The notes beneath the pieces were generated by a model, which was not told the origin of the DNA, did no database searches, and saw only the letters and a program-made list of their open reading frames with translations. DNA of 64,000 bases from an uncultured Candidatus Binatia bacterium (GTDB lineage: Bacteria; Desulfobacterota; Binatia; HRBIN30; JACQVA1), in contig CAZYMF010000004.1 in assembly GCA_964648215.1 (NCBI GenBank), positions 7,827 through 71,826 of the forward strand. Reading direction: 5' to 3'. The position numbers and the translations under genes were made by a program. Numbering within the stretch: position 1 is the stretch's first letter; every line of letters starts with the position of its first letter. Shown piece by piece: positions 1 to 64,000 of this stretch.

Positions 1-1546
1 GCCGCTCGGTGTAGACCATCTGGAACACCTGCAGCTTGCTGTGATCGGGATCGAACGCCACCGACTCCGGCGCGGGCTCCTGCGGCGGGCCGGCGAAGCG
101 CCGGTACCAGGTCGCGTCCTTGGGCCCGGCGGTCTCCGTCATCCAGTGGCGGCCGAACTCCTTGTAGCCGGTGCCCGGGCGGGCGGTGTGGTTGTCGCTC
201 GAGGCGATGAAGCCGAGGTGGAAGCGCTGCGGCGCGGCCGGGTTGTCGAAGTTGCTGATGGCCAGGATGTACTGCGCCGAGTTGCCCGGTCGCAGGTTGA
301 ACGAGGGCAGGAAGCAGTCGCGGCACTGGCCGCAGTCCTTCCAGTCCTCGACCGTGGCGCCGGGCACCGTCAGATGGCCGGCGACGCCGGCGGCGAGGTA
401 GTTGGCCTGCGCCTCGCGCACGCGCTGGTCGCACTCCGCGGCGGGGATGTCGCCGCAGCGCGAGCGAATGATCTCGCCGGCGCGCCAGCAGCAGGGCTCG
501 AAGTCCTTGGTCGGCTCGGGGCAGACGGCGTTGCCGTCGGCGTCCCACTTCACCGCGCGCCAGTCGCGGTACTCCTCCGAGTTGCCGTGGCCGGAGTAGA
601 TCTCGATGAGGATCTGCTTCTGCGGATCGTTCTGCGCCGCCGTGAGCTGCTTGTCGAAGGTGGTGCCGGGGGGGGTGTAGAAACCCCAGGTGGTGCCGTG
701 CGGGATGACGATGGTGTCGAAGCCCCACTGGGACAGCTTCTCGTAGAGCTCCTGAGGCGTGTTGGCGGACTCGCTGCAATCGATCGGCAGCTTGCGCGTG
801 TCGACGCCCTTCGGGCATACGGGCGTGTCGCGCAGCTCCCGGGTGTAGACGCCGAAGTCGAGATAGCGCTGGCGGTGGGCGAAGTCGAGCAGCGGGAACT
901 CGATGCGCTGCCACAGCGGCGGCGGCGTGCGCAGCGCGCCGATCAGCCGCATGTTGAGAGCGCTGATCGGCCGCTTGGGCACCTTGTCCTCGGCGGTGTC
1001 GAGGAAGATCACGTTCTTGTGGCCGTAGTGATCCTTCGGCGTCTGGCCCACCTGGGTCCACTCCCAGCCGAGGAAGGCGACGATGTCGGGGTTCTTGGGG
1101 TCGCCGGCGACGGCGTTGCACTGGCGGATGGTCTCCTTGGTTTCCTGCCAGTGGCGCGGCGTGACCGCCTCGGCGTGATCGTTGATGCTCCAGAAGTCGA
1201 GGCCGGAGCAGAAGCGGGCGAAGTCGCAGGCGTCGGCGGGGGGATGCGCCCCTTCACCTTGCAGCATCGGCAGGCTGCGCAAGAAGGCGTCGGCGGAGAA
1301 GGTGGTGTGCACGTGGAGATCGCCGAAGAGGATCTGCTCGGTGGCGCCGGTCTCGGCGGTGGCGCCGAGATGCGCGACCGCCTGCTTCTGCCGCTCGCCG
1401 CGCGCGGCCACGGCGGCTGCGGGCACGGGCGAGCGTGTCACCACGCCCGGGCCTTCGTGGCGCCCGCCGCGCAGCGCCAGCAGCAGCGCCACCGGGACCA
1501 GGATCACCACGGCGAGCACGAACAGAACGACACGTTTGACGGTCAT
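1..1546 (-). CDS. DUF3604-type (PHP-like metal-dependent) exported protein; its C-terminal part lies beyond the left window edge
   Basis: Absent from the supplied ORF track because it runs off the edge. Hand translation of the minus strand from ATG 1546-1544 gives MTVKRVVLFVLAVVILVPVALLLAL (signal/TM) ... QILFGDLHVHTTFSADAF ... DFWSINDHAE ... VIPHGTTWGFY ... IASSDNHTARPGTGY. I associate this His/Asp metal-ligand pattern with DUF3604/PHP-fold proteins. The + strand ORF 41..1630 is an R/G/A-rich shadow. Confidence 0.75.
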   Translation of the reverse strand, partial: MTVKRVVLFVLAVVILVPVALLLALRGGRHEGPGVVTRSPVPAAAVAARGERQKQAVAHLGATAETGATEQILFGDLHVHTTFSADAFLRSLPMLQGEGAHPPADACDFARFCSGLDFWSINDHAEAVTPRHWQETKETIRQCNAVAGDPKNPDIVAFLGWEWTQVGQTPKDHYGHKNVIFLDTAEDKVPKRPISALNMRLIGALRTPPPLWQRIEFPLLDFAHRQRYLDFGVYTRELRDTPVCPKGVDTRKLPIDCSESANTPQELYEKLSQWGFDTIVIPHGTTWGFYTPPGTTFDKQLTAAQNDPQKQILIEIYSGHGNSEEYRDWRAVKWDADGNAVCPEPTKDFEPCCWRAGEIIRSRCGDIPAAECDQRVREAQANYLAAGVAGHLTVPGATVEDWKDCGQCRDCFLPSFNLRPGNSAQYILAISNFDNPAAPQRFHLGFIASSDNHTARPGTGYKEFGRHWMTETAGPKDATWYRRFAGPPQEPAPESVAFDPDHSKLQVFQMVYTER

Positions 1547-1610
1547 CGATCCCCCCCTTCGCGTGCGGCGCAGCATGCAACATTCGTATTTGCACTGTCA
1601 ATGCAAGGAA

Positions 1611-1642
1611 GTGAGTCACTGAATCAGTGAATCACTGAGTCA
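1611..1642. repeat. Tandem 8-bp repeat array A (4 units, consensus STGARTCA)
   Basis: Read directly: GTGAGTCA CTGAATCA GTGAATCA CTGAGTCA. Intergenic, upstream of the DUF3604 gene start. Confidence 0.9.
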
Positions 1643-1734
1643 TTGCCTCGGAGAAATGAGCCCAAAGGCAGATCTACAGTAGGATGACTCCCAAACGTGG
1701 GTGGCACCGGGCTCCGTCCGGTGCTCCGACACTC

Positions 1735-1774
1735 CGAATCACTGATTCAGTGATTCAGTGATTCAGTGATTCAG
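1735..1774. repeat. Tandem 8-bp repeat array B (5 units), inverted relative to array A
   Basis: Read directly: CGAATCAC TGATTCAG TGATTCAG TGATTCAG TGATTCAG, the reverse complement of CTGAATCA. The ampG-like stop codon (1765-1763) lies inside the array. Confidence 0.9.
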
Positions 1775-2953
1775 TTCTTCTTCGTGGATCCACCCCTTCA
1801 CCCACGGCAGCAGGCCGAAGGCGGGGAGGGCGAGCAGGAAGGTGAGCGCGAAGTAGTTGCCGTAGCCGAGGCGCGCGGCGCCCCAGCCGCTGACGCCGCC
1901 GGCCAGCGAGCGGGTGAAGCCGAAGATCGCCGACAGCAGCGCGTACTCGGTGGCCGCCTGGCGCTTGTCGCAGATGTGCATGAGGAAGGCGAGGAAGGCG
2001 GCGGTGCCGAGGCCGCCGGTGAAGCTCTCCAGCAGCGAGGCGCTGTAGATGCCGATCCGGCCGGCGTCGGCGTAGGCGACGGCGGCGTAGCCGAGGTTGG
2101 AGCAGGCCTGCAGCAGGCCGAGGGCCCACAGGCCGCGAAAGATGCCCCAACGCGTGGTCAGCACGCCGCCGGCAAGCGCGCCGGCGATGCTGGCGAGGAC
2201 GCCGAAGGTGGTCGACACCAGGCCGATCTCCGCCACCGTCAGGCCGCGGTCGACCCAGAACGGCTTGACCATCGGCCCCATGCTGCTGTCGCCGAGCTTG
2301 TAGGTGAGGACGAAGAGAAAGATCAGCGGTGCTCCCGGGCGCTGCAGCCAGGCGAGCAGCGGGGCGAACCAGCTACCTTGGGCCGATTCGCCTTGAAAGG
2401 CCGGCCGCGGGCTGCGCCAGGCGGCGGCGGCGAGCAGGGCGCAGATGGCGGCCGCCACCCAGAAGACCACCCGCCAGCCGAGCGTCCCGGCCAGAATCAC
2501 CAGGCCGCCGCCGCCGAGGATCAGCGCCACCCGGTAGGCGGAGACACGCACACCGTTGGCGACGCCTTCCTCGCCGGGCGCCAGCAGGCCGATGGTGTAG
2601 GCGTCGATGGCGATGTCCTGCGTCGCCGAGGCGGTGGTCAGGGCGAGCAGCAGCGCCCACAGCCAGAACGTCGGCCGGCCGGGATCGAGCAGCGGTAGCA
2701 CCACCAGCAGCGCGGACATCGACAGCAGCGCCGCCGTGATCCAGTGGCGCCGCTCGCCGAAGCGGTCGACCAGCGGCGCCCACAGCACCTTCAGCGTCCA
2801 CGGCAGGCCGAGCAGGCTGAGCAGCCCGATGTCGACCAGCGACACGCCGTGAACGCGGAAGTAGACGGGCAGGTTGTCGACCGCGATGCCGAAGGGGAAC
2901 CCCTCGGCGAAGTAGAGAACCGAGACCCAAAAGAGCTTCCGCCGTAGCTCCAT
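1763..2953 (-). CDS. ampG: AmpG-family MFS muropeptide permease
   Basis: 396-aa ORF with multiple TM segments. The N-terminus LYFAEGFPFGIAVDNLPVYFRVHGVSLVDIGLLSLLGLPWTLKVLWAPLVDRFG matches the conserved AmpG signature as I know it. Confidence 0.85.
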   Translation of the reverse strand: MELRRKLFWVSVLYFAEGFPFGIAVDNLPVYFRVHGVSLVDIGLLSLLGLPWTLKVLWAPLVDRFGERRHWITAALLSMSALLVVLPLLDPGRPTFWLWALLLALTTASATQDIAIDAYTIGLLAPGEEGVANGVRVSAYRVALILGGGGLVILAGTLGWRVVFWVAAAICALLAAAAWRSPRPAFQGESAQGSWFAPLLAWLQRPGAPLIFLFVLTYKLGDSSMGPMVKPFWVDRGLTVAEIGLVSTTFGVLASIAGALAGGVLTTRWGIFRGLWALGLLQACSNLGYAAVAYADAGRIGIYSASLLESFTGGLGTAAFLAFLMHICDKRQAATEYALLSAIFGFTRSLAGGVSGWGAARLGYGNYFALTFLLALPAFGLLPWVKGWIHEEELNH

Positions 2954-3112
2954 CCACCCCGCCGTCGTCCGGATCGTCGCGCCGCCGACAGTCGCTGGAG
3001 GTTGTCGATAAATGGCTTGCGGGGAAAGCGCAAGCGAATCGGGGCGGGGGATGGGAGACGGGAGAGCGGAAGATGGGCGATGGGAGGGACGGCCTACCGA
3101 CCGCTTCTCGGG

Positions 3113-3598
3113 TCAGGGCTCGCGCACTCGTTCGTCGGCGATCAGGCGCACCAGGTCCATCGTGCTGATGATACCGCGCACGCTCTTGCCCTCGGTGACG
3201 ATGACACGGTGGTGGTGCTGGCCGACGAGGAGGGCGGCAACCTCTTTGACGGGGGTGTCCGGAGCCACGGTGGGCGGCTCCGTCACCATGATGTCGCGGA
3301 CGACGCGACCGGCGAGCTCGGCCGGGGACACCGACCTCGTCGCCTTCGGGGCCACCTCTGCCGGGGCGAACTCGTCGAGCTCGACCCCGTCGTTGATCAA
3401 CCCCGCCAGCGCGCGATCCAGGCTCAGGCAGCGGACGAAGTCCGAGCGCGACACGACGCCCACCAGCTCTCCCGCCGTGAGCACCGGCGCGCCCATGATC
3501 CGGCGCGAGATCAACAGGTCGGCGAGGTCGCTGAGCGGCATACTCGGCGGCACGGCGACGATGTGGGGTTGCATCACGTCACGGGCGAGGAGAGTCAT
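3113..3598 (-). CDS. CBS-domain pair protein
   Basis: Two CBS-like modules (ARDVMQPHIVAVPPSMPLSDLADLL...GAPVL..GELVGVVSRSDF and VRDIMVTEPPTVAPDTPVKEVAALLV...HRVIV..SVRGIISTMDLV). I prefer the internal ATG at 3598 (MTLLARDVM) over the track start at 3685. Confidence 0.8.
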   Translation of the reverse strand: MTLLARDVMQPHIVAVPPSMPLSDLADLLISRRIMGAPVLTAGELVGVVSRSDFVRCLSLDRALAGLINDGVELDEFAPAEVAPKATRSVSPAELAGRVVRDIMVTEPPTVAPDTPVKEVAALLVGQHHHRVIVTEGKSVRGIISTMDLVRLIADERVREP

Positions 3599-3729
3599 CG
3601 ATTCACCGGATAGCAGGCGCGTCCGGGCGGAACAACATACCCGCCGACTGGCCCGATGCCCGGCGGTGGTGCTACGAACGGTCACCGGCGGCCGTCGCGG
3701 CCGGCACGGGAGCAGAGGCAGGAGCCGCT

Positions 3730-4521
3730 ATGAAGGAACAGACGTATTACCGCGATCACTGGATCGAGGTCGCGCCCGAGCGCGTCGATGTCTACGAGGA
3801 GATGTTTCGCTGGCGGCCGCAGATGGAGCCGCTGCTCCTGCCCGCCGCTCTCGCCCCGGGGCAGCACGTCGTGGACTATGGCTGCGGCCCGGGGATGCTC
3901 GCCCTCGAGCTGGCGCGCCGGGTCGGCACGGCGGGACACGTCCACGGCGTCGACCTGAACGAGGTCTTCCTCGACCGGGCGCGGCAGCACGCCGCGGCGG
4001 AAGGCTTCGCCGACCGGGTCAGCTTTCATCGCATCGTCGAGGATCGGGTGCCGCTGGCCGACGCCTCGGTGGACCGGGTGATCTGCAAGAACGTGCTGGA
4101 GTACGTCGGCGACGTGACGGCGACGCTGTCCGACTTCCGCCGCGTGCTGCGGCCCGGCGGCCTGGTGCACGCCATCGACAGCGACTGGGGCATGCTCGCC
4201 GTCGAGCCGATCGGTCCCGAGCGTCTGGGCGAGCTCTTCCGGGCCGCCAGCATCGCCTATCGCACGCCGCTGATCGGCCGCAAGCTGTACGGTTTCATGC
4301 GCGCGGCCGGCTTTCGTGAAGTCAAGGTCAAGATCCTGGCGACGGCGGACACGCAGGGCTTCCTCGCCCCGGTGGTCTTGAACATGGCCACCTACGCGCG
4401 CGAGTCCGGCCGCCTCGAGCCGTCCTGGGTGGATGCGCTGCTGGAAGATCTGCAGCGGGCGATGGCCGACGGCACCTACCTGCTGGTGCTGCCGCAGTTT
4501 CTGGTCACGGGCGCCGCCTGA
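3730..4521 (+). CDS. Class I SAM-dependent methyltransferase
   Basis: SAM-binding motif I VVDYGCGPGMLALELARRVG, later DRVICKNVLEYV and LRPGGLV, typical of the Methyltransf_11/25 type. Confidence 0.85.
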   Translation: MKEQTYYRDHWIEVAPERVDVYEEMFRWRPQMEPLLLPAALAPGQHVVDYGCGPGMLALELARRVGTAGHVHGVDLNEVFLDRARQHAAAEGFADRVSFHRIVEDRVPLADASVDRVICKNVLEYVGDVTATLSDFRRVLRPGGLVHAIDSDWGMLAVEPIGPERLGELFRAASIAYRTPLIGRKLYGFMRAAGFREVKVKILATADTQGFLAPVVLNMATYARESGRLEPSWVDALLEDLQRAMADGTYLLVLPQFLVTGAA

Positions 4522-4546
4522 CCGGCGCGAGAGAGAGGAGGAGGCA

Positions 4547-4951
4547 ATGAAGCGGTTGTCGATCCTGATGGTTGTCGTGGGGGTGACGATGATTGCGTTC
4601 CTGCCGTTCGCCTTCTCGGTGTGGCCGGCGGGTTTCCAGTGGGGACACCCGGGAGGGCACCCGGCCTACGAGCGTATGATCGTCGCCATCTACGTGTCGC
4701 TCGGCATCTGCCTGATCCTCGGCGCCCGCGACCCGCTGCGCAACGTGATCATCATCGACTTCACGATCATCTCCAGCCTGCTCCACGGCGGGGTGATGAC
4801 CTACGATGCCATCGCGCAGCATCACGAGCTGACGCACCTCGTCGGCGACGTGCCCTTGCTGTTCGGTCTGGCGGCGCTGTTCCTCTATCTGCATCCGAAA
4901 CGGTTGGCGAAGATGCCGCCGCCCGCCGACGCCGGCTCCGGACCGCTCTGA
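4547..4951 (+). CDS. Small integral membrane protein, unknown function
   Basis: ATG at 4547 preceded by GGAGGAGG. MKRLSILMVVVGVTMIAFLPFAF plus three further hydrophobic segments. No motif recognised. Confidence 0.6.
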   Translation: MKRLSILMVVVGVTMIAFLPFAFSVWPAGFQWGHPGGHPAYERMIVAIYVSLGICLILGARDPLRNVIIIDFTIISSLLHGGVMTYDAIAQHHELTHLVGDVPLLFGLAALFLYLHPKRLAKMPPPADAGSGPL

Positions 4952-5021
4952 CGGTGGGCATGCCGCGCCGGCGCCGTCCGCGGATTGCAGCGTCCGCGGA
5001 TTTCTGCTGACAAGCACGGAG

Positions 5022-7904
5022 ATGGAGAAGCTGGCGCGCTGGGCGCTCGTGCTGCTGGCGATGGCGGTCGTGCTGTGGGTGCGCACGCGGCCGCTCGCCC
5101 TGCCGATCACCGACGATTGGGCCGATCAACTCCTGCGGCGGCAGCTCGCCTACCGTATCGTTCAGGACGATCGGCACCGGGGTCGCGCGGCATCTCCGGC
5201 GCAGGTGGAACGGGAGGTGCAGTCCTGGATCGACGACCATGCCGAGCGCTTCGACGCGCAGCGTGCGGCCGCGTCGGAGAGTCTGCGCTCGCGCCTGCGC
5301 CACGTCGGGCCCGACGGCCGCGAGCACGTATTCCTCGGCGACGTCGACAGCTACCAATGGCTGCGCGCCGCGCGCAATTATCTCGATCACGGCACCACCT
5401 GCGACGCCGTCGTCGACGGCGAGTGCCGCGACACCCTGGCCGACGCGCCGGTGGGCGCGCGCATGATCTACAACCGCTCGCTGCACATTGCCGCCATCGT
5501 CGCCGTGCACGAGGTGATCACCTTCTTCCATCCCGGCTATCCGCTGTCGTCGAGCTCGTTCTGGGTGCCCGTGCTCGTCGGGGTGCTCGGCGTGCTGCCC
5601 GCCTTCGGCCTCGGCTGGCGCCTGGGCGGCAACGCGGGCGGCTTTTGCGCCGCGCTGCTGGTGGGGCTCGACTCGTCGCTGTTGACGCGCAGCATCGGCA
5701 GCGACAACGACGTGTGGAACGTCGTCCTGCCCTTGTTCCTGTTCTGGGCCGCGGTCGAGGCGCTGGCGGCCGGGAACCGGTGGCGTCGGATCGGCTTCGC
5801 CGTTCTCGCCGGCGTGTTCGCCGGCCTGCACGCGGCGACGTGGCGCGGATGGATCTTCGGCTACGTCGTGTTGCTGGCCGGCCTTGCCGGGACGCTGCTG
5901 TTCCACGCTCTGCGCCTGGCGTGGCAGCGGTGGCGTGGCGTTGCCGGGGCGGCAACCGCGGTCCGCGACGTTGCCGTCGTGCTCGCCGTCTTCTACGTCA
6001 GCGCGGGGGTCTTCACCACGCTTGCCGGCGCGCCGCAGTCCTATCTCGACTTGCCGTTGCGCCTGCTGGGTGGCGGCGTCGCCGAGGCCGCCGCGCCGCC
6101 ACCCAGCGCGGTCGACCTGTGGCCGAGCGCGCTGGCCACCGTTGCCGAGCTGGTGACGCCGAATCTGGGCAACATCGCCGATAGCAAGGGAGGCAAGCTC
6201 GCGCTCTTCGGTGCTCTGCTCGGGCTGTTGCTGTTGCTGCAACCGGAGGCGTGGTGGCGCCGACGCGGTCCCTGGCGCGACGCCTACGCGTCTGTCCTGG
6301 TGGCTGGCGTTGCCGCGGACGCGGTGCTGCTGTTCGCGGCGCCGTCGACCCGGTTCGCCGTCCTGGCTCTGGTGGTGGCGCCTTTGCTCGCGACCGTGCT
6401 GCTGCGGCTGGTCGATCCTGACGCAGAGAGCGAGCGCGCCAACGCGGCGCTCCTGATCGCGGTGTGGTTCCTAGCCGCCTTCTCTCTCAGCTTCGGCGCC
6501 GTGCGCTTTCTACTGCTGCTCGGCCCGCCCTTCGGTCTCGTGCTCGGAGGAGCGGCCGGTCGTCTGCAACGAGCGATCGCATCGGGCGCGCGCCGGCCGG
6601 CCGTTGCCGGGGCCGCGGTGCTCGCCGCCACCCTTCCGTTCGTGCTGCCACCCCTCTGGGGCGGCTACCGCGTCGCGCGCGCCTACGTTCCCAAGATCAG
6701 CGATGCCTGGTGGGGCACGCTGACCAACATCCGTGATCACTCGGCGCCCGATGCCATCGTCGATGCGCTGTGGGACTACGGCTACTGGGTGAAGTACGTG
6801 GCGCAGCGCCGCGTCAGCTGCGACGGCGGCACGCTGTCGACGCACGTGCACCACTGGTTCGGTCGCGCGCTGGTGACGCCGAGCGAGACCGAGAGCATCG
6901 GCCTGCTGCGCATGCTCAACTGCGGCTCCGACGCCACGCCGCACCCGGAGGGAGCCGAGGGAGCGTACGGCAAGATCGTCGCCAAGCTGCACGACCCGAT
7001 CGCCGCCGCCGCGCTGGTGACCGAGCTCGCCAGCCTCGACGAGAACGCGGCGCGCGTGGCGCTGGCGGCAAAAGGCTTCACGGCCGCGGAGCAGGCAAAC
7101 GTGCTGCGCTCCACCCACTGCCGGCCGCCGGAGTCGTTTCTGCTTCTCACCACCGAGCAGCTCGCCACGGCGACGACGTGGATGCAGTTCGGCCGCTGGG
7201 ATCTTGCCAAGGCGTACGTGGCGCAGGTGGCGCCTTACACACCGCAGCAAGAGCTGGTGCCGGAGCTGAGGAAACGCTTCGGCTACAGCGAGGAGAAGGC
7301 AACTTCGCTCTACACGCAGGCGCGCCAACTGCGCTCGCGGAAGGAACGCGAGAACTTCGCCGGACCGTCGGCGTGGTATCTGACGACGCAATGGGTACCC
7401 TGCCGCAGCGAGGCCGGCGGCAAGATGGTCTGCCCGCTGGGAATGACGGACAAGCAGACGGGGGACGTCCTCGAGGCCTTCGTCTACGATCCGGCCGCGC
7501 CCGAGCGCAGCCGACTGCGGGTGCGGCACGCGCCCGGCGGCGCTCTCGCCGCCGGCGTCACGGAGGAAACCCCGGCGGCGCTGTTGCTGGCCGACGCCGG
7601 GGGCGAGCGGGGCGTCACCCTGGGGCCGGCGACCGTGGCCCGGTTCGGCGCCCTGGTCGACGTTCCGAATCACCGGGTGCTGGTCGGCAGCCCGTTTCTG
7701 CTGCGCTCCACCTTCGTGCAGTTGATGTATCTCGATGGCCGCTACGCTCACCGCTACCAGAAGTTCGACGAGCGCGTCGCCTACAACGGCGAGCGCATCG
7801 AGGTGTGGCGGGTGAGGTGGGGAGTCACGGATCGGACCGATCGGACCGATCCGACTGATCGGACGGATCGGTCCGATCGGTCCGATGCCCCGCCCCCCGG
7901 CTGA
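5022..7904 (+). CDS. STT3/PglB/AglB-family oligosaccharyltransferase (GT66-like), 960 aa
   Basis: Polytopic N-terminal half followed by a large soluble C-terminal domain. Motifs: GDVDSYQWLRAARNY (first acidic loop motif), RSIGSDNDVWNVVLPLF (second acidic motif), ALWDYGYWVKYVAQRRVSCDGGT (the WWDYG hallmark followed by a DGGK-like element), and a tail STFVQLMYLDGRY resembling the PglB C-terminus as I recall it. Confidence 0.85.
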   Translation: MEKLARWALVLLAMAVVLWVRTRPLALPITDDWADQLLRRQLAYRIVQDDRHRGRAASPAQVEREVQSWIDDHAERFDAQRAAASESLRSRLRHVGPDGREHVFLGDVDSYQWLRAARNYLDHGTTCDAVVDGECRDTLADAPVGARMIYNRSLHIAAIVAVHEVITFFHPGYPLSSSSFWVPVLVGVLGVLPAFGLGWRLGGNAGGFCAALLVGLDSSLLTRSIGSDNDVWNVVLPLFLFWAAVEALAAGNRWRRIGFAVLAGVFAGLHAATWRGWIFGYVVLLAGLAGTLLFHALRLAWQRWRGVAGAATAVRDVAVVLAVFYVSAGVFTTLAGAPQSYLDLPLRLLGGGVAEAAAPPPSAVDLWPSALATVAELVTPNLGNIADSKGGKLALFGALLGLLLLLQPEAWWRRRGPWRDAYASVLVAGVAADAVLLFAAPSTRFAVLALVVAPLLATVLLRLVDPDAESERANAALLIAVWFLAAFSLSFGAVRFLLLLGPPFGLVLGGAAGRLQRAIASGARRPAVAGAAVLAATLPFVLPPLWGGYRVARAYVPKISDAWWGTLTNIRDHSAPDAIVDALWDYGYWVKYVAQRRVSCDGGTLSTHVHHWFGRALVTPSETESIGLLRMLNCGSDATPHPEGAEGAYGKIVAKLHDPIAAAALVTELASLDENAARVALAAKGFTAAEQANVLRSTHCRPPESFLLLTTEQLATATTWMQFGRWDLAKAYVAQVAPYTPQQELVPELRKRFGYSEEKATSLYTQARQLRSRKERENFAGPSAWYLTTQWVPCRSEAGGKMVCPLGMTDKQTGDVLEAFVYDPAAPERSRLRVRHAPGGALAAGVTEETPAALLLADAGGERGVTLGPATVARFGALVDVPNHRVLVGSPFLLRSTFVQLMYLDGRYAHRYQKFDERVAYNGERIEVWRVRWGVTDRTDRTDPTDRTDRSDRSDAPPPG

Positions 7905-9036
7905 GGAGGGCTTCGCACTCGCCCACGATCCGTGCCGCGGCATCGACGGTTGCCCACTGCCGCAAGCGGCGCGAGGCGGCGGTCCAGCCGGCGGTGTCGC
8001 GCAGCAGCGAGACGAGGCGCGAGGCCAGCGCCTCCACCCGCCACTGCTCCTCGCGCACCCACCAGCCACCGGCCTCGTTGGCCCAGGTCGAAGCGTTCGG
8101 CGTCTGGTGGTCGTCGGCGGCCGACGGCAGCGGTACCAGCAGCGCCGGCAGACCGGCGACGGCGAGCTCGGCGATCGTCGCCGCGCCGGCACGGGCGAGG
8201 GCGAAGTCGGCCCAGCGATAGGCGCCGGCCATGTCGTCGAAGTATCGCTCCACCTGCGCCGCGATGCCCGCCCCGGCGTAGGCGGCAACGACGGGAGCCG
8301 GATCGTTCTCGCCGACCTGATGGCGGACCTCGACCGCGAGGCGACGAGCGGCCAGCTGCCGCGCGAGCTCGGGTGCCTGCCGGTTGAAGAAGCGCGCCCC
8401 CTGTGAGCCGCCGGTGATCAGGAGGTGCGCGGCTCTCTGCGACGGGTGCGGCGACTGGCGCGGCTCGTGGTACAGGGCGGCGATCTCCGGGCGCACCGGG
8501 TTCCCGGTGATGCGCCGGTGCGCCGCGGGGAGCTCGCGGCCGGCGGAGGCGAAGCCGAGGTAGACGCGATCGACGAGGCGGGCGAGCCACTTGTTGGTCA
8601 GCCCCGGCACCACGTTGGCCTCGTGGATCGCGCTGGGGATCCCGAGCAGGCGCGCCGCCAGCAGCGGGCCCGCCGAGGTGTAACCGCCGAAGCCGAGCAC
8701 GAGATGCGTCCCTTGCCGCCGGAACAGACGGCCCGCCTGGGCCGTTGCGGCGATCACGCCGGCGACGGCGCGCGCCTTTCCGGCCAGGCTCGCCCCGAAC
8801 AACGGTGCGCCCGCTACCTGCTCCAGCCGATAGCCGTGCCGCGGCACCAGGCGCGACTCGTATCCGGCGCGGGTACCGAGAAACAGCACGTCGACGTCCG
8901 GTCGGGCTTGGCGATAGGCGGCGGCGACGGCGAGGGCCGGGGAGACGTGCCCGGCGGTGCCGCCGCCGATCATGGCCACCCGCCGCGACGCGGCGGCCGC
9001 GGAAGAGGTGGGCTCGGGATCGGAGTGCGGCGGCAT
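7825..9036 (-). CDS. murG: MurG-like GT28 UDP-GlcNAc transferase (paralog-like context, outside any dcw cluster)
   Basis: This is the C-terminal 403 codons of the 813-aa track ORF. MIGGGTAGHVSPALAVAAAY, GFGGYTSAGPLLAARLLGIPSAIHEAN, LLITGGSQGA and ARAGAATIAELAVAGLPALLVPLP are classical MurG motifs. Start ATG at 9036 (or the inner ATG near 8973). The upstream part of the track ORF is antisense to the next gene. Confidence 0.85.
   Translation of the reverse strand: MPPHSDPEPTSSAAAASRRVAMIGGGTAGHVSPALAVAAAYRQARPDVDVLFLGTRAGYESRLVPRHGYRLEQVAGAPLFGASLAGKARAVAGVIAATAQAGRLFRRQGTHLVLGFGGYTSAGPLLAARLLGIPSAIHEANVVPGLTNKWLARLVDRVYLGFASAGRELPAAHRRITGNPVRPEIAALYHEPRQSPHPSQRAAHLLITGGSQGARFFNRQAPELARQLAARRLAVEVRHQVGENDPAPVVAAYAGAGIAAQVERYFDDMAGAYRWADFALARAGAATIAELAVAGLPALLVPLPSAADDHQTPNASTWANEAGGWWVREEQWRVEALASRLVSLLRDTAGWTAASRRLRQWATVDAAARIVGECEALLSRGAGHRTDRTDPSDQSDRSDRSDP
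7831..7886. repeat. 9-bp tandem repeat (ATCGGWCCG x6) forming a perfect long hairpin at convergent gene ends
   Basis: Units ATCGGACCG ATCGGACCG ATCCGACTG ATCGGACGG ATCGGTCCG ATCGGTCCG. Positions 7831-7851 are the exact reverse complement of 7866-7886 (21 bp), extendable by 2 bp inward. It lies inside both the STT3 ORF (stop 7902-7904) and the murG-like ORF (stop 7827-7825). Confidence 0.9.
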
Positions 9037-9150
9037 CGGCGTGCGACTGTAACGGGGCGCCGGGGGGCGAGGCAATCGCCCCGCGCCGGCGCACGCCGTT
9101 CGGCACCGGCGCCGTTCTCGTGTATAGGCGGCGTGGCGCTGTCCTTTCCC

Positions 9151-10224
9151 ATGTGGACTTACGGTCTCCTTTGCGGCACGGCGGCTGCGGTGGCGTTTCT
9201 CCTCACACCGGCGGTGCGCCTGCTGGCGTTGCATTTCGGCGCCGTCGACGAGCCCGGCGGCCGGCGGGCGCACCGCGGGCGGATCCCGCGCCTGGGCGGC
9301 CTGGCCGTGTTGGGTGCCGGCCTCCTCGGGCTGTTGTTGCCGTGGCTGGGCGGGGTGCCGGTGTTCGCCGCGCTGATCGCCCGCGGCTGGAGGCTGGGCT
9401 GGTTCTTGGCGGGAACGCTGCTGATCACCGCTGTCGGCGTTTTCGACGACTGCCGCGAGGCGACGCCGTGGCCCAAGCTCGCGTTCGAGACGCTGGCGGC
9501 GGTGGTCGCGGTCGCCGGCGGCTTCGGCTTCTCCGCCGTGTCGAATCCGTTCACCGGCGGCTCCATCGAGCTCGGCGCGCTGGGAGCCTTGCTCTCCGTG
9601 CTGTGGATCGTCGGCATCACCAACGCCTTCAACCTCATCGACGGACTGGACGGTCTGGCGGCCGGCGTTGCCCTGATCGCCGCGGCGACCATCTTCGTGC
9701 TCGCGGGGGTGCAGGCGCGCCCGGACGCGGCCGTGCTCACCGCCGTGCTCGCCGGCGCGCTGCTCGGCTTTCTGCGCTACAACTTTCATCCCGCCTCGAT
9801 CTTCCTTGGCGACTCCGGCAGCTTGTTGCTCGGCTACGTGCTCTCGGTGCTGTCCATCCAAGGGCAGCAAAAGGTCCCGACCGTCGTCGTCCTGCTGGTG
9901 CCGATCCTGGTGCTCGCCCTGCCGATCGTGGAGACCGTGGTCACCGTCGTGCGCCGCTACGGTCGCGAGGGCGCGGCGGGTCTCTTCCACGCCGATCGTG
10001 AGCACATCCACCACCGCCTGGTGATGCGGGGCATGGCGCCGCGGCGCGCGGTGTTGCTGCTCTACGGTATCTGCAGCGGCCTCGGCCTGCTGGCGGTGCT
10101 CGCCGTGGTCGCCGGCGGACCGGGCAGCGCGGTGCTCGTGCTGGTCGCCGCCCTCGCCGGCTATTTCGGGCTGCGCCGTCTGGGGTACGGCTTCGTGCGC
10201 GGCGGAACCCTGACCCATGACTGA
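9151..10224 (+). CDS. Polyprenyl-phosphate GlcNAc-1-phosphate transferase (WecA/MraY PNPT family)
   Basis: Starts at ATG 9151 (MWTYGLLCG). About 10 TM segments; VFDDCRE acidic motif; NAFNLIDGLDGLAAG; FLGDSGSLLLGY; HIHHRLV. Divergent from the murG-like gene. Confidence 0.85.
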   Translation: MWTYGLLCGTAAAVAFLLTPAVRLLALHFGAVDEPGGRRAHRGRIPRLGGLAVLGAGLLGLLLPWLGGVPVFAALIARGWRLGWFLAGTLLITAVGVFDDCREATPWPKLAFETLAAVVAVAGGFGFSAVSNPFTGGSIELGALGALLSVLWIVGITNAFNLIDGLDGLAAGVALIAAATIFVLAGVQARPDAAVLTAVLAGALLGFLRYNFHPASIFLGDSGSLLLGYVLSVLSIQGQQKVPTVVVLLVPILVLALPIVETVVTVVRRYGREGAAGLFHADREHIHHRLVMRGMAPRRAVLLLYGICSGLGLLAVLAVVAGGPGSAVLVLVAALAGYFGLRRLGYGFVRGGTLTHD

Positions 10225-10963
10225 AGCGTCACCCGGGCCCTCGTCGCCCACGGCGGGCTCGACCACACTGGTCCTGCTGTCCTACGACGAGCGCGAGGCC
10301 CTCGAGCGGCTCCTGCCGCTGATCCCCCTCCACCTCTTCGAGCGGGTCGTCGCCATCGACCCGGGCTCGACCGACGGCACGTTGGCTCTGTACGAGGCGC
10401 GCGGGATTCCGTGCGTGATTCAACCCGCGCGCGGGCGCGGCAATGCGTTCTTGCTGGCGGCGGAGATCGTCGACAGCGAGCGGGTGGTCTTCTTCAGCGC
10501 CGACGGCAACGAGAACCCGGAAGATCTGCCCCTGCTGCTCCGCTATCTCGACGAGGGCAACGACCTGGTCATCGGCGGCCGCTTCCTCCGCCCCGGATCG
10601 TGCAGCGACAACAGCGACGACCCCTGGCGGTTGCGCCGCGCCGGCTCGATCGGCTTCAGCCTGGTCGTCCGGCTGCTGTGGGGCTGCGACGTGTGGGACT
10701 CGTGCAACGGCTTTCGCGGCTTCCGCGTCGAGGCCATGCGGCGCCTGCGTCTGGACGCGCCGTTGCACGAGATCGAGCTGCAGAGCACCATCCGCGCCGC
10801 CAAGCTGGGCATGAAGATCAAGGAGTTCCCGACCCGCGAGCTGCGGCGGATGGGCGGCTGGCGCAAGCCGACCGCCGGGACCTGGACCCTGGGTTGGAGG
10901 ACGGCTCTCTATCTCGTGCGCGAGATCCTCATCGGCCGGCGCTTCGATGGCTCGCCGCGCTGA
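10217..10963 (+). CDS. Small GT2 glycosyltransferase, polyprenyl-phosphate sugar synthase-like (Dpm1/ArnC-like size and layout)
   Basis: LVLLSYDEREALERLLPLI, AIDPGSTDGT, FFSADGNENPEDLP, NGFRGFR. 248 aa and soluble. Its start overlaps the preceding stop by 8 nt and its end overlaps the next start. Confidence 0.75.
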   Translation: MTEASPGPSSPTAGSTTLVLLSYDEREALERLLPLIPLHLFERVVAIDPGSTDGTLALYEARGIPCVIQPARGRGNAFLLAAEIVDSERVVFFSADGNENPEDLPLLLRYLDEGNDLVIGGRFLRPGSCSDNSDDPWRLRRAGSIGFSLVVRLLWGCDVWDSCNGFRGFRVEAMRRLRLDAPLHEIELQSTIRAAKLGMKIKEFPTRELRRMGGWRKPTAGTWTLGWRTALYLVREILIGRRFDGSPR

Positions 10964-12422
10964 CCCCCCGGCCGCGCCCGCCGCCGTCCGCGGCTGGAAG
11001 CGGCACCTGCCCGTCCTGCTGCTGTGTCTGTTCTTCGTCGGGCTCTACGCCACGACGTTGCGGTCGCTGGGGATGCTGGGATGGGACGAGTCGGAGTACG
11101 CCTCGCTGGGCCGCTCGGTGCTGCGGGGCGAGGGATTCTCGATCAGCGGGCGGCCCAACTCGCTGCGCCCGCCGCTGCTGCCGCTGGCGGTGACGGCGAG
11201 CTTGCTGGTGACCGGCAGCGCCAGCGACGTCGCCGCGAAGCTGCCCAACCTCTCCTTCAGCGCGCTCGCCCTCCTGGTCGTCTACGCGGCGATGGCGCGC
11301 GAGCGGGACCGCCTCACCGCCTGGATCGCCACCGCCTTTCTCGGGCTGATGCCGACGTTCTGGCTCTTCACCCCCAGGTTGCTGACCGAGATTCCGTTCA
11401 TGGCGTTCTTCACCGCCGCGATCGCGTGCTTCTATTTCGGCCTCTACCGTGACGGGCGTTTCTTCTATGTCAGCTGGATCTCCGTCGCGCTGGCGTTGCT
11501 GAGCCGCTACACGGCGGTGCTGTTCGGGCCCATCGCGCTGGCTTTCACGCTGATGGCGCTTGCCGCCGCCGACGCCCGCCAACGGATCCGTGGGCGGCAC
11601 TTCTGGCTCTCCCCCTTCGCCGGCCTGGCGCTGTTGCTGCCCTGGCTGCTGCGCCAGCAGCTCGTCTTCGGCAGCGCCCTGGTCGGGTTTCAGCATGCCT
11701 CCGGGCAGCTGCAGGCGTACCTGCCGGGGGTCTCGATGCCGTGGTACTTCTACCCGGCCCACGTCCCGGGGATGGTCTCGCCGCTGCTGTGCGCGCCGTT
11801 GCTCGTCGGCATCGTCTGGGCGGTGCGGACGCGGGACCGCTTTGCCTTGCACTGCCTCTTCGTGGTCGGGTTCGTCTTGCTGTGGTTCAGCGCCTATCGC
11901 TTCAAGGAGATCCGCATGGCGACGTCGACGTTGCCCTTCCTGGCCATGGTGGCGGCGCTCGGTGTGACGCAGGTCGTTCTGCCGCGGCGGCTGACGGCAC
12001 CCGTGCTCGGCGGGGTCGCCGTCTTCCTGATCGGTGTCTTCGCCTTCTCCTTCGTCAGGACGCACCGATTCTTCTCGCGCGCGGTGACGCTCGGCTATCC
12101 CTCCTTCACCGAAGCGATGCGTGCGGTGCGCGAGCGCACGGCGCCCAACACCGTCCTGATGGGCGCCAGCGTGCCGCAGATCTTCTGGTACGCCGATCGT
12201 CACGTCGTCGATTTCCCCGACGAGAAGGATCTCCCCGGGGCCTTGCGGCGGTGCGACTGGGTGGTCGTGGTCAACTTCGAGCGCGGACAGAAGCCCTATG
12301 CGCGCCAGTTGCTGGCCAAGGTGACCCAGGAGGACGGTGCGCAAGGGAACGCGCTCGTCTCCCGCGATGTGCGTTTCACCACGGTGTTGATTCGCGCCTC
12401 GCTGTTGCGGGAGCGGTTGTAG
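10947..12422 (+). CDS. GT-C fold glycosyltransferase of ArnT/PMT (GT83/GT39) type
   Basis: 491 aa and polytopic. The first periplasmic loop carries LGWDESEYASLGRS (a DE-x-x-Y motif as in ArnT/PMT_2 proteins). The C-terminal soluble region is about 110 aa. Confidence 0.8.
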   Translation: MARRADPPAAPAAVRGWKRHLPVLLLCLFFVGLYATTLRSLGMLGWDESEYASLGRSVLRGEGFSISGRPNSLRPPLLPLAVTASLLVTGSASDVAAKLPNLSFSALALLVVYAAMARERDRLTAWIATAFLGLMPTFWLFTPRLLTEIPFMAFFTAAIACFYFGLYRDGRFFYVSWISVALALLSRYTAVLFGPIALAFTLMALAAADARQRIRGRHFWLSPFAGLALLLPWLLRQQLVFGSALVGFQHASGQLQAYLPGVSMPWYFYPAHVPGMVSPLLCAPLLVGIVWAVRTRDRFALHCLFVVGFVLLWFSAYRFKEIRMATSTLPFLAMVAALGVTQVVLPRRLTAPVLGGVAVFLIGVFAFSFVRTHRFFSRAVTLGYPSFTEAMRAVRERTAPNTVLMGASVPQIFWYADRHVVDFPDEKDLPGALRRCDWVVVVNFERGQKPYARQLLAKVTQEDGAQGNALVSRDVRFTTVLIRASLLRERL

Positions 12423-12443
12423 CCGGCCGCGGCGGTTCCCCTC

Positions 12444-13808
12444 TTGGCGGGGCTGTGCCATAAACCAACGCGATCGCGGAGACGTCCCCGGCATGGCGAT
12501 GACGAAAATCCTGGCGGCGGCCGCGCGGGTTTGAGCGACTTGCCGCGACCGCAGCGAGTGGCCGTCGTCGTGCTCGGTGATCTCGGGCGCAGCCCGCGGA
12601 TGCAGTACCACGCGCAGGCGCTGGCCGGCGCCGGCGTCGAGGTGGATCTGATCGGCTACGAGGGCAGCGAGCTGCCGCGCGAACTGCGCGAGAGCCCGCG
12701 CCTGCGCTGTCATTTGCTGCGCGCGAGCCGGCCGGCGCCGCGCCGGCCGCGGCTGCTCTTCGTCGCCGGCTCCGCCCTGCGCGTGCTGCGGCAATGCGGC
12801 CAACTGCTGTGGGTGCTGCTGTTTCGCATCGACCGACCCAACGTCGTCGTGGTGCAGAATCCGCCGGCGGTGCCGACGCTGTTGCTGGCCGTGCTGGCGG
12901 CGCGGGTGCGCCGGGCCAAGCTGGTGGTCGATTGGCACAATTTCGGGTACGCGATGCTCGCTCTGTCGCTCGACCCGCATCATCCGCTCGTTCGCGTCGC
13001 GCGCTGGTACGAGCGCCGTCTGGCGCGCTTTGCCGACGCGCACCTGTGCGTGTCGCGGGCGATGCAGGCGACGATGCGAACGCAGTGGGGCGTCGCGGCG
13101 GCGGTGCTCTACGATCGACCCGCGGCGCGCTTTCAAGCGGCGTCGGCCGAGGCGCGGCGGGAGCTGCGGCAACGGCTCGCAGAGGCGGTTCCCGAAATGG
13201 TCGTCGCCCGGCCGCCGGCCATCGTCGTCAGCCCGACGAGCTGGACGGCGGACGAGGACTTCGATCTCTTGCTCGACGCCGTTCAACGCTGCGACCGCTT
13301 GCTGTCCGAGCCCGCGCCAGGGTCCGAGCCGGAGCGCGTGGCGCTCCTCGTTCTTCTCACCGGCCGGGGCCCGCTGCGCGCGGCTTACGAGGAACGGATG
13401 CGCCGGATGCCGCTGCGACGGATTCGCCTGCGCGCGCTGTGGCTGAGCCCGCCGGACTATCCGCTGCTGCTGGCGGCCGCCGATCTCGGCCTCTGCCTCC
13501 ACCGCTCGGCCGCGGGAGTAGATCTGCCGATGAAGGTCAGCGACATGTTCGGCGCCGGCTTGCCCGTGTGCGCGTTCGACTACGGGCCCTGTCTCGCCGA
13601 GCTGGTGCACGCGGGCGAAAACGGGCTGCTGTTTTCCTCGGCCGAAGAGCTGGCGCGGCAGCTTTGCCGAGTCGCGGGCGAGCTTCCCGGCGGTGCGTCG
13701 TGGCTGGAGCGGTTGCGGGAGAACGTCCTTGCGCACCGCCAGACGTGGGAGGAAGGTTGGCAGCGGGAGGCCTGGCCGGTGCTCTCCCGGCTGCTGGGGG
13801 CCGAGTAG
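12444..13808 (+). CDS. ALG1-like beta-1,4-mannosyltransferase (GT33)
   Basis: Segment-by-segment resemblance to yeast Alg1 as I recall it: VLGDLGRSPRMQYHA, VQNPPAVPTL, VVDWHNFGY, VLYDRPAARFQ, VSPTSWTADEDFDLLLDA, LTGRGPL, LWLSPPDYPLLLAAADLGLCLHRSAAGVDLPMKVSDMFGAGLPVCA. The true start is uncertain; in-frame TTG 12531, TTG 12540 and GTG 12558 are alternatives. Confidence 0.85.
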   Translation: MAGLCHKPTRSRRRPRHGDDENPGGGRAGLSDLPRPQRVAVVVLGDLGRSPRMQYHAQALAGAGVEVDLIGYEGSELPRELRESPRLRCHLLRASRPAPRRPRLLFVAGSALRVLRQCGQLLWVLLFRIDRPNVVVVQNPPAVPTLLLAVLAARVRRAKLVVDWHNFGYAMLALSLDPHHPLVRVARWYERRLARFADAHLCVSRAMQATMRTQWGVAAAVLYDRPAARFQAASAEARRELRQRLAEAVPEMVVARPPAIVVSPTSWTADEDFDLLLDAVQRCDRLLSEPAPGSEPERVALLVLLTGRGPLRAAYEERMRRMPLRRIRLRALWLSPPDYPLLLAAADLGLCLHRSAAGVDLPMKVSDMFGAGLPVCAFDYGPCLAELVHAGENGLLFSSAEELARQLCRVAGELPGGASWLERLRENVLAHRQTWEEGWQREAWPVLSRLLGAE

Positions 13809-13844
13809 GATTCGACCCGGTCGCCCCACCTTGGTAGAGCTGGC

Positions 13845-15089
13845 ATGGGAAATGGTTCCGAAAGGCAGCGCTTGAAGATCGCCATCCTTCATCCCGACCT
13901 CGGCATCGGCGGCGCCGAGCGGCTGATCGTCGATGCCGCCGTGCAGCTCCAGGCTGCCGGACACCGGGTCACGATCTTCACCAATCACCACGACCCGGCG
14001 CACTGCTTCGCGCCCACCGCCGACGGCACCCTGGAGGTGCGAGTCTTCGGCGCGTCTCTCCCGAGCCACGTCGCGCAGCATCTGCGCGCGCCCTGTGCCG
14101 TGACGAGGATGCTCTACCTCTGCGGGGCGGCGGCCCGCCACGGCCCGTTCGACGTCTTCCTCTGCGACCTGGTGGCGCACGTGATCCCGGCGCTCAAGTG
14201 GCTCGCCCGGACCCCGGTCGTCTTCTACTGTCACTTTCCCGATCAGTTGCTGGTCACGCGCGATCGGTGGCCGTATCGCCTCTATCGCCTGCCCATCGAT
14301 CGTCTCGAGCAATGGGCCACGGGGCACGCCGATCGCGTCCTGGTCAACAGCCGCTTCACCGCGGCGATGTTTGGGAAGGCGTTTCCCCGTTTGCACTGGC
14401 TCACTCCCGACGTTCTCTATCCCGCCACCGGCGACGTCGACGGCTGCGTCGAAACGACCCCGGGGGACGAGCCCATGTTGCTGGCGATCGGGCGCTATGA
14501 TCGTTCCAAGAAGATGGTTCTCGCCGTCGAAGCCCTGGCGCACTTGCGCCAATGCCTGCCCGCGCCCGCGGCGGACAAGGTGCGCCTGGTGATCGCCGGT
14601 CACTACGACGCCGGCTCTCGCGAGAACGTGCTGGCGATGCGGGAGCTGGAGTCGGCCGTGCGCGCCTTCGGGCTGCAGGAGCAGGTGACGCTGCGGCGCT
14701 CGCTGTCGGATGCGGAGCGCATCGATCTCCTGGAGCGCTGCTCGTGCCTCGTCCACACCATGCCCAACGAGCACTTCGGCCTGGTTCCCGTCGAGGCGAT
14801 GGCCGCGGGCAGACCGGTGGTCGCGGTGCGCCGGGGCGGGGTGATGGAGACGGTGCGCCACGGCGAGACGGGCCTGCTGTGCGAGCCCAACCCGGAGGCT
14901 TTTGCCGCGGCCCTGGCGCGCTTGCTGCGCGATCGCGACGAGGCCGCGCGCATGGGGCGGGCGGCGCGGCTGCGTGCTCGGACGCTCTTTTCCCGCGCCG
15001 CCTTCGGCGAGCGTCTCGACGCCATCGTTCGCGAGGTGGCGGCCAAGAAGGCCGGCGCCGAGAGGGGAGCGGCGTGCTCGGCAGCCTGA
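13845..15089 (+). CDS. ALG2-like alpha-1,3/1,6-mannosyltransferase (GT4)
   Basis: [82 protein letters not shown] and [19 protein letters not shown] match the Alg2 pattern ([21 protein letters not shown] ... [10 protein letters not shown]) from memory. Confidence 0.85.
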   Translation: [414 protein letters not shown]

Positions 15090-16921
15090 AGAAATGCCTC
15101 CGCTTTCTCAGCCCCAGCGACCGCTGGCGCTGGGCGAGCTTGATCCCGCTGATCGTCGTGGCCGCCGCGATGGAGGCCGTCGGCGCCGCGGGCGTGTTCC
15201 TGCTCATCAAGCTCACCGCCGATCCGTCGCAGGTGTCCTCGGTGCCGGTCATCTCCGGTCTCTACGCGCGGCTGCCGTGGCACGGCGACAAGGCGATCAT
15301 TCTCGAAGCCACGTTTCTGATCGCGTCGTACTACCTGCTGAAGAACGCCTCGCTGGCCCTGATCTCGGCGCGGCAGAACAGGGTCGTCGGCGAATCGGTG
15401 GCGCGGCTGGGGCGCGAGATGCTGAAGGGCTACCTCGCGGTGCCTTTCGCCTTCCACCTGCGGCGCAACTCCGCCGATCTGATCCGCAACGCAACCGACT
15501 CGGTCGACCGCGTGTTCCGGTTCGTCCTGGCATCGATCGTGGCCGGGTGCGCCGAGGCTCTGATCGTCCTCGGCATCATCGTCGTGCTGCTGACGACGGC
15601 GCCTGGGCTGGCGCTCACCGCGGTGGTCATCCTGTTCGCGCTGCTGGCCGGTGTCATCCGCGGCACGCGACGGGTTCTGCTGCAATGGGGGCGCGAGGAT
15701 CAGCGGTTGCGGGGAGCGGCGCTGCAGACCCTGCAGCAGGCGCTGGCGGGCGTGAAGGAGGTGAAGCTCCGCGGCTGCGAGCCCTTCTACTTCGAGCGTT
15801 TCTGGGCGCAGGAGGACGATCTGGCGCGGGCGCGCGCGCGCTACGACACGTTGTCGATGGCCTCGCGGCTGCTGATCGAGGCGGTCTTCGTGTGTGGCCT
15901 GCTGCTGGTGATCACCCTGGTGACCCTGCGGGGGCGGGGCCCGGACCTCGTCCCGTTGCTCGGCCTCTACGCCTACGCGGGTTTTCGCATCATTCCCTCG
16001 CTCAATCGGATTCTCATGTACGTCAGCAGCATTCGCTACGGCGCCGGCGCCGTCGAGCCGCTCTACGAGGACTGGCAGATGTTCCTTCGCCTGCCGCCGC
16101 CACCGGAGGCCGTCTCCGCGCGTGCCGTGACCTTCGCCGACCGGCTGGTTCTCGACGGCGTGTCGTATCAGTACGAGGGGGCGTCGGCTGCCGCGCTGGA
16201 GAACGTCTCGCTGGCGATTCGACCCGGCGAATCGATCGGGATCGTCGGCCCGACGGGAGCCGGGAAGAGCACCCTGATCGACGTCGTGCTCGGGTTGCTG
16301 GTCCCCTCGCGGGGGCGGGTCACGGCCGACGGCGTGAACATCTTCGAGGCGCTGGCGGCGTGGCAACGGAAGATCGGCTATGTCCCCCAAACGGTGCATC
16401 TGACCGATGATACCCTGCGCCGCAACATTGCCTTCGGCATCGAGGACGACGGGATCGACGACGACAAGATCCGGCGGGCGCTGCGCATGGCGCAGCTGGA
16501 GGATGTCGTCGGCTCTCTTGCCCTCGGGCTGGAGACCACGATCGGTGAGCGCGGCGTGCGCCTGTCCGGCGGCGAGCGCCAGCGGGTTGCGATCGCCCGC
16601 GCCCTCTACCTGCAGCCCGAGGTGCTGGTGTTCGACGAGGCGACGTCGGCATTGGATGCGCAAACCGAGCGCGAGCTGACGCAGGCGATCGAAGCGCTGC
16701 AGGGGCAGAAGACGCTGATCATCGTGGCGCACCGCCTGAGCACGGTGCGGCGCTGCGACCGGCTGGTCTTTCTGCGACAGGGTCGCGTGGCCGACGTCGG
16801 CTCGTTCGACGAGCTGCTCGGGCGCAACGCCGCCTTCCGCGCGATGGCGGCGCCGAGCGGCGACGAGGGAATCGCGGCGATGCCGCCGCCGCTCGGTGCC
16901 GGCCGCAAAGCGACCGGGTAG
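15074..16921 (+). CDS. ABC transporter, fused permease/ATPase (MsbA/PglK-type exporter), candidate lipid-linked oligosaccharide flippase
   Basis: GTG 15074 (VLGSLKKCL) overlaps the ALG2-like stop by 16 nt. Six-TM exporter domain, then Walker [10 protein letters not shown], signature LSGGERQR and Walker [13 protein letters not shown]. The track ORF start at 14552 is an upstream extension across the previous gene. Confidence 0.85.
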
Positions 16922-16934
16922 AGCGCTTCGCCGT

Positions 16935-17474
16935 TCAGCCAGCGCCGGCCGCCGCCTGCTTCGGCGGCTGGTGCACGATCACCTGCTTCGGCGTCTCGAG
17001 CGGCGGGTGCGGGTCGGCGAGCAGGCGCTTGGCCTCCTCGCGATCCTTCGCGCCCAGGGCGTGGGTGGTCGTGCAGTACTCGATCAGGATGCCGTTGGGG
17101 TCGACGGTGTAGATCGAGGTGCAGAAGCCGTGGTCGATCTCGGTGACGGCCAGGCCGTGACCGAGCCAGCGCTGCTTGTGCGCCTCGATGTCGTCGAGGT
17201 CCGTGGCGCGGAAGGCGAGGTGGTTGATCCAGATGGGGAGGCCGATGCCGGTGGAGATCGCCGGCGACCACGGCGCGGTGATGCTGTCGTCGTGCAGATC
17301 CCAGAAGGCGATGTAGGTGTCCGGGCTGATCTCGTAGAATACGTGCTTGGCCCAGCCGCCACCTTCGGTGGGTCCGACGACGACCTTGACCAGATCGAAC
17401 CCCATGACCTCGGTGTAGAAGCGATGCGTGGCGTCGATGTCGCGCGTGGCGAACGCGGTATGATGAAAGCCCAT
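16935..17474 (-). CDS. VOC (glyoxalase/bleomycin resistance/dioxygenase) family protein
   Basis: ATG 17474 preceded by AGGAGG. MGFHHTAFATRDIDATHRFYTEVMGF ... INHLAFRATDLDDIEAH show typical VOC beta-alpha-beta-beta-beta modules. Confidence 0.8.
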   Translation of the reverse strand: MGFHHTAFATRDIDATHRFYTEVMGFDLVKVVVGPTEGGGWAKHVFYEISPDTYIAFWDLHDDSITAPWSPAISTGIGLPIWINHLAFRATDLDDIEAHKQRWLGHGLAVTEIDHGFCTSIYTVDPNGILIEYCTTTHALGAKDREEAKRLLADPHPPLETPKQVIVHQPPKQAAAGAG

Positions 17475-17609
17475 GACTCCTCCTGAACGGTGCCCCCAGC
17501 TTGGCAAAGTTCGGCCGCGGACACAACGCTCGTGCCGGCTCGCTCCGTCGCGGGCCCCGGGGTGCCGCCCTTGTTGCGCCGGGCGCCTTGTCGTACACGC
17601 TGAGCGCAG

Positions 17610-19151
17610 ATGAGCAAGCTCGTCTCCAATCTCGGCGATGCTCTCCGTCGCTGGGCCGAATCGTACGGGGAGCAGCCGGCCGTCGTCGGCGAGCGCGATT
17701 CGCTCGGCTTCGTCGCCCTCGATGCGGCGGCCGATCGCTGGGCCGCCGCGTGGACCACCGCGGGCTACGGTCCCGGCTCGCGCCTCGGGCTGCTGGCCGG
17801 CAACGGGCCCGAGTGGCTGGCGGCGGCGTTCGGCGTCTGGCGCGCCGGGGCGACGCTGGTGCCGCTGTCCACCTTCGTCACCGCGCGCGAGCTCGGCGAG
17901 ATCCTCGAGCACGCCGATATCGACGCGCTGGTCGTGCAGCCGCAGCTACGCTCGCACGATTACCTCGAGATGCTGGGCGGCCTGCCGTCGCTGCCGCGCT
18001 TGCGCGAGGTCGTGGTGCTGGGACAGGCGGCCCAGCCACCTCGCCGCAGCGCCGCCGCATTCCTCGGTGCCGCGCGTCCCTCGGCCGAGGTCTTGCCGGT
18101 GGCGCCCGAGTCGATCGCCTGCATGTTGTATACGTCGGGCACGACCGGACGCGCGAAAGGCGTGATGCTCAGCCACCGCGCGATTCTGGCGACCATGGCC
18201 CCGACGGCCGCGCGCACCGGACTGGACCGGGGCGACTCCCTGCTGTCCACGTTGCCCCTGTTCTGGGTGGCCGGGCTGGTGATCCGAGCGCTGCCGACGC
18301 TGGCCACCGGCTGCGCGCTGATTCTTCTCGAGACGTTCACCGCCGACGGCCTGGTGGCGGCGCTGCGGCGGCATCGGCCGACGGCGCTGCACCTGCGTCC
18401 GCCGCAGGTGGGGCAGCTGCTGGCGCACCCCGACTTCTCCCCGGCGTTGCTCGATCGCGTGCGCAAGGGTGGTGGTCGCGTCGAGTGGTTCGGCGGCGCG
18501 CTCCACCCGGGCGCGCGCTTCATCACCGGTTACGGCATGACCGAGATGGCCGGCTACGTTACCGCGCTCGACTGGCGCGACTCGGCCGAGGCCCGTCGCG
18601 CTCAGGTCGGCGCGGCACTGCCCGGAGTCGAGATCCGCATCGTGGCCGGCGAGGGCCGTCCCTGCCCGGTGGGCGAGGTGGGGGAGGTCCGCGCGCGCGG
18701 CCCCGGAATGTTCAGCGGCTACTACAAGCGGCCGCCGGGCACCGGGATCGACGCCGACGGCTGCTTCCGGACCGGCGACCTGGGCCGCATCGACGAAGCG
18801 GGGACGTTCCACTTCGTCGGTCGCGGCAAGGACCTCCTGCGGGTCAAGGGCATCAACGTGTCGCCGTTGGAGGTGGAGACGATTCTCGCCGCCCATCCGG
18901 CGGTCGATGGCGTCTATGTCGTCGGCCTGCCTCCCGACGGGCTCGAGCAGACATTGGTGGCGCTCGTCGTGGCCAAGGCCGGCGCCGCCGGCGCCCTGGA
19001 AGGAGAGCTGCGCGCCCTGGCGCACGAGCAGCTCTCCCACTACAAGCGCCCCGAGCGCTACGTCTTCCTCGAGCGCGACGAGGTTCCCCTCGGCGGTACC
19101 TCCAAGCCGCAGCGCGCCGCGCTGGCGGCGCTGGCGGCGCGTGCCGGCTAG
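17610..19151 (+). CDS. AMP-dependent synthetase/ligase (acyl-CoA synthetase family)
   Basis: AMP-binding motif MLYTSGTTGRAKGVMLSH, GYGMTE, TGDLGRIDEAGTFHFVGRGKDLLRVKGINVSPLEVE. Confidence 0.9.
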   Translation: MSKLVSNLGDALRRWAESYGEQPAVVGERDSLGFVALDAAADRWAAAWTTAGYGPGSRLGLLAGNGPEWLAAAFGVWRAGATLVPLSTFVTARELGEILEHADIDALVVQPQLRSHDYLEMLGGLPSLPRLREVVVLGQAAQPPRRSAAAFLGAARPSAEVLPVAPESIACMLYTSGTTGRAKGVMLSHRAILATMAPTAARTGLDRGDSLLSTLPLFWVAGLVIRALPTLATGCALILLETFTADGLVAALRRHRPTALHLRPPQVGQLLAHPDFSPALLDRVRKGGGRVEWFGGALHPGARFITGYGMTEMAGYVTALDWRDSAEARRAQVGAALPGVEIRIVAGEGRPCPVGEVGEVRARGPGMFSGYYKRPPGTGIDADGCFRTGDLGRIDEAGTFHFVGRGKDLLRVKGINVSPLEVETILAAHPAVDGVYVVGLPPDGLEQTLVALVVAKAGAAGALEGELRALAHEQLSHYKRPERYVFLERDEVPLGGTSKPQRAALAALAARAG

Positions 19152-19243
19152 CGGGGCGCGGCACGCGCCTCCGAACCCGTTGGACCGCAGGCCTCCGATC
19201 GCTTATGAACCGCTGAAGCACGCTGGGTGACGAAGGAGAGGGA

Positions 19244-20215
19244 TTGAAGACGTATCTGATCACCGGCGGCGCGGGCTTCATCGGCAGCCACCTCGCCGAG
19301 GCGCTGCTCGCCGCCGGAAATCGCGTGCTGGTGATCGACGACCTGTCGACCGGGAGCCTCGACAACGTCGCTTCGGTGCGGCAGCACCCGCGTTTCGAGA
19401 TCGCCGTCGACACCATCTTCAACCGCGAGCTGGTCGCCGATCTCGTGGCCCGGGCCGACGCCGTTTTTCACCTCGCCGCCGCCGTCGGCGTGCGCCTGAT
19501 CGTCGAGAGCCCGGTGCGCACCATCGAGACCAACGTCGCCGGCACCGAGCTGATCCTCGCCGCCGCCGCCAGGTCGCGCACCCGGGTGCTGATTGCCTCC
19601 TCCTCCGAGGTCTACGGCAAGGCGAACAAGGTGCCCTTCTGCGAGGACGACGACCTGGTGCTCGGCAACACCCGCACCGGGCGCTGGTCGTACGCCTGCA
19701 GCAAGGCCCTCGACGAGTTTCTCGCCCTCGCCTACTGCCGCGAGAAGCAGCTGCCGGCCATCGTCGTGCGGCTGTTCAACACCACCGGCCCGCGGCAGAC
19801 GGGACGCTACGGCATGGTGCTGCCGACCTTCGCCCGCCAGGCCCTGTCGGGGAGCCCGCTCACCGTCTTCGGCGACGGTAAGCAGAGCCGCTGCTTCTGC
19901 GACGTGCGCGACGTCGTCGCCGCCCTGACGGCGGTGATGGAGCACCCCGACGCGCCCGGTCGCGTGTTCAACATCGGCAGCCGGGAAGAGGTCTCCATCG
20001 AGGAGCTGGCGGTGCGCGTGAAGGCGCTGGCCGGCAGCCGGTCCGCGATCGTTCACGTTCCGTACGAGCAGGCGTGGGACGAGCAGTTCGAGGACATGCG
20101 CCGGCGGGTCCCGGATCTTCGCCGCATCCGCGAGCTGATCGGGTTCGAGCCGAGAACCACGCTCGAAGAGCTGATCCGGCGCGTCCTCGAGCACGAGCGC
20201 GTTGCCGGGGGATGA
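19244..20215 (+). CDS. NAD-dependent epimerase/dehydratase (extended SDR, nucleotide-sugar modifying)
   Basis: TTG start with GAAGGAG upstream. ITGGAGFIGSHLAEALL, catalytic YACSKALDE (YxxxK), FNTTGPRQ. Confidence 0.85.
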   Translation: MKTYLITGGAGFIGSHLAEALLAAGNRVLVIDDLSTGSLDNVASVRQHPRFEIAVDTIFNRELVADLVARADAVFHLAAAVGVRLIVESPVRTIETNVAGTELILAAAARSRTRVLIASSSEVYGKANKVPFCEDDDLVLGNTRTGRWSYACSKALDEFLALAYCREKQLPAIVVRLFNTTGPRQTGRYGMVLPTFARQALSGSPLTVFGDGKQSRCFCDVRDVVAALTAVMEHPDAPGRVFNIGSREEVSIEELAVRVKALAGSRSAIVHVPYEQAWDEQFEDMRRRVPDLRRIRELIGFEPRTTLEELIRRVLEHERVAGG

Positions 20216-21768
20216 GCGTGGCGACCAAGATCCTGTTCGTCGCCCTCGACGCCGCCGATCGCGATCACATCCTGCGGTGGGCGGAAGAGGGTCGGCTGCC
20301 GACCTTGCGCCGCCTGCTCGACGGCGGCGCGTCGGCGACCACGTTGGCGCCCCTCGGCATGCACGCCGCTTCGGTGTGGCACTCCTTTGTCACCGCGGTC
20401 ACACCGGGAAAGCACGGGCGTCACGGCGATCGTCAGGTTCGCCCCGGCACCTACGAGATGTACCGCTTCCAGCCTACGGACACGAAGCGGGAGTCGTTCT
20501 GGCACACGCTGAGCCGTGCCGGCCGCCGCGTGGCGGTGATCGACGCGCCGTATGTTCCCCTGTTGCGCGGCATCAACGGCATGCACGTGCTGGACTGGAC
20601 GACGCACGCAAAGGACACGGGCTTTTGCACCGAGCCGCCCGCGCTCGCAGGCGAGATACGGGCGCGCTTCGGGGACGATCCGATCGGCTTGTGCGATCAC
20701 CGGCACCTGCAGACGGGCGCCGAGATCGCCGCGTTTCGCGACGGGCTGACGGCCAAGGTGAGGCTCAAGCTCGATCTGTCGCGGCACTTCCTCGCGCGCG
20801 GCGAGTGGGACCTGTTTCTCACCGCCTTCGGCGAGAGCCACTGTGCCGGTCACCAGTGCTGGCACCTCAACGATCCACGCCATCCGCGGTTCGATGCCGC
20901 CGTGGCGCGCGTTGCCGGCAACCCGATGCTCGACGTGTACCGCGCCCTCGACGATGCCATCGGCGCGCTTGTCCGCGACGCCGGACCGGAGGCGACCGTG
21001 TGCGTGCTCGCCACGCACGGCATGGGCCCCTTCTACAACGGCGCGCACCTGCTCGGGGAGATCCTCGTCCGCCTCGGCCACGCGCCGCCGCCCCGGGCGC
21101 CGTCGCGCACCTGGGCGCTGCTGCGCCGGGGCTGGCGGCTGCTGCCGCTGCGCTTGCGGACGCGGCTGACGCCGCTGCACAAGGCCGCGGTGGATCGGGT
21201 GTGGCCGAAGCTCGATCGGAGAGCCGATTGCTTCGACATGCCCAACGGCGAAGTCTACGGGGCGATTCGTATCAACCTGGCGGGACGCGAGCCGGCCGGG
21301 CGTATCCGTCCCGGCGCCGACTACGAGGCGTTCTGCGAGCAGCTCAGTGCCGACCTCCGTGCCCTGATCAACGACGACACCGGCCAGCCGGCCGTCCGCC
21401 GGGTGCTGCGCACCGCCGAGCTCTATCCGGGCCCCTGTCTCGACGACCTGCCCGACCTGCTCGTGGAATGGAGCTCGGACGCGCCCCTGACCACGGTGTC
21501 GTCGGCGAAGGTCGGCACCATCCAGCGTCCCTTCGACGGGACGCGCACCGGCCATCACAAGCGCGAGGGGCTGTTCCTCGTCTGCGGCCCGGGCATCCGA
21601 CCCGGCCGCGCGCCGGCGCCCGTCTCCATCATGGACGTCGGGCCGACGGTGGCGGCGCTGCTCGGCTGCACCCTGCCCGACGTCGACGGAAAGCCCGTCA
21701 TCGCCTGTCTGCCGGAGGACGGTGTGGCTCGAGCAGACGGGCCAGGAGCCGTTCGGTCGCACGCGTGA
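20212..21768 (+). CDS. Alkaline-phosphatase superfamily / type I phosphodiesterase-nucleotide pyrophosphatase-like protein
   Basis: ATG 20212 overlaps the previous stop (ATGA). ILFVALDAADRDHILRW ... LTAFGESHCAGHQ ... VLATHGMGP ... TGHHKREGLF fit the metal-site pattern of the Phosphodiest family. The track start at 20074 is an upstream extension. Confidence 0.65.
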   Translation: MSVATKILFVALDAADRDHILRWAEEGRLPTLRRLLDGGASATTLAPLGMHAASVWHSFVTAVTPGKHGRHGDRQVRPGTYEMYRFQPTDTKRESFWHTLSRAGRRVAVIDAPYVPLLRGINGMHVLDWTTHAKDTGFCTEPPALAGEIRARFGDDPIGLCDHRHLQTGAEIAAFRDGLTAKVRLKLDLSRHFLARGEWDLFLTAFGESHCAGHQCWHLNDPRHPRFDAAVARVAGNPMLDVYRALDDAIGALVRDAGPEATVCVLATHGMGPFYNGAHLLGEILVRLGHAPPPRAPSRTWALLRRGWRLLPLRLRTRLTPLHKAAVDRVWPKLDRRADCFDMPNGEVYGAIRINLAGREPAGRIRPGADYEAFCEQLSADLRALINDDTGQPAVRRVLRTAELYPGPCLDDLPDLLVEWSSDAPLTTVSSAKVGTIQRPFDGTRTGHHKREGLFLVCGPGIRPGRAPAPVSIMDVGPTVAALLGCTLPDVDGKPVIACLPEDGVARADGPGAVRSHA

Positions 21769-22870
21769 TCTTCGTTGCGTCGAACCGCTGGCGGACCTCG
21801 CGGCGCGCGGCCTCGGCCAGTTGCCGGCGGAGCTGGGGTTCGCTCGCCAGGCGGCGCAGCGCCGCGGCCAGCGCGACGACGTCCCCGGGTGGAACCAGCA
21901 GACCGGTTTGCCCGTCCGTGATCACCTCGGCGGCGGCGCCGCCGGCATAGGCGGCGGTTGGGACACCCGCCGCCGCGGCCTCGATAAGGACGCGGCCGAA
22001 GGCCTCGTTGCTGCTCGCGTGCGCGACGATGTCGAGGGCGGCGAGGGTGGAGGGCATGTCTTCCTGGTGGCCGGCGAAGACGACGCGGCCGGCGAGGTTG
22101 CGCGAGCGCACCGCATTTTTGATCTCGCGCTCGTAGGTGGCCGCGTCGTGGAAGATGTCGCCGCCGATGAGGGCGAAGTAGACGCCGTCGAGATCGCGCA
22201 GCAGCTCGGCCGCGGCGATGACGTCGCGCTGACCCTTCCACGGCTGCAGGCGGGCGACGTGCCCGATGAGGATGGCGTCGGGCGGCACTCCCCACGCGCG
22301 GCGAAGGCGCGCCGCCTCTTCGCCGCGATCCGCGGCGAAGTCGTCGGCGCGCACGCCATTGTAGACCACCTCTACCTTTTCGGCGCACGGCAGCGGCGCC
22401 GCGGCCGCCTGCGAGACGGCGATCGCCAGTCGGCAGCGGCGACAGATCCAGCGCACATAGGCGCTCGCCGGCAGGATGTCGTGCACATGCCAGACAAGAG
22501 GGCGCCCAGTCAGCAGCGCCGCCGCGCCGGCGTACGCGCTGGCGCGCAGGCTGTTGGCGTGGACCAGGGCGCAGCCTTCGCGGTGGATGAGGCGGGTCAG
22601 CGTGGCGGCGCCGCGGGCAAGCAGCCACGGTGCCGCGGGGCGGTGGCGCAGACGCGGCAGCGGCACCTCGTGCACCGCCACGCCGAGAGAGCGCGCCGCC
22701 TCGGCGAGCGTGCCCGGCTGCGTCGCCAGGTGAGGCGCGAATCGGCTGCGGTCGATCTGCTCGAGCAACAGGAGCAGGGCGTTCTGCGCTCCACCGCGGG
22801 CCTGGGCGTGGTCCACGAAGAGCAGCGGCGTCGGGGAGGTGCGGTGGGTTGCGGTGGCCATCTCGTCCAC
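21698..22870 (-). CDS. GT4 glycosyltransferase
   Basis: LLFVDHAQARGGAQNALLLLLE ... GHVARLQPWKGQ ... ASSNEAFGRVLIEAAAAGVPTAAYAGGAAAEVITDGQTGLLVPPGD (GT-B, E-x7-E region). Start is GTG 22870 or ATG 22861. Confidence 0.85.
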   Translation of the reverse strand: MDEMATATHRTSPTPLLFVDHAQARGGAQNALLLLLEQIDRSRFAPHLATQPGTLAEAARSLGVAVHEVPLPRLRHRPAAPWLLARGAATLTRLIHREGCALVHANSLRASAYAGAAALLTGRPLVWHVHDILPASAYVRWICRRCRLAIAVSQAAAAPLPCAEKVEVVYNGVRADDFAADRGEEAARLRRAWGVPPDAILIGHVARLQPWKGQRDVIAAAELLRDLDGVYFALIGGDIFHDAATYEREIKNAVRSRNLAGRVVFAGHQEDMPSTLAALDIVAHASSNEAFGRVLIEAAAAGVPTAAYAGGAAAEVITDGQTGLLVPPGDVVALAAALRRLASEPQLRRQLAEAARREVRQRFDATKITRATERLLARLLEPHRPPADRR

Positions 22871-22941
22871 GCACCGTTACCACGCGCCGCTCGGCAAGAC
22901 ACGTTCGGGCCGCGCGGATCTGTGCTAAGGGGAGCGCGCCG

Positions 22942-24048
22942 ATGACGCCCTCGCTCAGTGTGGTGCACGTCTACAAGAGCTTCCCTCCGGTGCGCGGCGG
23001 CATCGAAGGCCACGTCGATCTGCTCACGCGGCTGCTGGCGCGACAGGGCCTGCGGCCCGAGGTTCTGTGCGCGTCCGCTCCCGGCGCGCCGGCGGACGAG
23101 GTGCGGGACGGCGTAAGGATTCACCGCTGTACGCCGTTGCTGACGCTCGCCTCGACACCGTTGCCGCCGGCGTTGCCGTGGCGGTTGCGCCGCAGCCCGG
23201 CGGAGATCGTGCACCTGCACTATCCGTGGCCGCCGGCCGAGCTCGCCTATCTGCTCGGCGGTCGCGGCCGCCCCCTGGTGGTAACGCTGCACTGCGAGGT
23301 GATTCGCTATCCCGGTCTGGCAAGGGCCCTGCGGCCGCTCACCCGACGCGTGCTGCGCGCGGCACGACGCATCGTCGTATCGAGCCCGGCGCTGGCCGGA
23401 ACCCCGTTGCTCGCGAAGCATGCCGGGCGCGTCCGGGTGATTCCGTTCGGCGTCGACGTCGAGCGCTTCCGGCCCGCTCCCACGGCGGCCGATCCGATCC
23501 CGCATGTTCCCCGTCCGCGCATCCTGTTCGTCGGCCGGCTGCGCCACTACAAGGGGCTGCCCGTGCTCGCGGCGGCGCTCGGGCGCCTGCCGCGAGCCCA
23601 CCTGGTCGTCGTCGGCGACGGCCCGGAGCGTGCCGCGCTGGAACGAGCCCTGGAGGTGCACGGCTGTCGCGAGCGAGCGCACCTGCTCGGCGAGGTCGCC
23701 GACGACCTGTTGCTGCGGCTGTTGCAGAGCGTCGACGCAGCGGCTCTGCCTTCGATCTCGCGTGCCGAAGCCTTCGGCCTGTCGATCGCCGAGGCGCAGG
23801 CGTGCGGCGTGCCGGCGGTGACGACCGACGTCGGCACCGGGACGACGGAGACCGTGCGCGACGGCGTGTCGGGCCGCGTCGTGCCGCCGGGAGACGTCGA
23901 TGCCCTGGCGCAGGCACTGGCCTGGTGCCTCGACCCGGAGCACGCGAGCGCTCGGCGAGCGGCGGCGCGGGCGCACGCCGAGGATCGTCTCGGCTCCGGC
24001 CGGATGACGGCGGCGATCGCGGAGCTCTACGACGAGGTGATGCGGTAG
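22942..24048 (+). CDS. GT4 glycosyltransferase
   Basis: ATG 22942 (MTPSLSVVHVYKSFPPVRGGIEGHV) ... FVGRLRHYKGL ... PSISRAEAFGLSIAEAQACGVPAVTTDVGTGTTETVRDGVSGRVVPPGD. Confidence 0.85.
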   Translation: MTPSLSVVHVYKSFPPVRGGIEGHVDLLTRLLARQGLRPEVLCASAPGAPADEVRDGVRIHRCTPLLTLASTPLPPALPWRLRRSPAEIVHLHYPWPPAELAYLLGGRGRPLVVTLHCEVIRYPGLARALRPLTRRVLRAARRIVVSSPALAGTPLLAKHAGRVRVIPFGVDVERFRPAPTAADPIPHVPRPRILFVGRLRHYKGLPVLAAALGRLPRAHLVVVGDGPERAALERALEVHGCRERAHLLGEVADDLLLRLLQSVDAAALPSISRAEAFGLSIAEAQACGVPAVTTDVGTGTTETVRDGVSGRVVPPGDVDALAQALAWCLDPEHASARRAAARAHAEDRLGSGRMTAAIAELYDEVMR

Positions 24049-24204
24049 CCAGGAGCACGCCGAGCATCCGCTGGCGTTCGAGGCAGCGGGACCAAGCGAT
24101 AGATCGGCCCGCGGCGCTCGAGACGGAAATGCCGGCGAATGCCGTCGACGTCGTAGCAGCTCCATTTCCCCTGACGCGACGAATCGCCTAGAACCCGCGC
24201 ACCG

Positions 24205-25338
24205 ATGAGGATCTGCTTCGACGCCCGCTGCGTGCAGCAACATTTCCCCGGGATCGGCCGCTACGCGATCGGCCTGGTGCGAGCGATGCAGCCGCTGCTC
24301 GGCGAGGATGACGAGCTGGTCTTGCTGCGCGATCCGCGAGCGGCATCGCATTGGGATCTTGCGGCATGGCGCGGCGATCGGGTGACGATCTGGGACGTGC
24401 CGCTGTCGCCGTTCTCGCTGCGCCAGCAGTGGCAGCTGCCGCACCTGCTGCGCCGGCGCCACGTCGAGCTCTACCACAGCCCGTACTACCTGATGCCGTA
24501 TCGGCCGGGAGTCGCCGGCGTCGTGAGCATTCACGATCTCATCCCCTTGCACTACCCGCGGCTGTTCTCCCCGGCGCAGCGGCTGATCTTCGCCCTGACG
24601 GTTCGCCTGGCCGTGCGCGCGGCGACCACGGTGATCGCGCCGTCGGCGACGACGGCCGGCGACTTGCGGCAGAGGCTGGGGGTGCCGGCCGAGCGTCTGG
24701 TGACCATCCCCCTCGGTGTCGACGAGACCTTCCGTCCGCAGAGCGCGCAGGAGGTTGCGGCCGCGCGCGAGCCGCTCGGCCTGCCGCAGGGCTACGCTCT
24801 CTACGTCGGCTCGAACAAGCCGCACAAGAATCTGGTGCGGCTGGTCGAGGCGTGGGCGAAGCTGCGGGATCGCGTGCCGGTGCTGGTCGTCGCCGGTCCC
24901 TGGGATGCGCGCTTCCCCGAGGCCCGGGAGAGCGCGGCAGCGTTGAAGCTGGAGGAGAGCGTGCGCTTCCTCGGCGCCGTGGCCGAAAGCCGGCTCCCCG
25001 CGTTGTACGGCGGCGCCTCGCTGTTCGTCTTCCCGTCGTGCTACGAGGGCTTCGGCCTGCCGGTCCTCGAGGCCATGGCCTGCGGTGTCCCGGTTGCCTG
25101 CTCCAATGGCGGCAGCCTGCCGGAGGTCGTCGGCCCGGCGGCGGAGCTCTTCGATCCGTCGGCAGTCGACGCCATTGCCGCTGCGGTCGAACGTCTCCTG
25201 GACGATCCTGACCGCCGGCGGGAGCTGTCCCGGCGCGGTCTGGAGCGGGCGGCCCGGTTTCGTTGGCAGGGGACCGCGGCGGCCGTGGTGCAGGTGTATC
25301 GCCGCGTGTTGCGCCGCGGCGACGAGGTCTCAGGATAG
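24205..25338 (+). CDS. GT4 glycosyltransferase (mannosyltransferase-like)
   Basis: MRICFDARCVQQHFPGIGRY ... YVGSNKPHKNL ... FVFPSCYEGFGLPVLEAMACGVPVACSNGGSLPEVVG. Confidence 0.85.
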   Translation: MRICFDARCVQQHFPGIGRYAIGLVRAMQPLLGEDDELVLLRDPRAASHWDLAAWRGDRVTIWDVPLSPFSLRQQWQLPHLLRRRHVELYHSPYYLMPYRPGVAGVVSIHDLIPLHYPRLFSPAQRLIFALTVRLAVRAATTVIAPSATTAGDLRQRLGVPAERLVTIPLGVDETFRPQSAQEVAAAREPLGLPQGYALYVGSNKPHKNLVRLVEAWAKLRDRVPVLVVAGPWDARFPEARESAAALKLEESVRFLGAVAESRLPALYGGASLFVFPSCYEGFGLPVLEAMACGVPVACSNGGSLPEVVGPAAELFDPSAVDAIAAAVERLLDDPDRRRELSRRGLERAARFRWQGTAAAVVQVYRRVLRRGDEVSG

Positions 25339-26370
25339 GCCCTTGGTGCCGGCGGCCGCCGCGAGCGCTCCGAGCGCGCAGAAGAGCAGTGCCAGCAGCA
25401 GCGGCGCCTCTTGGGAGCCGACCGTGGGCAGCAGCAGCGCGGCCAGGCCGCAGGCTGCCGCCGCCGACCACAGGGTGACCACGGCGGTGGCCGGATGCAT
25501 GCCGCGCCGGACCAGCCGGTGACTGATGTGCCGGCGGTCGCCGACCCAGGGGGGGTGGCCCAGGCGCAGTCGCAGGACGGTGACCAGAACGAGATCGAGA
25601 ACGGGCACGGCGAGCACGAACAGGGGAGTGAACACGGCCAGGACCGGAATGTGCGCGCCGCGCGTGTAGACGCCCATCACCGACAGGGCGGCGAGCAGGA
25701 AGCCGATCAACATCGAGCCGGTATCGCCGAGAAAGATCCGCGCCCGCGGCCAGTTGTAGGGCAGGAAGCCGAGGCAGGCGCCGCCGAGCGCCGCCGCCAC
25801 CACGGCCACGGTCAGCTCTCCCGAGCGCAGGTTGATGACCGCCAGCGATACTGCGGCGACGGCCCCGAGACCGGCGCAGAGGCCGTTCATGTTGTCGAGG
25901 AAGTTCAGCGCGTTGGTGATTCCCACCACCCAGAGAATGGTGAGCAGTATGATCGGCAGGGGCGGCCAGGGCAGGAACAGGCTGAGGTGGACGCCGAGCA
26001 GGGCCAGGCAGAGTCCCGCCAGACTGGTGGCGACGACTTGGAACCCGAACTTGTGCCGCGGCACCAGCCCGCGGATGTCGTCGAGCAGGCCGGCGCCGAC
26101 GATGACCAGCGCCCCGAGGGCCAGCGCGGCCAAGCCCGCCATGCCCGCTCGGCTGCCGCCCGGCAGAAACGGCACCACCCCGGCGACGATGCCGGCAAGG
26201 ACGCCCAGGCCGCCGAGCAGAGGAGTCGCCGCGGCGTGCGCCTTGTACCCGGCAGGCTGGTCGAGGACGCCGAGGCGGCGTGCCACCCAGGCCATCAACC
26301 CGGTGGCGAGCAAAGAGGCGACAGCGGCGGCCAGCCCCGCCCCGAGCAGATCGACGTGATGGAGCTCCAT
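25330..26370 (-). CDS. Second PNPT-family polyprenyl-phosphate phospho-sugar transferase, atypical motif
   Basis: 346 aa and polytopic. LLDDIRGL acidic motif; NALNFLDNMNGLCAGLG in place of the bacterial N-x-x-N-x-x-DG-x-DGL; FLGDTGSMLIGF; HISHRLV. Confidence 0.8.
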   Translation of the reverse strand: MELHHVDLLGAGLAAAVASLLATGLMAWVARRLGVLDQPAGYKAHAAATPLLGGLGVLAGIVAGVVPFLPGGSRAGMAGLAALALGALVIVGAGLLDDIRGLVPRHKFGFQVVATSLAGLCLALLGVHLSLFLPWPPLPIILLTILWVVGITNALNFLDNMNGLCAGLGAVAAVSLAVINLRSGELTVAVVAAALGGACLGFLPYNWPRARIFLGDTGSMLIGFLLAALSVMGVYTRGAHIPVLAVFTPLFVLAVPVLDLVLVTVLRLRLGHPPWVGDRRHISHRLVRRGMHPATAVVTLWSAAAACGLAALLLPTVGSQEAPLLLALLFCALGALAAAAGTKGLS

Positions 26371-26522
26371 CGTGGCCGTCTCTTATAGGCCGATGGAGTC
26401 GGCGAAGGTAGAGGCGGCCGCGGTCGGTCGAACGACTCCCGCGTCCCTGGCGATGAGCGCCGCACCCTCCGTCCCGCGGGGTTGACGCCCGCCGCGACAA
26501 CTGACAGGACGACCCTCGGGTC

Positions 26523-29500
26523 ATGCAGTCCAAGCTGAGCGGCGTGGCGGCGAGCTGGGTGGAGAGCGCCTGGCTGGCCGCCGTGGTGGCGGTCCCGGTC
26601 TTCTTCAACTTTCACTCCGAGCGCATCTTCGAGCCCGACAAAGTGCTGCTGCTGCGGTCGATCGCGACCGCGCTCGCCGCTGGCCTCGCCGTGTGGGCGA
26701 TCGAGAGCGGACCGCGGACCCTGCGGCTCGAATCGCGGCTCCTCTGGCGCACACCCCTGGGGACGGCGGCGCTCGTGCTCACCGCCGCCTACCTGGCGGC
26801 CACGGCCTTCAGCATCGTTCCCGCGGTGTCGTGGTGGGGCGGCTACGACCGCTGTCAGGGAGCCTACACCTGGCTCGCCTACATGGCGGTGTTCGCCGGC
26901 ATCGCTCTGCTGGTCCGTCGGCGCGAGCAGGTCGAGCGAGTCGTCACGGCCGCTTTGCTGGCCAGCTTCCCGGTGGCGGCCTACGCCGCGATCCAGCACT
27001 TCGACCATGACCCGATTGCCTGGGGGTTCGGTGTCAGCGATCGGGTGACCAGCACGGCCGGCAACGCCATCTTCCTCAGCGCCTATCTGATCATGGTGCT
27101 GCCGCTCACCCTGGCGCGCTTGCTCGCCCGGATCGAGCGAGCCGCCGCCCGCGGCTCGCGGTCGGGAGCTGCCCCGGGGCGATTCGCCGCTGTACTGCTG
27201 GCCGTTGCCTACCTGCTGCTGGCGGTGCTGCAGATATTGGCGATCGTGTACTCGGAGAGCCGCGGGCCTTTTGCCGGGCTGCTGGTGGGAGTGGTGTTCT
27301 TCGGCTTCGTCTTCGCTCTGTACCGCCGCTGGCGCTGGCTGGTCCGGGCGGTCGCGCTGGCGGCGGCTGCGGGACTGCTGGCGCTCTTGCTCTTGAACGC
27401 TCGCGGCCCGGGCGCCGACGACCGAGCTCCGGCCAGCGGTATCGGCCGCCTCAGCCAGGTCTTCGCCCTGGAGCAGGGCTCGGGCAAGGTTCGGGTTTTG
27501 ATCTGGCAGGGGGTGTCCAATCTACTGCGCGCGGATCCGCTGCGTGACCTGATCGGCTACGGCCCGGAGACCCTCTTCTTCGCCTACAATCGCTTCTACC
27601 CCCCCGACCTCGCCCACTTCGAGAGCCGCACGGTGTCCGCCGACCGCGCGCACAACGAGCTCTTCGATGCCGTCGTGACCACCGGCGTGTTCGGGCTGCT
27701 GGCGGAGCTCGCCGTTTTCCTCTCCCTGGTGGTGCTGGTGCTGTGGCAGCTCGGCCTGCTGGAGACGGCTCGGCGGCGGCGGGCCTGCGCCGCCGTCGCG
27801 GCCGCCGGCGCGCTGTCGGGAGCTGCCGTCGCCGGTGGCCTGGGAGGCTTGCGCTTCTGCGCAATCGGCTTGGCGGCGGGTCTGGTCGCTGGTGTGCTCG
27901 TCTATCTCGTCAGCCTGGGGCTCGGCCGGATGCCGGAGCGGAGCGAGGGCGGGCATCCCCAGGGTCTGCTGCTCATCGCGCTCCTTGCCGCGGCCGTGGC
28001 GCACTTCGTCGAGCTGCAGGTGGGCATCGCGGTGGCCGCGACGCGACTCTACTTCTGGGTCTATGCCGGCCTGGCAGTCGTCCTCGCGCGCACGGCGAGC
28101 GAAAGTTGCGCCCGAGAGCCTGGGCCGCCGCTCCCGCAACGGCCGTCCAGTGGCGGCGTGCTCGTTCTCGGCTCGCTCGTCGGTCTCCTGCTGGTGGTGC
28201 TGACCTTCGACTTCTACAAGCCGACCGCCGTGTTGAGCACGCAGGGGTACGTCCTGGTGTGGCTGTTCGCGGGCGCGTGGCTCTTCGCCGCGATCGTGGT
28301 GATCGCCGAGTCCGCGGCCGACGGCGAAGAGTTGGGGGCCCGGGCTCTCGGCTACGCCGGCATCAGTCTCGGCGCGTGGCTGCTGTTCCTGGCCGTGTAT
28401 CGCGCTTGGATGACGTGGAGGCCGGCGGACGCCGGCCCCGAAGAGATTCAACAGCTCGCCGTGCATCTCACCCACGGGACCTCGGTGCTCTACGGCTTCG
28501 TCGTCTTCGTCGTGGCGCTCACCGCCGCGGCGCTTGCCGGCCGGCGCGGCTTGCCGGCCGCAACCCTGGTGCGGCCGCCCGGCTGGCAGGTGATCCTCTA
28601 TCCGGCCCTGTTTCTCGCGGCGGCGTTCGTCGCCGTGCGCACCAATCTCGACGCCGCCCGCGCCGACGTCTTCAGCCGGCAGGCCGGCTACTACGAATCA
28701 CAGAACCACTGGTCGACGGCGCTGCCCTTGCGCCAGGAGACGACGCGTCTGGTGCCGTACCTCGACTACTACATGCTCGACGTTGCCCGCACCTTCATGG
28801 AGCTGGGCCGGCGCGCGGGAGAGCCGCGGCGGCGTGATGACGACATGGAGCAGTCGGAAGCCTGGATGCAGCGCGCCTGGCGGGCGGTGCCGTTGAACAT
28901 GGACAACCCGCGCGCTCTGGGCCGCCTGCACCGCACCTGGGCGCAGCTGGTCGCCGATCCCGCCGCGCGCGCGCGTCATTTCGATCAGGCGGAGAGCTAC
29001 TATCGGCGAGCTCTCGAGATCAGCCCGAACAATGCATCTCTGTGGGACGAGCTCGCGTTGCTCTTTGTCCAGCGACACGATCACGAGAAGGCGCTGGCGA
29101 CGCTGAAGCAATCCCTGGTGATCGACAACCTCTACCCCAGGACCTACTTCATCCGGGGCAACATCTATGCCGGTCTCGGTCGCTTCGACGAGGCGCTGGC
29201 CGACTACGATCGCGGGCTGGCCGTCCATCCCGGCCTGGTTCCGCTGCTGAGCGCGAAGGCGTTCGTGCTCAACCGCGTCGGCCGTCTCGACGCGGCGATC
29301 GACCTGAATCGGCGGATCTTGAAGAGCAACCCCAAGGACCTGATCGCGCACCGCAACCTCGCCGTGTTCTACCGCCAGAAGGGCGATCCCGAGCGGGCTC
29401 TGAGCGAGGCGCGGGCCGCCCTGGCGGTCGCTCCCCCGTGGGCCAAGCCGCCGCTGCGGACGTTCATCGAGGAGCTGGGACAGGAGAAGGGACCGTTGAC

Positions 29501-29528
29501 CAAGCTGCCGCCGCCGCTGCTGCGCTAG
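26523..29528 (+). CDS. Wzy_C-domain (O-antigen ligase / O-oligosaccharyltransferase family) membrane protein fused to C-terminal TPR repeats
   Basis: 1001 aa. About 12 or more TM segments with a periplasmic loop containing SADRAHNELFDAVVTTGVFGLLAE (Wzy_C-like RxxHN motif). The C-terminal ~280 aa hold TPR-like repeats (YYRRALEISPNNASLWDELALLF, GNIYAGLGRFDEALADYDRGLAVHP, YRQKGDPERALSEARAAL). Confidence 0.8.
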   Translation: MQSKLSGVAASWVESAWLAAVVAVPVFFNFHSERIFEPDKVLLLRSIATALAAGLAVWAIESGPRTLRLESRLLWRTPLGTAALVLTAAYLAATAFSIVPAVSWWGGYDRCQGAYTWLAYMAVFAGIALLVRRREQVERVVTAALLASFPVAAYAAIQHFDHDPIAWGFGVSDRVTSTAGNAIFLSAYLIMVLPLTLARLLARIERAAARGSRSGAAPGRFAAVLLAVAYLLLAVLQILAIVYSESRGPFAGLLVGVVFFGFVFALYRRWRWLVRAVALAAAAGLLALLLLNARGPGADDRAPASGIGRLSQVFALEQGSGKVRVLIWQGVSNLLRADPLRDLIGYGPETLFFAYNRFYPPDLAHFESRTVSADRAHNELFDAVVTTGVFGLLAELAVFLSLVVLVLWQLGLLETARRRRACAAVAAAGALSGAAVAGGLGGLRFCAIGLAAGLVAGVLVYLVSLGLGRMPERSEGGHPQGLLLIALLAAAVAHFVELQVGIAVAATRLYFWVYAGLAVVLARTASESCAREPGPPLPQRPSSGGVLVLGSLVGLLLVVLTFDFYKPTAVLSTQGYVLVWLFAGAWLFAAIVVIAESAADGEELGARALGYAGISLGAWLLFLAVYRAWMTWRPADAGPEEIQQLAVHLTHGTSVLYGFVVFVVALTAAALAGRRGLPAATLVRPPGWQVILYPALFLAAAFVAVRTNLDAARADVFSRQAGYYESQNHWSTALPLRQETTRLVPYLDYYMLDVARTFMELGRRAGEPRRRDDDMEQSEAWMQRAWRAVPLNMDNPRALGRLHRTWAQLVADPAARARHFDQAESYYRRALEISPNNASLWDELALLFVQRHDHEKALATLKQSLVIDNLYPRTYFIRGNIYAGLGRFDEALADYDRGLAVHPGLVPLLSAKAFVLNRVGRLDAAIDLNRRILKSNPKDLIAHRNLAVFYRQKGDPERALSEARAALAVAPPWAKPPLRTFIEELGQEKGPLTKLPPPLLR

Positions 29529-29741
29529 CGATCCTGGCCGAGGGGCTCGAAATGCGGAACTTCCCCTTTCGGGTTGCAACGAGTCGCCGGGGAGAGCGGC
29601 GCACGGGAGCGCCGGGCGAAGTCTCTCGCCGGGGCCATCCAGTCGGCGCAGGAACTCCAGGACCAGTCGCTGCACATATTGCGGGCCCGGCTCGTCGCCC
29701 GACAAAAGCGCTCGTCATCGCCCCGAGCCTCGCTCGGGTGT

Positions 29742-31187
29742 CTACGCGTGCAGCGCCGGACGCCGGCGGTTCCACGGCCGCGCCTGCTCGAGCTGCGCGG
29801 CCACGCGCAGCAGCACGTCCTCCCGGCCGTAGGCGGCCACCAGCTGCATGCCGATCGGTAGCCCCGCCTCGTTCCAGTGCAGCGGCAGCGACAGCGCCGG
29901 CTGCCCGGTGATGTTGAAGGGCGGGGTGAACGGGATCAGACCCATGCCGCGCGCCAGGCCGGCCAGCAAGTTGTCGCGCGGTGGCACCAGCTCCCCCAGC
30001 TTCGGCGGCGGCTCGCCCAGGGTCGGCGTGAGCAGGAGATCGAAGCCGCTCTGCCACCAGCTCGCCATTCTTCGCGTGTAGCCGTGGAGCTCGTCGATGG
30101 TGCGGATGTACTGCGCCGCCGAGACGCCGCGGCCCATCTCGGCGAAGAGCCAGGTGGCGGGCTCGACGCCGTCGGCGCTCACCGGCCGGCCGAGCTCTGC
30201 CCCCCAGGCATCCAGGCCCGCCGCCGTCCAGCTGGTGACCAGGGTCATGAAGTGCTGCGACGTCGCCTCCGTCTCCGCCAGCGCCGCGGGATGAGCGAGC
30301 TCGACGCGGTGGCCGAGCGACTCGAGCAGCTTGCCGGTCTCGCGCACGCCGGCGGCGCAGTCGGGATGCAGCGTGACGGCGCCGCCGGGGATCTCGTCGA
30401 CGAGGCCGATGCGCAGGCGGCCCGCAGCGGCGCCGATTTCGGCGGCGAACGGCCGTGCCGGCGGCGGCGCCGTGTAGGGGTCGCCCGGCATGGCGCCGGC
30501 CACGGCGTCGAGGATCGCGGCGCAGTCGCGCACCGAGCGGCTGACGACGTGCGAGATCACCAGCCCGTGCCAGTACTCGCCGTGCTCCGGACCCATGGAG
30601 ATACGCCCGCGCGACGGCTTGAGGCCCACCAGGCCACATTCACTGGCCGGAATGCGAATCGAGCCGCCGCCGTCGCTGGCGTGCGCCGCCGGTACCATGC
30701 CCGACGCCACCGCCGCGGCCGACCCGCCGCTGGAGCCGCCCGTCGAGTGCTCCGGGTTCCAGGGATTGCGGCTGGCGCCGTAGCTCTCGGGCTCGGTGGT
30801 GACGTTGAGGCCGAACTCCGGCGTGTTCGTCTTGCCGACGACGACGAAGCCCGCGGCGCGGAACTTTGCCACCAGATGAGAGTCGTGCGGCGCGGTCCAG
30901 CCGGCGTCGCGCAGGAACTTGGTGCCGGCGTAGAAGGGATCGCCGGCGGAGAACACGTCGAGGTCCTTGAGCAGAAACGGCACGCCACGAAATGGGCCGG
31001 CGGGCAGGTCCTTGGCGGCGCGCGCGCGGGCCTGCTCGAAGAGGGGAATGATCACCGCGTTGAGTGTCGGGTTGATGCGTTCGATGCGGGCGATGGCCGC
31101 GTCGACGAGCTCGGTGGGGCTCAACTCGCCGTTGCGGACGAGCTCGGCCTGGGCGGTGGCATCGAGGGTTGCCAGATCGTTGGTCAT
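29742..31187 (-). CDS. Amidase (amidase signature family)
   Basis: [47 protein letters not shown] prefer ATG 31187 (MTNDLATL). Confidence 0.9.
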
Positions 31188-31197
31188 GGCCGGGAAG

Positions 31198-32493
31198 CTA
31201 CGACGCGATCGGGGTCGAAGTCCAGTCACCGGCGTCGGCAGCGGTCAGGGCGGGCACGTGGGTCTGCAGCGGCTCGGACTTGCCTTTCACCCGCATCGGC
31301 TCGGCGGGAGTGAAGGCGATGTCGCCGCCGATCCGGCGCCTGGTCTCCTCGGAGACCAGGATGGGAACGCCGTGCACCTTGGTGAGCTGTTCGATGCGCG
31401 CGGCGACGTTCACCGTGTCGCCGACCGCGGTGTAGTCGCGCCGCCGGGGCGCGCCGATGTCGCCCAGAGTCACCCGGCCGGTGTGGATGCCGATGCCCAT
31501 GCGCAGCGCGCTCTGCCCGCGCTGCCGACGCTCGTCGTTGAGTCGTCCGAGCTCTCGCTGCATGGCGAGGGCGCAGCGAACGGCGCGCTCGGCGTGATCC
31601 GGCTGGGTCACCGGGGCGCCGAAGTACGCCATGAGGCCGTCGCCCATGTACTTGTCGAGCGTGCCGCCGAACGAGAACAGCTGCTCGACCATGCGAGTGT
31701 GGAAGGCGTTGAGCGTGGCGACGATCTCGCGGCCGTCGAGCTTCTCGGCGAGCGCGGTGAAATCGCGCAGGTCGGCGAACAGCAGCGTGACCTCGCGCGT
31801 CTCGCCGTCGCCCAGCTCGGCGGAGTGCTGCTCGAGGTGCTCGGCGACCTGCGGCGAGAAGTAGCGGCCGAGGCGCTCGCGCCGTAGCTGCTCTCGCGCC
31901 ACCACCTCGACGAGGGTCACGATGCGGCCGCGCGCGTAGACGCACAGCAGCGTGGTCATCCCGAGAGTCAGGACGGTCTCGAGAATGACGAAGACCAGAT
32001 CGGGGCGCTCGGCATAGATGAGCCAGGCCTGCAGCCCGATCGCCACCGCCGCCGCCAGGTAGATCTGGACCACGTCGAGCGACAGCGAGGCGAGAAAGAT
32101 CAGCAGCGCGAAGTACACGACGCCCTGCAGCGGAACCGCGCTGGCGTCGGCGTGGGCGCCGACCTCGTGCAGCCGCTGGGTGGAAACCCACAGCAGCAGG
32201 GAGACCATCGGCATGTCGACCAGAGGAATCGCCAGCGCGTCGAGCTGCGCCGCGCGCGAGGTGCGCTGGCGCACCCACAGAACGACGCCGGCGGCGACGA
32301 CGTACAAAGCGAGGACGTTGTTCGGCGCGCCGATGAAGCCGGGGTGCAACGCGGAGTAGACGAGGGAGAGCAACAGCAGCCCGGAGGCGGCCAGGAAGCG
32401 AAGGACCGCGATCTGCCGGCTGTTCCACCGCCTCTCCTCGGCGAGCACCCGGGCGAACCCCTCAGTCCAATCGGGACGCGCGTTCTTCTCCAC
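31198..32493 (-). CDS. Membrane-anchored class III adenylate/guanylate cyclase
   Basis: This is the C-terminal 431 codons of the 1226-aa track ORF. About 6 TM segments, then VTLLFADLRDFTALAE, GDGLMAYFGAP, IGIHTGRVTLGDIG, DYTAVGDTVNVAARIE. The start is assigned to GTG 32493, just after the plsB stop; this is uncertain. Confidence 0.8.
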   Translation of the reverse strand: MEKNARPDWTEGFARVLAEERRWNSRQIAVLRFLAASGLLLLSLVYSALHPGFIGAPNNVLALYVVAAGVVLWVRQRTSRAAQLDALAIPLVDMPMVSLLLWVSTQRLHEVGAHADASAVPLQGVVYFALLIFLASLSLDVVQIYLAAAVAIGLQAWLIYAERPDLVFVILETVLTLGMTTLLCVYARGRIVTLVEVVAREQLRRERLGRYFSPQVAEHLEQHSAELGDGETREVTLLFADLRDFTALAEKLDGREIVATLNAFHTRMVEQLFSFGGTLDKYMGDGLMAYFGAPVTQPDHAERAVRCALAMQRELGRLNDERRQRGQSALRMGIGIHTGRVTLGDIGAPRRRDYTAVGDTVNVAARIEQLTKVHGVPILVSEETRRRIGGDIAFTPAEPMRVKGKSEPLQTHVPALTAADAGDWTSTPIAS

Positions 32494-32525
32494 GGTGGAT
32501 CTCTCGTGGTCGGCGCCCGTCGGGC

Positions 32526-34928
32526 TCACTCGATCAGCCCCGCGCGCCGGCTGGCGGCGAGGGTGTCGATGGTGTCGATGCGGCGGGCGGCGTCGTGGAT
32601 CTCCGCGGCGAAGGCGCGCCGTCGGGCGGCGAGCTCGGCGCCGGCGCCGAGCAGATTGCGATTGCGGGCCAGGCGCAGCGCGTTCTCGAACAGCACCTTG
32701 GAGACCGACTCGGCGCTGCGGATGCGGCGCTGGAGCTGGTACTGCTTGCCCCACGCCAGGCACTTGGAGAGGAAGGCGGTCTCGTCCAACGCGGCGTCGG
32801 TGGGTTGCTGCTGCAGGGCATCGGCGACCACGGCGTAGGCTTCGACGAAGGGCCGCAGCACGCGATGGGCGCTGAAGGGGCGAAAGCGCCGCACCACCGC
32901 CTGGATCTCGGCGGCGCCGCCGGTCAGATGCTGCTCCCAGCCGGGGTCCTGCAAGGTGATCTCCGCGCGCAGCTCGTCGCGGAACTCTTCCTTGTCGGCG
33001 AAGAAGAACTCGAACTTGAGCAGGTCGCGCAGGCGCATGGCCTCGTCCCAGAACTCGAGCTCCGCGTCTGCGGCCGGCCTTGCCGCGACCGTCTCGGCGG
33101 CTTTGAGCAGCGCCAGCTCGGCGATGGCGCCGTTGACGAAGAAGTGAATGATGGTGTTGCGGTAATAGGCCGCGGTCAGGTGCTGGTCGGGGCCGATGGC
33201 GTAGACGGCCTCGGGGCCCTCGGCGAAGCAGGTGACGACGCCGTTCTCGATCAGCGCCTCGAGCGCGCGGCGCACGCCGTCGGGCGTGTCGAGATCGATC
33301 TCGCCGGTGGTGGGCAGGCGGCGCCGGCGGACGTAGTCGAGCAGGTTCTGCAGCATGACCACGGTCTCGCCGACGCTGACGGCGCGGTCGCCGGCGCCGA
33401 GCAACGCCAGCGTCACCAGCGAGGTGGCGGTCATCGGTGTGACCCGGTTGATGCGCACCATGACCTCGAAGGCGAGCTTCTGCAGCGGCAGGTTCTGCTC
33501 GTCGGGATGCGGCTCGGCCTCGGGGTCGGCGGGGCCGATGACCTTGGCCAGCGAGAGCGGCTCGCCGAGGCGGATGTGGATGTTGCCGTAGCGATGCCGC
33601 AGGCGGCGCAGCACGCCGAGGAACCAGCCGAAGCTCTCGCGTTGCTTGGCGCCGCCGCGCTGCTCGGCGACGTAGTCGCCGACGTCCTGGATCTGATCGT
33701 AGGCGATCGAAACCGGCAGGAGGAAGACGTCCTCGCTCTTGCCGCGCCGGTAGGAGTCGACCACGTAGGCGAGCATGCCGAAGCGCGGCGGCAGCAGCTT
33801 GCCCGAGCGCGAGCGGCCGCCCTCGATGTACCACTCGAGCGGGAACCGCTTCTCCACCAGGTAGTCGATGTACTGCCGCAGAACGAACTTGTAGACGGCG
33901 TTGTCCTTGAACGTGCGCCGGATGAAGAACACCCCGCTGCGCCGCAGCAGCGGACCCATGGGAAAGAAGTTCATGTTGATGCCGCCGGCGGTGTGGTTGG
34001 GCGGGTGGCCGTTCTCGTAGAGCGCGTACTGGAGGACGAGGTGGTCGAGGTTCGACTTGTGCGAGGGCAGGAACACCACCGGGTGGCGCTGCGCCAGGGC
34101 GTAGATCGATTCGAGCTGCGCGCGATCGTAGTGCAGCGCCTCGCCGTAGCCGCGCGTGTACATGAAGCGAATCAGGTTGGCCACCAGATCGATGACGTAC
34201 GGGCTGTGCGTGGCGGCGATCTCGCGCAGGTAGCGCGAGGCCTCGCGTGCCACGCGCGCCTCGCTCTTGCCGAGCTCGCGCCCCAGCCGGGCGACGCCGC
34301 CGCGAAAGCCCGGCCGGGCGAGGATGTCCTCGTATACCAGGCGCGGCACCTTGTAACGGGTGCCGCGCAAGCGGCGCTCGGCGCGCTCGAGGGCGAGGGC
34401 GGCCTGGCGGGCGACGAAGTCGGGCAGCCCGGTGGTCTGCGCCAGATCGGTCCCGCCGGCGCGGCGCCAGCGCTCGCGCAGCTCGGAGACCGGCGCCGGC
34501 TCGCCGGCCACGATGGTGCAGCGATCGGGATGGCGATGCAGCGTCCAGCGCTGCCGCAGGACGCCGGGATCGCGCGGATCGCCGAAGGTGAGCAGATCGG
34601 TCAGGCGCACCGCCCGCACGCCGTCTCGTTGCTCCGGTTGCCAGGCGACGCGCAGCGGCGCGAGGAGGGGATCGTCCTCCGTGGCCAGCGCCGCCTCCAG
34701 CCGCGGATCGAGCGGGCGCCGGCGGCCGCGCGACGGGGGAAGCGGGATCTCCTCGAAGCCGCCGCCGTCGATCTCGCCCGGGCGGTGCCGCTCGATCCAG
34801 TCGTGCAGCAGGCGCCGCTCGAGCGCGCTCGAGGCGTCGAGCAGAAACACGACCCGATGCCGTCTTGCCGCCGGCCACTCGGGCTCCTCGGGCGCCTGTC
34901 GCTGTTCGACCGCCACGCCCGCTCTCAT
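32526..34928 (-). CDS. plsB: Glycerol-3-phosphate 1-O-acyltransferase
   Basis: 800 aa. FLPSHKSNLDHLVL (HX4D), GINMNFFPMGPLLRRSGVFFIRR, EWYIEGGRSRSGKLLPPRFGML; PlsB-length architecture. Confidence 0.9.
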   Translation of the reverse strand: MRAGVAVEQRQAPEEPEWPAARRHRVVFLLDASSALERRLLHDWIERHRPGEIDGGGFEEIPLPPSRGRRRPLDPRLEAALATEDDPLLAPLRVAWQPEQRDGVRAVRLTDLLTFGDPRDPGVLRQRWTLHRHPDRCTIVAGEPAPVSELRERWRRAGGTDLAQTTGLPDFVARQAALALERAERRLRGTRYKVPRLVYEDILARPGFRGGVARLGRELGKSEARVAREASRYLREIAATHSPYVIDLVANLIRFMYTRGYGEALHYDRAQLESIYALAQRHPVVFLPSHKSNLDHLVLQYALYENGHPPNHTAGGINMNFFPMGPLLRRSGVFFIRRTFKDNAVYKFVLRQYIDYLVEKRFPLEWYIEGGRSRSGKLLPPRFGMLAYVVDSYRRGKSEDVFLLPVSIAYDQIQDVGDYVAEQRGGAKQRESFGWFLGVLRRLRHRYGNIHIRLGEPLSLAKVIGPADPEAEPHPDEQNLPLQKLAFEVMVRINRVTPMTATSLVTLALLGAGDRAVSVGETVVMLQNLLDYVRRRRLPTTGEIDLDTPDGVRRALEALIENGVVTCFAEGPEAVYAIGPDQHLTAAYYRNTIIHFFVNGAIAELALLKAAETVAARPAADAELEFWDEAMRLRDLLKFEFFFADKEEFRDELRAEITLQDPGWEQHLTGGAAEIQAVVRRFRPFSAHRVLRPFVEAYAVVADALQQQPTDAALDETAFLSKCLAWGKQYQLQRRIRSAESVSKVLFENALRLARNRNLLGAGAELAARRRAFAAEIHDAARRIDTIDTLAASRRAGLIE

Positions 34929-35014
34929 AGCGCGGCCGTCGTCGCGATGTCCAAGGGCCGGCGCGCGGTGCGACTTGGACGCCGGCCGCGCGACTGTGCT
35001 ACGGGAAGCCGCCC

Positions 35015-36448
35015 ATGGGCGTCCACGCCAACCTGACGCGGGAGATCGACGAGGGGCCGGCCGGTCCGCGGATCGGCGCGTTCTTCGACGTCGACCGGAC
35101 CTTGATCGCCGGCTTCTCGGCCACGGAGTTCCTGCGCGACGGCCTGCGCAGCGGCTTGTTCGGGGCGCGCGAGTTCGCCGACGCCCTGGTCACGGCCACG
35201 CGCTTTCAGCTCGGCCAGATCGGCTTCTCGGCGTTCGTCGCCGGCACCGCCGGGATGCTGCGCGGCACGTCCGAGGCCGAGTTCACGCTGGCGGGCGAGC
35301 GCCTGTTTCGCGACCGACTGGCGGCTGGGATCTACCCGGAGTCGCGGGCGCTGGTCGACGCGCACCGGCGCCGGGGCCACACGCTGGCGGTGGTCTCGGC
35401 GGCGACGCGCTACCAGATCGAGCCGCTGGCGCGGGATCTCGGCATCGATCACGTCCTGTGCACGCGGCTGCGCGTGCGGCAGGGCCGTTTCACCGGCGAG
35501 CTGGTGCGGCCGACGTGCTACGGCAAGGGCAAGGCGCGCGCCGCGCGCCGGCTGGCCGCCGCCGCCGGCGTGGATCTCGCGCAGAGCTATTTCTACACCG
35601 ACAGTGACGAGGATCTCCCTCTGCTCGACGTCGTCGGCCGCCCGCGACCGACCAACCCGAATGCGCCGCTGGCGCGCATCGCCGCGCGGCGCGGCTGGCC
35701 GGCGCGGCGGTTCACCAGCCGTGGCACGCCGGGCGTCATGGACGTCGTGCGCACCACCCTGGCCATCGGCAGCCTGGTGCCGTCGTTCGCTCTCGGCCTG
35801 CCGACCGCCGTGCTCGACGGCGGCTGGCGCCGCGCGGTCAACATCGCCACCGCCACGTGGGGGGAGCTGGGCACCGCCCTGGCCGGGATCGAGCTGCAGG
35901 TGACGGGCGAGCAGCACCTGTGGTCGCATCGCCCCGCCGTCTTCATCTTCAATCACCAGAGCGGCGTCGACGTGCTGCTGCTGTGCAAGCTGCTGCGCCG
36001 CGACATGGTCGGCGTGGCCAAGCAGGAGATGCGGCGCAACCCGGTCTTCGGGCCGGCGTTCTCGCTGGCGGGCACGGTGTTCATCGATCGCTTCAACCGG
36101 GAGAAGGCGATCGCCGCGCTCGAGCCGGCGATCGCCGCGCTGCGCCAGGGCCTGTCGCTGGCCATCGCCCCCGAAGGGACGCGCAGCCCGACGCCGCGGC
36201 TCGGGCGTTTCAAGAAGGGAGCCTTCCACCTGGCGCTGGCGGCCCAGGTGCCGATCGTCCCGATCGTGTTCCGCAACGCGCTCGACGCCCTGCCCAAGCA
36301 CGGCGTCGTCGTGCGCCCGGCCACGGTGGAGGTGGTCGTCCACCGGCCGATTCCGACCGCGAGCTGGAACCCGGAGAACCTCGACGGCGAGATCGAAGCC
36401 GTTCATCGCCTCTACCGCGAGACGCTCGAGTTGTCGGGGGCGCCCTAG
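35015..36448 (+). CDS. Fusion of a HAD-IB hydrolase domain and a 1-acyl-sn-glycerol-3-phosphate acyltransferase (PlsC-like) domain
   Basis: N-terminal half: FFDVDRTLI (DxDxT), VSAATRYQI, CYGKGKA, YTDSDEDLPLL. C-terminal half: FNHQSGVDVLLL (HX4D), IDRFNREKA, APEGTRS. Confidence 0.85.
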   Translation: MGVHANLTREIDEGPAGPRIGAFFDVDRTLIAGFSATEFLRDGLRSGLFGAREFADALVTATRFQLGQIGFSAFVAGTAGMLRGTSEAEFTLAGERLFRDRLAAGIYPESRALVDAHRRRGHTLAVVSAATRYQIEPLARDLGIDHVLCTRLRVRQGRFTGELVRPTCYGKGKARAARRLAAAAGVDLAQSYFYTDSDEDLPLLDVVGRPRPTNPNAPLARIAARRGWPARRFTSRGTPGVMDVVRTTLAIGSLVPSFALGLPTAVLDGGWRRAVNIATATWGELGTALAGIELQVTGEQHLWSHRPAVFIFNHQSGVDVLLLCKLLRRDMVGVAKQEMRRNPVFGPAFSLAGTVFIDRFNREKAIAALEPAIAALRQGLSLAIAPEGTRSPTPRLGRFKKGAFHLALAAQVPIVPIVFRNALDALPKHGVVVRPATVEVVVHRPIPTASWNPENLDGEIEAVHRLYRETLELSGAP

Positions 36449-36509
36449 CGGCGCTGGAGCGGTCGACGGGCGGCGGTCTCTTCCGCTATAGCGAGTCTAG
36501 CGAGGTTCT

Positions 36510-37454
36510 ATGGAGCTGAGGCAAATCGCCAAAGACGTGTACGCCTGCCTGCAGGAGGACCGCGGGCTGGGGACGAGCAACTCGGGATTCGTCGACCGCG
36601 GCGGCGGCCTGGTGGTGGACACGTTTTGGGATCTGCCCCACACCCGCGAGCTGATCGCGAACTACGCTCGCGTGTGGAAGGAGCCGGCGCGACGAGTCGT
36701 GAACACCCATCACAACGGCGATCACGCCTGGGGCAATCAGCTGTTTCGCGGCGCCGAGATCATCGGGCACCGTCTCTGCGCCCAGGCCTTCGGCAAGGAA
36801 AAGCCCGAGGCGATGCAGATCCTGCGCAACGCCGCGGGCAGCGACAACCCGGCGGTGGCGGCCCTGGCGCAGTCCCTCTCGGGATGGGACTTCTCCGGCA
36901 TCGAGCTCACCCCGCCGACGACGCTGATCGAGGATCGTCTGGCTCTCGATCTCGACGGCACCGCCGTCGAGCTGCTCTACGTCGGCCCGGCGCACACCGC
37001 CGGCGACGTGATCGCGCATCTGCCGGAGAAGCGGGTGATGTTCGTCGGCGACATCTTGTTCCGCCTGTGCACCCCGATCGGCTGGGAGGGAACCTACGCC
37101 AAGTGGATCGCCGCGCTCGACCGCATCGTCGCCCTGGCCCCCGAGGTGATCGTCCCGGGGCACGGCCCCCTGTGCGGCATCGAGGGGCCCAAGGAGATGA
37201 AGGCGTACCTGCAGTACGTGCGCTCCGAATCGCAGCGGTTCTTCAACGCCGGCCTGTCGGCCCTGGCGGCGGCGAAGAGGATCGATCTCGGTCCCTATGC
37301 CGGCTGGACCGAGCCCGAGCGGCTCCTCTTCAACGTCGAGCGGGCCTACCGCGAGTTTCGCGGCGAGCCCTTCGATGCCCCGATCGACGTGCCGAGCATG
37401 TTCGCCGGGATGTACGAGCTGCGGCGCGGGCGACAGGCTTCGGCCGTTGCCTGA
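36510..37454 (+). CDS. MBL-fold metallo-hydrolase
   Basis: VNTHHNGDHAWGN (HxHxDH), GPAHTAGDVIAHLP, VPGHGP. Confidence 0.85.
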   Translation: MELRQIAKDVYACLQEDRGLGTSNSGFVDRGGGLVVDTFWDLPHTRELIANYARVWKEPARRVVNTHHNGDHAWGNQLFRGAEIIGHRLCAQAFGKEKPEAMQILRNAAGSDNPAVAALAQSLSGWDFSGIELTPPTTLIEDRLALDLDGTAVELLYVGPAHTAGDVIAHLPEKRVMFVGDILFRLCTPIGWEGTYAKWIAALDRIVALAPEVIVPGHGPLCGIEGPKEMKAYLQYVRSESQRFFNAGLSALAAAKRIDLGPYAGWTEPERLLFNVERAYREFRGEPFDAPIDVPSMFAGMYELRRGRQASAVA

Positions 37455-37495
37455 GCGCCGTTCTGGCGTTGCCCGGTTTCTGCTAGTCTCGTGCG

Positions 37496-38167
37496 ATGGC
37501 ACTCTCGGTTCAACTCGACCCGATCGAAGCTCGACTCTTCGCCGTGCTCGTCGAGAAGCAGCTCACGACGCCGGACCAGTACCCGCTGTCGCTCAATGCC
37601 GCGACCAACGGGGCCAACCAGAAATCGAACCGCGATCCCGTCCTCGCCCTCGACGAGGACCAGGTGGCCGAGGGGCTTCATCGGCTGGAGCAGAAGTATC
37701 TCGTGCGCAAGGTCTTCAGCCGCGTCGAGCGCTACCTTCACAACGGCCGGGAAACGCTCAGCCTGGAGACGCCGCAGCTGGCGATCGTGGCGGAGCTGCT
37801 GATGCGCGGGCCGCAGATGCCGGGCGAGCTGCGCACGCGCGCAAGCCGGATGAGCCCGATCGATTCGCAAGAGCACTTGCACCAGCTGTTGCAGCCGCTT
37901 CTGGAAGGCGGCTTCATCGAGCGTCTGCCCCCGTCGCCGGGGGCGCGCGCCGAGCGCTACGTGCAGCTGCTCAGCCCGGGGCTGCACCCGGTGGAGGTCG
38001 CCGCACCGTCCTCCGTCTCCGGGCCGGAAGCGCGCGCGGCGAGCCCGACCACGCCGGCGCTCGAGGCGCGGGTGGTGGAGCTCGAAGGGGAGGTGGCGCG
38101 GCTGCGCTCGCAGCTCGAGACGCTGGCGGCCAAGCTGGGCGAGCCGATCGACCAGCCGGCGGACTGA
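37496..38167 (+). CDS. yceH: YceH/DUF480 family protein
   Basis: LDPIEARLFAVLVEKQLTTPDQYPLSLNAATNGANQKSNRDPV closely parallels the YceH N-terminus. C-terminal coiled-coil LEARVVELEGEVARLRSQLE. Confidence 0.8.
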   Translation: MALSVQLDPIEARLFAVLVEKQLTTPDQYPLSLNAATNGANQKSNRDPVLALDEDQVAEGLHRLEQKYLVRKVFSRVERYLHNGRETLSLETPQLAIVAELLMRGPQMPGELRTRASRMSPIDSQEHLHQLLQPLLEGGFIERLPPSPGARAERYVQLLSPGLHPVEVAAPSSVSGPEARAASPTTPALEARVVELEGEVARLRSQLETLAAKLGEPIDQPAD

Positions 38168-38198
38168 GTCGGCGGGGAGGGCGAACGGCTCGCGTCAA

Positions 38199-38570
38199 TC
38201 AATAAATGCTGCGCTTCTTCGCGCGTAGCCCGCGACGGCTACCGCCCTCTTTGCGGAACGGGGGCGCCGACATTCCGAAGCCGCCGCCGGGAGAGGAGAA
38301 ATCCCCCCGCGGGGCACGCGGCGCGCGTTCCCGCGCTTCGCTGACGTTGATGGTGCGTCCCTGCAGCTCGCGCCCATTCAGCTCGGCGACGGCGCGCGCG
38401 GCCTCGTCCGAAGATCCCATCTCGACGAAGGCAAAGCCCCGCGAGCGCCCTGTGTTGCGATCGGTAATCACGGACGCAGACTCGCAGGTGCCGACCTGCG
38501 TGAAGAAGTCCTTCAGATCCAGACTGGTCGTGTTGAAGGACAGATTACCGACGAACAGCTTGTTACCCAT
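38199..38570 (-). CDS. RRM-type RNA-binding protein with Gly/Arg-rich tail
   Basis: KLFVGNLSF (RNP-2) and RGFAFVEM (RNP-1). Confidence 0.9.
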   Translation of the reverse strand: MGNKLFVGNLSFNTTSLDLKDFFTQVGTCESASVITDRNTGRSRGFAFVEMGSSDEAARAVAELNGRELQGRTINVSEARERAPRAPRGDFSSPGGGFGMSAPPFRKEGGSRRGLRAKKRSIY

Positions 38571-38695
38571 TACCTGCTCCTTGGTCTCCAGACCGAATTG
38601 CGCCGTCGACGACGGCCGTTGCCGTGGTGGCGGTGTAGCCGGTTGAGGCGCGTTGGCGCGCCCCCATCATGTGAGGGGATGCAATCAGAAACTCC

Positions 38696-38725
38696 TTTAT
38701 AGCAATGCGAAGGCGATCCGTGCAA
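38696..38725 (-). promoter_or_regulatory. Candidate sigma-70 type promoter for the RRM gene
   Basis: On the minus strand: TTGCAC (38725-38720), 18-nt spacer, TATAAA (38701-38696). Located in a locally AT-richer patch. It would give a structured leader of roughly 120 nt. Confidence 0.4.
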
Positions 38726-38832
38726 TGGGGGTGCAGCCATTTTCCGCTTGGGGGACAGAGTATGGCCGGCGGCAGCTCGGCTGGTGACGCAGGCGCCAGC
38801 TTCCGACCGCGCATGACCGCGCGGGAGACCTG

Positions 38833-41139
38833 ATGCCTGGCTTACCGGACACGGAGGTGGCGGCCCCCTTCTTGCGACTGCTCGAGCAGCGCGCGCCGCG
38901 CCCGCTCTCGATCCAGGAGATGGCTCGTTTGCTCGAGCTGCCGCGCTACGACCGGCGCCGGATCCGCGAGGCGCTCGAAGCCGAGGTGGCAACGCGCAAG
39001 CTCCGCCGCATCGGCAAGACACGCTACCAGTGGATTCGCGACCTCGAGCGCGCGGCGGTGCCGCGCTCCCGCCGCGCGACCGGGTACGACCGCGACGGCG
39101 CTCGGCCGAGCGCGGCCGCTCGGGTGGAGGGCCGCTATGCCCGCGTGCGCGCCGGCTACGGTTTCGTCGAGGTGCTGGGACGCGCGGCGCACCGGTTTCC
39201 GCGCGACATCCTGATCCCGGCGGGGATGGAAGGCGACGCGCTGCACGGCGATCGGGTGGAGGTGGAGATCGTTCGCCGTGATGCGCGCCAGCACCGCGTT
39301 GTCGGTCGCGTCGCCGGCGTGACCGGCGCCGTACACGAGCAGGTGATCGGCACGCTCGAACGCGAACGTGGTCGCTGGCGCCTGCTGCCGCACAGCGAGC
39401 TGCTGCCGCCGGTGCTCCTGCTCACGGCCGCCGGTGGCGCGGCGCCGCGGGCGAGCGATGCCGGTCTGGTCGCCCTCGCTCGCCTGCGCCGTCCAGCGAC
39501 CGCCCCGGGCGGTCTGGCGGGCGAGCTCGAGCGCGTCCTCGGCCCCGCCGACGATGCCGAGGTGCAGTTCCTCGGTATTGCTTTCGAGCACGGTCTGCGT
39601 GTCGACTTCCCGCCGCAGGTGCAGGCCGAGGCGGAGGAGCTGCCGTCCGATCCCGGCGAGGGTGACCTGGTCGGCCGCGAGGACCTGCGCGCGCTGCCGT
39701 TCGTGACCATCGACGGCGAGACGGCTCGGGATTTCGATGACGCGGTCTGTCTCGAGGAGGCGGCCCAGGGCGGCTGTCGGCTGTGGGTGGCGATCGCCGA
39801 CGTGTCGCACTACGTGCGCCCGGGCACGGCGCTCGACGCCGAGGCGGCGCGTCGCGGCACCAGCGTGTACTTCCCCGATCGCGCCATCCCGATGCTGCCG
39901 CCCTCGCTGTCCAGCGGCCTGTGCTCGCTCCAGCCGGAGCGCGATCGCCTCGTTCTCGTCGCCGAGATGAGCTTCGATCGTTTGGCGCGCCGGCGCCAGG
40001 CGCGATTCTACCGCGCGGTGATTCGCAGTCGCGCGCGTCTGACCTATGCCCGGGTGGCGGCGGTGCTGTCCGACGTCGAGACCGGGGAGGTCGCGAAATG
40101 GCGCGGGCAGCTGCAGTCGCTCGTCGACCAGCTCCGGCGCATGCGCGAGATGATGATCAAGCTCTACCGCCGTCGCGTCGAAGCGGGATCGCTCGACCTC
40201 GACCTGCCCGAGGCGCTCGTCGACCTCTCGGAGGAGGGACGCAGCATCGGCGTGCGCCTGTTCCGGCGCAACGATGCGCACCGCATCATCGAGGAGTTCA
40301 TGCTGGAAGCCAACCGCGCCGTGGCGGCACATCTCGAGGCGCAGCAGCTGCCGTTTCCCTACCGCATCCACGAGCCGCCCAACCCCGAGGACATCGACGA
40401 CCTGAATCGGTTCCTGGGCGCCTTCGGGTTCCACGTCGACTACCAGGGCCGGGTGCAGCCCGAGGACGTGCAGCGACTGTTGACGCAGCTCGAGGGCCAT
40501 CGCCTGGCCCGCGTGCTGTCGCGCCAGGTCCTGCGCTCGCTGACCCAGGCGCAGTACAGCACCCGCAATGCCGGCCACTTCGGCCTCGCCTTCCCGATCT
40601 ACTGCCACTTCACCTCGCCCATCCGGCGCTATCCCGACCTGATCGTCCACCGCCAGCTCGGCCGTCTCTTCGACGGCCACCTCGAGATTGCGCGCGCCGA
40701 CGCCGAAGCCATCGAGGGGGCGAGCGTGCAGAGCTCGCAGGCCGAGCGCGAGGCGATGGAGGCCGAGCGCGCCATGCTCGATCTGAAAAAGGCCGAGTTC
40801 ATGCTCGACCATCTACTCGAGCCCGAGCCGGGGACGATCGTCTCCGTCACCTCGTTCGGGTTCTTCGTCGAGCTCGACGCCTACCCGATCGAGGGCCTGG
40901 TGCGGCTGCAGGATCTGGAGGACGACCGCTACGTCTTCCTCGAGGAGGAGCGTGCCCTCAAGGGGACGCGCAAGGGGAAACGGTTCCGCCTCGGCGACCG
41001 TGTCGAGGTCGAGGCGATCGACGTCTCGCTGCGCCGGCGGGAGATCGACTTCGCGCTGCTCGAGAGGTTGGCCCCCGCCGTGACGGAAGCCGGCGGGAGT
41101 CGTGCGCCGGCGCCGAAGCGCCGGCGGCGGGGGCGCTGA
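38833..41139 (+). CDS. rnr: Ribonuclease R
   Basis: RNB domain FVTIDGETARDFDDAV, YFPDRAIPMLP, HFGLAFPIYCHFTSPIRRYPDL. C-terminal S1 domain GTIVSVTSFGFFVELD and a basic tail. Confidence 0.9.
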   Translation: MPGLPDTEVAAPFLRLLEQRAPRPLSIQEMARLLELPRYDRRRIREALEAEVATRKLRRIGKTRYQWIRDLERAAVPRSRRATGYDRDGARPSAAARVEGRYARVRAGYGFVEVLGRAAHRFPRDILIPAGMEGDALHGDRVEVEIVRRDARQHRVVGRVAGVTGAVHEQVIGTLERERGRWRLLPHSELLPPVLLLTAAGGAAPRASDAGLVALARLRRPATAPGGLAGELERVLGPADDAEVQFLGIAFEHGLRVDFPPQVQAEAEELPSDPGEGDLVGREDLRALPFVTIDGETARDFDDAVCLEEAAQGGCRLWVAIADVSHYVRPGTALDAEAARRGTSVYFPDRAIPMLPPSLSSGLCSLQPERDRLVLVAEMSFDRLARRRQARFYRAVIRSRARLTYARVAAVLSDVETGEVAKWRGQLQSLVDQLRRMREMMIKLYRRRVEAGSLDLDLPEALVDLSEEGRSIGVRLFRRNDAHRIIEEFMLEANRAVAAHLEAQQLPFPYRIHEPPNPEDIDDLNRFLGAFGFHVDYQGRVQPEDVQRLLTQLEGHRLARVLSRQVLRSLTQAQYSTRNAGHFGLAFPIYCHFTSPIRRYPDLIVHRQLGRLFDGHLEIARADAEAIEGASVQSSQAEREAMEAERAMLDLKKAEFMLDHLLEPEPGTIVSVTSFGFFVELDAYPIEGLVRLQDLEDDRYVFLEEERALKGTRKGKRFRLGDRVEVEAIDVSLRRREIDFALLERLAPAVTEAGGSRAPAPKRRRRGR

Positions 41140-41222
41140 GCCGGTTCCGCGCCCGGTCCGATGGCGTGCGTCGGCGCATTCTTTCCCTTCTCTAGGGGGT
41201 TGGATCTGGTAGGGTAGGACCC

Positions 41223-42968
41223 ATGAGCGAATCCGGAGCCTCGTGTGCTGCCGAGCGGCAGGGCGGTCCCCCCGGCTCGCCGACCGCCACGCAGACCGCC
41301 TTCCTCGGTGTGAGATCCCAGTGGACGGAGGAGGAGCTGGCCGCTCTCGCCGAGATCGGCTCGGTGCTCTCCGGGCAGGTGGCGGAGGTGGGCCGTGCCT
41401 GGACCGAAACGGTGGTGGATGCGGCGGCGGCTCACGGGTATCGCGGCCTGTCCGCCGAAGCCCTGATCCAGGTCCACAGCTGGCTTCTCGAAGGGCTCTT
41501 GGTGGGTTTGCGGTCGGGGAAGCTGGACGAAATCTTTCAGGCCACGCTGGACTACAACCTCGCCTTGCTCCGTTCGCAATCCGATCCCGCCCTCCGCTCA
41601 AAGCTCGACCAGCTCTACCAGTCGCTGGAGGCGTGTGCATCGCTCATCCTCGAGCGGGTGCGCGTGCTGTGCGCCGACAACCCCCGGCTGCCGCTGATGC
41701 TGTCGGCGTACAGCAAGGTCGCCTTGCAGTTTGCCAGCATCCTCGGGCAGGCCTTCTATCAGGTGCGCTCCGCGGAGCTGAGCGAGGCGCTGCGGGTCAG
41801 CGCGTCGATGCTGGAAACCTCGCGCGAGCTCAACACGCGCGCGGCCTCGCTCGACGGCGTCCTGCTGCACCTGACGCAGGTCGTCGATCGGCTCATCCGC
41901 GCCGAGAGCAATCTCACCCTGCACTGGGACGCAAACGGCGGCTCGTACGTCGTGCACTCGGGCCGCGGCTTCTCGCCCACCGAGCTGCAGCGCCTGCGAA
42001 GCTGCAGGTTTGGCCCCGAGGTGCTCGGGTTGGCGCCCGGGGCGTCCGCGGCCGGGATCGTCGGCAGCGCCGGCGGCAAGCTGGGAGAGCTGCTCGCTGC
42101 CGGCCGCGCCCGCTGCGCCGCGGTCGCTCCGCTGGCCGGTTCGGATGGCTCTCCGCTCGGCGCGCTCGCGATCTTCGGCCGCGACAAGGGCCATTGGTCC
42201 TCGAGCGAGCTGCGCATCTTGCGCGGCGTGGCCCAGAACGGCGCCCTGGCGCTGGAGAACGCCTCGTTGCTGACGCAGCTGGGGCGCCAGGCGCAGCTGC
42301 GCGAGCAGGCGGCCGGCGCCGCCCGTGACGCCGAGCGCCTGCGACTCGGTCGCGAGCTGCACGACAGCGTTCTGCAAGACCTCGGGGCGGTCAAGCTCGG
42401 TCTGGAGTCGGCGCTCAAGCGGGGCTCGGTGGACGCGCTGCCTGCGGTGATCGACGCCGTCATCACGACCATGCAAGAGGTCCGACGGGTGGTCGACGAC
42501 CTGCGCCCGGCGGATCTGAGCGCGGCCAGCCTGCGCGACGCCATTGCCGGATACGCGCAGGTGATCGAGAACGGGCACGACATCGCCTGCGACGTGGACT
42601 TGTCCGCGGAGGTCGAGATCCCTTCCTGGGCGACGCGCGACGTCTACCGGATCGCACAAGAAGCCGTGACCAACGCCGTCCGACACGCCCAGCCGACGAC
42701 GATTCGGATCCAGCTCGTCGGCGACGGCACGAACGCCATTCTGATCGTGCGGGACGACGGGTCGGGCTTCTCCCTCGACGACGCCGTGCTCGGCGGCGGC
42801 CTGGTCGGGATGCGCGAGCGCTCGATGGCCATCGGGGCGACGCTCGATGTCATCACCGCCGCCGGTGCCGGCACGGTGGTGCGGCTCGCGATGCCATCCA
42901 CCACAGCCCAGACCCTCGGCCCCATGGCGGCCGCCACCGGCCGGGGGAGCCCGCCGCCGTCCCCGTAA
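41223..42968 (+). CDS. Cytoplasmic sensor histidine kinase (unknown N-terminal sensor + GAF + HisKA_3 + HATPase_c)
   Basis: GAF-like region (GALAIFGRDKGHWSSSELRILRGVAQNGALALENA), then ERLRLGRELHDSVLQDL (HisKA_3 H-box), VTNAVRHA, DDGSGF, GLVGMRER. No adjacent response regulator. Confidence 0.85.
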   Translation: MSESGASCAAERQGGPPGSPTATQTAFLGVRSQWTEEELAALAEIGSVLSGQVAEVGRAWTETVVDAAAAHGYRGLSAEALIQVHSWLLEGLLVGLRSGKLDEIFQATLDYNLALLRSQSDPALRSKLDQLYQSLEACASLILERVRVLCADNPRLPLMLSAYSKVALQFASILGQAFYQVRSAELSEALRVSASMLETSRELNTRAASLDGVLLHLTQVVDRLIRAESNLTLHWDANGGSYVVHSGRGFSPTELQRLRSCRFGPEVLGLAPGASAAGIVGSAGGKLGELLAAGRARCAAVAPLAGSDGSPLGALAIFGRDKGHWSSSELRILRGVAQNGALALENASLLTQLGRQAQLREQAAGAARDAERLRLGRELHDSVLQDLGAVKLGLESALKRGSVDALPAVIDAVITTMQEVRRVVDDLRPADLSAASLRDAIAGYAQVIENGHDIACDVDLSAEVEIPSWATRDVYRIAQEAVTNAVRHAQPTTIRIQLVGDGTNAILIVRDDGSGFSLDDAVLGGGLVGMRERSMAIGATLDVITAAGAGTVVRLAMPSTTAQTLGPMAAATGRGSPPPSP

Positions 42969-43041
42969 AGCCGTCCAGCGCGACCCTCGCTTCGTTCGCC
43001 GCGGCTTGCCACGGTGGCGTCCCGCTGCTCTAGTTGCGCTC

Positions 43042-43989
43042 ATGGCGAAGCCCCGTATCGGCGTGGCGCTCGGCAGCGGCTCGGCGCGCGGCTGGGCGCA
43101 CATCGGCGTGCTGCGCGCTCTCGAGCAGATGCGTCTGGCCCCCGACATCGTCTGCGGTACGTCGATCGGGGCTCTCGTGGGGGGAGCGTACGTGGCCGGC
43201 CAGCTCGACGAGCTCGAGCGCTGGGCGCGCTCGATCACCTTGCTCGACATCGTCGGCCTGATGGACGTGACGCTCACGCGCGGAGGAGTCATCGAGGGCA
43301 ACAAACTCTTCCGCAGTCTGCGCAATACCCCGGCGGACGTCGCGATCGAAAAGCTGAGGAAGCCTTTTGCCGCCGTCGCCACCGACTTCGCCACCGGTCG
43401 CGAGATCTGGCTGCAGAAGGGGGCCTTGCTCGACGCGGTGCGGGCCTCCATCTCGCTGCCCGGTCTGCTGTCGCCGGTGCAAGACGGCAACCACTGGCTC
43501 GTCGACGGCGGCCTGGTCAACCCGGTGCCAGTGTCGGTTTGCCGCGCCTTGGGAGCGGACATCGTGATCGCGGTGAACCTCAACGGTGATATCGTCGGAC
43601 GCAACGTCGCCCCGCGGCGGGCCAAGCGCCAAAGCCGCAAGCCCCGGCGCAAGGCCGAGGTGGGCAAGTTGTCGGCGCGGCTGCGGCAACAATTTCGCGG
43701 CACGACCAGCCTGCTCGCCGCCCAGATTCTCTCCGCCAAGCACGAGAGCCCAGGGTTCTTCGAGGTCCTGGCCGGCGCCATCTACATCATGCAGGACCGC
43801 ATCACCCGCAGCCGCATGGCCGGCGATCCGGCCGACATCGTCCTGACGCCGCGGTTGGGTCACATTCGCCTGTTCGATTTCGATCACGGCGAGGAGGTGA
43901 TTGCCGAGGGGCAGGCCTGTGCGGCGGCGGCCGAGCCGGCACTGCGGGCATTGCTCCCACTCGGCGGCGACACGGGCGGCGCCACCTGA
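43042..43989 (+). CDS. Patatin-like phospholipase
   Basis: ATG 43042. GVALGSGSARGWAHIGVL (oxyanion GxGxxG type), GTSIGALVG (GxSxG), LVDGGLVNPVP (DGG). Confidence 0.9.
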   Translation: MAKPRIGVALGSGSARGWAHIGVLRALEQMRLAPDIVCGTSIGALVGGAYVAGQLDELERWARSITLLDIVGLMDVTLTRGGVIEGNKLFRSLRNTPADVAIEKLRKPFAAVATDFATGREIWLQKGALLDAVRASISLPGLLSPVQDGNHWLVDGGLVNPVPVSVCRALGADIVIAVNLNGDIVGRNVAPRRAKRQSRKPRRKAEVGKLSARLRQQFRGTTSLLAAQILSAKHESPGFFEVLAGAIYIMQDRITRSRMAGDPADIVLTPRLGHIRLFDFDHGEEVIAEGQACAAAAEPALRALLPLGGDTGGAT

Positions 43990-44083
43990 GTCCGCCGCCG
44001 CGTTTTGGCGGTCGTGCTTCGCGAATTGACGCTCGGCGCCAAAATGCGCCTGCATGTGAGGTGGCATAGGAGCCGGATTGTTG

Positions 44084-45469
44084 ATGCTTGCCGTGTCACC
44101 GCCTGCGGCACCGAGCTTGCTGGTGGGGGTGCTCGTGCCCATCGGACAGGTCGTCATAGGCCCCGGCGATGATCTGCCGCGGAGCAGAGCCTTTCTTCTC
44201 CTGCGCTACACGCTGATCCTCGCCACGGCCTATTTGTTGTTGGTGGAGGAAGGATTCCACTTGCCCCCGACGGGAGTCAGCTTGCTGCTGGCCGGGGCCC
44301 TGGCGTCCAACCTCGTCCTGACCGCGTTGCACCCCCGTGTGGCGCGTTGGCCCTATCTGGACACCTGCATCGTCCTTGGGGACACGATCTGGATCACGCT
44401 GGCACTGGTCTGGAGCGGGAAGTTCAACGCCGATTTCTTCTTCCTCTACTTCTTCGTCGTTCTCCTGGCGGCCATCGGGGAGAACCTCGGCTTGATAGCG
44501 ATCGGCGCCGTGCTCGTCTGCGCGGCCTACGTATATCTGCTGACGGTGACGGGACGGAACTGGTCCCTGTGGAGCTCGCCCTCGCTGATCCGCATTCCAT
44601 TCCTGTTCACGGCGGCGGCCTTCTACGGCTATCTGGTGGACGAGACGCGCCGGCAACGACGCAAGGCGGACGAGGCCGACCGCATCAAGTCGGAGTTCCT
44701 CGGCACCATCTCCCACGAGCTGCGTACGCCGCTCAACGTCATGCTCGGTTACCTCGACCTCTTGCTCGATCACACCTTCGGCTCGCTCCACGCCGAGCAG
44801 GAGCAGGTCCTGCGGCAGGTTCGGCATGCGGGCGGGACGCTCCACGCGTTCATCGGTGGCCTGCTCGACGTCAGTCGCATGGTCAATCGCCTCGAGTCCG
44901 GCCAGGAGCGAGTGGAATGCCGCGAAGTCGACTTGGTGGAGCTCTTCGGCGATCTGAGGGCGGAGTTTCCCTCGAGCCTGACGACGCCCGTGGAATGGCG
45001 CCTGGCTGCGGGCTTGCCGAATCTCTATACCGATCGCGACAAGCTCGCCACGATTCTGCGCAATCTGGTGCAGAACGCCATCAAGTATACCCCGCAGGGA
45101 TCGGTGACGGTGGAGGGGGATCGGTGCGAGGGGAGCGACGGCCTCGAGATCCGTGTGGTCGATACCGGCGTGGGAATCCCCCGCGAGGAGCTGCCGCACA
45201 TCTTCGACAAGTTCCGGCGTGCCGCGACCAACTCGACCCAGAACCTGGTCTCGGGTGTGGGGCTCGGCCTCTACATCGTCCAGCAGTTCGTCGAGCTGCT
45301 CGGTGCCAAGATCCAGGTGACCTCGACGGTCGGCAGCGGATCGACGTTCAGCGTGCAGCTACCGCGCCGGTTCGGCCAGCCGATCGGCACGACGCGAAAG
45401 GACAGGCGGAGCGCGACGACCAGTGCCCACGGCACCGCGGCGGCATTCCGGCCCGCCGTCTCGCCGTGA
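44084..45469 (+). CDS. Membrane sensor histidine kinase (HisKA + HATPase_c)
   Basis: Five to six N-terminal TM segments, FLGTISHELRTPLN H-box, NLVQNAIKYT, DTGVGI, GVGLGLYIV. An in-frame TTG at 44078 is an alternative start. Confidence 0.85.
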   Translation: MLAVSPPAAPSLLVGVLVPIGQVVIGPGDDLPRSRAFLLLRYTLILATAYLLLVEEGFHLPPTGVSLLLAGALASNLVLTALHPRVARWPYLDTCIVLGDTIWITLALVWSGKFNADFFFLYFFVVLLAAIGENLGLIAIGAVLVCAAYVYLLTVTGRNWSLWSSPSLIRIPFLFTAAAFYGYLVDETRRQRRKADEADRIKSEFLGTISHELRTPLNVMLGYLDLLLDHTFGSLHAEQEQVLRQVRHAGGTLHAFIGGLLDVSRMVNRLESGQERVECREVDLVELFGDLRAEFPSSLTTPVEWRLAAGLPNLYTDRDKLATILRNLVQNAIKYTPQGSVTVEGDRCEGSDGLEIRVVDTGVGIPREELPHIFDKFRRAATNSTQNLVSGVGLGLYIVQQFVELLGAKIQVTSTVGSGSTFSVQLPRRFGQPIGTTRKDRRSATTSAHGTAAAFRPAVSP

Positions 45470-45485
45470 ACCCCAGCACCCGCTC

Positions 45486-46286
45486 TCACTCGGGGTCGCT
45501 GAATCGCGGGTCGCGTTTCTGCAGATTGGCCTGAACCGCTTCGACCTGATTGGCCGTGCCGATCAGGCCGCGCTGCAACGACTCCTCCAGACGCAGGCCT
45601 TCTTCGACGCCGACCACGCCCGCCCGGTTGAGCAGCTCCTTGGCGGCGCGGACGGCATCAGGCGACTTGCCGGCAATCTCGCGGGCCAGCGCGAGCGCGT
45701 CCTCCAGGGGATGGTCGCTGACGCGCGTGGCCAGCCCCAGCGTCGCCGCCTCGCTGCCCGAGAAGATGCGGCCGGTGAACGTGAGCTCCTTGGCAACGTC
45801 GAGACGCACCAAGCGGCGCAGGGTCTGGGTGCCGCTCATGTCGGGGATCAGGCCCCACTTGATCTCCATGACCGAGAGCCGCGCGTCGGCGCTGACGTAG
45901 CGGATGTCGGCCCCGAGCGCGATCTGCAGACCGCCGCCGAAGGCGACGCCGTGAACGGCGGCGATGACCGGAACCGGCAGCTCGGCCCACACCCAGGCGG
46001 CCTGCTGCGCATAGTTGGCGGGGCCGTCGCCGCGGTCGAGCAGGTTGCGCGCGGGGCGCTCGCTGCCGGCCATGGCCATGAAGCTGGCGAAGTCGAGGCC
46101 GGCGCAGAACGCCCGCCCCTCGCCCGAGAGCACGACGGCGCGCAGCGAGCGGTCGTCGGCAAGCGCTCTGGCGGTTGCCACGATGCCCTCGAACATCGCG
46201 GCATCGAGGGCGTTCATCTTCTCCGGACGATTGAGGCGAACATCGGCGACGCCGTCCTGCTTCGATACTTTCACTCGCTCGGACAT
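45486..46286 (-). CDS. Enoyl-CoA hydratase/isomerase (crotonase) family protein
   Basis: LNRPEKMNALD, AVVLSGEGRAFCAGLDF, IAAVHGVAFGGGLQIAL. Confidence 0.9.
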   Translation of the reverse strand: MSERVKVSKQDGVADVRLNRPEKMNALDAAMFEGIVATARALADDRSLRAVVLSGEGRAFCAGLDFASFMAMAGSERPARNLLDRGDGPANYAQQAAWVWAELPVPVIAAVHGVAFGGGLQIALGADIRYVSADARLSVMEIKWGLIPDMSGTQTLRRLVRLDVAKELTFTGRIFSGSEAATLGLATRVSDHPLEDALALAREIAGKSPDAVRAAKELLNRAGVVGVEEGLRLEESLQRGLIGTANQVEAVQANLQKRDPRFSDPE

Positions 46287-46327
46287 GGACCTCTCCCTTC
46301 TCGAAGGTGCTTTGCTCGGGACTCTCG

Positions 46328-47194
46328 CTACCGGCGACGGGCCGTGACCAGCCAGGTGGCGGAAGCCATGCGGATGCCTTCCGGGGTTTGAAACCGCTGC
46401 AAGGCTTCGCGCACCGACACGGCTACCTTGGCGCGTTGCTCGGGGGCGGCCTCGCGCAGGAGCGCGCCGAGCGGTCCCATCCGGGCGACGAAGTCCACCG
46501 CCTGCGCCAGGTCGGCTCCGCCGGCGACCGCGATCGTCTCGTCGTGGCTCTCGATCGCGACGTCGTCGAATCCGGCGGCAATGAGGATATCGTGGACACG
46601 GTCACGATCGGCGAAGGCGAACGGCCCCGGCGCACCGGGGGCGGGAAGCGGCGGCGGGGGCATGTGCTGCAGCGCGGCGCCGAGGGGGACCGTCATCCAC
46701 GGATTGTCCGGCAACGCGCGCCAGCAGATGAACGCCAGCCGTCCCCCCGGGCGCAGCGCCGCGTGCAGGTTGCGGAAGGCTTCTTCGGGCTGGGCGAAGA
46801 ACATGATGCCGAAGCGCGAGAACAGGACATCGAACGAGCCGGGCGCGAAGCGATGGGTTTGGGCGTCGGCGTTGGTGCACTCGACGTGGGCGAGGCCGGC
46901 GTCACGCGCCGTCGCCCGTGCCCGTTCGATCATGACGGTCGAGACGTCGACGCCGGTTACCGATCCCGTGGGGCCGACGCGACGGGCCAGCTCGACGGTC
47001 GTCGAGCCGCAGCCGCAGCCCACGTCGAGCACCCGCTCTCCGCCGCGCACGGCGGCCCTGTCGATGGCGCGCAGCCCGAGGGGTGTGATCTGGGCGTCGA
47101 TGAGGCGATAGAGCCCCACCCACTTGGGTCCGGCGAGCTCGTTCCAGTACTGGATCTGCTGCGCGTTGGGACCGTCGTACTCGATTCCTGCCAT
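46328..47194 (-). CDS. Class I SAM-dependent methyltransferase
   Basis: I prefer ATG 47194 (MAGIEYD; GAGAGGAAAC upstream). VLDVGCGCGSTTVELARRVG, FDVLFSRFGIMFF, LRPGGRLAF. Confidence 0.85.
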   Translation of the reverse strand: MAGIEYDGPNAQQIQYWNELAGPKWVGLYRLIDAQITPLGLRAIDRAAVRGGERVLDVGCGCGSTTVELARRVGPTGSVTGVDVSTVMIERARATARDAGLAHVECTNADAQTHRFAPGSFDVLFSRFGIMFFAQPEEAFRNLHAALRPGGRLAFICWRALPDNPWMTVPLGAALQHMPPPPLPAPGAPGPFAFADRDRVHDILIAAGFDDVAIESHDETIAVAGGADLAQAVDFVARMGPLGALLREAAPEQRAKVAVSVREALQRFQTPEGIRMASATWLVTARRR

Positions 47195-47318
47195 CGTTTC
47201 CTCTCGTGCGTGCTTTGTAGCGGCTCTTCGCCTGCGGGTCGAACTCTGGCTTGCCACAGTCGCCTGTCAGCCTCGGGTGGGGGAGGATCTCGCCGGTGAT
47301 GGCAGCATTGCCAGCGGC

Positions 47319-48278
47319 TCACTCGACGACGTGGATGGGGTGGCCGGCAAGGAAAGCGCGTACGTTGTCCACCGTCGTCGCCATCAAGCGCCGGCGGGCG
47401 GCGAGGCTGCCCCAGGCCATGTGCGGTGTGATGATGCAGTTGGCCGCGCCGGCAAGGGGGTTGTCCGCTCGCATCGGCTCGACGGAGACGACGTCCACGG
47501 CGGCGCCGGCCAGCCGGCGGGCGTTCAGCGCGGCGGCGAGGGCGTGCTCGTCGACCAGCCCGCCGCGAGCGGTGTTGATCAGGAAGGCGCTCGGCTTCAT
47601 GCGGGCGAGCAAGGCGGCGTTGACGAAGCTCCGGTTCTCGGGAGTCAGCGGGCAGTGCAAGCTGACCACGTCGGCCTGGGCGAACAGCTCCTCCACGCTT
47701 TCCTGCCAGGCGAAGGGCGCGTAGGCCGGCGGCAGGCGGCGCGCCCCGCCGCTGGCGACGACGCTCATGCCGAAGGTATGGGCCAGCTCGCCGACGCGGC
47801 GGCCGATGCGACCGAAACCGACGAGCCCCATGGTGCGGCCGGCGAGCTCGATGGGCGAGTCGTGCCAGAAGCAGAAGTCCGGTGCCCGGCTCCACTCGCC
47901 GGCGTGCACCGCGGCATCGTGGTGACCGACCTGGTGACAGAGCTCGAGCAGGAGGGCGAAGACGTGCTGCGCCACGGAGTCGGTGCCGTACTCGGGCACG
48001 TTGGCGACCGGGATGCCGCGCTCGCGCGCCGCCGCGACGTCGACGATGTTGTAGCCGGTCGCCAGCACGGCGATGAAACGCAGCTGGGGAAGCTGGCGCA
48101 ACGTGGCGGCGGTGAGCGGCGTCTTGTTGGTGAGCAACACGTCGGCGGGCCGTGCTCGCTCGACGATGCGGTCCGGTGGTGTCCGCTCGTACACCGTCAG
48201 GCGGCCGAGCTGCTCGAGCGCGTCCCAGGGATTGTCGCCCGGGTTCAGCGTGTGCCCGTCGAGAACGACGATGTTCAT
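47319..48278 (-). CDS. D-isomer specific 2-hydroxyacid dehydrogenase (glycerate dehydrogenase-like)
   Basis: ATG 48278 (MNIVVLDG). GLVGFGRIGRRVG NAD fold, FLINTARGGLVDE, DVVSVEP, ITPHMAW. The rest of the 597-aa track ORF is an upstream extension. Confidence 0.9.
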   Translation of the reverse strand: MNIVVLDGHTLNPGDNPWDALEQLGRLTVYERTPPDRIVERARPADVLLTNKTPLTAATLRQLPQLRFIAVLATGYNIVDVAAARERGIPVANVPEYGTDSVAQHVFALLLELCHQVGHHDAAVHAGEWSRAPDFCFWHDSPIELAGRTMGLVGFGRIGRRVGELAHTFGMSVVASGGARRLPPAYAPFAWQESVEELFAQADVVSLHCPLTPENRSFVNAALLARMKPSAFLINTARGGLVDEHALAAALNARRLAGAAVDVVSVEPMRADNPLAGAANCIITPHMAWGSLAARRRLMATTVDNVRAFLAGHPIHVVE

Positions 48279-49093
48279 CGCAGGGAGGGGCGGAGCTGGC
48301 TGCAGATGATCTCGGCGGCGCGCTGGAAGGCGTCGGCGTCGGGGTAGCGCCAGGCGTGAATCACTCGCGTCACGCCGATCTCGCGCAGCGAGTGCAGCTG
48401 CGCCATCGCCCGGGGCGGGTCGTTGAGCGGGAGCCGGGCGATCACCACCACCTCGGGCATCGAGCGCCCCGCCTGCTCGGCGGCCTCGCTCAGCTGGGCG
48501 ATCCGCGGCACCAGACCTTCCGGGTCGGCGCCGGTGAGGATCCAGCCGTCGCCGAAGCGCACCGTGCGCCGCAGGGCGTACGGCGGCGCACCGCCGACGA
48601 AGATCGGCGGGCGCGGCGGACGCGGCAAGAAGAGGAAGCGCTGCCCGTTGCTCTCGACCTCGTCCGCGGCGAAACAGCGATGGAGAAACTCCAGCGTGGC
48701 ATCGGTGACCTTGCCGCGCTGCGAGCGCAGCGCGCCGATGGCGCGAAACTCCGCGTCCATCCAGCCGACGCCGACGCCGAGGAGCAGGCGGCCGCCGGAC
48801 AGCTCTTGAATGGTGGCGATCCACTTGGCCGTTGCCAGGGACGGGCGGTAGGGGAGAACCAGCACGCCCGTGCCCAGGCCGATGTGGCTGGTCGCGCCCG
48901 CCAGAAAGGCGAGCGTCGCCAGCGGATCGAGATAGCGCCCGCCCGAGCCCTCGGCGTCGTCCGGCGGTATGGCGACGTGATCGGCAACCCACAGGTCGTC
49001 GATCCCCGCCGCCTCGGCGCCGCGGGCACACGCGACGACGGTGGCGCGCGTCGACTGCGGCCCCATGTTGCGCAGGTACATGCCGAGCTTCAT
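48275..49093 (-). CDS. LLM-class (luciferase-like) flavin/F420-dependent oxidoreductase
   Basis: ATG 49093 (MKLGMYL). AEAAGIDDLWVADH, LGTGVLVLPYR, SGGRLLLGVGVGW. Its stop overlaps the next start (ATGA). Confidence 0.8.
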   Translation of the reverse strand: MKLGMYLRNMGPQSTRATVVACARGAEAAGIDDLWVADHVAIPPDDAEGSGGRYLDPLATLAFLAGATSHIGLGTGVLVLPYRPSLATAKWIATIQELSGGRLLLGVGVGWMDAEFRAIGALRSQRGKVTDATLEFLHRCFAADEVESNGQRFLFLPRPPRPPIFVGGAPPYALRRTVRFGDGWILTGADPEGLVPRIAQLSEAAEQAGRSMPEVVVIARLPLNDPPRAMAQLHSLREIGVTRVIHAWRYPDADAFQRAAEIICSQLRPSLR

Positions 49094-49147
49094 CGCCTCT
49101 CGCTCCCCGCATCGTCGAGTGGAGCGTCGCACCGGGATGCTCTCACG

Positions 49148-49570
49148 CTAGCGCCCCACCTCGACCCAGCCGACCACCTCGACCGAGGTCTCGAAGTGGC
49201 CGTCCTGTCGGTCCGGCAATGGAGGGTCGGGACGATAGGTGAAGTTGACGCTGACCTCGGGAGGGATCTCGTTGTAGACGGTGTGATACGCGACCCGCCC
49301 CGGGTTGTTGCTGCCCGGGTGTCGCTCGTCCTGCCACACCCACTGGTAACGGATCAGGAGCTTGATGTCGCGCAGGGGTGTCGCCGCGTCGTTGACGATC
49401 AGGCCGGAGACCACGCCGCCGTCGCGCACGCGCACGTCGCGAACGGCGACGACCTGTTCGGCGTGCCGTTCCGGCACGATGGTCCCGCCGCCTTCGGCCG
49501 CAGGGGCGCCGGCGGCCAGTGTGAGCAAGAGTCCCGGCAAGACCGCCAGCGTGAGACGTGCGACCCTCAT
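49148..49570 (-). CDS. Secreted hypothetical protein
   Basis: Signal peptide MRVARLTLAVLPGLLLTLAAGAPAAEG, non-shadow composition, and position at the head of a minus-strand operon. No motif recognised. Confidence 0.55.
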   Translation of the reverse strand: MRVARLTLAVLPGLLLTLAAGAPAAEGGGTIVPERHAEQVVAVRDVRVRDGGVVSGLIVNDAATPLRDIKLLIRYQWVWQDERHPGSNNPGRVAYHTVYNEIPPEVSVNFTYRPDPPLPDRQDGHFETSVEVVGWVEVGR

Positions 49571-49754
49571 CCCTTCTCCTTGCGAATCCTCTCGTCGTTA
49601 CGTGCGGTGAGGTCGGTGCGTGCCCGGCCGCACCTTGTTTCTCTAGCCGCCGCGCAACCCGGCGGCAAGACGAGGAGGCCGGAAAGCCGGCGCGGCGCTT
49701 CCCTTGACTTGCGCCGGGATCGGCGCCAGGCGATGCTGGTCTCCAGGAGCGAGG

Positions 49755-50468
49755 ATGGCGAACGTCTGCGTGTTGCAGCACGTGCAAGCGGAAACTCCCG
49801 GCCTCATCGACGAGGCCCTGCAAGCGGCTGGCGTGGGCGTTCGTTCGGTGCAGGTCTTCCGCCCGCAGCCGGTGCCGGCAGCCCTGGACGACGCCGGCGG
49901 CTTGATCGTGATGGGCGGGCCGATGGGTGTCTACGAGCAGGCGCGCTATCCCTTCTTGGCGGACGAGATGCGTCTGATCGAGCGCGCGTTGCGCGCCGAC
50001 AAGCCGGTGCTCGGTGTCTGCCTCGGCAGCCAACTGCTGGCCGCGGTGCTGGGGGCGTCGGTGAACCCGGGGCCGCGCAAGGAGATCGGCTGGCATCGCG
50101 TCACCCTGGCGCCGCCGGCGGCATCGGACCCCTTGTGGATGGGGATGCCGAGCTCCTTCACCGCCTACCACTGGCACGGCGACGTCTTCGAGCTTCCTCG
50201 CGGCGCCACGGCTCTGGCTGCCTCGGAGCTGACGGCGTGTCAGGCGTTTCGTCACGGTCGCTCCGCGTACGGGCTGCTGTTCCACCTGGAAGTCACCGAA
50301 TCCATCATCGCCGCGATGGTGGCGGCCTTCGCGGACGAGTGCCGCGCCGCGGGCGTCGACGGCGCCGATATCGTACGGTCGATCCCGCATCATCTGCCGC
50401 CGTTGCAGGCCATCGGCCGCACCGTGTTCGCGCGCTGGACGGGAATGGTCGCGGGGGCGACGAGATAA
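49755..50468 (+). CDS. Class I glutamine amidotransferase-like protein
   Basis: ATG 49755. VLGVCLGSQLLA (nucleophile elbow), YHWHGDVFELP. Confidence 0.8.
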   Translation: MANVCVLQHVQAETPGLIDEALQAAGVGVRSVQVFRPQPVPAALDDAGGLIVMGGPMGVYEQARYPFLADEMRLIERALRADKPVLGVCLGSQLLAAVLGASVNPGPRKEIGWHRVTLAPPAASDPLWMGMPSSFTAYHWHGDVFELPRGATALAASELTACQAFRHGRSAYGLLFHLEVTESIIAAMVAAFADECRAAGVDGADIVRSIPHHLPPLQAIGRTVFARWTGMVAGATR

Positions 50469-50777
50469 CGGTCCCGGGCGATTCGGATCGAAAGAGCCGA
50501 GGTCCTGCGCGTCGACGGGCGCTCGCATCTCGGGCTGTGCGGCCGCCTCGGCGCGCTCGACGGCATCGTCGATCGCCAGCGTGCCGAGCGATACGCGGAT
50601 CGCGGGGCAGGATCTGGTCCTGGTGAACCCGCCCGACCGCATCTATCTGGTGACGGCGATCCCGGTGGTGAAGGAGCTCGAGAACCTGCCGCCGGCGCGC
50701 GGGAGCTTCGGCTGAGGCATGTGCGGAGATCTCCGGTGCGGGTTTCCTCCTGGCCTCGCCGGCGGCGATCGCTGCCA

Positions 50778-50805
50778 TTGCTACTTCGAATTATCATGAT
50801 AAATT
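50778..50805 (+). promoter_or_regulatory. Candidate promoter in a short AT-rich patch upstream of the AAA ATPase gene
   Basis: TTGCTA (50778-50783), 16-nt spacer, TAAATT (50800-50805). This would put a transcription start at about the ATG at 50813, a possibly leaderless mRNA. Pattern match only. Confidence 0.3.
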
Positions 50806-51958
50806 GAAGTGCATGTTCAGGCGTGCTCTGCGCTTACCGCCCTCGGGGAAGGAGACCTTCTTTCTCTGGGGGCCGCGCCAGACGGGCAAGACGACGTTGC
50901 TGCGGGAGGCTTACCCGGACGCTCTATGGATCGACCTCCTGCGCTCGGAGGAATATCGGCGTTATCTGCAGAACCCCGAGCGGCTGCGCCAGGAGCTGAG
51001 CCAGAGGCCCAGCGCGGAGGTCGTCATCGACGAGGTGCAGAAGGTGCCGCAGATCCTCGACGAGGTCCACTGGCTCATCGAGAACCGCGGCGTCCATTTC
51101 GCTCTCTGCGGCTCGAGCGCCCGCAAGGTCAAGCGCGGCGCTGCCAACCTGCTCGGCGGTCGCGCCGTGCGCTACGAGCTCCACGGCCTCACGGCGGCGG
51201 AGATCGGCTCTGACTTCGATCTCACCCGAATGCTGAACCACGGCTATCTGCCGCGCCACTACTTGGCCGAGCGCCCGCAGCGGCTCGTGAACGCCTACGT
51301 CGCCGACTACCTGAAGGAGGAGATCGCCGCCGAGGGATTGGTGCGCAACCTGCCCGTCTTCTCTGCTTTCCTCAACGTTGCGGCCCTGTCGGATGCGGAG
51401 CTGGTCAACTTCTCGACCATTGCGCGCGATTGCGGAGTCTCCAGCCACACGGTCCAGTCGTATTTCCAGATTCTCGAGGATACGCTCCTGGGTCGCTGGC
51501 TGCCGGCGTACACCAAGCGCCCCAAGCGGCGCGTCATCGGGGCTCCGAAGTTCTACTTCGCCGACGTCGGAATGGTGAACCACCTGGCTCGGCGTGGTCC
51601 ACTGCGGCCGGGCTCGGAGCTGTACGGGAAGGCGTTCGAGAGCTGGGTCTTTCACGAGCTCTCGGCCCACAACGCCTATGCCGAAGCATTCGCCCAGCTG
51701 AGCTACTGGCGGCTGGCCAGCGGGATCGAGGTGGACTTCGTGGTGGACGACATGCGCCTCGCCGTTGAGGCCAAGGCCACCGCCAAGGTGACCGCGGATC
51801 ACTTGAAGGGGCTGCGCGCCCTGCGCGAGGACCATCCGCGGGTCAAGCGCCGCGTGGTTGTGTCGCTCGAGCCCAGGAGTCACAGGACGGATGACGGCAT
51901 CGAGGTCCTCCCGGCGCGGGAGTTCTGCGACCTGTTGGGCGCAGGTGAGCTCTTCTGA
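50804..51958 (+). CDS. AAA+ ATPase with DUF4143-type C-terminal domain
   Basis: FFLWGPRQTGKTTLL Walker A, VVIDEVQKVP Walker B, then the pattern I associate with AAA_14/DUF4143 proteins (KFYFADVG, EVDFVV). The ATG at 50813 may be the true start. Confidence 0.8.
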   Translation: MKCMFRRALRLPPSGKETFFLWGPRQTGKTTLLREAYPDALWIDLLRSEEYRRYLQNPERLRQELSQRPSAEVVIDEVQKVPQILDEVHWLIENRGVHFALCGSSARKVKRGAANLLGGRAVRYELHGLTAAEIGSDFDLTRMLNHGYLPRHYLAERPQRLVNAYVADYLKEEIAAEGLVRNLPVFSAFLNVAALSDAELVNFSTIARDCGVSSHTVQSYFQILEDTLLGRWLPAYTKRPKRRVIGAPKFYFADVGMVNHLARRGPLRPGSELYGKAFESWVFHELSAHNAYAEAFAQLSYWRLASGIEVDFVVDDMRLAVEAKATAKVTADHLKGLRALREDHPRVKRRVVVSLEPRSHRTDDGIEVLPAREFCDLLGAGELF

Positions 51959-52048
51959 ACCCGCGCCGTCGAGGTGTCTGCACTCCTTGGCGGCCGATCA
52001 AACGGGGGTCGGGGGTCGGACGGGCGCGAGAGCTCCGAGCGCCTTCGT

Positions 52049-52849
52049 TTAGGAAGGCCGCGTCGGAACGAGGCGCGTCAGCCAGCCGGCGAACCATCCC
52101 AGTCGGGAATACGGAACGAGATGGTTGAGAGCGATGGCGATCTTGTTGTGGATCCCCGGGACGCAGAACCCTCGTCCTGCTTCCAGTGCCGCCAGGGCTG
52201 CGGCGGCGACTTCGGAGGCATCCTGCCAGAGGAACTGTGGCACACGACTCACCTCGAAGCGCGCGCGAGCCTGGAACTCCGTGCGCGTGAAGCCCGGGAA
52301 TACGGTGACGACCTCGATACCCGAATCCCTCAGCTCCTCGGCGATCGTGAGAGAGAGGATCGCGAGGTAGGCCTTGGTTCCGGAGTACGCGGCGTTGTAG
52401 AGGCTGGGCACGAAGGCCGCGCCGGAAGAAACGTTGATCAGAGCCCCGCGGCCCCGCGGAAGCATGCCGCGGATCGCGGCGTGAGCGAGCCGGGTCGGGG
52501 CGAGAACGTTGACTCGGATCTGCGTCTCCGCCGCCTCGACGCTGACATCGCTGAACCGCCCGGAGACGCCGAGCGCCGCGTTGTTGACGAACAGATCGAT
52601 GGCGGGGCCGGTCCCGAGTCTTTCTTCGACCCGGCCGAGCTCCCTTGGATTCTCGAGGTCGGCGACCAGTACTTCCGCACGTGCGCCCGTCGCTTCGATC
52701 TCGGACGCAAGCTGCTCGAGTCGGGCTCTGTCGCGCGACACCAGAATCACCTGAAGGCCGCGCGCGGCCAGGGCCTTCGCGAAGGCCCGGCCGATTCCGG
52801 AAGAGCTGCCCGTAACCAGCGCCGTCTGTCCAGCTTCAAGCTTTGCCAC
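52049..52849 (-). CDS. SDR-family oxidoreductase
   Basis: GTG 52849 with GGAGGA 6 nt upstream. ALVTGSSSGIGRA, NNAA, YSGTKAY (YxxxK). Confidence 0.85.
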   Translation of the reverse strand: MAKLEAGQTALVTGSSSGIGRAFAKALAARGLQVILVSRDRARLEQLASEIEATGARAEVLVADLENPRELGRVEERLGTGPAIDLFVNNAALGVSGRFSDVSVEAAETQIRVNVLAPTRLAHAAIRGMLPRGRGALINVSSGAAFVPSLYNAAYSGTKAYLAILSLTIAEELRDSGIEVVTVFPGFTRTEFQARARFEVSRVPQFLWQDASEVAAAALAALEAGRGFCVPGIHNKIAIALNHLVPYSRLGWFAGWLTRLVPTRPS

Positions 52850-53201
52850 GACCGTTCCTCCAGTCTCAACCGTCTTGGCAGTCGCGCTCGGCACATTGAG
52901 TGCCGCTCGGTGCCGTCCTGGCCGTCCTGTATGAGCATACTACTCGCCATGGCGAAATGGGACTTGTCCCCTTTTCGGGTGTCTGCGGCGTCGTGGTCGC
53001 CGAGTCACTTACCGCAACCAGCGCCGTCCAGCTGCTTGGTCGTCTACACCGCTGAAACAACGATTGACAACCCCGTCCGCCTCCGTGTTAACGGCCATGT
53101 CGAATTGGACGGCAGAGGAGAAAGGGGGGCGCCGAGGTGATGGAGGCCACGGCGGGCGACCCGCGCACTTCGACTAGCGGGGCTGTTCCAGGGAGAGTCC
53201 G

Positions 53202-54341
53202 ATGACCACGATGACCACGGCTCTGATCGTCGCGGCGCTCTTTGGCTTGCTGGCCGTGATCGTCGTCTGGACGGCCCGCACGGATCGCCGGAACAAGCGG
53301 CGCATGGCGAAGCTGGCGAGCGCGCTCGGCGCCGTGCCGTCGGGCACGGGCGGGGAGGGGGTGTGCGACGGGGTTGCCTATCGCTTCCACTATTCGCCCG
53401 CGGCGAGGAACAGCCCGGCGACGTTGAAGGTCTCGATCGACAGCCCGGCCGGCCAGCCGCTTCGGATCGTGCGTGAAGGCCGGGCGGAGCGCTTGTCGAA
53501 GCGGATCGGGCTGTCGGCCGAGATCCAGACGGGCGATCCTGCCTTCGACGCGGACCTCTACATCGAGACCGAGGCCGATGAGTTCACGAGAACCCTCCTG
53601 ATGCGCGACGACGCGCGCCAGGCGGTGCGCGACGTCTTCCAGCTCGGCTTCACCGCCGTGCACCAGGACGGCCGGCGGCTGCAGGCCGTCTGGTCGCCGT
53701 TCAAGCTGCGCGACGACATGGATCCAGCGCTGATCACCGGCGCCGTCGCGCCGTTGGCGACACTGGCAAGCAGGATGCCGGCGATGCCCCCGCCGGCACG
53801 GCCGGCGCGTACCCCCATCGCCAAGGCCGTCGTCGCCGCGGCGGTGGTGATGGCGATCGCCGCCCTGGTCCTATGGCTCGTTGCCGACCGCTTTCGGCCG
53901 CTCGATGGCGGTGCCGTCCTGCGCGACTCGCTTCGCTACAGCATCCCGGCGCTGGTGGTGTGGCTCGCCTTCGCGTTCGTCCAGCTCCGCGGCCGCTCGA
54001 CGGCGCACAAGGAGCTGGTGCTCGTGGTCTGCCTGTCCGCCTTCGCCTTTGGTCTCGGGGGCGACGCGCTCGAAGTCGCCTTCAACGGCTGGGCCGATCT
54101 GGGCTCGCCCACCTCGCATGACACGGAGGTGATCCGGACGTACCGCCGCGGCGGCCGGACGACGACCTACCATGTCGTGGTGACGTCGTGGCGCCGACCG
54201 AGACAAGCGGAAAACCTGGTCGTCTCCTCCGGCCTGTATCGCGCCGCGCGACCGCACCAGCACGTCACGGTCGTGACCAAGCCCGGCCGCCTCGGCTTCG
54301 AGTGGATCGTCAGCTACGCGCTGGCGGGGGCGGTGCGATGA
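53202..54341 (+). CDS. Hypothetical membrane protein
   Basis: N-terminal TM (ALIVAALFGLLAVIVVW), a soluble middle part, three further TM segments, and a C-terminal beta-rich part. Plausible codon composition; no motif recognised. Confidence 0.55.
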   Translation: MTTMTTALIVAALFGLLAVIVVWTARTDRRNKRRMAKLASALGAVPSGTGGEGVCDGVAYRFHYSPAARNSPATLKVSIDSPAGQPLRIVREGRAERLSKRIGLSAEIQTGDPAFDADLYIETEADEFTRTLLMRDDARQAVRDVFQLGFTAVHQDGRRLQAVWSPFKLRDDMDPALITGAVAPLATLASRMPAMPPPARPARTPIAKAVVAAAVVMAIAALVLWLVADRFRPLDGGAVLRDSLRYSIPALVVWLAFAFVQLRGRSTAHKELVLVVCLSAFAFGLGGDALEVAFNGWADLGSPTSHDTEVIRTYRRGGRTTTYHVVVTSWRRPRQAENLVVSSGLYRAARPHQHVTVVTKPGRLGFEWIVSYALAGAVR

Positions 54342-54501
54342 TCTCCCCGAAGTTTGTCGGCCGTTGCTGACCAGGCTGGTCTGCCCCGGCGAGCAACCGT
54401 TTGCGCGGGGTTCTTCGGCGGGCGGGTCGATCTGCCATCACCGTTTCCGCCCCCCGATTTGACGTTTGCTCCGGTCTCATGCAGTAGCCTGAAGCTCGCT
54501 C

Positions 54502-55518
54502 ATGAGTGACGTGACCGCAGTCGTGCTGAGCATCGGGGAGCCCTACACGGAGCGGGCGTTGGCGAGCGTAGGGCGCCAGACGCTGCCGGTCGCCGAGACC
54601 GTTATGGTGCGTGGCGTCTCGCCATTTCACTGTGCCTTGAATAGAGGGGCGGCGCAGGTGCGCACGCCCTTCTTCCTTCACGTCGACGCCGACATGGTCC
54701 TCGACGAGGGCTGCCTCGCGGCGCTGCGCCCGCTCATGAGGGATCGGGTCGGCCTGGTCCAGGGCCGCCTGCGCGATCCGCTGTGCGGCCGGATCGCCGG
54801 GATTCGCCTGGTTCGCACCGAGTGCTGGGCTGAGACCCCGTACGCCGATTCGATTGCGCCCGAGTCGTTGTTCACTCGCGACCTCGCCGGGAATGGCTGG
54901 TTGTTCGTCGAGGCGCTCCGGTACGAGGGGGCGAACCCCAGGGCGTGGCACTCCTTCGGCGAGCACAGCCCCGCGTACGATCTCGTCTACACGCTGTCGA
55001 AGTTCCGCATCAACGGTGCGCGCTATCGCCATCTGGGACGAGCCGACTTCCTGATGAAAATGACCGAGCGCGTGCGACGCAGCGACCACCCCTCCGCCCT
55101 CATCGCCCTGCTCGGCTTGACCCACGGTGTCTTCGGCCTGGTCGGCGGCAGCGCCGACGCGCTGCGCCCATACACGGCCGACGCGGAGCACGCTTTCGTC
55201 GAGCGCTTTCTGACGCGGCCCGCGACGGGAGAAGATTGCGCGGCCCCTCTCGGGCTGACAGCGCCTCCGGCGGGCGTTTTCCGTACGTGCTACCGCCGCG
55301 GGGCGGAGATCGGGCGAGTCGGCGGGGCCGACGATCTGCGGGCCGTGGTGCGCAGCCTGGACGGGACCTCCGCGGACCTACGGTTGGCGGCCCTACTGGG
55401 TCTCGGCCACGGCTTCTTCCACGCGTTGCGAGCGGCCGATTCTCTCGGCCCCGAGCTCGCCATCCTCGCCGAGTTCCTTCCCCAAATCACTGATTCGGTG
55501 ACTCAGTGGACTCAGTGA
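54502..55518 (+). CDS. GT-A (GT2-like) glycosyltransferase domain protein with an uncharacterised C-terminal half
   Basis: VVLSIGEPYTERALASVGRQTLP ... FFLHVDADMVL (DxD). The last residues ITDSVTQWTQ and the stop are encoded by repeat array C. Confidence 0.5.
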   Translation: MSDVTAVVLSIGEPYTERALASVGRQTLPVAETVMVRGVSPFHCALNRGAAQVRTPFFLHVDADMVLDEGCLAALRPLMRDRVGLVQGRLRDPLCGRIAGIRLVRTECWAETPYADSIAPESLFTRDLAGNGWLFVEALRYEGANPRAWHSFGEHSPAYDLVYTLSKFRINGARYRHLGRADFLMKMTERVRRSDHPSALIALLGLTHGVFGLVGGSADALRPYTADAEHAFVERFLTRPATGEDCAAPLGLTAPPAGVFRTCYRRGAEIGRVGGADDLRAVVRSLDGTSADLRLAALLGLGHGFFHALRAADSLGPELAILAEFLPQITDSVTQWTQ

Positions 55519-55523
55519 TTCAC
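55483..55523. repeat. Tandem 8-bp repeat array C (TGAYTCRG-type, about 5 units)
   Basis: ...AAATCAC TGATTCGG TGACTCAG TGGACTCAG TGATTCAC. Same unit family as arrays A and B. It sits between convergent genes ending at 55518 and 55536. Confidence 0.85.
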
Positions 55524-55535
55524 TGCATCCATCCC

Positions 55536-56333
55536 TCACCTCAGACGCTTGGTGAAGAACTCGATGATCTCCGCCACCGCCTGGCGCGTCGGCTGATTCT
55601 GCTCGTCGATGAGGTGCAGCGTCACGACGCTGTGCGGGTTCTTCATCGGCGCGTCGGGGTTGGCGGCGCTGTCGGGCAGCACCCGGGGCTGGAATCGGTC
55701 TCCCAACGCCTGGCGATACGCGGCGAAGCGCTGCGCGCGGCAGAAGCTGTCGCCCTCGAAGCGATAGGCGAGCACGGTGAGGTTCTCGCGATCGAGCCGC
55801 TCCTTGACCGCCGCCAGCTCGTCGGGCGCGATGTGCATGCCGGCCGCCTGTAGCAGCGGCAGCGACGGCTGCGACAGCACCGGCGCCAGCATCGCCGGCT
55901 CGAGCATCATCGACAGGGCGAAGTTGCCGGTGAAGCACATCCCGATCGCGCCGACGCCCTTGCCGCCGCAGAGCGGGTGGGCGTGCGCCGCCAGGGCCCG
56001 CAGCCATTGTGTCACCGGGCTCGACGCGTTGGCGGCGAAGGCACGGAACTCGGCGCTGACGCACCCTTTGACCATCGAGCGGAGGCTGTAGCCGGTCGAC
56101 ACCGGGCGTCCGGGATCGCCGAACAGATTCGGCATCCACACGGCGAAGCCGGCGTCGCGGATCCAGCGCGCGAAGCGGGCGACGTGCGGCGAGATGCCTG
56201 GCATCTCGGTCATGACGATGACCGCGGGTCCGCTGCCGGCGACGAAGACGAGCTTGGTCTTGCCCTGTAGCGTCACCTGGCGGCGTTCGAAGTCCGCGAG
56301 CGCATCCGGCTTTTCCAGATCGGTCTCTGCCAT
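55536..56333 (-). CDS. Dienelactone hydrolase family (alpha/beta hydrolase) protein
   Basis: ATG 56333 (MAETDLEKP). VIVMTEMPGISPHVARFARWIRDAGFAVWMPNLFG, GAIGMCFTGNFAL (nucleophile region). Confidence 0.6.
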   Translation of the reverse strand: MAETDLEKPDALADFERRQVTLQGKTKLVFVAGSGPAVIVMTEMPGISPHVARFARWIRDAGFAVWMPNLFGDPGRPVSTGYSLRSMVKGCVSAEFRAFAANASSPVTQWLRALAAHAHPLCGGKGVGAIGMCFTGNFALSMMLEPAMLAPVLSQPSLPLLQAAGMHIAPDELAAVKERLDRENLTVLAYRFEGDSFCRAQRFAAYRQALGDRFQPRVLPDSAANPDAPMKNPHSVVTLHLIDEQNQPTRQAVAEIIEFFTKRLR

Positions 56334-56496
56334 GGTCTCGGTCCCCTTCTGTCGGTCGGTGCGCCACCGTAGCCAACTTCGACCGAACGCGCCACCCGCC
56401 GCGGGGACGCACACCTCGGCCTGTGGTAGTGTCCTACTTTGCGGCAGACCATGGGTTGACAAGCTGTTTGGGATTGAAACCGAAGTCTGGGGGCAA

Positions 56497-56661
56497 GGGT
56501 TCCTTCTCCCGGATGGGAGAAGGCCAGGATGAGGGCGATGGAAGGTGTCCGAAGCCCACCGATGAATTCCGTTGCATGAATCGCCTGGCCCACAACGATC
56601 GTGGCCTGCGGCGCCACTAGGTCCCCCTCACCCTGACCCTCTCATCCGCGAGAGGGAACCG
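56497..56661. repeat. 165-bp intergenic element bounded by ~38-nt inverted repeats, each itself a hairpin (REP/MITE-like)
   Basis: Left arm 56497-56535 GGGTTCCTTCTCCCGGATGGGAGAAGGCCAGGATGAGGG (9-bp stem CCTTCTCCC/GGGAGAAGG). The right arm 56625-56661 is its imperfect reverse complement (7-bp stem CCCTCTC/GAGAGGG). By hand count about 31 of 37 aligned positions match. Confidence 0.75.
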
Positions 56662-56783
56662 GATCGCATGCGGGCGGATGATGAGGATGCCAAGACTCAA
56701 AGGAGGACAGCACCTCGCCCTGTCGCCCGGCTGGCGTTGTCGGCCGTCCCTCGCTAAGAAGCGAAGAGCCGGAGGGAGGTGTG

Positions 56784-57233
56784 ATGGTAGACGGTTTCAA
56801 GTGCATCATGGTGCCGATCGACTTCTCCACCCATTGCGACCAGGCCGCGGAGTACGCGTCCTGGTTCGTGCAGATCTCGAAGGCCGCGATTCACGTCGTC
56901 CACGTCATCGCCAACCCGGCCGATGCCGTATACGAGCCGGAGGAAGTGCCGAACTGGGACATGGTCGATCATGCCGAGAAGAAGGCCCGGCAGATGATCG
57001 AGGCCTTCGCCCGGCGGTGCGTCAAGGCGCACGTCTCTCCCGAGATCCACGTCCTGCACGGTGACCCGTACCAGAAGCTGATGGAGGCGGCGAGGGAGAT
57101 CCACCCCGATCTGATCGTCATGTCGACGCGCGGTCGGGGCAGTGTGGCGCACCTGGTCATCGGTAGCGTGACCGAGAAGATCGTGCGTCACGCGCCGTGC
57201 CCGGTGTTCGTCGCGCACGGCGAGGCCGAGTGA
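56784..57233 (+). CDS. Universal stress protein (UspA family)
   Basis: IMVPIDFS, DLIVMSTRGRGSVAHLVIGSVTEKIVRHAPCPVFV. GGAGGGAGG upstream. Confidence 0.9.
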   Translation: MVDGFKCIMVPIDFSTHCDQAAEYASWFVQISKAAIHVVHVIANPADAVYEPEEVPNWDMVDHAEKKARQMIEAFARRCVKAHVSPEIHVLHGDPYQKLMEAAREIHPDLIVMSTRGRGSVAHLVIGSVTEKIVRHAPCPVFVAHGEAE

Positions 57234-57322
57234 TCTCGAGCGGTCGGAGACGGCTGTTTGTGGGCGCGGCCGACCTCGGCTATGCTTCCAATTTCGAGCA
57301 ACGACCGGCGCCGGAGAGCTGA

Positions 57323-57988
57323 ATGGATTTGATCCGCCAACTGTTCGAGATCTTCTTCCACCTCGACGTCCACCTCAACCAATGGGCCGGGATGCTGGGC
57401 CCGTGGATCTACGTCCTGCTCTTCGTGATCCTGTTCTGCGAGACGGGCCTGGTGGTGACGCCGGTGCTGCCGGGCGACTCGCTGCTCTTCGCCGTCGGCG
57501 CCCTGGCCTCGATCGACAACTCGCCGCTGAGCCTGCCGCTGCTCCTGGCTCTGCTGTGCATCGCCGCCGTCGGTGGCGATGCCGTCAACTATGCCATCGG
57601 CTATCGCGTCGGGCCCAAGGTGTTCACGCGCGAGGACTCCTGGCTGCTCAACAAGAAGCACCTGATGCAGACCGAGGCGTTCTACGAACGGCACGGGGGC
57701 AAGACCATCATCCTGGCGCGCTTCATGCCGATCATCCGCACCTTCGCCCCTTTCGTCGCCGGCATCGGCAAGATGGGCTACCCGCGCTTCGCCGCCTTCA
57801 ACGTCATCGGCGGCTTGGCCTGGGTCTTCCTATTCCTCCTCGGCGGCTACTTCTTCGGCAACGTCCCCGCGGTCAAGCGCAACTTCCACTACGTGATCGT
57901 CGCCATCATCATCCTGTCGATTCTGCCGCCGATCATCGAGTACCTGCGCTCGCGCCGCGCGCCGCGGACGGCCGCCGCGCTCGACTGA
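57323..57988 (+). CDS. dedA: DedA-family membrane protein
   Basis: LLFVILFCETGLVVTPVLPGDSLLFAVGALA, HGGKTIILARFMPIIRTFAPFVAGIGKM. Confidence 0.9.
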   Translation: MDLIRQLFEIFFHLDVHLNQWAGMLGPWIYVLLFVILFCETGLVVTPVLPGDSLLFAVGALASIDNSPLSLPLLLALLCIAAVGGDAVNYAIGYRVGPKVFTREDSWLLNKKHLMQTEAFYERHGGKTIILARFMPIIRTFAPFVAGIGKMGYPRFAAFNVIGGLAWVFLFLLGGYFFGNVPAVKRNFHYVIVAIIILSILPPIIEYLRSRRAPRTAAALD

Positions 57989-58253
57989 GGCGCCGGCGCC
58001 GCCGATGGGGGTGGCAGGCCTCTATTCCAGTATTGCCGCAAGCCTGCGCGCGGCGCGAAGATTTGCGCCACCGGGCACGCCCGACTCCCAAAATCACCGA
58101 GCATTGCTGCGTCGAGATGAAGCGCAGCGTTGGGGCGAGGTTGCCGGTGATGCTCCGGTGGGTTCTCTCGGGCCGCTCTCTGTGTCCTCTGCACCTCTGT
58201 GGTTCGGCGTTTCCGTTTTGGAGGCGGCGGAGGGTTGAGACTCGAACCCCGGT

Positions 58254-60581
58254 TTAGAAGGGGATCTGCGTCGGCGTCGCCGCGCGCGGATCGACGCCGT
58301 CGATCACGTCCTGCCCGTCGGCCTCGCCGTCGCCATTGGTGTCGAAGTCGCTCGGATCGGTCCCCAGCGTCTCCTCCTGGGCGTCGGTCAGCCCGTCGCC
58401 GTCGGTGTCCGTCTCGCGGCGGCAGACGAGGTCCGGCTCCGCTTCGTCACTCAATGTGTTGATCGGCGTGAGCACCGGGGGGTTCTGGGTCGTGTCGAGC
58501 GTGAAGACGTCCCAGACCGTGCCCAGGGCGTTGGGCACCAGGAACTCGGCCTGCTGCACGTTGTCGATGAAGACGCGGACGCGACCTTCCGAGTTCGCCA
58601 GGCCGTCCGACTGCGGGATGTCGGAGTCGGTATAGTCGTGGACGCAGAAGTGGTAGACGCCGGGCGCGAGCGCGTCGACGGTGCTGGTTTCCGGGCCGCT
58701 GTAGTCGGTGGCATCGATGTCCAGCGTCGCATGGCTGCCGGTGGGAAACGTAATGTCGGAATTTCTGTAGTAGGTGTGGAACTCCACCGGGCTGCCCCCG
58801 ACGTCGGTGCCCGGAGCCGGGCCGCGCAGGTGTGAGTCGAGGTCGGGCGGAGCCGGGTCAGCGCTGCCCCACGTGAGCACGATCCGCAGGAAACTGCTCC
58901 CGGGTGTCGGCGTCGTGGCCGGGCAGAGCGCCAGCGTGATGTTCTGCTCGACGTGATCGGCGTCGAGAGTCACCAGGGAGCCCGAAGATATGTAGCCCGG
59001 GGTCGAGCCGTTCACGACGTATCCGCCGAAACCGAGCGCCTCGAAGCTGAACGTGCCGTCGGCACCGGTCGTTCGCGATAGCAAACCCTGGGGCGCAACC
59101 GTCGTCACCAGCGCCCCCTCGATCGGCGTATCGGTCAGGCAATCGACCACCGTGCCGCTGATCACGGCGATCCCGGGCGTGAACGTCACGCTGGGGCTGG
59201 GCGTGGCGGTGGGGCTGGGGGTGCTGGTGGCGGTTTCGGTCAGCGTCGCCGTGCTCGTCTCCGTCGGCGTGACCATGGTGGTGTCGGTGGGCGTGACGCT
59301 CGGGGTCTCGCTCAGGGTCGGGGAGGGAGTGGCCGTGCTCGTCTCCGTCGGCGTGACCACGGTGGTGTCGGTGGGCGTGGCGCTCGGGGTCTCGCTGACG
59401 GTCGGGGAGGGAGTGGCCGTGCTCGTCTCCGTCGGCGTGATCATGGTGGTGTCGGTGGGCGTGGCGCTCGGGGTCTCGCTGACGGTCGGGGACAGGGTCG
59501 GCGTCCTCGTCTCGGTTGCCGTGATCATCGCGGTCTCGGTGAGCGTGGCGGTCGGCGTCTCGGCCTCGGTGTCCGTTGGCCTCGGTGTCGCCGTGGCGGT
59601 CTCTGTCTCGTGGGCAGTTATGGTCGGAGTGGTCGTCGCCGTCGGAGAGGGGACGGTCGGGGTCCCGGTCGGCGCGAGCGTTTGGACCACCGTCGCGCTC
59701 TGCGTCGGCATGCTCGTCGCGGTTGCGATCGTCGTTGGCGTTGCGATCGCGTTCCCCGTGGTGAAGCTGTAGGCGAACGACGGGTTTGGCAGCATCGGTT
59801 GCCCGTTCTGATCGGTCGCGCCGACCGTCACCGGGACCGAACTCCGCGGGGCAAACGCGCTGAGGATGCTGAAGTGGAAGCCGCTGATACCGCGGGGAGG
59901 GGAGACGCACGGGGTCTCGCCATTGTCGTCGCAGGAATCGAAGGTGACGGCTTGGCTCGTTGCGACGCCACCGGCGACCAGAAGTTGCTGCGTTACCGTG
60001 ACAGCGACGCTGGAGGCGGCGATCGCTCCGTCACCGATGCCGACGACGAAGGACACGCCGGCTTGCGGCGGTACATCGGTCGCTCCCGGCAGGGGCGAGA
60101 ACTCGGTGACGAACGGACGGGCGAACAGCTCCACGGTGCCGACGTCGGTGGTCCGCCCCGGCCCCACCGACGTATCGATCTCGTTGCTGGCGTATGACGG
60201 GGGCAGGGCGACGGTGTTGAGATCCGGCGGCCCGCCGAACGGAACGTCGTAGCCGAAGACGAAGATGCGCACCGGTCCGGCAGGGACGTTGTCGATGACG
60301 GCCTGGCGGGCAGCCGGATCGACGAATTGCCGAATGGTGAACGTGGGGGTCGCGACGCCTTCGATGCGCACCTCCACCGTGCGTACGGACAAGGGCAGCT
60401 CCGCGGTGGCCGCCGCCGCGTGTTGCCAGACCGCGTGCAGCGTGAGGCCGCCACTCGTGGCCGACTTGTTGCCGCCGCCGCTGCCGCCACAGCCGCTCAT
60501 CGGCAGCAGGAGCGCCAATCCAATCAAGGCGAATGCGACCGAGGCCAGGGCGGAATGTTTCCGATTCGTCGACACGACCAC
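58254..60581 (-). CDS. Large lipoprotein: Ig-like/beta N-terminal region, Thr/Pro-rich repeat linker, CarboxypepD_reg-like domain, unknown domain, C-terminal thrombospondin type-3-like Ca-binding repeats
   Basis: Signal plus lipobox (ALLLPMSGCGG). About 190 aa of T/P/S/E repeats (SETPSATPTDTTMITPTETSTATPSPTV x3 plus degenerate copies). ISGTVVDCLTDTPIEGALV...GADGTFSFE. DTDGDGLTDAQEETLGTDPSDFDTNGDGEADGQD. Confidence 0.85.
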   Translation of the reverse strand: MVVSTNRKHSALASVAFALIGLALLLPMSGCGGSGGGNKSATSGGLTLHAVWQHAAAATAELPLSVRTVEVRIEGVATPTFTIRQFVDPAARQAVIDNVPAGPVRIFVFGYDVPFGGPPDLNTVALPPSYASNEIDTSVGPGRTTDVGTVELFARPFVTEFSPLPGATDVPPQAGVSFVVGIGDGAIAASSVAVTVTQQLLVAGGVATSQAVTFDSCDDNGETPCVSPPRGISGFHFSILSAFAPRSSVPVTVGATDQNGQPMLPNPSFAYSFTTGNAIATPTTIATATSMPTQSATVVQTLAPTGTPTVPSPTATTTPTITAHETETATATPRPTDTEAETPTATLTETAMITATETRTPTLSPTVSETPSATPTDTTMITPTETSTATPSPTVSETPSATPTDTTVVTPTETSTATPSPTLSETPSVTPTDTTMVTPTETSTATLTETATSTPSPTATPSPSVTFTPGIAVISGTVVDCLTDTPIEGALVTTVAPQGLLSRTTGADGTFSFEALGFGGYVVNGSTPGYISSGSLVTLDADHVEQNITLALCPATTPTPGSSFLRIVLTWGSADPAPPDLDSHLRGPAPGTDVGGSPVEFHTYYRNSDITFPTGSHATLDIDATDYSGPETSTVDALAPGVYHFCVHDYTDSDIPQSDGLANSEGRVRVFIDNVQQAEFLVPNALGTVWDVFTLDTTQNPPVLTPINTLSDEAEPDLVCRRETDTDGDGLTDAQEETLGTDPSDFDTNGDGEADGQDVIDGVDPRAATPTQIPF
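59251..59586. repeat. 84-bp tandem repeats inside the lipoprotein gene (three near-identical units plus a degenerate one)
   Basis: The string GTGCTCGTCTCCGTCGGCGTGA... recurs at 59251, 59335 and 59419 (period exactly 84 bp), with a degenerate copy from 59503. Confidence 0.85.
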
Positions 60582-60691
60582 TCCACTTCCGCGCCGCGGA
60601 AACTCCTGGCGCTGGCAGCATATAGAGCCGGGATCTCGGCGTGGTCAAGTAGACGTACGGCGTCGGCTCGTTGCGGCCCAGTGGCTGCCGC

Positions 60692-61090
60692 TCACTCCAC
60701 CGATCCGTCCGGCGTGCACGCGATCTCCCGCAAATGGCCGTCGGGATCGGCGAAGTAGCCGGAGTAGCCGCCCCAGTCGGCGACGCGCGGCGGTTGCACG
60801 ATCTTGCCGCCGCCGGCCGCGGCCTCTTCGAGAGTCTGATCGACCTCGGCGCGCGAGCGGACGTTGTGGGCGAGGGTGATACCTGCGAAGCCGCTGCCGT
60901 CCGCCGGCACGTTGGCGTCCTTGGCCAGCAGGGGCCGCGGATACAGCCCGAGCGTCACCCCGCCGAGGCGGAAGAACGCCGCATCGGGATAGCGATCGCG
61001 CAGCGGCAGTCCGAGGCCGTCGCGGTAGAAGCGAATCGACGCGTCGAGATCGAGCACGCCGAGCGTGACGATGGTGATCCGCGGCTCCAT
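60692..61090 (-). CDS. VOC (glyoxalase) family protein
   Basis: MEPRITIVTLGVLDLDASIRFYRDGLGL ... GYSGYFADPDGHLREI. Confidence 0.85.
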   Translation of the reverse strand: MEPRITIVTLGVLDLDASIRFYRDGLGLPLRDRYPDAAFFRLGGVTLGLYPRPLLAKDANVPADGSGFAGITLAHNVRSRAEVDQTLEEAAAGGGKIVQPPRVADWGGYSGYFADPDGHLREIACTPDGSVE

Positions 61091-61290
61091 GGCGAGCTCC
61101 CCTTTCTGCGCTCCTCTATCGCGACCGGTCGCGGTGGATCAACGACGCCTGCGACGCCGCGCCGAGTAAGCCAGCCGGAGCGATGCAGTCGGTGCCAATG
61201 TGTCGAGTCCGGGTGTTGAACCCCACGCCTCGCCGTCGAGCGTCCCGGCTGACGGGAAGCGCCTCGGCGTGCTTACCGGGAAGAGACGTT

Positions 61291-61716
61291 TCAATCGAGG
61301 ACCGGCAGTGCCGTTAGTCGCGAGAAATCCCGATCATGCGTCACCAGCGCGTCTGCATTCACGGCGATGGCGCTGGCTGCCTGCACCGCGTCCGGCAGTT
61401 TGAGCTTCAGAGTGGCGCGCAGCCGTGCGGCGCCTTCCGCAATGTCCGCCGTCAGCTCGACCACGTACCAGGATTCGAGCACCGCCTTGTAACGCTCGGC
61501 GAGCGCTTCGTCGCCGACGCTGAGCGGCCCGGTGAGAACTTCGGCAATGGTGATGGTGGTGACGGCGAAGGCGATTTCCCCCCTCGCGTGGCGGTCGAAC
61601 AGTGGCCGGAAACGACGCGCGAGGGTCGGGTGGCCTTCGAGAACGTAGATGATGGGAGCGGTATCGACGAGCACCAGCGCCCCCTCGGCCAACGCCGCCG
61701 CCCCTAGTCGACCCAT
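61291..61716 (-). CDS. vapC: PIN-domain toxin (VapC type)
   Basis: ATG 61716 overlaps the antitoxin stop by 13 nt. LVLVDTAPIIYVLEG (first acidic D), ITIAEVL, LPDAVQAASAIAVNADALVTHDRDF (C-terminal acidic D). Confidence 0.8.
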   Translation of the reverse strand: MGRLGAAALAEGALVLVDTAPIIYVLEGHPTLARRFRPLFDRHARGEIAFAVTTITIAEVLTGPLSVGDEALAERYKAVLESWYVVELTADIAEGAARLRATLKLKLPDAVQAASAIAVNADALVTHDRDFSRLTALPVLD

Positions 61717-61955
61717 TCGTCGCGTAGCCGCCGCACGGTGGTCGTACTGTCGTCGCCCCACATTCCTTTGCCGGAGCCCGCCAGCGCGGTGAGCGGCATC
61801 TGTCGCGACCCCGCAACCCCTTTCACCGGAACCAGGGCCGCGACCGATCGCCCGTGGCGCGTGATGATGGTCGTCCGTCCCTTCTCCGCGTCCGCCAACA
61901 GGGAAGGCAATTGCGCACGCGCTTCCTCGGCGCCCTTCTGTTCGAGCTTTGCCAC
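61704..61955 (-). CDS. Phd/YefM-type antitoxin
   Basis: EEARAQLPSLLADAEKGRTTIITRHGRSVAALVPV is the classic Phd/YefM N-terminal fold motif. Start assigned to GTG 61955. The track N-terminal extension to 62054 is VOC-remnant sequence read in another frame. Confidence 0.7.
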   Translation of the reverse strand: MAKLEQKGAEEARAQLPSLLADAEKGRTTIITRHGRSVAALVPVKGVAGSRQMPLTALAGSGKGMWGDDSTTTVRRLRDEWVD

Positions 61956-61957
61956 TC

Positions 61958-62119
61958 CAGGACCGTACAGACCGTACGGAACGGAGTCAAGGGGGCGGAT
62001 CAAGAACGCCGCGTCGGGATGCGATCGCGCAGCGGTAGCCGGAGGCCATCGCACTAGAAGCGAATCGATCTCTCCCGGTCGCGCACGCCGAGCATGACGA
62101 CGGGGATCCGCGGCTCCAT
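61958..62119 (-). pseudogene. Decayed 5' fragment of a VOC gene, paralogous to 60935..61090
   Basis: Minus-strand translation from ATG 62119: MEPRIPVVMLGVRDRERSIRF then a stop. After a 1-nt deletion it continues in another frame as RSHPDAAFLIRP...GLYGPG (compare MEPRITIVTLGVLDLDASIRFYRDGLGLPLRDRYPDAAFFRLGG...GLYPRP). The nucleotide alignment to 60935-61090 is obvious by eye. Confidence 0.75.
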
Positions 62120-62192
62120 GGCTCGTCCCTGCCGTGCTCGCCTACTGCAACCCGTCACCGCGGAGCAAGCGTTTCCTCGCCGCTCCCGGCCG

Positions 62193-62627
62193 TCAGGGCG
62201 AAAAGCTCGTTCGCGCCAGCCCGCGCAGGGCGTTGCGGAACATGCGTGTGACGAGTGCGCGGAAGAGCCCGCCGAGGCCGGGGATGGTCGAGTCGAACTG
62301 GCAACGCCAGGTCACCAGCGTGCGGCCGTCGCGCGGTTCGAACAGCACCTCGCCAAGGTGATCCTTGAACGGGACCGCACCGCGCACGACGCGGTAGGTC
62401 ATCCGCCGCGGCGGCTCGAACGACAGCACTTCTTCGTACACTACCTTCAACCCGGCGTTGGAGAAGACTCGCACGCAGCCCACGCCGTTGGGCGACGGTG
62501 TACCTTCGCGCTCGAGGCGAACCTTGCCGAGGCCGGCCCAGTCGCTCCAGGAGACGTGATCCGTGTAGCGATCCCACACGGCTTGGGCCGGCGCGTCGAT
62601 GATCTCCGTGACCTCTACGTGCTGCAT
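62193..62627 (-). CDS. SRPBCC (START/polyketide cyclase-dehydrase-like) family protein
   Basis: VEVTEIIDAPAQAVWDRYTDHVSWSDW ... YRVVRGAVPFKDHLGEVLFEPRDGRTLVTWRCQF. Confidence 0.75.
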   Translation of the reverse strand: MQHVEVTEIIDAPAQAVWDRYTDHVSWSDWAGLGKVRLEREGTPSPNGVGCVRVFSNAGLKVVYEEVLSFEPPRRMTYRVVRGAVPFKDHLGEVLFEPRDGRTLVTWRCQFDSTIPGLGGLFRALVTRMFRNALRGLARTSFSP

Positions 62628-62752
62628 GACTCACCTCCAGCGGGGCAAAGGATGAACCATGCACGCCGAGAAGAAAAGCAGATGGGTTCGACGGGCCCGC
62701 CGATCGCAAGCAATCGCGTCGAATCGGGCGGTAGCGCAGGCCTGTCAGCGTG

Positions 62753-63901
62753 CTAGCTCAGATGGTACAGTCGCGCCGCGTTCTCGCCGAGGAGGCGCTG
62801 GCGCGTTGCGGGCGCCAGGCCGGCGCTGAGCTCGTGGAGCTCTTCCATGTAGTCGGCGCCGTGGTCGCTGTGGGGATAGTCCGTCGCCCACAGGAAGCGA
62901 TCGTCGCCGGCGTACTCGATCGTGCGCGGCAGGAAGCGCTCGTCGGGATCGGCGGAGATCCAGCACTGGCGGCGCACGTACTCGCTCGGGCACTCGCGCA
63001 GCGCCATCGTCACCCGCAGCGGACCTTTGTAGAGCGCGTCCATCCGATCCATCCAGAAGCCCAGCCAGCCGGCGCCGGACTCGAGCAGCACCAGCTTCAG
63101 GCGCGGGAAGCGATCGAAGGTGGCGAAGACGAAGAAAGTCGAGAATGCCTGCTGCACGGCCTGGGCAAACATCATCTGCAGGTACCAGATTCCCGTCAGC
63201 ACACCCTCGGGCCAGGTGAGTCCGTCGAAACGGCGGTGGAGATCGCGTGCCGGCGGATCGACGCCCGTGTGGATCGCGATCGGCACGTCGAGCTCCTGCG
63301 CCGCCGCCCACAGCGGGTCGTGCGCCGGATGGCCGTGGGGAACGCCGCTGAGCGTGAACGGTAGCACGAAGGCTCCCTTCGCCCCGGCGCGCACCGCGCG
63401 ACGAAGCTCGGCCACCGCGCCGTCGACGTCGCCGAGCGAGAGGTGCGCGATCGGCACCAGTCGCCCGCCGCTGCCGGCGCAGAACTCCTCGATCCAGCGG
63501 TTGTACGCGCGGCAGTGCGCCAGCGCGTAGCCGGCGTCGCTCACCTCCGCCTCCCACTGCAGGCCGAGACTGGGGTAGAGCAGGGCGTGGGCGATGCCGT
63601 CGCGATCGAGCAGCGCCAGGCGCGCGCCCGGATCCGTGGCCGCCGCCGGCGCGTTCTCGGCGTACTGGCCGGAGAGCGAAGCCGTGGCCAGCTCCTCGAG
63701 CGACTTCCCCATGCCGCCGAAACCGCCGAGCATCTCCGATGTCGTCAGGCGCGCCGGGTACCCGTCGATCTCCAGAAAATCGCGGCCGTCGCTGCGGCGA
63801 CGCACCCGCATCGCACGCGCCCGATAGGCCGGATCGATGTAGCGCTCCCACACGTTCCCCGGCTCGAGCACGTGCCCGTCGGCGTCGACGACGAGATCCA
63901 T
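62753..63901 (-). CDS. Amidohydrolase_2 (ACMSD-like metal-dependent hydrolase/decarboxylase) family protein
   Basis: VVDADGHVLEP, IAIHTG, LLESGAGW, FLWATDYPHSDH. Confidence 0.85.
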   Translation of the reverse strand: MDLVVDADGHVLEPGNVWERYIDPAYRARAMRVRRRSDGRDFLEIDGYPARLTTSEMLGGFGGMGKSLEELATASLSGQYAENAPAAATDPGARLALLDRDGIAHALLYPSLGLQWEAEVSDAGYALAHCRAYNRWIEEFCAGSGGRLVPIAHLSLGDVDGAVAELRRAVRAGAKGAFVLPFTLSGVPHGHPAHDPLWAAAQELDVPIAIHTGVDPPARDLHRRFDGLTWPEGVLTGIWYLQMMFAQAVQQAFSTFFVFATFDRFPRLKLVLLESGAGWLGFWMDRMDALYKGPLRVTMALRECPSEYVRRQCWISADPDERFLPRTIEYAGDDRFLWATDYPHSDHGADYMEELHELSAGLAPATRQRLLGENAARLYHLS

Positions 63902-64000
63902 CGTCCACCTGCCCTACTCCTGTTGCGCGTCGGCCGTCAACGCCCTCCCCCTTTGACCTTTCCGACTCTCTGGCTTGATTCGCCTGGTCCCCTGTGAAAC

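What the first reader, a model, noticed from the sequence alone, without database searches (positions are those of the whole stretch)
5022..16921. Bacterial locus that mirrors the eukaryotic/archaeal dolichol-type N-glycan assembly line, next to an STT3 oligosaccharyltransferase
Eight adjacent genes map one-to-one on the dolichol pathway:
- PNPT GlcNAc-1-P transferase (9151-10224), the Alg7 role.
- MurG-like GT28 (7825-9036); Alg13/Alg14 are the split eukaryotic homologue of MurG.
- ALG1-like GT33 (12444-13808).
- ALG2-like GT4 (13845-15089).
- MsbA/PglK-type ABC exporter (15074-16921), the flipping step.
- Small GT2 resembling polyprenyl-P-sugar synthases (10217-10963) plus an ArnT/PMT-type GT-C (10947-12422), for periplasmic extension from a lipid-P-sugar donor.
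- STT3/PglB-family transferase (5022-7904).

The six + strand genes from 9151 to 16921 form one operon. They have overlapping or near-abutting starts and stops (10217/10224, 10947/10963, 15074/15089). The predicted product would be a Man(n)GlcNAc2-type lipid-linked oligosaccharide. The characterised bacterial pgl system, as I know it, uses a bacillosamine-based glycan and unrelated Pgl transferases. A bacterial chitobiose-mannose core pathway would therefore be unusual. The flanking genes (ampG, plsB, rnr, SD-led operons) argue that the contig is bacterial rather than archaeal or eukaryotic contamination.
Basis: partly seen in the sequence, partly recalled or inferred. Interest (0 to 1): 0.9.

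Follow-up and report, generated by a model that had tools for sequence, protein, structure and literature searches.

The report
Eukaryote-type N-glycan pathway in a bacterium
A bacterial gene cluster joins true relatives of the eukaryotic mannosyltransferases ALG1 and ALG2 to a bacterial-type starter enzyme, a MurG-like enzyme, a lipid flippase and a PglB/STT3-type oligosaccharyltransferase, so it probably builds the eukaryotic Man3GlcNAc2 core on a lipid and attaches it to proteins, which bears on where eukaryotic N-glycosylation came from.

Summary
All eight genes exist at the stated coordinates, and six match NCBI's own gene calls on a 72.6-kb MAG contig.

- **ALG1-like (12444-13808):** a genuine ALG1/GT33 relative, 38-46% identical over its full length to ALG1 of oomycetes, fungi, algae, Rhizaria and Holozoa (E down to 6e-101).
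- **ALG2-like (13845-15089):** carries both published ALG2 signature motifs (GIGGAER, EHFGLVPVE). The three other GT4 genes in the window lack them.
- **STT3 (5022-7904):** passes Pfam STT3, keeps the acidic, TxxE and WWDYG motifs across 88 relatives, and its confident model matches C. lari PglB best.
- **Synteny:** among 14 informative loci with this STT3 subfamily, 13 hold the MurG-like gene and 12 hold the ALG1-like gene. Most also carry the ALG2-like gene and the ABC exporter.

The pathway is a mosaic. Initiation, flipping and transfer use bacterial-type enzymes. Only the two mannosyltransferases are eukaryote-orthologous.

An October 2025 preprint showed that bacterial ALG1/ALG2 homologues make Man1-3GlcNAc2 in vitro, but it says nothing about gene context or an oligosaccharyltransferase. 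No paper in the searchable library describes the linked locus.

Protein glycosylation itself remains inferred.

Verdict: real, strongly supported, a new variant of a known kind, high interest.

The parts
5022..7904 (+). STT3/PglB-family oligosaccharyltransferase (960 aa; about 12-13 TM helices plus a periplasmic domain)
   Evidence: PF02516 scores 95 bits and STT3-PglB_core 25.8 bits. Across 88 relatives D109, D228, D230, R223 and E376 are invariant; D107 and W583-W584-D585-Y586-G587 are near-invariant. The window itself reads LWDYG. The D228-N-D230 motif aligns to the D-N-E motif of human STT3A, and the WWDYG region aligns to Pyrococcus AglB. The AF2 model has pLDDT 92.4 and pTM 0.91. Its best PDB matches are C. 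lari PglB 5ogl/6gxc/3rce (E 4e-15, TM 0.65-0.68), followed by AglB and eukaryotic STT3.
7825..9036 (-). MurG-family GT28 glycosyltransferase, outside any dcw cluster. Proposed to add the second GlcNAc (the Alg13/14 or Agl24 role).
   Evidence: GT28 N- and C-terminal domains; TIGR01133 at 266.6 bits, just above the 250.25 cut-off. It is 37% identical to E. coli MurG and scores 189 bits against P. aeruginosa MurG. It lies next to ALG1L in 20 or more loci from several phyla. No FtsW, MurC or MurD homologue occurs in any of these loci. Loop I reads GGTAGH in most cluster copies, against GGTGGH in E. coli and the published MurG motif GGTGGH (PMC8993221).
9037..9150 (.). 114-bp divergent intergenic region between the MurG-like gene and the PNPT gene (presumed promoter region)
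   Evidence: Read from the coordinates and sequence. No sigma-70 consensus was found. A promoter function is inferred only.
9151..10224 (+). Polyprenyl-phosphate HexNAc-1-phosphate transferase (WecA-like PNPT); initiation step
   Evidence: PF00953 scores 144.7 bits. The TIGR02380 WecA model scores 132.7 bits (below its 326 cut-off) but outscores the MraY models. Among PDB sequences it is closer to bacterial MraY (61 bits) than to human DPAGT1 (35 bits). About 11 hydrophobic segments. A PNPT is conserved in the related clusters L003, L004, L030, L042 and L048 at 46-60% identity.
10217..10963 (+). Small GT2, candidate polyprenyl-phosphate-hexose synthase
   Evidence: PF00535. Best NCBIfam models are AglJ (73.6 bits) and Dol-P-hexose transferase (42.4 bits), both below cut-off. 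Best PDB hit is Pyrococcus Dol-P-Man synthase 5mlz, E 3e-6. It overlaps the PNPT stop by 8 bp. Relatives L001 and L030 are 69-71% identical.
10947..12422 (+). GT-C glycosyltransferase (PMT_2/ArnT-like); candidate periplasmic extension from a lipid-P-sugar
   Evidence: PF13231 PMT_2 scores 46.7 bits (cut-off 26.1). Alg9-like PF03901 scores 21.6 bits, below its cut-off. About 9 hydrophobic segments. W46-D47-E48 in the first loop is invariant in 3 orthologues. No PDB sequence hit. It overlaps the GT2 gene by 17 bp.
12444..13808 (+). ALG1 (GT33) orthologue-level relative: beta-1,4-mannosyltransferase. True start probably 12531 or 12558.
   Evidence: Eukaryotic ALG1s hit at E 1e-81 to 6e-101 and 38-46% identity. 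Examples are Globisporangium UniRef K3WDV9 'Beta-1,4-mannosyltransferase', Syssomonas, chytrids, Pneumocystis, Paulinella and Chloropicon. ALG1 motifs are shared. Many homologues carry JGI's name 'beta-1,4-mannosyltransferase'. Bacterial homologues, including one from Binatia, complement yeast alg1 and make Man1GlcNAc2 (preprint).
13845..15089 (+). ALG2-type GT4 alpha-1,3/alpha-1,6-mannosyltransferase
   Evidence: GIGGAER at residues 20-26 and EHFGLVPVE. These are the two ALG2 signature motifs, including the critical Val, of the 2025 preprint. GxGGAER is present in 106 of 120 family members and EHFGxxPxE in 113 of 120. Both are absent from the three other GT4 genes of the window. Homologues carry JGI's name 'alpha-1,3/alpha-1,6-mannosyltransferase'.
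15074..16921 (+). ABC half-transporter of MsbA/PglK type; candidate flippase for the lipid-linked oligosaccharide
   Evidence: ABC_membrane plus ABC_tran. MsbA scores 286.7 bits and PglK 267.7 bits, both below cut-off. It overlaps the ALG2L stop by 16 bp. It follows ALG1L/ALG2L in L003, L004, L025, L030, L032, L033, L039, L044 and others.

Best explanation
The locus encodes a complete bacterial N-glycosylation pathway that uses a polyprenyl (presumably undecaprenyl) carrier, and whose glycan core is the eukaryotic one.

Proposed steps:
1. The WecA-like PNPT makes Und-PP-GlcNAc at the cytoplasmic face.
2. The MurG-family GT28 adds beta-1,4-GlcNAc to give Und-PP-chitobiose. It is probably a paralogue of the cell-wall enzyme that takes GlcNAc-PP-lipid instead of lipid I.
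3. The ALG1 orthologue adds beta-1,4-Man.
4. The ALG2 orthologue adds alpha-1,3- and alpha-1,6-Man, giving Man3GlcNAc2-PP-Und.
5. The PglK/MsbA-type ABC exporter flips the product to the periplasmic face.
6. In this genome the GT2 (lipid-P-hexose synthase) and the GT-C may add one or more hexoses there.
7. The PglB-like STT3 transfers the glycan en bloc to Asn of exported proteins.

What is shown here: the gene identities, ALG1/ALG2 orthology-level similarity, intact OST motifs and fold, and conserved linkage.

What comes from a preprint on homologues: the ALG1 and ALG2 activities.

What is inferred: the GlcNAc specificity of the PNPT, the acceptor switch of the MurG-like enzyme, the flipping step, the role of GT2/GT-C, and the protein acceptors.
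For: - **Domains:** domain and family assignments for all eight genes.
- **ALG1:** orthology-level similarity to eukaryotes from five supergroups, and shared motifs.
- **ALG2:** signature motifs are present, and absent from the control GT4s in the same window. Homologues carry KO-derived names.
- **Activity of homologues:** bacterial ALG1/ALG2 homologues from Binatia, Polyangia, Gammaproteobacteria and Deltaproteobacteria MAGs make Man1GlcNAc2 and Man3GlcNAc2 on a PP-lipid and complement yeast (preprint).
- **OST:** motifs are conserved in 88 sequences, and the model (pLDDT 92.4) matches PglB, AglB and STT3.
- **Linkage:** of 14 informative loci with this STT3 subfamily, 13 carry the MurG-like gene and 12 carry ALG1L. 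Eight also carry ALG2L, eight the ABC gene and six the PNPT.
- **Core module:** MurG-like divergent from ALG1L-ALG2L-ABC recurs in Binatia, Acidobacteriota, Methylomirabilia and Rokubacteria MAGs.
- **Coupling:** overlapping start and stop codons within the + strand genes.
- **MurG context:** the MurG-like gene is never next to dcw genes.
Against: - No glycoprotein, lipid-linked oligosaccharide or transcript data exist for this organism.
- The MurG-like protein passes NCBI's murG equivalog cut-off and is 37% identical to E. coli MurG. It could be the housekeeping enzyme, and I could not check the genome for a second murG.
- The PNPT's sugar specificity is not established; the WecA model scores below its cut-off.
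- Many ALG1L genes (Vicinamibacterales and others) are solitary, with no partner genes within 10 kb. Some core modules have no STT3 within 10 kb (L033).
- One member of the same STT3 subfamily sits in an unrelated glycan cluster with a Bac_transf initiator (L038).
- The window also holds a second glycan locus with another PNPT and a Wzy_C/O-antigen-ligase-family protein, which could use lipid-linked glycans.
Confidence: 0.6

Rival explanations
1. The genes do build a Man(n)GlcNAc2-type lipid-linked glycan, but its main destination is not Asn of proteins. It could instead go to LPS or an O-antigen-like polymer, to an O-linked glycoprotein through a Wzy_C/PglL-type ligase, or to a surface polysaccharide. 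The neighbouring STT3 would then serve another glycan or be only loosely coupled.
For: - A 1007-aa Wzy_C (O-antigen ligase family) plus TPR protein, a second PNPT and three more GT4 genes lie 5-12 kb downstream.
- The ALG1L-ALG2L-ABC modules occur without STT3 within 10 kb in L033, and ALG1L occurs alone in many Acidobacteriota.
- The same STT3 subfamily occurs with a different glycan cluster in L038.
Against: - STT3 sits within a few kb of the MurG-like and ALG1L genes in 12-13 of 14 informative loci from different lineages and in different gene orders. Unrelated functions do not predict this.
- From my own knowledge, all characterised STT3/PglB/AglB enzymes are N-oligosaccharyltransferases.
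- The Wzy_C gene is not conserved next to the module in the related loci annotated.
Confidence: 0.17
2. The locus is an N-glycosylation (pgl-like) system, but the glycan is not the eukaryotic core. The PNPT may start with another HexNAc derivative. The MurG-like gene may be the housekeeping lipid II enzyme that merely travels with the cluster. In vivo, the ALG1/ALG2-like enzymes would then act on a different acceptor.
For: - The MurG-like protein scores above the murG equivalog cut-off and is as similar to E. coli MurG as orthologues usually are.
- The PNPT is only family-level WecA-like.
- An SDR sugar-nucleotide dehydratase or epimerase sits inside the cluster in relatives and 2 kb downstream here.
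Against: - Homologous bacterial ALG1 and ALG2 enzymes accept GlcNAc2-PP-lipid and Man1GlcNAc2-PP-lipid and replace the yeast enzymes (preprint).
- The MurG-like gene is divergently paired with ALG1L in several phyla and is never in a dcw context.
- Its loop I reads GGTAGH and so differs from the MurG consensus GGTGGH.
- No aminotransferase or acetyltransferase genes for bacillosamine-type sugars turned up among the window ORFs scanned.
Confidence: 0.2
3. The ALG1/ALG2-like genes reflect eukaryotic contamination, a chimeric assembly, or a very recent eukaryote-to-bacterium transfer, with no pathway meaning.
For: Identity to eukaryotic ALG1 (38-46%) is unusually high for a cross-domain comparison.
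Against: - GC is uniform at about 70%.
- The genes overlap bacterial genes, and the flanks hold AmpG, a PlsB-type acyltransferase and RNase R.
- The junctions are reproduced in independent assemblies.
- Thousands of homologues occur in MAGs of several bacterial phyla, 46-68% identical to one another.
- Eukaryotic sequences form one clade rather than a source group for the bacterial ones in a rough NJ tree.
Confidence: 0.02

Closest known systems
Campylobacter jejuni/lari pgl N-glycosylation locus (PglB, PglK, PglC, PglA/H/I/J, PglDEF)
   Same: Same logic: a lipid-linked oligosaccharide is assembled on the cytoplasmic face by clustered glycosyltransferases, flipped by an ABC half-transporter (PglK-like, 267.7 bits), and transferred by a single-subunit STT3-family OST. 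The model of that OST matches C. lari PglB best.
   Different: - Initiation uses a PNPT (WecA-like), not a PglC-type phosphoglycosyl transferase.
- No bacillosamine genes are present.
- The elongating enzymes are MurG-, ALG1- and ALG2-type rather than PglA/J/H/I.
- The OST is only 11-12% identical to PglB, is about 250 residues longer, and has a long first periplasmic loop.
Cytosolic half of the eukaryotic dolichol pathway (ALG7, ALG13/14, ALG1, ALG2), then OST
   Same: The order of chemistry is the same. ALG1 and ALG2 are shared at orthologue-level similarity.
   Different: - The PNPT and the GT28 are of bacterial type. The GT28 is a single polypeptide, not split.
- There is no ALG11, RFT1, ALG3/9/12 or ALG6/8/10 set; only one GT2 plus one GT-C.
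- The carrier is presumably undecaprenyl, not dolichyl.
- The OST is a single subunit.
- The bacterial ALG1-like proteins appear to lack the N-terminal membrane anchor.
Bacterial ALG1/ALG2 homologues characterised in bioRxiv 10.1101/2025.10.15.682550 (Xu et al., 2025)
   Same: Same protein families and same source lineages (Binatia, Deltaproteobacteria, Methylomirabilota, Polyangia MAGs). That work shows beta-1,4 and dual alpha-1,3/alpha-1,6 mannosyltransferase activity.
   Different: The preprint treats the enzymes singly. Its text never mentions an operon, STT3 or PglB, and names an oligosaccharyltransferase only for the eukaryotic OST complex and in its reference list. The linkage to PNPT, a MurG-like GT28, a flippase and STT3 shown here is not in it.
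Crenarchaeal N-glycosylation with a chitobiose core (AglH, Agl24, AglB)
   Same: A prokaryotic pathway that makes a GlcNAc2 core on a PP-lipid with a MurG/Alg13-14-related enzyme and transfers it with an STT3 homologue (PMC8993221).
   Different: Agl24 is only distantly related to MurG, whereas the enzyme here is a close MurG relative. According to the 2025 preprint, archaea lack reliable ALG1 homologues and the archaeal ALG2 homologues it tested lacked ALG2 mannosyltransferase activity.
Engineered E. coli pathway for Man3GlcNAc2 glycoproteins (WecA + yeast Alg13/14, Alg1, Alg2 + native flippase + PglB; Valderrama-Rincon et al. 2012, cited from my own knowledge)
   Same: Essentially the same parts list: a bacterial PNPT, a GT28 step, ALG1, ALG2, a flippase and a single-subunit bacterial OST.
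   Different: That pathway is synthetic and uses yeast enzymes. The locus here would be a natural, all-bacterial version.

Membership tests
STT3/PglB/AglB oligosaccharyltransferase (GT66) | Match to the STT3 family profile above its curated threshold | tested here: met
   PF02516 scores 95 bits against a cut-off of 24.5. PF21436 scores 25.8 against 23.
STT3/PglB/AglB oligosaccharyltransferase (GT66) | Two acidic motifs in the periplasmic loops (DxD in EL1; DxD or DxE after TM3-4) that bind the metal and the acceptor amide | tested here: met
   In LGD107-V-D109SY, D109 is invariant and D107 near-invariant. GSD228-N-D230VWN is invariant in 88 sequences. The second motif aligns to the DNE motif of human STT3A. 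The positional equivalence of the first motif is inferred from the start of the Pfam match.
STT3/PglB/AglB oligosaccharyltransferase (GT66) | EL5 TIxE/SVSE-type motif with a catalytic Glu | tested here: met
   In T373-V-A-E376, E376 is invariant and V374 near-invariant in 88 sequences. The pattern is TIxE-like. It was not confirmed by a residue-level structural superposition.
STT3/PglB/AglB oligosaccharyltransferase (GT66) | WWDYG motif in the periplasmic domain | tested here: met
   LWDYGYW at residues 583-589. Relatives mostly read WWDYGYW. The motif aligns to the WWDYG motif of Pyrococcus AglB.
STT3/PglB/AglB oligosaccharyltransferase (GT66) | Overall fold | tested here: met
   The AF2 model has pLDDT 92.4. 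Foldseek's top 19 PDB hits are all OSTs, with C. lari PglB best (E 4e-15, TM 0.65-0.68).
STT3/PglB/AglB oligosaccharyltransferase (GT66) | Transfer of a lipid-linked glycan to Asn in a sequon | not testable with these tools
   Needs biochemistry or glycoproteomics.
ALG1 (CAZy GT33) beta-1,4-mannosyltransferase | Full-length sequence similarity to eukaryotic ALG1 well above that to other GT-B families | tested here: met
   Named eukaryotic ALG1s hit at 290-355 bits and 38-46% identity over about 400 residues. The neighbouring GT4 (ALG2L) is only 22% identical. No PDB sequence hit.
ALG1 (CAZy GT33) beta-1,4-mannosyltransferase | Conserved ALG1 sequence blocks | tested here: met
   GDxGxSPRM, QNPP, DWHNxG, TSWTxDExF and DLPMKxxDMFG are all present in the window protein, in 8-10 of 10 eukaryotic ALG1s, and in 65-107 of 119 bacterial relatives. 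I derived these blocks from the sequences themselves; they are not a published definition.
ALG1 (CAZy GT33) beta-1,4-mannosyltransferase | N-terminal membrane anchor, as in eukaryotic ALG1 | tested here: inconclusive
   Bacterial relatives start 2-10 residues before the GDxGRSPRM block. No hydrophobic N-terminal segment was found. The start codon is uncertain.
ALG1 (CAZy GT33) beta-1,4-mannosyltransferase | GDP-Man: GlcNAc2-PP-lipid beta-1,4-mannosyltransferase activity | not testable with these tools
   Reported for bacterial homologues, including one from Binatia, in the 2025 preprint. This protein has not been tested.
ALG2 (GT4 subfamily) alpha-1,3/1,6-mannosyltransferase | N-terminal G-rich loop G-I-G-G-A-E-R | tested here: met
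   GIGGAER at residues 20-26. GxGGAER is present in 106 of 120 relatives and absent from the three other GT4s in the window. The motif definition comes from the preprint.
ALG2 (GT4 subfamily) alpha-1,3/1,6-mannosyltransferase | EX7E motif E-H-F-G-I-V-P-L-E, with the Val retained | tested here: met
   EHFGLVPVE. EHFGxxPxE is present in 113 of 120 relatives. The control GT4s read EAFG... or EGFG....
ALG2 (GT4 subfamily) alpha-1,3/1,6-mannosyltransferase | Direct alignment or phylogeny with verified eukaryotic ALG2 sequences | not tested
An exact look-up of a sequence I recalled failed. The indirect evidence is JGI's ALG2 KO name on homologues.
MurG (lipid I : UDP-GlcNAc transferase, GT28) | Score above the murG equivalog cut-off | tested here: met
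   TIGR01133 scores 266.6 against 250.25, a marginal pass. It is 37% identical to E. coli MurG.
MurG (lipid I : UDP-GlcNAc transferase, GT28) | Position in the dcw cell-wall cluster between ftsW and murC | tested here: not met
   No FtsW, MurD or MurC homologue occurs in the window or in any of the 23 fetched loci where E. coli MurG found a homologue. E. coli reference context. I could not test whether a second, dcw-linked murG exists in the genome.
MurG (lipid I : UDP-GlcNAc transferase, GT28) | Loop I motif GGTGGH | tested here: not met
   The window reads GGTAGH, as do most cluster-linked copies. E. coli reads GGTGGH. The published motif is G13GTGGH (PMC8993221). The catalytic His is kept.
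WecA-type PNPT (UDP-GlcNAc : Und-P GlcNAc-1-P transferase) | PNPT family domain and a WecA equivalog score | tested here: inconclusive
   PF00953 is met at 144.7 bits. TIGR02380 scores 132.7 bits, far below its 326 cut-off, but is the best-scoring model. Sugar specificity is therefore unproven.
Campylobacter-type pgl system | Bacillosamine biosynthesis genes (PglDEF) and a PglC-type initiating transferase | tested here: not met
   No DegT-type aminotransferase, PglD-type acetyltransferase or Bac_transf domain was found among the window ORFs scanned. Initiation is by a PNPT.

The most novel reading that the evidence does not exclude
Free-living bacteria (Binatia and relatives, some Acidobacteriota, Methylomirabilota/Rokubacteria) natively N-glycosylate proteins with the eukaryotic Man3GlcNAc2 core. 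They do so with a compact, horizontally mobile cassette: PNPT, MurG paralogue, ALG1, ALG2, ABC flippase and a PglB-like OST. The mannosylation module of the eukaryotic ER pathway (ALG1 and ALG2) was acquired from such a bacterial cassette during eukaryogenesis. The N-glycan core would then pre-date eukaryotes as a working bacterial protein-glycosylation system, rather than being assembled piecemeal from an archaeal pathway.
Probability: 0.4. Interest if true: 0.92.

Novelty: new variant of a known kind. Interest (0 to 1): 0.78.

Why it matters
**Evolution.** The origin of ALG1 was listed as unknown in 2016 (PMC4973528). A 2025 preprint argues for bacterial ancestry of ALG1 and ALG2 from single-enzyme data. 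A conserved bacterial locus that couples these enzymes to an initiating PNPT, a GlcNAc-adding GT28, a flippase and an OST would mean the whole logic of the cytosolic N-glycan pathway works as a unit in bacteria. That turns the origin question into something testable by reconstitution and phylogeny.

**Microbiology.** Bacterial N-glycosylation would extend well beyond Campylobacterota and Desulfobacterota, into abundant uncultured soil and sediment lineages, and with a glycan not so far known from bacteria.

**Biotechnology.** An all-bacterial, co-evolved enzyme set for Man3GlcNAc2 plus an OST that presumably prefers that glycan is what engineered E. coli glycoprotein production currently borrows from yeast.

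Tried and rejected
- **PDB sequence searches.** No hits for the ALG1-like protein or the GT-C, alone or as a 3-sequence profile. No structural anchor exists for either.
- **GT-C structure.** The single-sequence model was unusable (pLDDT 44.8), so no fold search was run on it.
- **Human ALG2 from memory.** I tried to validate a recalled human ALG2 sequence by exact look-up. It was not in the collection, so I did not use it as evidence.
- **Source and taxonomy.** Exact look-up of the NCBI ALG1-like product found no contig on record. The ALG2-like product led only to two 2.6-kb contigs. No tRNA gene is present. The taxon is therefore only 'closest loci are Candidatus Binatia MAGs'.
- **Metagenome scan with the STT3 profile.** It returned mostly distant (20-30% identity) STT3-like genes without the partner genes, and only nine close relatives.
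- **Promoter and terminator scan.** Nothing above the shuffled expectation, so operon boundaries stay inferred.
- **Rejected readings.** Eukaryotic contamination or chimera, and ordinary polysaccharide GT4s.
- **NCBI's ALG1-like call.** NCBI's 402-aa call starts at Met53 and cuts the conserved GDLGRSPRM block. I did not adopt it.

Full report
**1. The observation**

The window is about 70% G+C throughout. Exact-sequence look-ups show that six of them are also NCBI's gene calls on a single 72,645-bp contig: STT3 960 aa, MurG-like 403, GT2 248, GT-C 491, ALG2-like 414 and ABC 615.

Profile searches confirm every family assignment:
- **5022-7904:** PF02516 STT3 at 95 bits, against a cut-off of 24.5.
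- **7825-9036 (-):** both GT28 domains. It also passes the murG equivalog model marginally, 266.6 bits against 250.25.
- **9151-10224:** a PNPT whose best model is WecA (132.7 bits, below its cut-off).
- **10217-10963:** a small GT2. Its best models are archaeal AglJ and Dol-P-hexose synthases, and its best PDB relative is Pyrococcus Dol-P-Man synthase.
- **10947-12422:** a PMT_2-type GT-C with a sub-threshold Alg9-like hit.
- **12444-13808 and 13845-15089:** GT-B proteins.
- **15074-16921:** an MsbA/PglK-type ABC half-transporter.

The overlaps 10217/10224, 10947/10963 and 15074/15089 are real.

Two corrections apply. First, homologue N-termini and the DNA place the ALG1-like start at 12531 (TTG) or 12558 (GTG) rather than 12444. 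Second, the STT3 and MurG-like genes converge and overlap by 80 bp inside a 9-bp tandem repeat.

The locus is not an assembly artefact. Contigs assembled independently from other samples reproduce STT3|MurG|PNPT at 98.7% identity and ALG1L|ALG2L|ABC at 99.9%. The flanks hold bacterial housekeeping genes: AmpG, a PlsB-type acyltransferase and RNase R.

**2. Are the two GT-B proteins really ALG1 and ALG2?**

Generic libraries cannot answer this. They give only generic GT4 domain hits, and every NCBIfam model scores far below its cut-off.

An exhaustive HMMER search of 1.84 billion representative proteins with the 12444 protein found 4,153 relatives. Nineteen listed hits were looked up by name. 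Ten come from eukaryotic sources and three more carry JGI's ALG1 name. The named eukaryotic sources are:
- Globisporangium ultimum (UniRef K3WDV9, 'Beta-1,4-mannosyltransferase'; 355 bits, E 6e-101)
- the holozoan Syssomonas
- the chytrids Blyttiomyces, Entophlyctis and Geranomyces
- Pneumocystis, Geopyxis and Piptocephalis
- the rhizarian Paulinella
- the green alga Chloropicon

Six of these, placed in a trimmed 406-column alignment, are 38-45% identical to the window protein. Bacterial relatives from other phyla are 46-58% identical, and the neighbouring GT4 only 22%. All ten share the sequence blocks GDxGxSPRM, QNPP, DWHNxG, TSWTxDExF and DLPMKxxDMFG with the bacterial family. JGI names many bacterial relatives 'beta-1,4-mannosyltransferase', the ALG1 orthology name. 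In a rough NJ tree the six eukaryotes form one clade among the bacterial lineages. That tree is too crude to give a direction of transfer.

The 13845 protein carries GIGGAER at residues 20-26 and EHFGLVPVE. The preprint bioRxiv 10.1101/2025.10.15.682550 identifies these two motifs (G-I-G-G-A-E-R and E-H-F-G-I-V-P-L-E, with the Val retained) as required for ALG2 activity. It finds both kept in bacterial homologues, the G-rich loop missing from all archaeal ones, and the EX7E motif missing from Asgard homologues with its Val mostly replaced in TACK ones. Of 120 relatives, 106 have GxGGAER and 113 have EHFGxxPxE. The three other GT4 genes in the same window lack both, which serves as an internal control. 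Relatives carry JGI's ALG2 name 'alpha-1,3/alpha-1,6-mannosyltransferase'.

I could not align against a verified eukaryotic ALG2 sequence. That test remains open.

**3. The oligosaccharyltransferase**

An 88-sequence alignment of this STT3 subfamily gives this pattern:

| Residues | Conservation |
|---|---|
| D109, R223, D228, D230, E376 | invariant |
| D107, V374, W583-W584-D585-Y586-G587 | near-invariant |

These correspond to the EL1 DxD motif, the second DxD/E motif, the TIxE-type EL5 motif (TVAE here) and WWDYG (LWDYG in the window). A profile alignment places D228-N-D230 on the D-N-E motif of human STT3A and the WWDYG block on Pyrococcus AglB.

The AlphaFold model built from that alignment is confident: pLDDT 92.4, pTM 0.91. 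Its top 19 PDB matches are all oligosaccharyltransferases. C. lari PglB is best over the whole length (E 4e-15, TM 0.65-0.68, 11-12% identity), followed by A. fulgidus AglB and human and yeast STT3.

**4. Is the neighbourhood meaningful?**

*From the ALG1 side.* A scan of one genome per GTDB species returned 29 loci. They come from Candidatus Binatia, Acidobacteriota (Vicinamibacterales, Terriglobia, Bryobacterales), Rokubacteria/Methylomirabilia and one Betaproteobacteria MAG. The MurG-like gene sits directly beside ALG1L, usually divergent, in 12 of them. ALG2L and/or the ABC gene follow in many. STT3 lies within 10 kb in three Binatia loci.

*From the STT3 side.* I combined those loci with five look-ups of long contigs and a metagenome scan. 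That gives 14 informative loci with a close member (at least 37% identity) of this STT3 subfamily: the window, L001, L003, L004, L030, L032, L037, L038, L039, L041, L042, L043, L044 and L048.

| Partner gene | Loci out of 14 | Notes |
|---|---|---|
| MurG-like | 13 | absent from L038 |
| ALG1L | 12 | L043 ends just past the MurG-like gene; L038 lacks it |
| ALG2L | 8 | |
| ABC exporter | 8 | |
| PNPT | 6 | |

Gene order and orientation differ between loci. In L044 and L048, for example, the mannosyltransferase block is inverted relative to STT3. This argues for selection on linkage rather than shared descent of one arrangement.

*Exceptions.*
- L038 places the same STT3 subfamily in an unrelated cluster with a Bac_transf initiator.
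- L033 has MurG-like/ALG1L/ALG2L/ABC without STT3 nearby.
- In many Vicinamibacterales-type loci ALG1L is solitary, among amidohydrolase and xanthine-dehydrogenase-like genes.

The GT2/GT-C pair is present only in the window, L001 and L030. It is therefore an accessory module. Other relatives carry YfhO- or TMEM260-like GT-C genes instead.

**5. The MurG-like gene**

By sequence this is a close relative of bacterial MurG: 189 bits to P. aeruginosa MurG and 37% identity to E. coli MurG. It is not closer to Alg13/14.

Three observations suggest it is a dedicated paralogue rather than the cell-wall enzyme:
- It is paired with ALG1L across phyla.
- FtsW, MurD and MurC homologues are absent from the window and from all 23 fetched loci where E. 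coli MurG found a homologue (E. coli reference context).
- Loop I reads GGTAGH in most cluster copies, not the GGTGGH of E. coli and of the published MurG motif. That loop is thought to contact the acceptor diphosphate (PMC8993221).

I could not check for a second murG in the same genomes. This is the weakest link in the chitobiose inference.

**6. Mechanism**

The best-supported reading is a mosaic pathway:
1. A WecA-type PNPT makes Und-PP-GlcNAc.
2. The MurG paralogue makes Und-PP-GlcNAc2.
3. The ALG1 orthologue adds beta-1,4-Man.
4. The ALG2 orthologue adds alpha-1,3- and alpha-1,6-Man.
5. The ABC exporter flips Man3GlcNAc2-PP-Und.
6. Optionally, the GT-C extends it in the periplasm from a lipid-P-hexose made by the GT2.
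7. The PglB-like STT3 transfers it to Asn.

Only the two mannosyltransferases are eukaryote-orthologous. Initiation, flipping and transfer use bacterial-type proteins. The activities in steps 3 and 4 are experimentally supported for homologues from the same lineages. Bacterial ALG1 homologues from Gammaproteobacteria, Polyangia and Binatia MAGs complement yeast alg1. ALG2 homologues from Gammaproteobacteria and Polyangia MAGs complement yeast alg2. Together with a weaker Deltaproteobacteria ALG2 enzyme, these make Man1GlcNAc2 and Man3GlcNAc2 in vitro. Everything else is inference from family membership and linkage.

The + strand genes are probably not one operon. There is a gap of 110-135 nt before ALG1L, and in L001 and L030 an opposite-strand SDR gene splits GT2/GT-C from ALG1L-ALG2L-ABC.

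**7. Rivals**

- **(a) A different destination for the glycan.** The window holds a second glycan locus at about 19-29.5 kb. It has an SDR, three GT4s, a second PNPT and a 1007-aa Wzy_C (O-antigen ligase family) plus TPR protein. That locus could consume lipid-linked glycans. However, it is not conserved next to the module in the annotated relatives, whereas STT3 is.
- **(b) A pgl-like system whose glycan differs from the eukaryotic core.** This rests on the unproven PNPT specificity and MurG paralogy.
- **(c) Contamination or chimera.** This is excluded.

**8. Comparison with what is known, and novelty**

The closest known systems are:
- the Campylobacter pgl locus, which has the same architecture but a different initiator, sugars and glycosyltransferases;
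- the cytosolic half of the eukaryotic dolichol pathway, which shares ALG1 and ALG2;
- crenarchaeal chitobiose-core N-glycosylation with Agl24;
- from my own knowledge, the synthetic E. coli Man3GlcNAc2 pathway built from WecA, yeast Alg13/14, Alg1, Alg2 and PglB, which this locus mirrors part for part.

Lombard (2016) could not find prokaryotic relatives of ALG1. The 2025 preprint found and characterised them. Its text never mentions an operon, STT3 or PglB, and refers to an oligosaccharyltransferase only for the eukaryotic OST complex and in its reference list. Seven other full-text searches of the library found no description of such a bacterial locus.

I therefore rate the finding as a new variant of a known kind: a bacterial OST-centred N-glycosylation locus with a eukaryote-type core. 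Part of the surprise is already taken by the preprint.

**9. Verdict**

- Confidence that the locus is an LLO-assembly-plus-OST pathway making a GlcNAc2Man(1-3)-type N-glycan: about 0.6.
- Interest: 0.78.

Noticed in passing
window 7830-7886 (and L040 1946-1973): A 9-bp tandem repeat (GATCGGACC, 6.3 copies) lies in the 80-bp 3' overlap of the convergent STT3 and MurG-like genes. Read on either strand it encodes (T/S)DR repeats, so it forms the C-terminal tails of both proteins. A 98.7%-identical metagenome contig has only about 3 copies, so copy number varies in frame for both genes.
   Followed up: partly
window 19244-29528: A second glycan-biosynthesis locus. It holds an SDR sugar-nucleotide dehydratase/epimerase (19244-20215), a phosphodiesterase-family protein (20074-21768), three GT4 genes (21698-22870 -, about 22630-24048 +, 24175-25338 +), a second WecA-like PNPT (25330-26382 -), and a 1007-aa Wzy_C/O-antigen-ligase-family protein with C-terminal TPR repeats (26505-29528).
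   Followed up: partly
L038 (10001-12670 and flanks): A member of the same STT3 subfamily (41% identity) sits in a quite different glycan cluster: a Bac_transf initiating transferase, several GT4s, asparagine-synthase-like genes, UDP-GlcNAc 2-epimerase and a polysaccharide deacetylase. There is no ALG1L or MurG-like gene. This OST subfamily is therefore not tied to a single glycan.
   Followed up: no
L030 14481-17078; L039 20467-22476: In relatives a further GT-C gene follows the ABC exporter: YfhO-family in L030 and TMEM260-like in L039. TMEM260 is, from my own knowledge, a human protein O-mannosyltransferase. This suggests variable periplasmic decoration modules.
   Followed up: no
L005-L020, e.g. 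L018 9998-11251 and L012 9998-11251: In Vicinamibacterales-type Acidobacteriota and one Betaproteobacteria MAG the ALG1-like gene is solitary. It is flanked by amidohydrolase, xanthine-dehydrogenase-like, aldehyde dehydrogenase or MFS/LysR genes, with no glycosylation partner within 10 kb.
   Followed up: partly
window 5022-7904 (protein residues 127, 135, 634, 700, 794, 804): Six cysteines are invariant or nearly so across 88 members of this STT3 subfamily: two in the unusually long first periplasmic loop (residues about 21-173) and four in the C-terminal domain. This suggests conserved disulfides. The protein is about 250 residues longer than C. lari PglB.
   Followed up: no
window 12444-12600: NCBI's call for the ALG1-like gene (402 aa, starting at Met53 of the ORF) cuts off the conserved N-terminal VLGDLGRSPRM block shared with eukaryotic ALG1. 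The start is more likely 12531 or 12558.
   Followed up: yes
window 58254-60644 (-): A large (about 796 aa) protein whose only recognised feature is a bacterial thrombospondin type-3 (TSP3_bac) repeat. Neighbouring ORFs at 53178-54341 and 54493-55518 have no Pfam match.
   Followed up: no

What the first reader, a model, noticed from the sequence alone, without database searches (positions are those of the whole stretch)
5022..7904. STT3 homologue with a variant WWDYG motif (LWDYG) and a PglB-like tail
The motifs are seen directly in the translation:
- GDVDSYQWLRAARNY
- IGSDNDVWNVVLPLF
- ALWDYGYWVKYVAQRRVSCDGGTLSTHVHHWF
- STFVQLMYLDGRY...IEVWRV near the C-terminus

The first Trp of WWDYG is replaced by Leu, and DGGK reads DGGT. 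As I recall, these positions sit next to the +2 Ser/Thr recognition site in PglB structures. The acceptor sequon could therefore differ from D/E-x-N-x-S/T or N-x-S/T. At 960 aa the protein is considerably longer than Campylobacter PglB as I recall it.
Basis: partly seen in the sequence, partly recalled or inferred. Interest (0 to 1): 0.65.

Follow-up and report, generated by a model that had tools for sequence, protein, structure and literature searches.

The report
Bacterial STT3 transferase beside ALG-like genes
This gene encodes a real member of the enzyme family that attaches sugar chains to protein asparagines, its odd LWDYG motif is a private quirk of this lineage, and the more interesting point is that it sits beside bacterial look-alikes of the enzymes that build the core of the eukaryotic N-glycan.

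Summary
ORF 5022-7904 (+) encodes a 960-aa protein with every quoted motif. It is a genuine STT3-family (GT66) oligosaccharyltransferase homologue: it passes Pfam's STT3 cut-off (E 9.5e-27), the AlphaFold model is confident (pLDDT 91), and its 19 best PDB fold matches are all OSTs, PglB first. Profile alignment to verified PglB places D228/D230, T373-x-x-E376, R495 and L583-WDYG on the catalytic and sequon-binding residues.

- LWDYG is private to this lineage. The family consensus is WWDYG, and relatives show L, M or WS.
- DGGT and the ~900-aa length are family norms, not peculiarities.
- A changed sequon cannot be inferred from these data.

The protein belongs to a large, uncultured, apparently undescribed clade (731 clusters at E<=1e-30) in Binatia, 'Deltaproteobacteria', Verrucomicrobiia and others. 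It fails the NCBIfam PglB and archaeal-STT3 models.

The gene lies in a conserved cluster:
- a MurG paralogue, in the Alg13/14 role;
- a WecA/Alg7-like transferase;
- ALG1-like and ALG2-like mannosyltransferases;
- a Dpm1-like GT2 and a second GT-C;
- an ABC exporter.

A 2025 preprint showed that bacterial ALG1/ALG2 homologues from these taxa make Man3GlcNAc2-PP-lipid, but it never mentions STT3. The likely function is N-glycosylation with a eukaryote-type core. This has not been tested.

The parts
5022..7904 (+). STT3-family (GT66) oligosaccharyltransferase homologue, 960 aa. Motifs: DXD-1 at D107-V-D109; DXD-2 at D228-N-D230; TIXE-type T373-V-A-E376; R495; L583-W-D-Y-G587; D601-G-G-T-L-S-T-H608; strand 705-710 followed by a kinked helix 712-724 (the putative DK/MI site); PglB-like tail 895-933. 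Conserved Cys pairs: C127/C135, C634/C700, C794/C804.
6768..6782 (+). Codons for L583-W-D-Y-G587, the variant WWDYG motif. The Leu codon is CTG.
7830..7886 (.). 9-bp tandem repeat GATCGGACC x6.3 in the overlap of the convergent STT3 and GT28 genes. It encodes the low-complexity (T/S)DR tails of both ORFs. Model pLDDT is below 50 for residues 938-960.
7825..9036 (-). GT28 MurG paralogue, convergent with STT3. Proposed Alg13/14-equivalent that adds the second GlcNAc to give chitobiosyl-PP-lipid. The start codon is inferred.
9151..10224 (+). Polyprenyl-phosphate HexNAc-1-phosphate transferase of the WecA/MraY/Alg7 family (PF00953). Proposed initiating enzyme. The start codon is inferred and matches the 357-aa orthologue in L081.
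10217..10963 (+). GT2, Dpm1/AglJ-like polyprenyl-phosphate hexose synthase.
10947..12422 (+). Second GT-C membrane glycosyltransferase. It hits Pfam PMT_2, plus a weak Alg9-like hit below cut-off. It could act on the periplasmic side using the GT2's product. It is not part of the conserved core.
12444..13808 (+). ALG1-like beta-1,4-mannosyltransferase homologue. The exact start is uncertain: the NCBI call, P0129, starts at M53.
   Evidence: bioRxiv 10.1101/2025.10.15.682550
13845..15089 (+). ALG2-like alpha-1,3/1,6-mannosyltransferase homologue. It carries GIGGAER (residues 20-26) and the EX7E motif EHFGLVPVE.
15074..16921 (+). ABC exporter (TM domain plus ATPase). Candidate PglK/MsbA-type flippase for the lipid-linked oligosaccharide.

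Best explanation
The ORF encodes a catalytically competent single-subunit oligosaccharyltransferase. It belongs to a distinct, large and mostly uncultured bacterial clade of the STT3/AglB/PglB (GT66) family.

Proposed pathway:
1. On the cytoplasmic face, the neighbouring genes build a lipid-linked oligosaccharide on a polyprenyl (probably undecaprenyl) pyrophosphate.
2. The WecA/Alg7-like enzyme adds HexNAc-1-P.
3. The MurG paralogue adds a second GlcNAc, the role Alg13/14 plays in eukaryotes.
4. The ALG1-like enzyme adds a beta-1,4-mannose.
5. [quoted passage not shown]
6. The ABC exporter flips the product to the periplasmic face.
7. The Dpm1-like GT2 and the second GT-C may extend it there.
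8. The STT3 protein transfers the glycan en bloc to Asn side chains of exported proteins. It would use the usual metal-dependent site (D107/D109, D228/D230, E376, R495) and a Ser/Thr-reading pocket formed by L583-W-D and the kinked helix 712-724.

Shown here: family membership, fold, positional equivalence of the catalytic residues, and conserved gene linkage.

Inferred: the enzyme's activity, the identity of the glycan, the lipid carrier, the acceptor sequon and the flippase role.

The Trp-to-Leu change is most likely a tolerated hydrophobic replacement that at most weakens or tunes +2 Ser/Thr recognition.
For: Family and fold:
- Pfam STT3 E=9.5e-27 and STT3-PglB_core E=1.7e-5, both above cut-off.
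- AF2 model with mean pLDDT 91 and pTM 0.90.
- The 19 best Foldseek hits in PDB are all OSTs, with PglB aligned full-length at TM 0.62-0.67 normalised to the target.

Catalytic equivalence:
- Family profile against PDB: PglB 1e-8, AfAglB 4e-8, yeast Stt3 5e-7.
- hhalign to verified 3RCE_A maps DXD-2, TIXE-E, R375 and WWDYG.
- D109, D228, D230, E376 and R495 are invariant in 51 sequences.
- The same motif set persists in relatives at 23-29% identity.
- Three conserved Cys pairs lie in the predicted periplasmic parts.
- EL5 is the only internal low-confidence loop, as expected for a flexible OST loop.

Gene context:
- STT3, GT28, the WecA-like gene, the ALG1-like gene and, less often, the ALG2-like gene are syntenic in L001, L003, L007 and L008, which come from different phyla.
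- The same linkage appears in L081, L082 and L083.
- At least 15 contig lengths are shared between the STT3 hit list and the ALG1-like hit list.
- JGI names the ALG1-like homologues 'beta-1,4-mannosyltransferase'.
- The ALG2-like protein has both signatures defined in bioRxiv 10.1101/2025.10.15.682550.
- That preprint shows bacterial ALG1/ALG2 homologues from Binatia, Polyangia, Gammaproteobacteria and Deltaproteobacteria make M1GN2 and M3GN2 on a PP-lipid and complement yeast.
- The GT2's only PDB match is Dol-P-Man synthase.
- The ABC exporter is confirmed.

The Leu is real and stable: P0002 carries the same residue.
Against: - No biochemical data exist for any member of this STT3 clade.
- W457S alone inactivates C. 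jejuni PglB (PMC3527161), so L583 could impair function.
- Neither a canonical DK nor a canonical MI motif is recognisable. DGGK is replaced by DGGT.
- The D56-equivalent and C-tail alignments are not significant on their own (E 0.2-0.3).
- The GT28 passes NCBIfam's murG equivalog cut-off (266 against 250 bits), so it could simply be MurG.
- The sugar specificity of the WecA-like enzyme is unknown.
- The GT2 + GT-C pair is not conserved across the clade and could serve another pathway.
- The 71% relative's locus (L081) lacks the ALG1/ALG2 genes within 10 kb.
- The comparison with yeast Alg1/Alg2 used sequences recalled from memory.
Confidence: 0.6

Rival explanations
1. One reading: the Trp-to-Leu change, together with DGGT, re-tunes acceptor recognition, so this enzyme glycosylates a sequon other than N-x-S/T or D/E-x-N-x-S/T.
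For: - The first Trp of WWDYG helps form the +2 Ser/Thr pocket (PMC8342417).
- W457S inactivates CjPglB (PMC3527161).
- The putative pocket partner on the kinked helix is also non-canonical: T716 stands where PglB has Ile and STT3 has Lys, by a motif-level alignment only.
- The position aligned to PglB R331, which reads the -2 acidic residue, is not conserved and is S388 here. A -2 Asp/Glu requirement is therefore unlikely.
Against: - L583 is confined to this lineage. 44 of 51 family members have W, and near relatives have L, M or WS. This looks like relaxed constraint or a conservative hydrophobic swap rather than a designed new specificity.
- W584, D585, Y586 and G587 are intact.
- DGG[S/T] is family-wide, and published work links that motif to donor (LLO) binding, not to the sequon (PMC8342417).
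- No structural measurement was possible.
Confidence: 0.15
2. The protein is a decaying or non-catalytic STT3 paralogue, and L583 marks loss of function.
For: - CjPglB W457S is inactive.
- Several family members carry clearly damaging variants, such as WWPYG and GWPYG.
- The C-terminus runs into a tandem repeat.
Against: - All metal- and substrate-binding residues that are invariant in the family are intact.
- The ORF is full-length, with normal GC3.
- The gene sits in an intact, syntenic biosynthetic cluster.
- Among the eight first-position variants in the 120 homologues, five are hydrophobic (two F, one each of L, M and Y) and three are not (G, A, N).
Confidence: 0.1
3. The enzyme transfers the lipid-linked glycan to something other than protein asparagine, such as a lipid, a cell-wall polymer or a hydroxyl acceptor. 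On this reading the cluster makes an envelope glycoconjugate.
For: - GT-C enzymes with this fold act on many kinds of acceptor (ArnT, AftA and DPY19 appear as weaker fold hits).
- The window carries a second glycan locus with a Wzy_C/TPR protein.
- No glycoprotein evidence exists for these taxa.
Against: - The peptide-reading elements are conserved across the clade out to 23% identity. These are the TIXE strand, WWDYG and the kinked helix.
- Every characterised member of GT66 is an Asn-directed OST (established knowledge; PMC8342417).
Confidence: 0.12

Closest known systems
PglB of Campylobacter (single-subunit bacterial N-OST; PDB 3RCE, 5OGL, 6GXC)
   Same: - Best fold match, aligned full-length.
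- Single-subunit bacterial enzyme.
- Equivalent D-x-D, TIxE-Glu, Arg375 and WWDYG positions.
- DGG- start of the DGGK motif.
- Similar extreme C-terminal segment.
- An ABC exporter in the cluster, like PglK.
   Different: - About 11-12% identity.
- Fails the NCBIfam PglB equivalog, 12.5 against 1300 bits.
- About 250 aa longer, with a helical EL1 insertion (about residues 27-92), a Cys-bridged hairpin (124-137) and helical insertions in the periplasmic domain (about 634-700 and 728-780).
- No M-x-x-I motif and no K in DGGK.
- No conserved R331 equivalent.
- The neighbouring genes are ALG-like, not pgl (bacillosamine) genes.
Archaeal AglB (e.g. A. fulgidus AglB-L, 3WAJ/7E9S) and long STT3 homologues of DPANN and Methanosarcinales MAGs
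   Same: - Profile E=4e-8 to AfAglB, covering the TM domain.
- TVAEL resembles AglB's TIAEV.
- Full-length relatives at 26-37% identity in archaeal MAGs share every motif and the same tail.
   Different: - Fails TIGR04154 archaeo_STT3, 20 against 450 bits.
- The archaeal relatives have no GT28, ALG1-like or ALG2-like neighbours.
- The MAG assignments were not verified.
Eukaryotic STT3 with the ALG7, ALG13/14, ALG1 and ALG2 steps of the dolichol pathway
   Same: - The cluster has one homologue or analogue for each cytosolic step up to Man3GlcNAc2, followed by an STT3.
- T604 and T607-H608 echo DNNTWNNTH of STT3 (PMC8342417).
- The ALG2 signatures GIGGAER and EHFGxVPxE are present.
   Different: - The STT3 itself is no closer to eukaryotic STT3 (5e-7) than to PglB (1e-8).
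- No DK motif.
- Single subunit.
- A fused MurG-type GT28 instead of the split Alg13/Alg14.
- The carrier is presumably undecaprenol.
- An ABC flippase rather than an Rft1-type candidate.
Bacterial ALG1/ALG2 homologues of Xu et al. 2025 (bioRxiv 10.1101/2025.10.15.682550)
   Same: - Same taxa (Binatia, 'Deltaproteobacteria') and the same protein families as window genes 12444-13808 and 13845-15089.
- Their activities (M1GN2 and M3GN2 on PP-lipid) give the probable donor for this STT3.
   Different: - The preprint does not mention STT3, gene clusters or synteny.
- The window's proteins are 50-68% identical to the homologues retrieved here. They are not known to be among the proteins the preprint assayed.

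Membership tests
STT3/AglB/PglB oligosaccharyltransferases (GT66; Pfam PF02516 + PF21436) | Passes the curated family HMM thresholds | tested here: met
   PF02516 scores 95 bits against a 24.5 cut-off, and PF21436 scores 25.8 against 23.
STT3/AglB/PglB oligosaccharyltransferases (GT66) | GT-C fold: an N-terminal multi-spanning TM domain plus a C-terminal periplasmic globular domain, closest to solved OSTs | tested here: met
   AF2 pLDDT 91. The top 19 Foldseek hits are all OSTs. Non-OST GT-C enzymes score 3e-5 or weaker, against 5e-15 for the best OST.
STT3/AglB/PglB oligosaccharyltransferases (GT66) | First DXD/acidic motif in EL1 (PglB D56) | tested here: inconclusive
   D107-V-D109-S-Y...A117-R118 matches PglB D56-G-Y...A64-R65 residue for residue, and D109 is invariant. 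However, the sub-profile alignment has E=0.24, and no superposition was possible.
STT3/AglB/PglB oligosaccharyltransferases (GT66) | Second DXD motif (PglB D154/D156) | tested here: met
   D228-N-D230 aligns to D154-T-D156 in HMMER and hhalign. It is invariant.
STT3/AglB/PglB oligosaccharyltransferases (GT66) | TIXE/SVSE motif in EL5 (PglB E319) and the conserved Arg (PglB R375) | tested here: met
   T373-V-A-E376 aligns to T316-I-M-E319, and R495 aligns to R375. E376 and R495 are invariant.
STT3/AglB/PglB oligosaccharyltransferases (GT66) | WWDYG motif | tested here: not met
   The query has LWDYG: the first Trp is Leu, and the other four residues are present. The family consensus is WWDYG, found in about 100 of the 120 homologues (88 by the first pattern, and about a dozen more on the relaxed rescan).
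STT3/AglB/PglB oligosaccharyltransferases (GT66) | DGGK or DNXTZNX[T/S] motif | tested here: not met
   The query has D601-G-G-T-L-S-T-H. The family has DGG[S/T]LxTH. It matches neither published form and looks like a hybrid (PMC8342417).
STT3/AglB/PglB oligosaccharyltransferases (GT66) | DK (DxxKxxxM/I) or MI (MxxIxxxI/V/W) motif on a kinked helix facing WWDYG | tested here: inconclusive
   A strand (705-710) followed by a helix broken at residue 716 (712-715, 717-724) fits the kinked helix. The query reads E-Q-L-A-T-A-T-T-W. Distant relatives read [DE]-M-[VI]-x-K-x-x-x-W. The register is not verifiable without coordinates.
STT3/AglB/PglB oligosaccharyltransferases (GT66) | Transfers a lipid-PP-linked glycan to Asn of N-x-S/T | not testable with these tools
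   This needs an enzyme assay or glycoproteomics.
PglB proper (NCBIfam NF050801 equivalog) | Scores above the equivalog cut-off | tested here: not met
   12.5 bits against a 1300 cut-off.
Archaeosortase-associated archaeal STT3 (TIGR04154) | Scores above the subfamily cut-off | tested here: not met
   20.1 bits against a 450 cut-off.
ALG2-type mannosyltransferase (neighbour 13845-15089) | N-terminal G-rich loop G-I-G-G-A-E-R, and an EX7E motif E-H-F-G-I-V-P-L-E with the Val retained (bioRxiv 10.1101/2025.10.15.682550) | tested here: met
   GIGGAER is an exact match, and EHFGLVPVE keeps the Val.
ALG1-type beta-1,4-mannosyltransferase (neighbour 12444-13808) | Full-length homology to ALG1, distinct from other GT-B enzymes | tested here: inconclusive
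   Many homologues are named 'beta-1,4-mannosyltransferase' by JGI. The protein is 32% identical over 416 aa to yeast Alg1 as recalled from memory, and the match is specific. No verified eukaryotic ALG1 sequence or curated model was available.
MurG (TIGR01133 equivalog; neighbour 7825-9036) | Scores above the equivalog cut-off | tested here: met
   266.5 bits against a 250.25 cut-off. Whether it acts on lipid I or on GlcNAc-PP-lipid is not testable here. It is linked to STT3 in seven other loci: L001, L003, L007, L008, L081, L082 and L083.

The most novel reading that the evidence does not exclude
A widespread group of uncultured bacteria (Binatia, 'Deltaproteobacteria', Verrucomicrobiia, Acidobacteriota and others) natively N-glycosylates exported proteins with a eukaryote-type GlcNAc2-Man3 core. 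They would do this with one conserved gene cluster: an Alg7-like enzyme, a MurG-type Alg13/14 analogue, ALG1, ALG2, an ABC flippase and a long single-subunit STT3. This would be the first bacterial N-glycosylation system built on a chitobiose-oligomannose core. It would also give the recently reported bacterial ALG1/ALG2 enzymes a biological purpose.
Probability: 0.4. Interest if true: 0.85.

Novelty: new variant of a known kind. Interest (0 to 1): 0.6.

Why it matters
The STT3 enzyme family is well known. Characterised bacterial N-glycosylation, however, is essentially the Campylobacter/Desulfovibrio PglB type, which uses non-eukaryotic glycans.

An STT3 clade genetically coupled to working ALG1/ALG2-type enzymes would matter in three ways:

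1. It would explain why bacteria carry enzymes that build the eukaryotic trimannosyl-chitobiose core.
2. [quoted passage not shown] The preprint argues this for ALG1/ALG2 without knowing their bacterial context.
3. It would offer glyco-engineers a natural single-subunit bacterial transferase likely adapted to chitobiose-core donors. From my own knowledge, not checked here, PglB handles such donors poorly.

The LWDYG variant is a minor, testable natural experiment on the role of the first Trp.

Tried and rejected
- **Direct sequence search against PDB** gave only the WWDYG region (E about 0.01). I replaced it with a family profile.
- **No reference OST sequences were available.** I submitted C. 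lari PglB from memory, and the tool printed the true 3RCE_A sequence, which I used from then on.
- **Sub-profile hhalign of the N-terminal and C-terminal regions alone** was not significant (E 0.24 and 0.30). I keep those equivalences at motif level only.
- **Model coordinates are not exposed**. I could not measure the metal-site geometry, the Ser/Thr pocket or the DK/MI position.
- **Provenance and taxonomy of the window:**
  - exact look-ups of the STT3 and of P0129 found nothing on record;
  - cluster members carry no organism names;
  - the best species representative in GTDB is only 42% identical.
  - The host taxon therefore remains unknown. It is a 70%-GC bacterium, and the nearest named relatives are Binatia and 'Deltaproteobacteria' MAGs.
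- **ALG1 and ALG2 are absent from PDB**, and the second GT-C has no PDB sequence match.
- **Six literature searches** found no description of this STT3 clade or of an STT3 + ALG1/ALG2 cluster in bacteria. A seventh located the WWDYG mutagenesis and motif-scheme papers cited above. The library lacks most subscription journals, so absence is weak evidence.
- **Considered and rejected:**
  - a sequencing error at L583 (P0002 has the same residue);
  - a non-OST GT-C enzyme;
  - a true PglB orthologue.
- **Not run:** a third whole-database protein search to fetch verified eukaryotic ALG1, because of its cost.


Full report
**1. Observation**

The ORF at 5022-7904 (+) is open and encodes 960 aa. 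Its third-position GC of 0.88 is typical of the real genes in this 70%-GC window.

The Leu of LWDYG is codon CTG at 6768-6770. An independent metagenome protein that is 97% identical (P0002) has the same ALWDYG, so it is not an error.

**2. What the protein is**

- It passes both curated Pfam models for the family: STT3 at E=9.5e-27 and STT3-PglB_core at E=1.7e-5.
- It fails the NCBIfam equivalogs for PglB (12.5 against 1300 bits) and for archaeosortase-type archaeal STT3 (20 against 450 bits).
- An AlphaFold2 model built on a 51-sequence alignment is very confident: mean pLDDT 91, pTM 0.90. The only poorly defined parts are a loop at 352-361 (within EL5) and the last 23 residues.
- In Foldseek against PDB, the 19 best hits are all oligosaccharyltransferases:
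  - PglB at 5e-15 to 4e-13, aligned full-length with TM 0.62-0.67 normalised to the target;
  - then human STT3A/B, yeast Stt3 and A. fulgidus AglB.
- Other GT-C enzymes are far weaker: DPY19 at 3e-5, ArnT at 5e-5, AftA at 1e-4 and ALG3/9/12 at about 1e-2.

**3. Positional equivalence of catalytic residues**

No reference sequences were on hand. I submitted C. lari PglB as I remembered it, and the PDB search printed the true 3RCE_A sequence, which I used from then on.

hhalign of the family profile against it (probability 92.5, E 4.8e-7), together with the HMMER profile search of PDB, gives these equivalences:

| Query | PglB | Role |
|---|---|---|
| D228-N-D230 | D154-T-D156 | second DXD motif |
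| T373-V-A-E376 | T316-I-M-E319 | TIXE motif |
| R495 | R375 | conserved Arg |
| L583-W-D-Y-G | W457-W-D-Y-G | WWDYG motif |
| D601-G-G-T | DGGK | DGGK motif |

D109, D228, D230, E376 and R495 are invariant in the 51-sequence alignment.

The first acidic site matches at motif level. Query D107-V-D109-S-Y-x5-A117-R118 lines up with PglB D56-G-Y-x5-A64-R65. Taken alone, that alignment is not significant (E 0.24).

**4. The variant motif in context**

- The family consensus is TWWDYGYW...RRVSxDGG[S/T]LxTH.
- At the first Trp position, 44 of 51 sequences have W, and only the query has L.
- The nearest relatives read LWDYG (97% identity), MWDYG (71%) and WSDYG (51%).
- Among 120 homologues, about 100 have WWDYG (88 by the first pattern and about a dozen more on the relaxed rescan).
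- Each of positions 1, 3 and 4 varies in a few percent of members. Position 1 shows two F and one each of M, L, G, A, N and Y.
- Five members have D to P, which is probably inactivating.
- LWDYG is therefore a private, stable substitution of one sub-lineage.

Experimentally, W457S alone inactivates C. jejuni PglB (PMC3527161, Table 2). Nothing is known for a hydrophobic replacement.

DGGT is the family norm (S in 36 and T in 14 of 51). In the published motif scheme, DGGK occurs in PglB and euryarchaeal AglB, and DNXTZNX[T/S] occurs in STT3 and Asgard/TACK AglB. The motif is presumed to bind the donor (PMC8342417). DGG[S/T]LxTH looks like a hybrid of the two forms.

The DK/MI motif could not be classified:
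- A strand (705-710) followed by a helix broken at residue 716 fits the 'kinked helix opposite WWDYG' (PMC3527161).
- The query reads E-Q-L-A-T-A-T-T-W there.
- Distant relatives read [DE]-M-[VI]-x-K-x-x-x-W.

The residue aligned with PglB R331, which in my recollection reads the -2 Asp/Glu, is not conserved. A -2 acidic requirement is unlikely. This part of the alignment has low confidence.

**5. Why it is long**

Relative to the 712-aa PglB, the model shows:
- a helical insertion in the first external loop (about residues 27-92);
- a hairpin with a conserved Cys pair (C127/C135);
- helical insertions in the periplasmic domain (about 634-700 and 728-780), with invariant C634/C700 and C794/C804;
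- a 25-residue low-complexity tail.

Lengths of 870-990 aa are normal for the family.

The tail is encoded by a 9-bp tandem repeat, GATCGGACC x6.3 at 7830-7886. The repeat lies in the 80-bp overlap with the convergent GT28 gene, and both strands read it as (T/S)DR. It is shorter in P0002 and absent in P0001, so it is probably not functional protein.

It is conserved out to relatives at 23% identity.

**6. The family**

- The word-indexed search found more than 150 homologues, nearly all from metagenomes. Where they are named at all, the names are 'STT3 domain-containing protein' or similar.
- The exhaustive search of 50%-identity representatives found 731 at E<=1e-30 and 1317 at E<=1e-10.
- Named sources include Candidatus Binatia and Binataceae, 'Deltaproteobacteria bacterium RIFCSPLOWO2_12_FULL_60_19', Verrucomicrobiia, Bryobacteraceae, Acidoferrales and Solirubrobacteraceae.
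- Full-length relatives at 23-37% identity occur in MAGs labelled Woesearchaeota, Nanoarchaeota, Methanosarcinales and Planctomycetes. They share all the motifs.
- The window's own organism could not be identified.

**7. Genomic context, the main added finding**

The neighbouring genes are listed below.

| Coordinates | Strand | Gene | Evidence |
|---|---|---|---|
| 7825-9036 | - | GT28 MurG paralogue, convergent with STT3 | E 1e-54 to solved MurG; passes the murG equivalog |
| 9151-10224 | + | WecA/MraY/Alg7-family transferase | |
| 10217-10963 | + | GT2; only PDB match is archaeal Dol-P-Man synthase | |
| 10947-12422 | + | second GT-C | |
| 12444-13808 | + | ALG1-like GT-B | JGI calls many homologues 'beta-1,4-mannosyltransferase' |
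| 13845-15089 | + | ALG2-like GT-B | exact GIGGAER and EHFGLVPVE |
| 15074-16921 | + | ABC exporter | |

The six plus-strand genes from 9151 to 16921 form a tightly packed run.

Yeast Alg1 and Alg2, as I recall them, match only their respective window genes:
- Alg1: 32% over 416 aa, E 1e-73.
- Alg2: 35% over 440 aa, E 8e-76.

Those yeast sequences are unverified, so I treat this as a lead.

The linkage is conserved:
- STT3, GT28 and the ALG1-like gene, often with the WecA-like and ALG2-like genes, are syntenic in L001, L003, L007 and L008.
- L081, the 71% relative, shares the window's gene order from DUF3604 through the second GT-C.
- L082 has GT28 and STT3 in tandem, 6 bp apart.
- L083 has STT3, GT28, GT2, two GT4 genes and an ABC transporter.
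- At least 15 contig lengths recur in both the STT3 and the ALG1-like hit lists.
- The archaeal and Planctomycete relatives lack these neighbours.

**8. Link to published work**

Xu et al. (bioRxiv 10.1101/2025.10.15.682550) studied bacterial ALG1 and ALG2 homologues from Gammaproteobacteria, Polyangia, Binatia, Deltaproteobacteria and Methylomirabilota.
- ALG1 homologues from Gammaproteobacteria, Polyangia and Binatia were active: they complemented yeast alg1 and made Man-GlcNAc2-PP-lipid in vitro.
- ALG2 homologues from Gammaproteobacteria and Polyangia complemented yeast alg2 and made Man3GlcNAc2-PP-lipid.
- The Deltaproteobacteria ALG2 homologue was weakly active in vitro only.

The preprint argues for a bacterial origin of these steps. 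It contains no mention of STT3, gene clusters or synteny.

Lombard 2016 (PMC4973528) treats the bacterial OST only in passing in its Stt3/AglB/PglB phylogeny (one mention of PglB, in the Fig. 6 legend).

Six literature searches found no description of this STT3 clade or of its coupling to ALG-like genes; a seventh only retrieved the WWDYG motif papers. The library lacks most subscription journals, so this is weak evidence of novelty.

**9. Mechanism proposed**

1. The cytoplasmic enzymes assemble HexNAc-PP-lipid, then chitobiosyl-PP-lipid, then Man1-3GlcNAc2-PP-lipid.
2. The ABC exporter flips the product.
3. The periplasmic side may extend it through the Dpm1-like GT2 and the second GT-C.
4. 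The STT3 enzyme transfers the glycan en bloc to Asn.

Shown here: homology, fold, residue equivalence and conserved linkage.

Inferred: the activity, the donor structure, the carrier lipid, the flippase role and the N-x-S/T sequon.

**10. Rivals and probabilities**

| Explanation | Probability |
|---|---|
| Main explanation | 0.6 |
| L583 re-tunes the sequon | 0.15 |
| Non-protein or non-Asn acceptor | 0.12 |
| L583 marks a decaying enzyme | 0.1 |

**11. Verdict**

The finding as written is correct but ordinary. It is a variant motif in an STT3 homologue, and the variant is lineage-private.

What lifts it is the context. This is a large, uncharacterised bacterial STT3 clade, genetically coupled to enzymes that have been shown to build the eukaryotic trimannosyl-chitobiose core.

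- Novelty: new variant of a known kind.
- Interest: 0.6.

Noticed in passing
window 7830-7886: A 9-bp near-palindromic tandem repeat (GATCGGACC x6.3) lies exactly in the 80-bp overlap of the convergent STT3 and GT28 ORFs. Both strands translate it as (T/S)DR repeats. It occurs nowhere else in the window, and its copy number differs in the 97% relative.
   Followed up: partly
window 15074-16921 (+): My GC3 filter missed an ABC exporter (TM domain plus ATPase). It directly follows the ALG2-like gene and overlaps its stop codon. The same arrangement occurs in L083. It is a candidate PglK/MsbA-type flippase.
   Followed up: partly
window 21698-29528: A second glycan locus: two GT-B glycosyltransferases, a second WecA/MraY-family transferase (25330-26370, -) and a 1001-aa Wzy_C (O-antigen-ligase-like) protein fused to TPR repeats (26523-29528).
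   Followed up: no
window 12444-13808; P0129: The 100%-identical NCBI protein (402 aa) starts at Met53 of this ORF. That start would cut off the conserved N-terminal VAVVVLGDLGRSPR segment seen in ALG1 homologues, so the public start codon is probably called too far downstream.
   Followed up: partly
P0012, P0100, P0104, P0105, P0111 (homologues): These family members have Pro in place of the Asp of WWDYG (WWPYG or GWPYG). The Asp is essential in PglB, so these may be non-catalytic or functionally diverged paralogues.
   Followed up: no
L002 10001-12844; also L006, L010, L011: MAGs labelled Woesearchaeota, Nanoarchaeota and Methanosarcinales carry full-length homologues (26-37% identity) with the same motifs and tail, but without the GT28/ALG1/ALG2 neighbours. 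This could be inter-domain transfer or misbinning.
   Followed up: partly
window 3730-4951 and L081 8632-9864: A SAM-dependent methyltransferase and a small DUF6632 membrane protein lie immediately upstream of STT3 on the same strand. The arrangement is conserved in the 71% relative. Any role in the pathway is unknown.
   Followed up: no
window 32526-36448: A PlsB-type glycerol-3-phosphate acyltransferase (800 aa, - strand) lies divergent from a HAD-acyltransferase fusion (477 aa, + strand). This is a lipid-metabolism pair unrelated to the finding.
   Followed up: no
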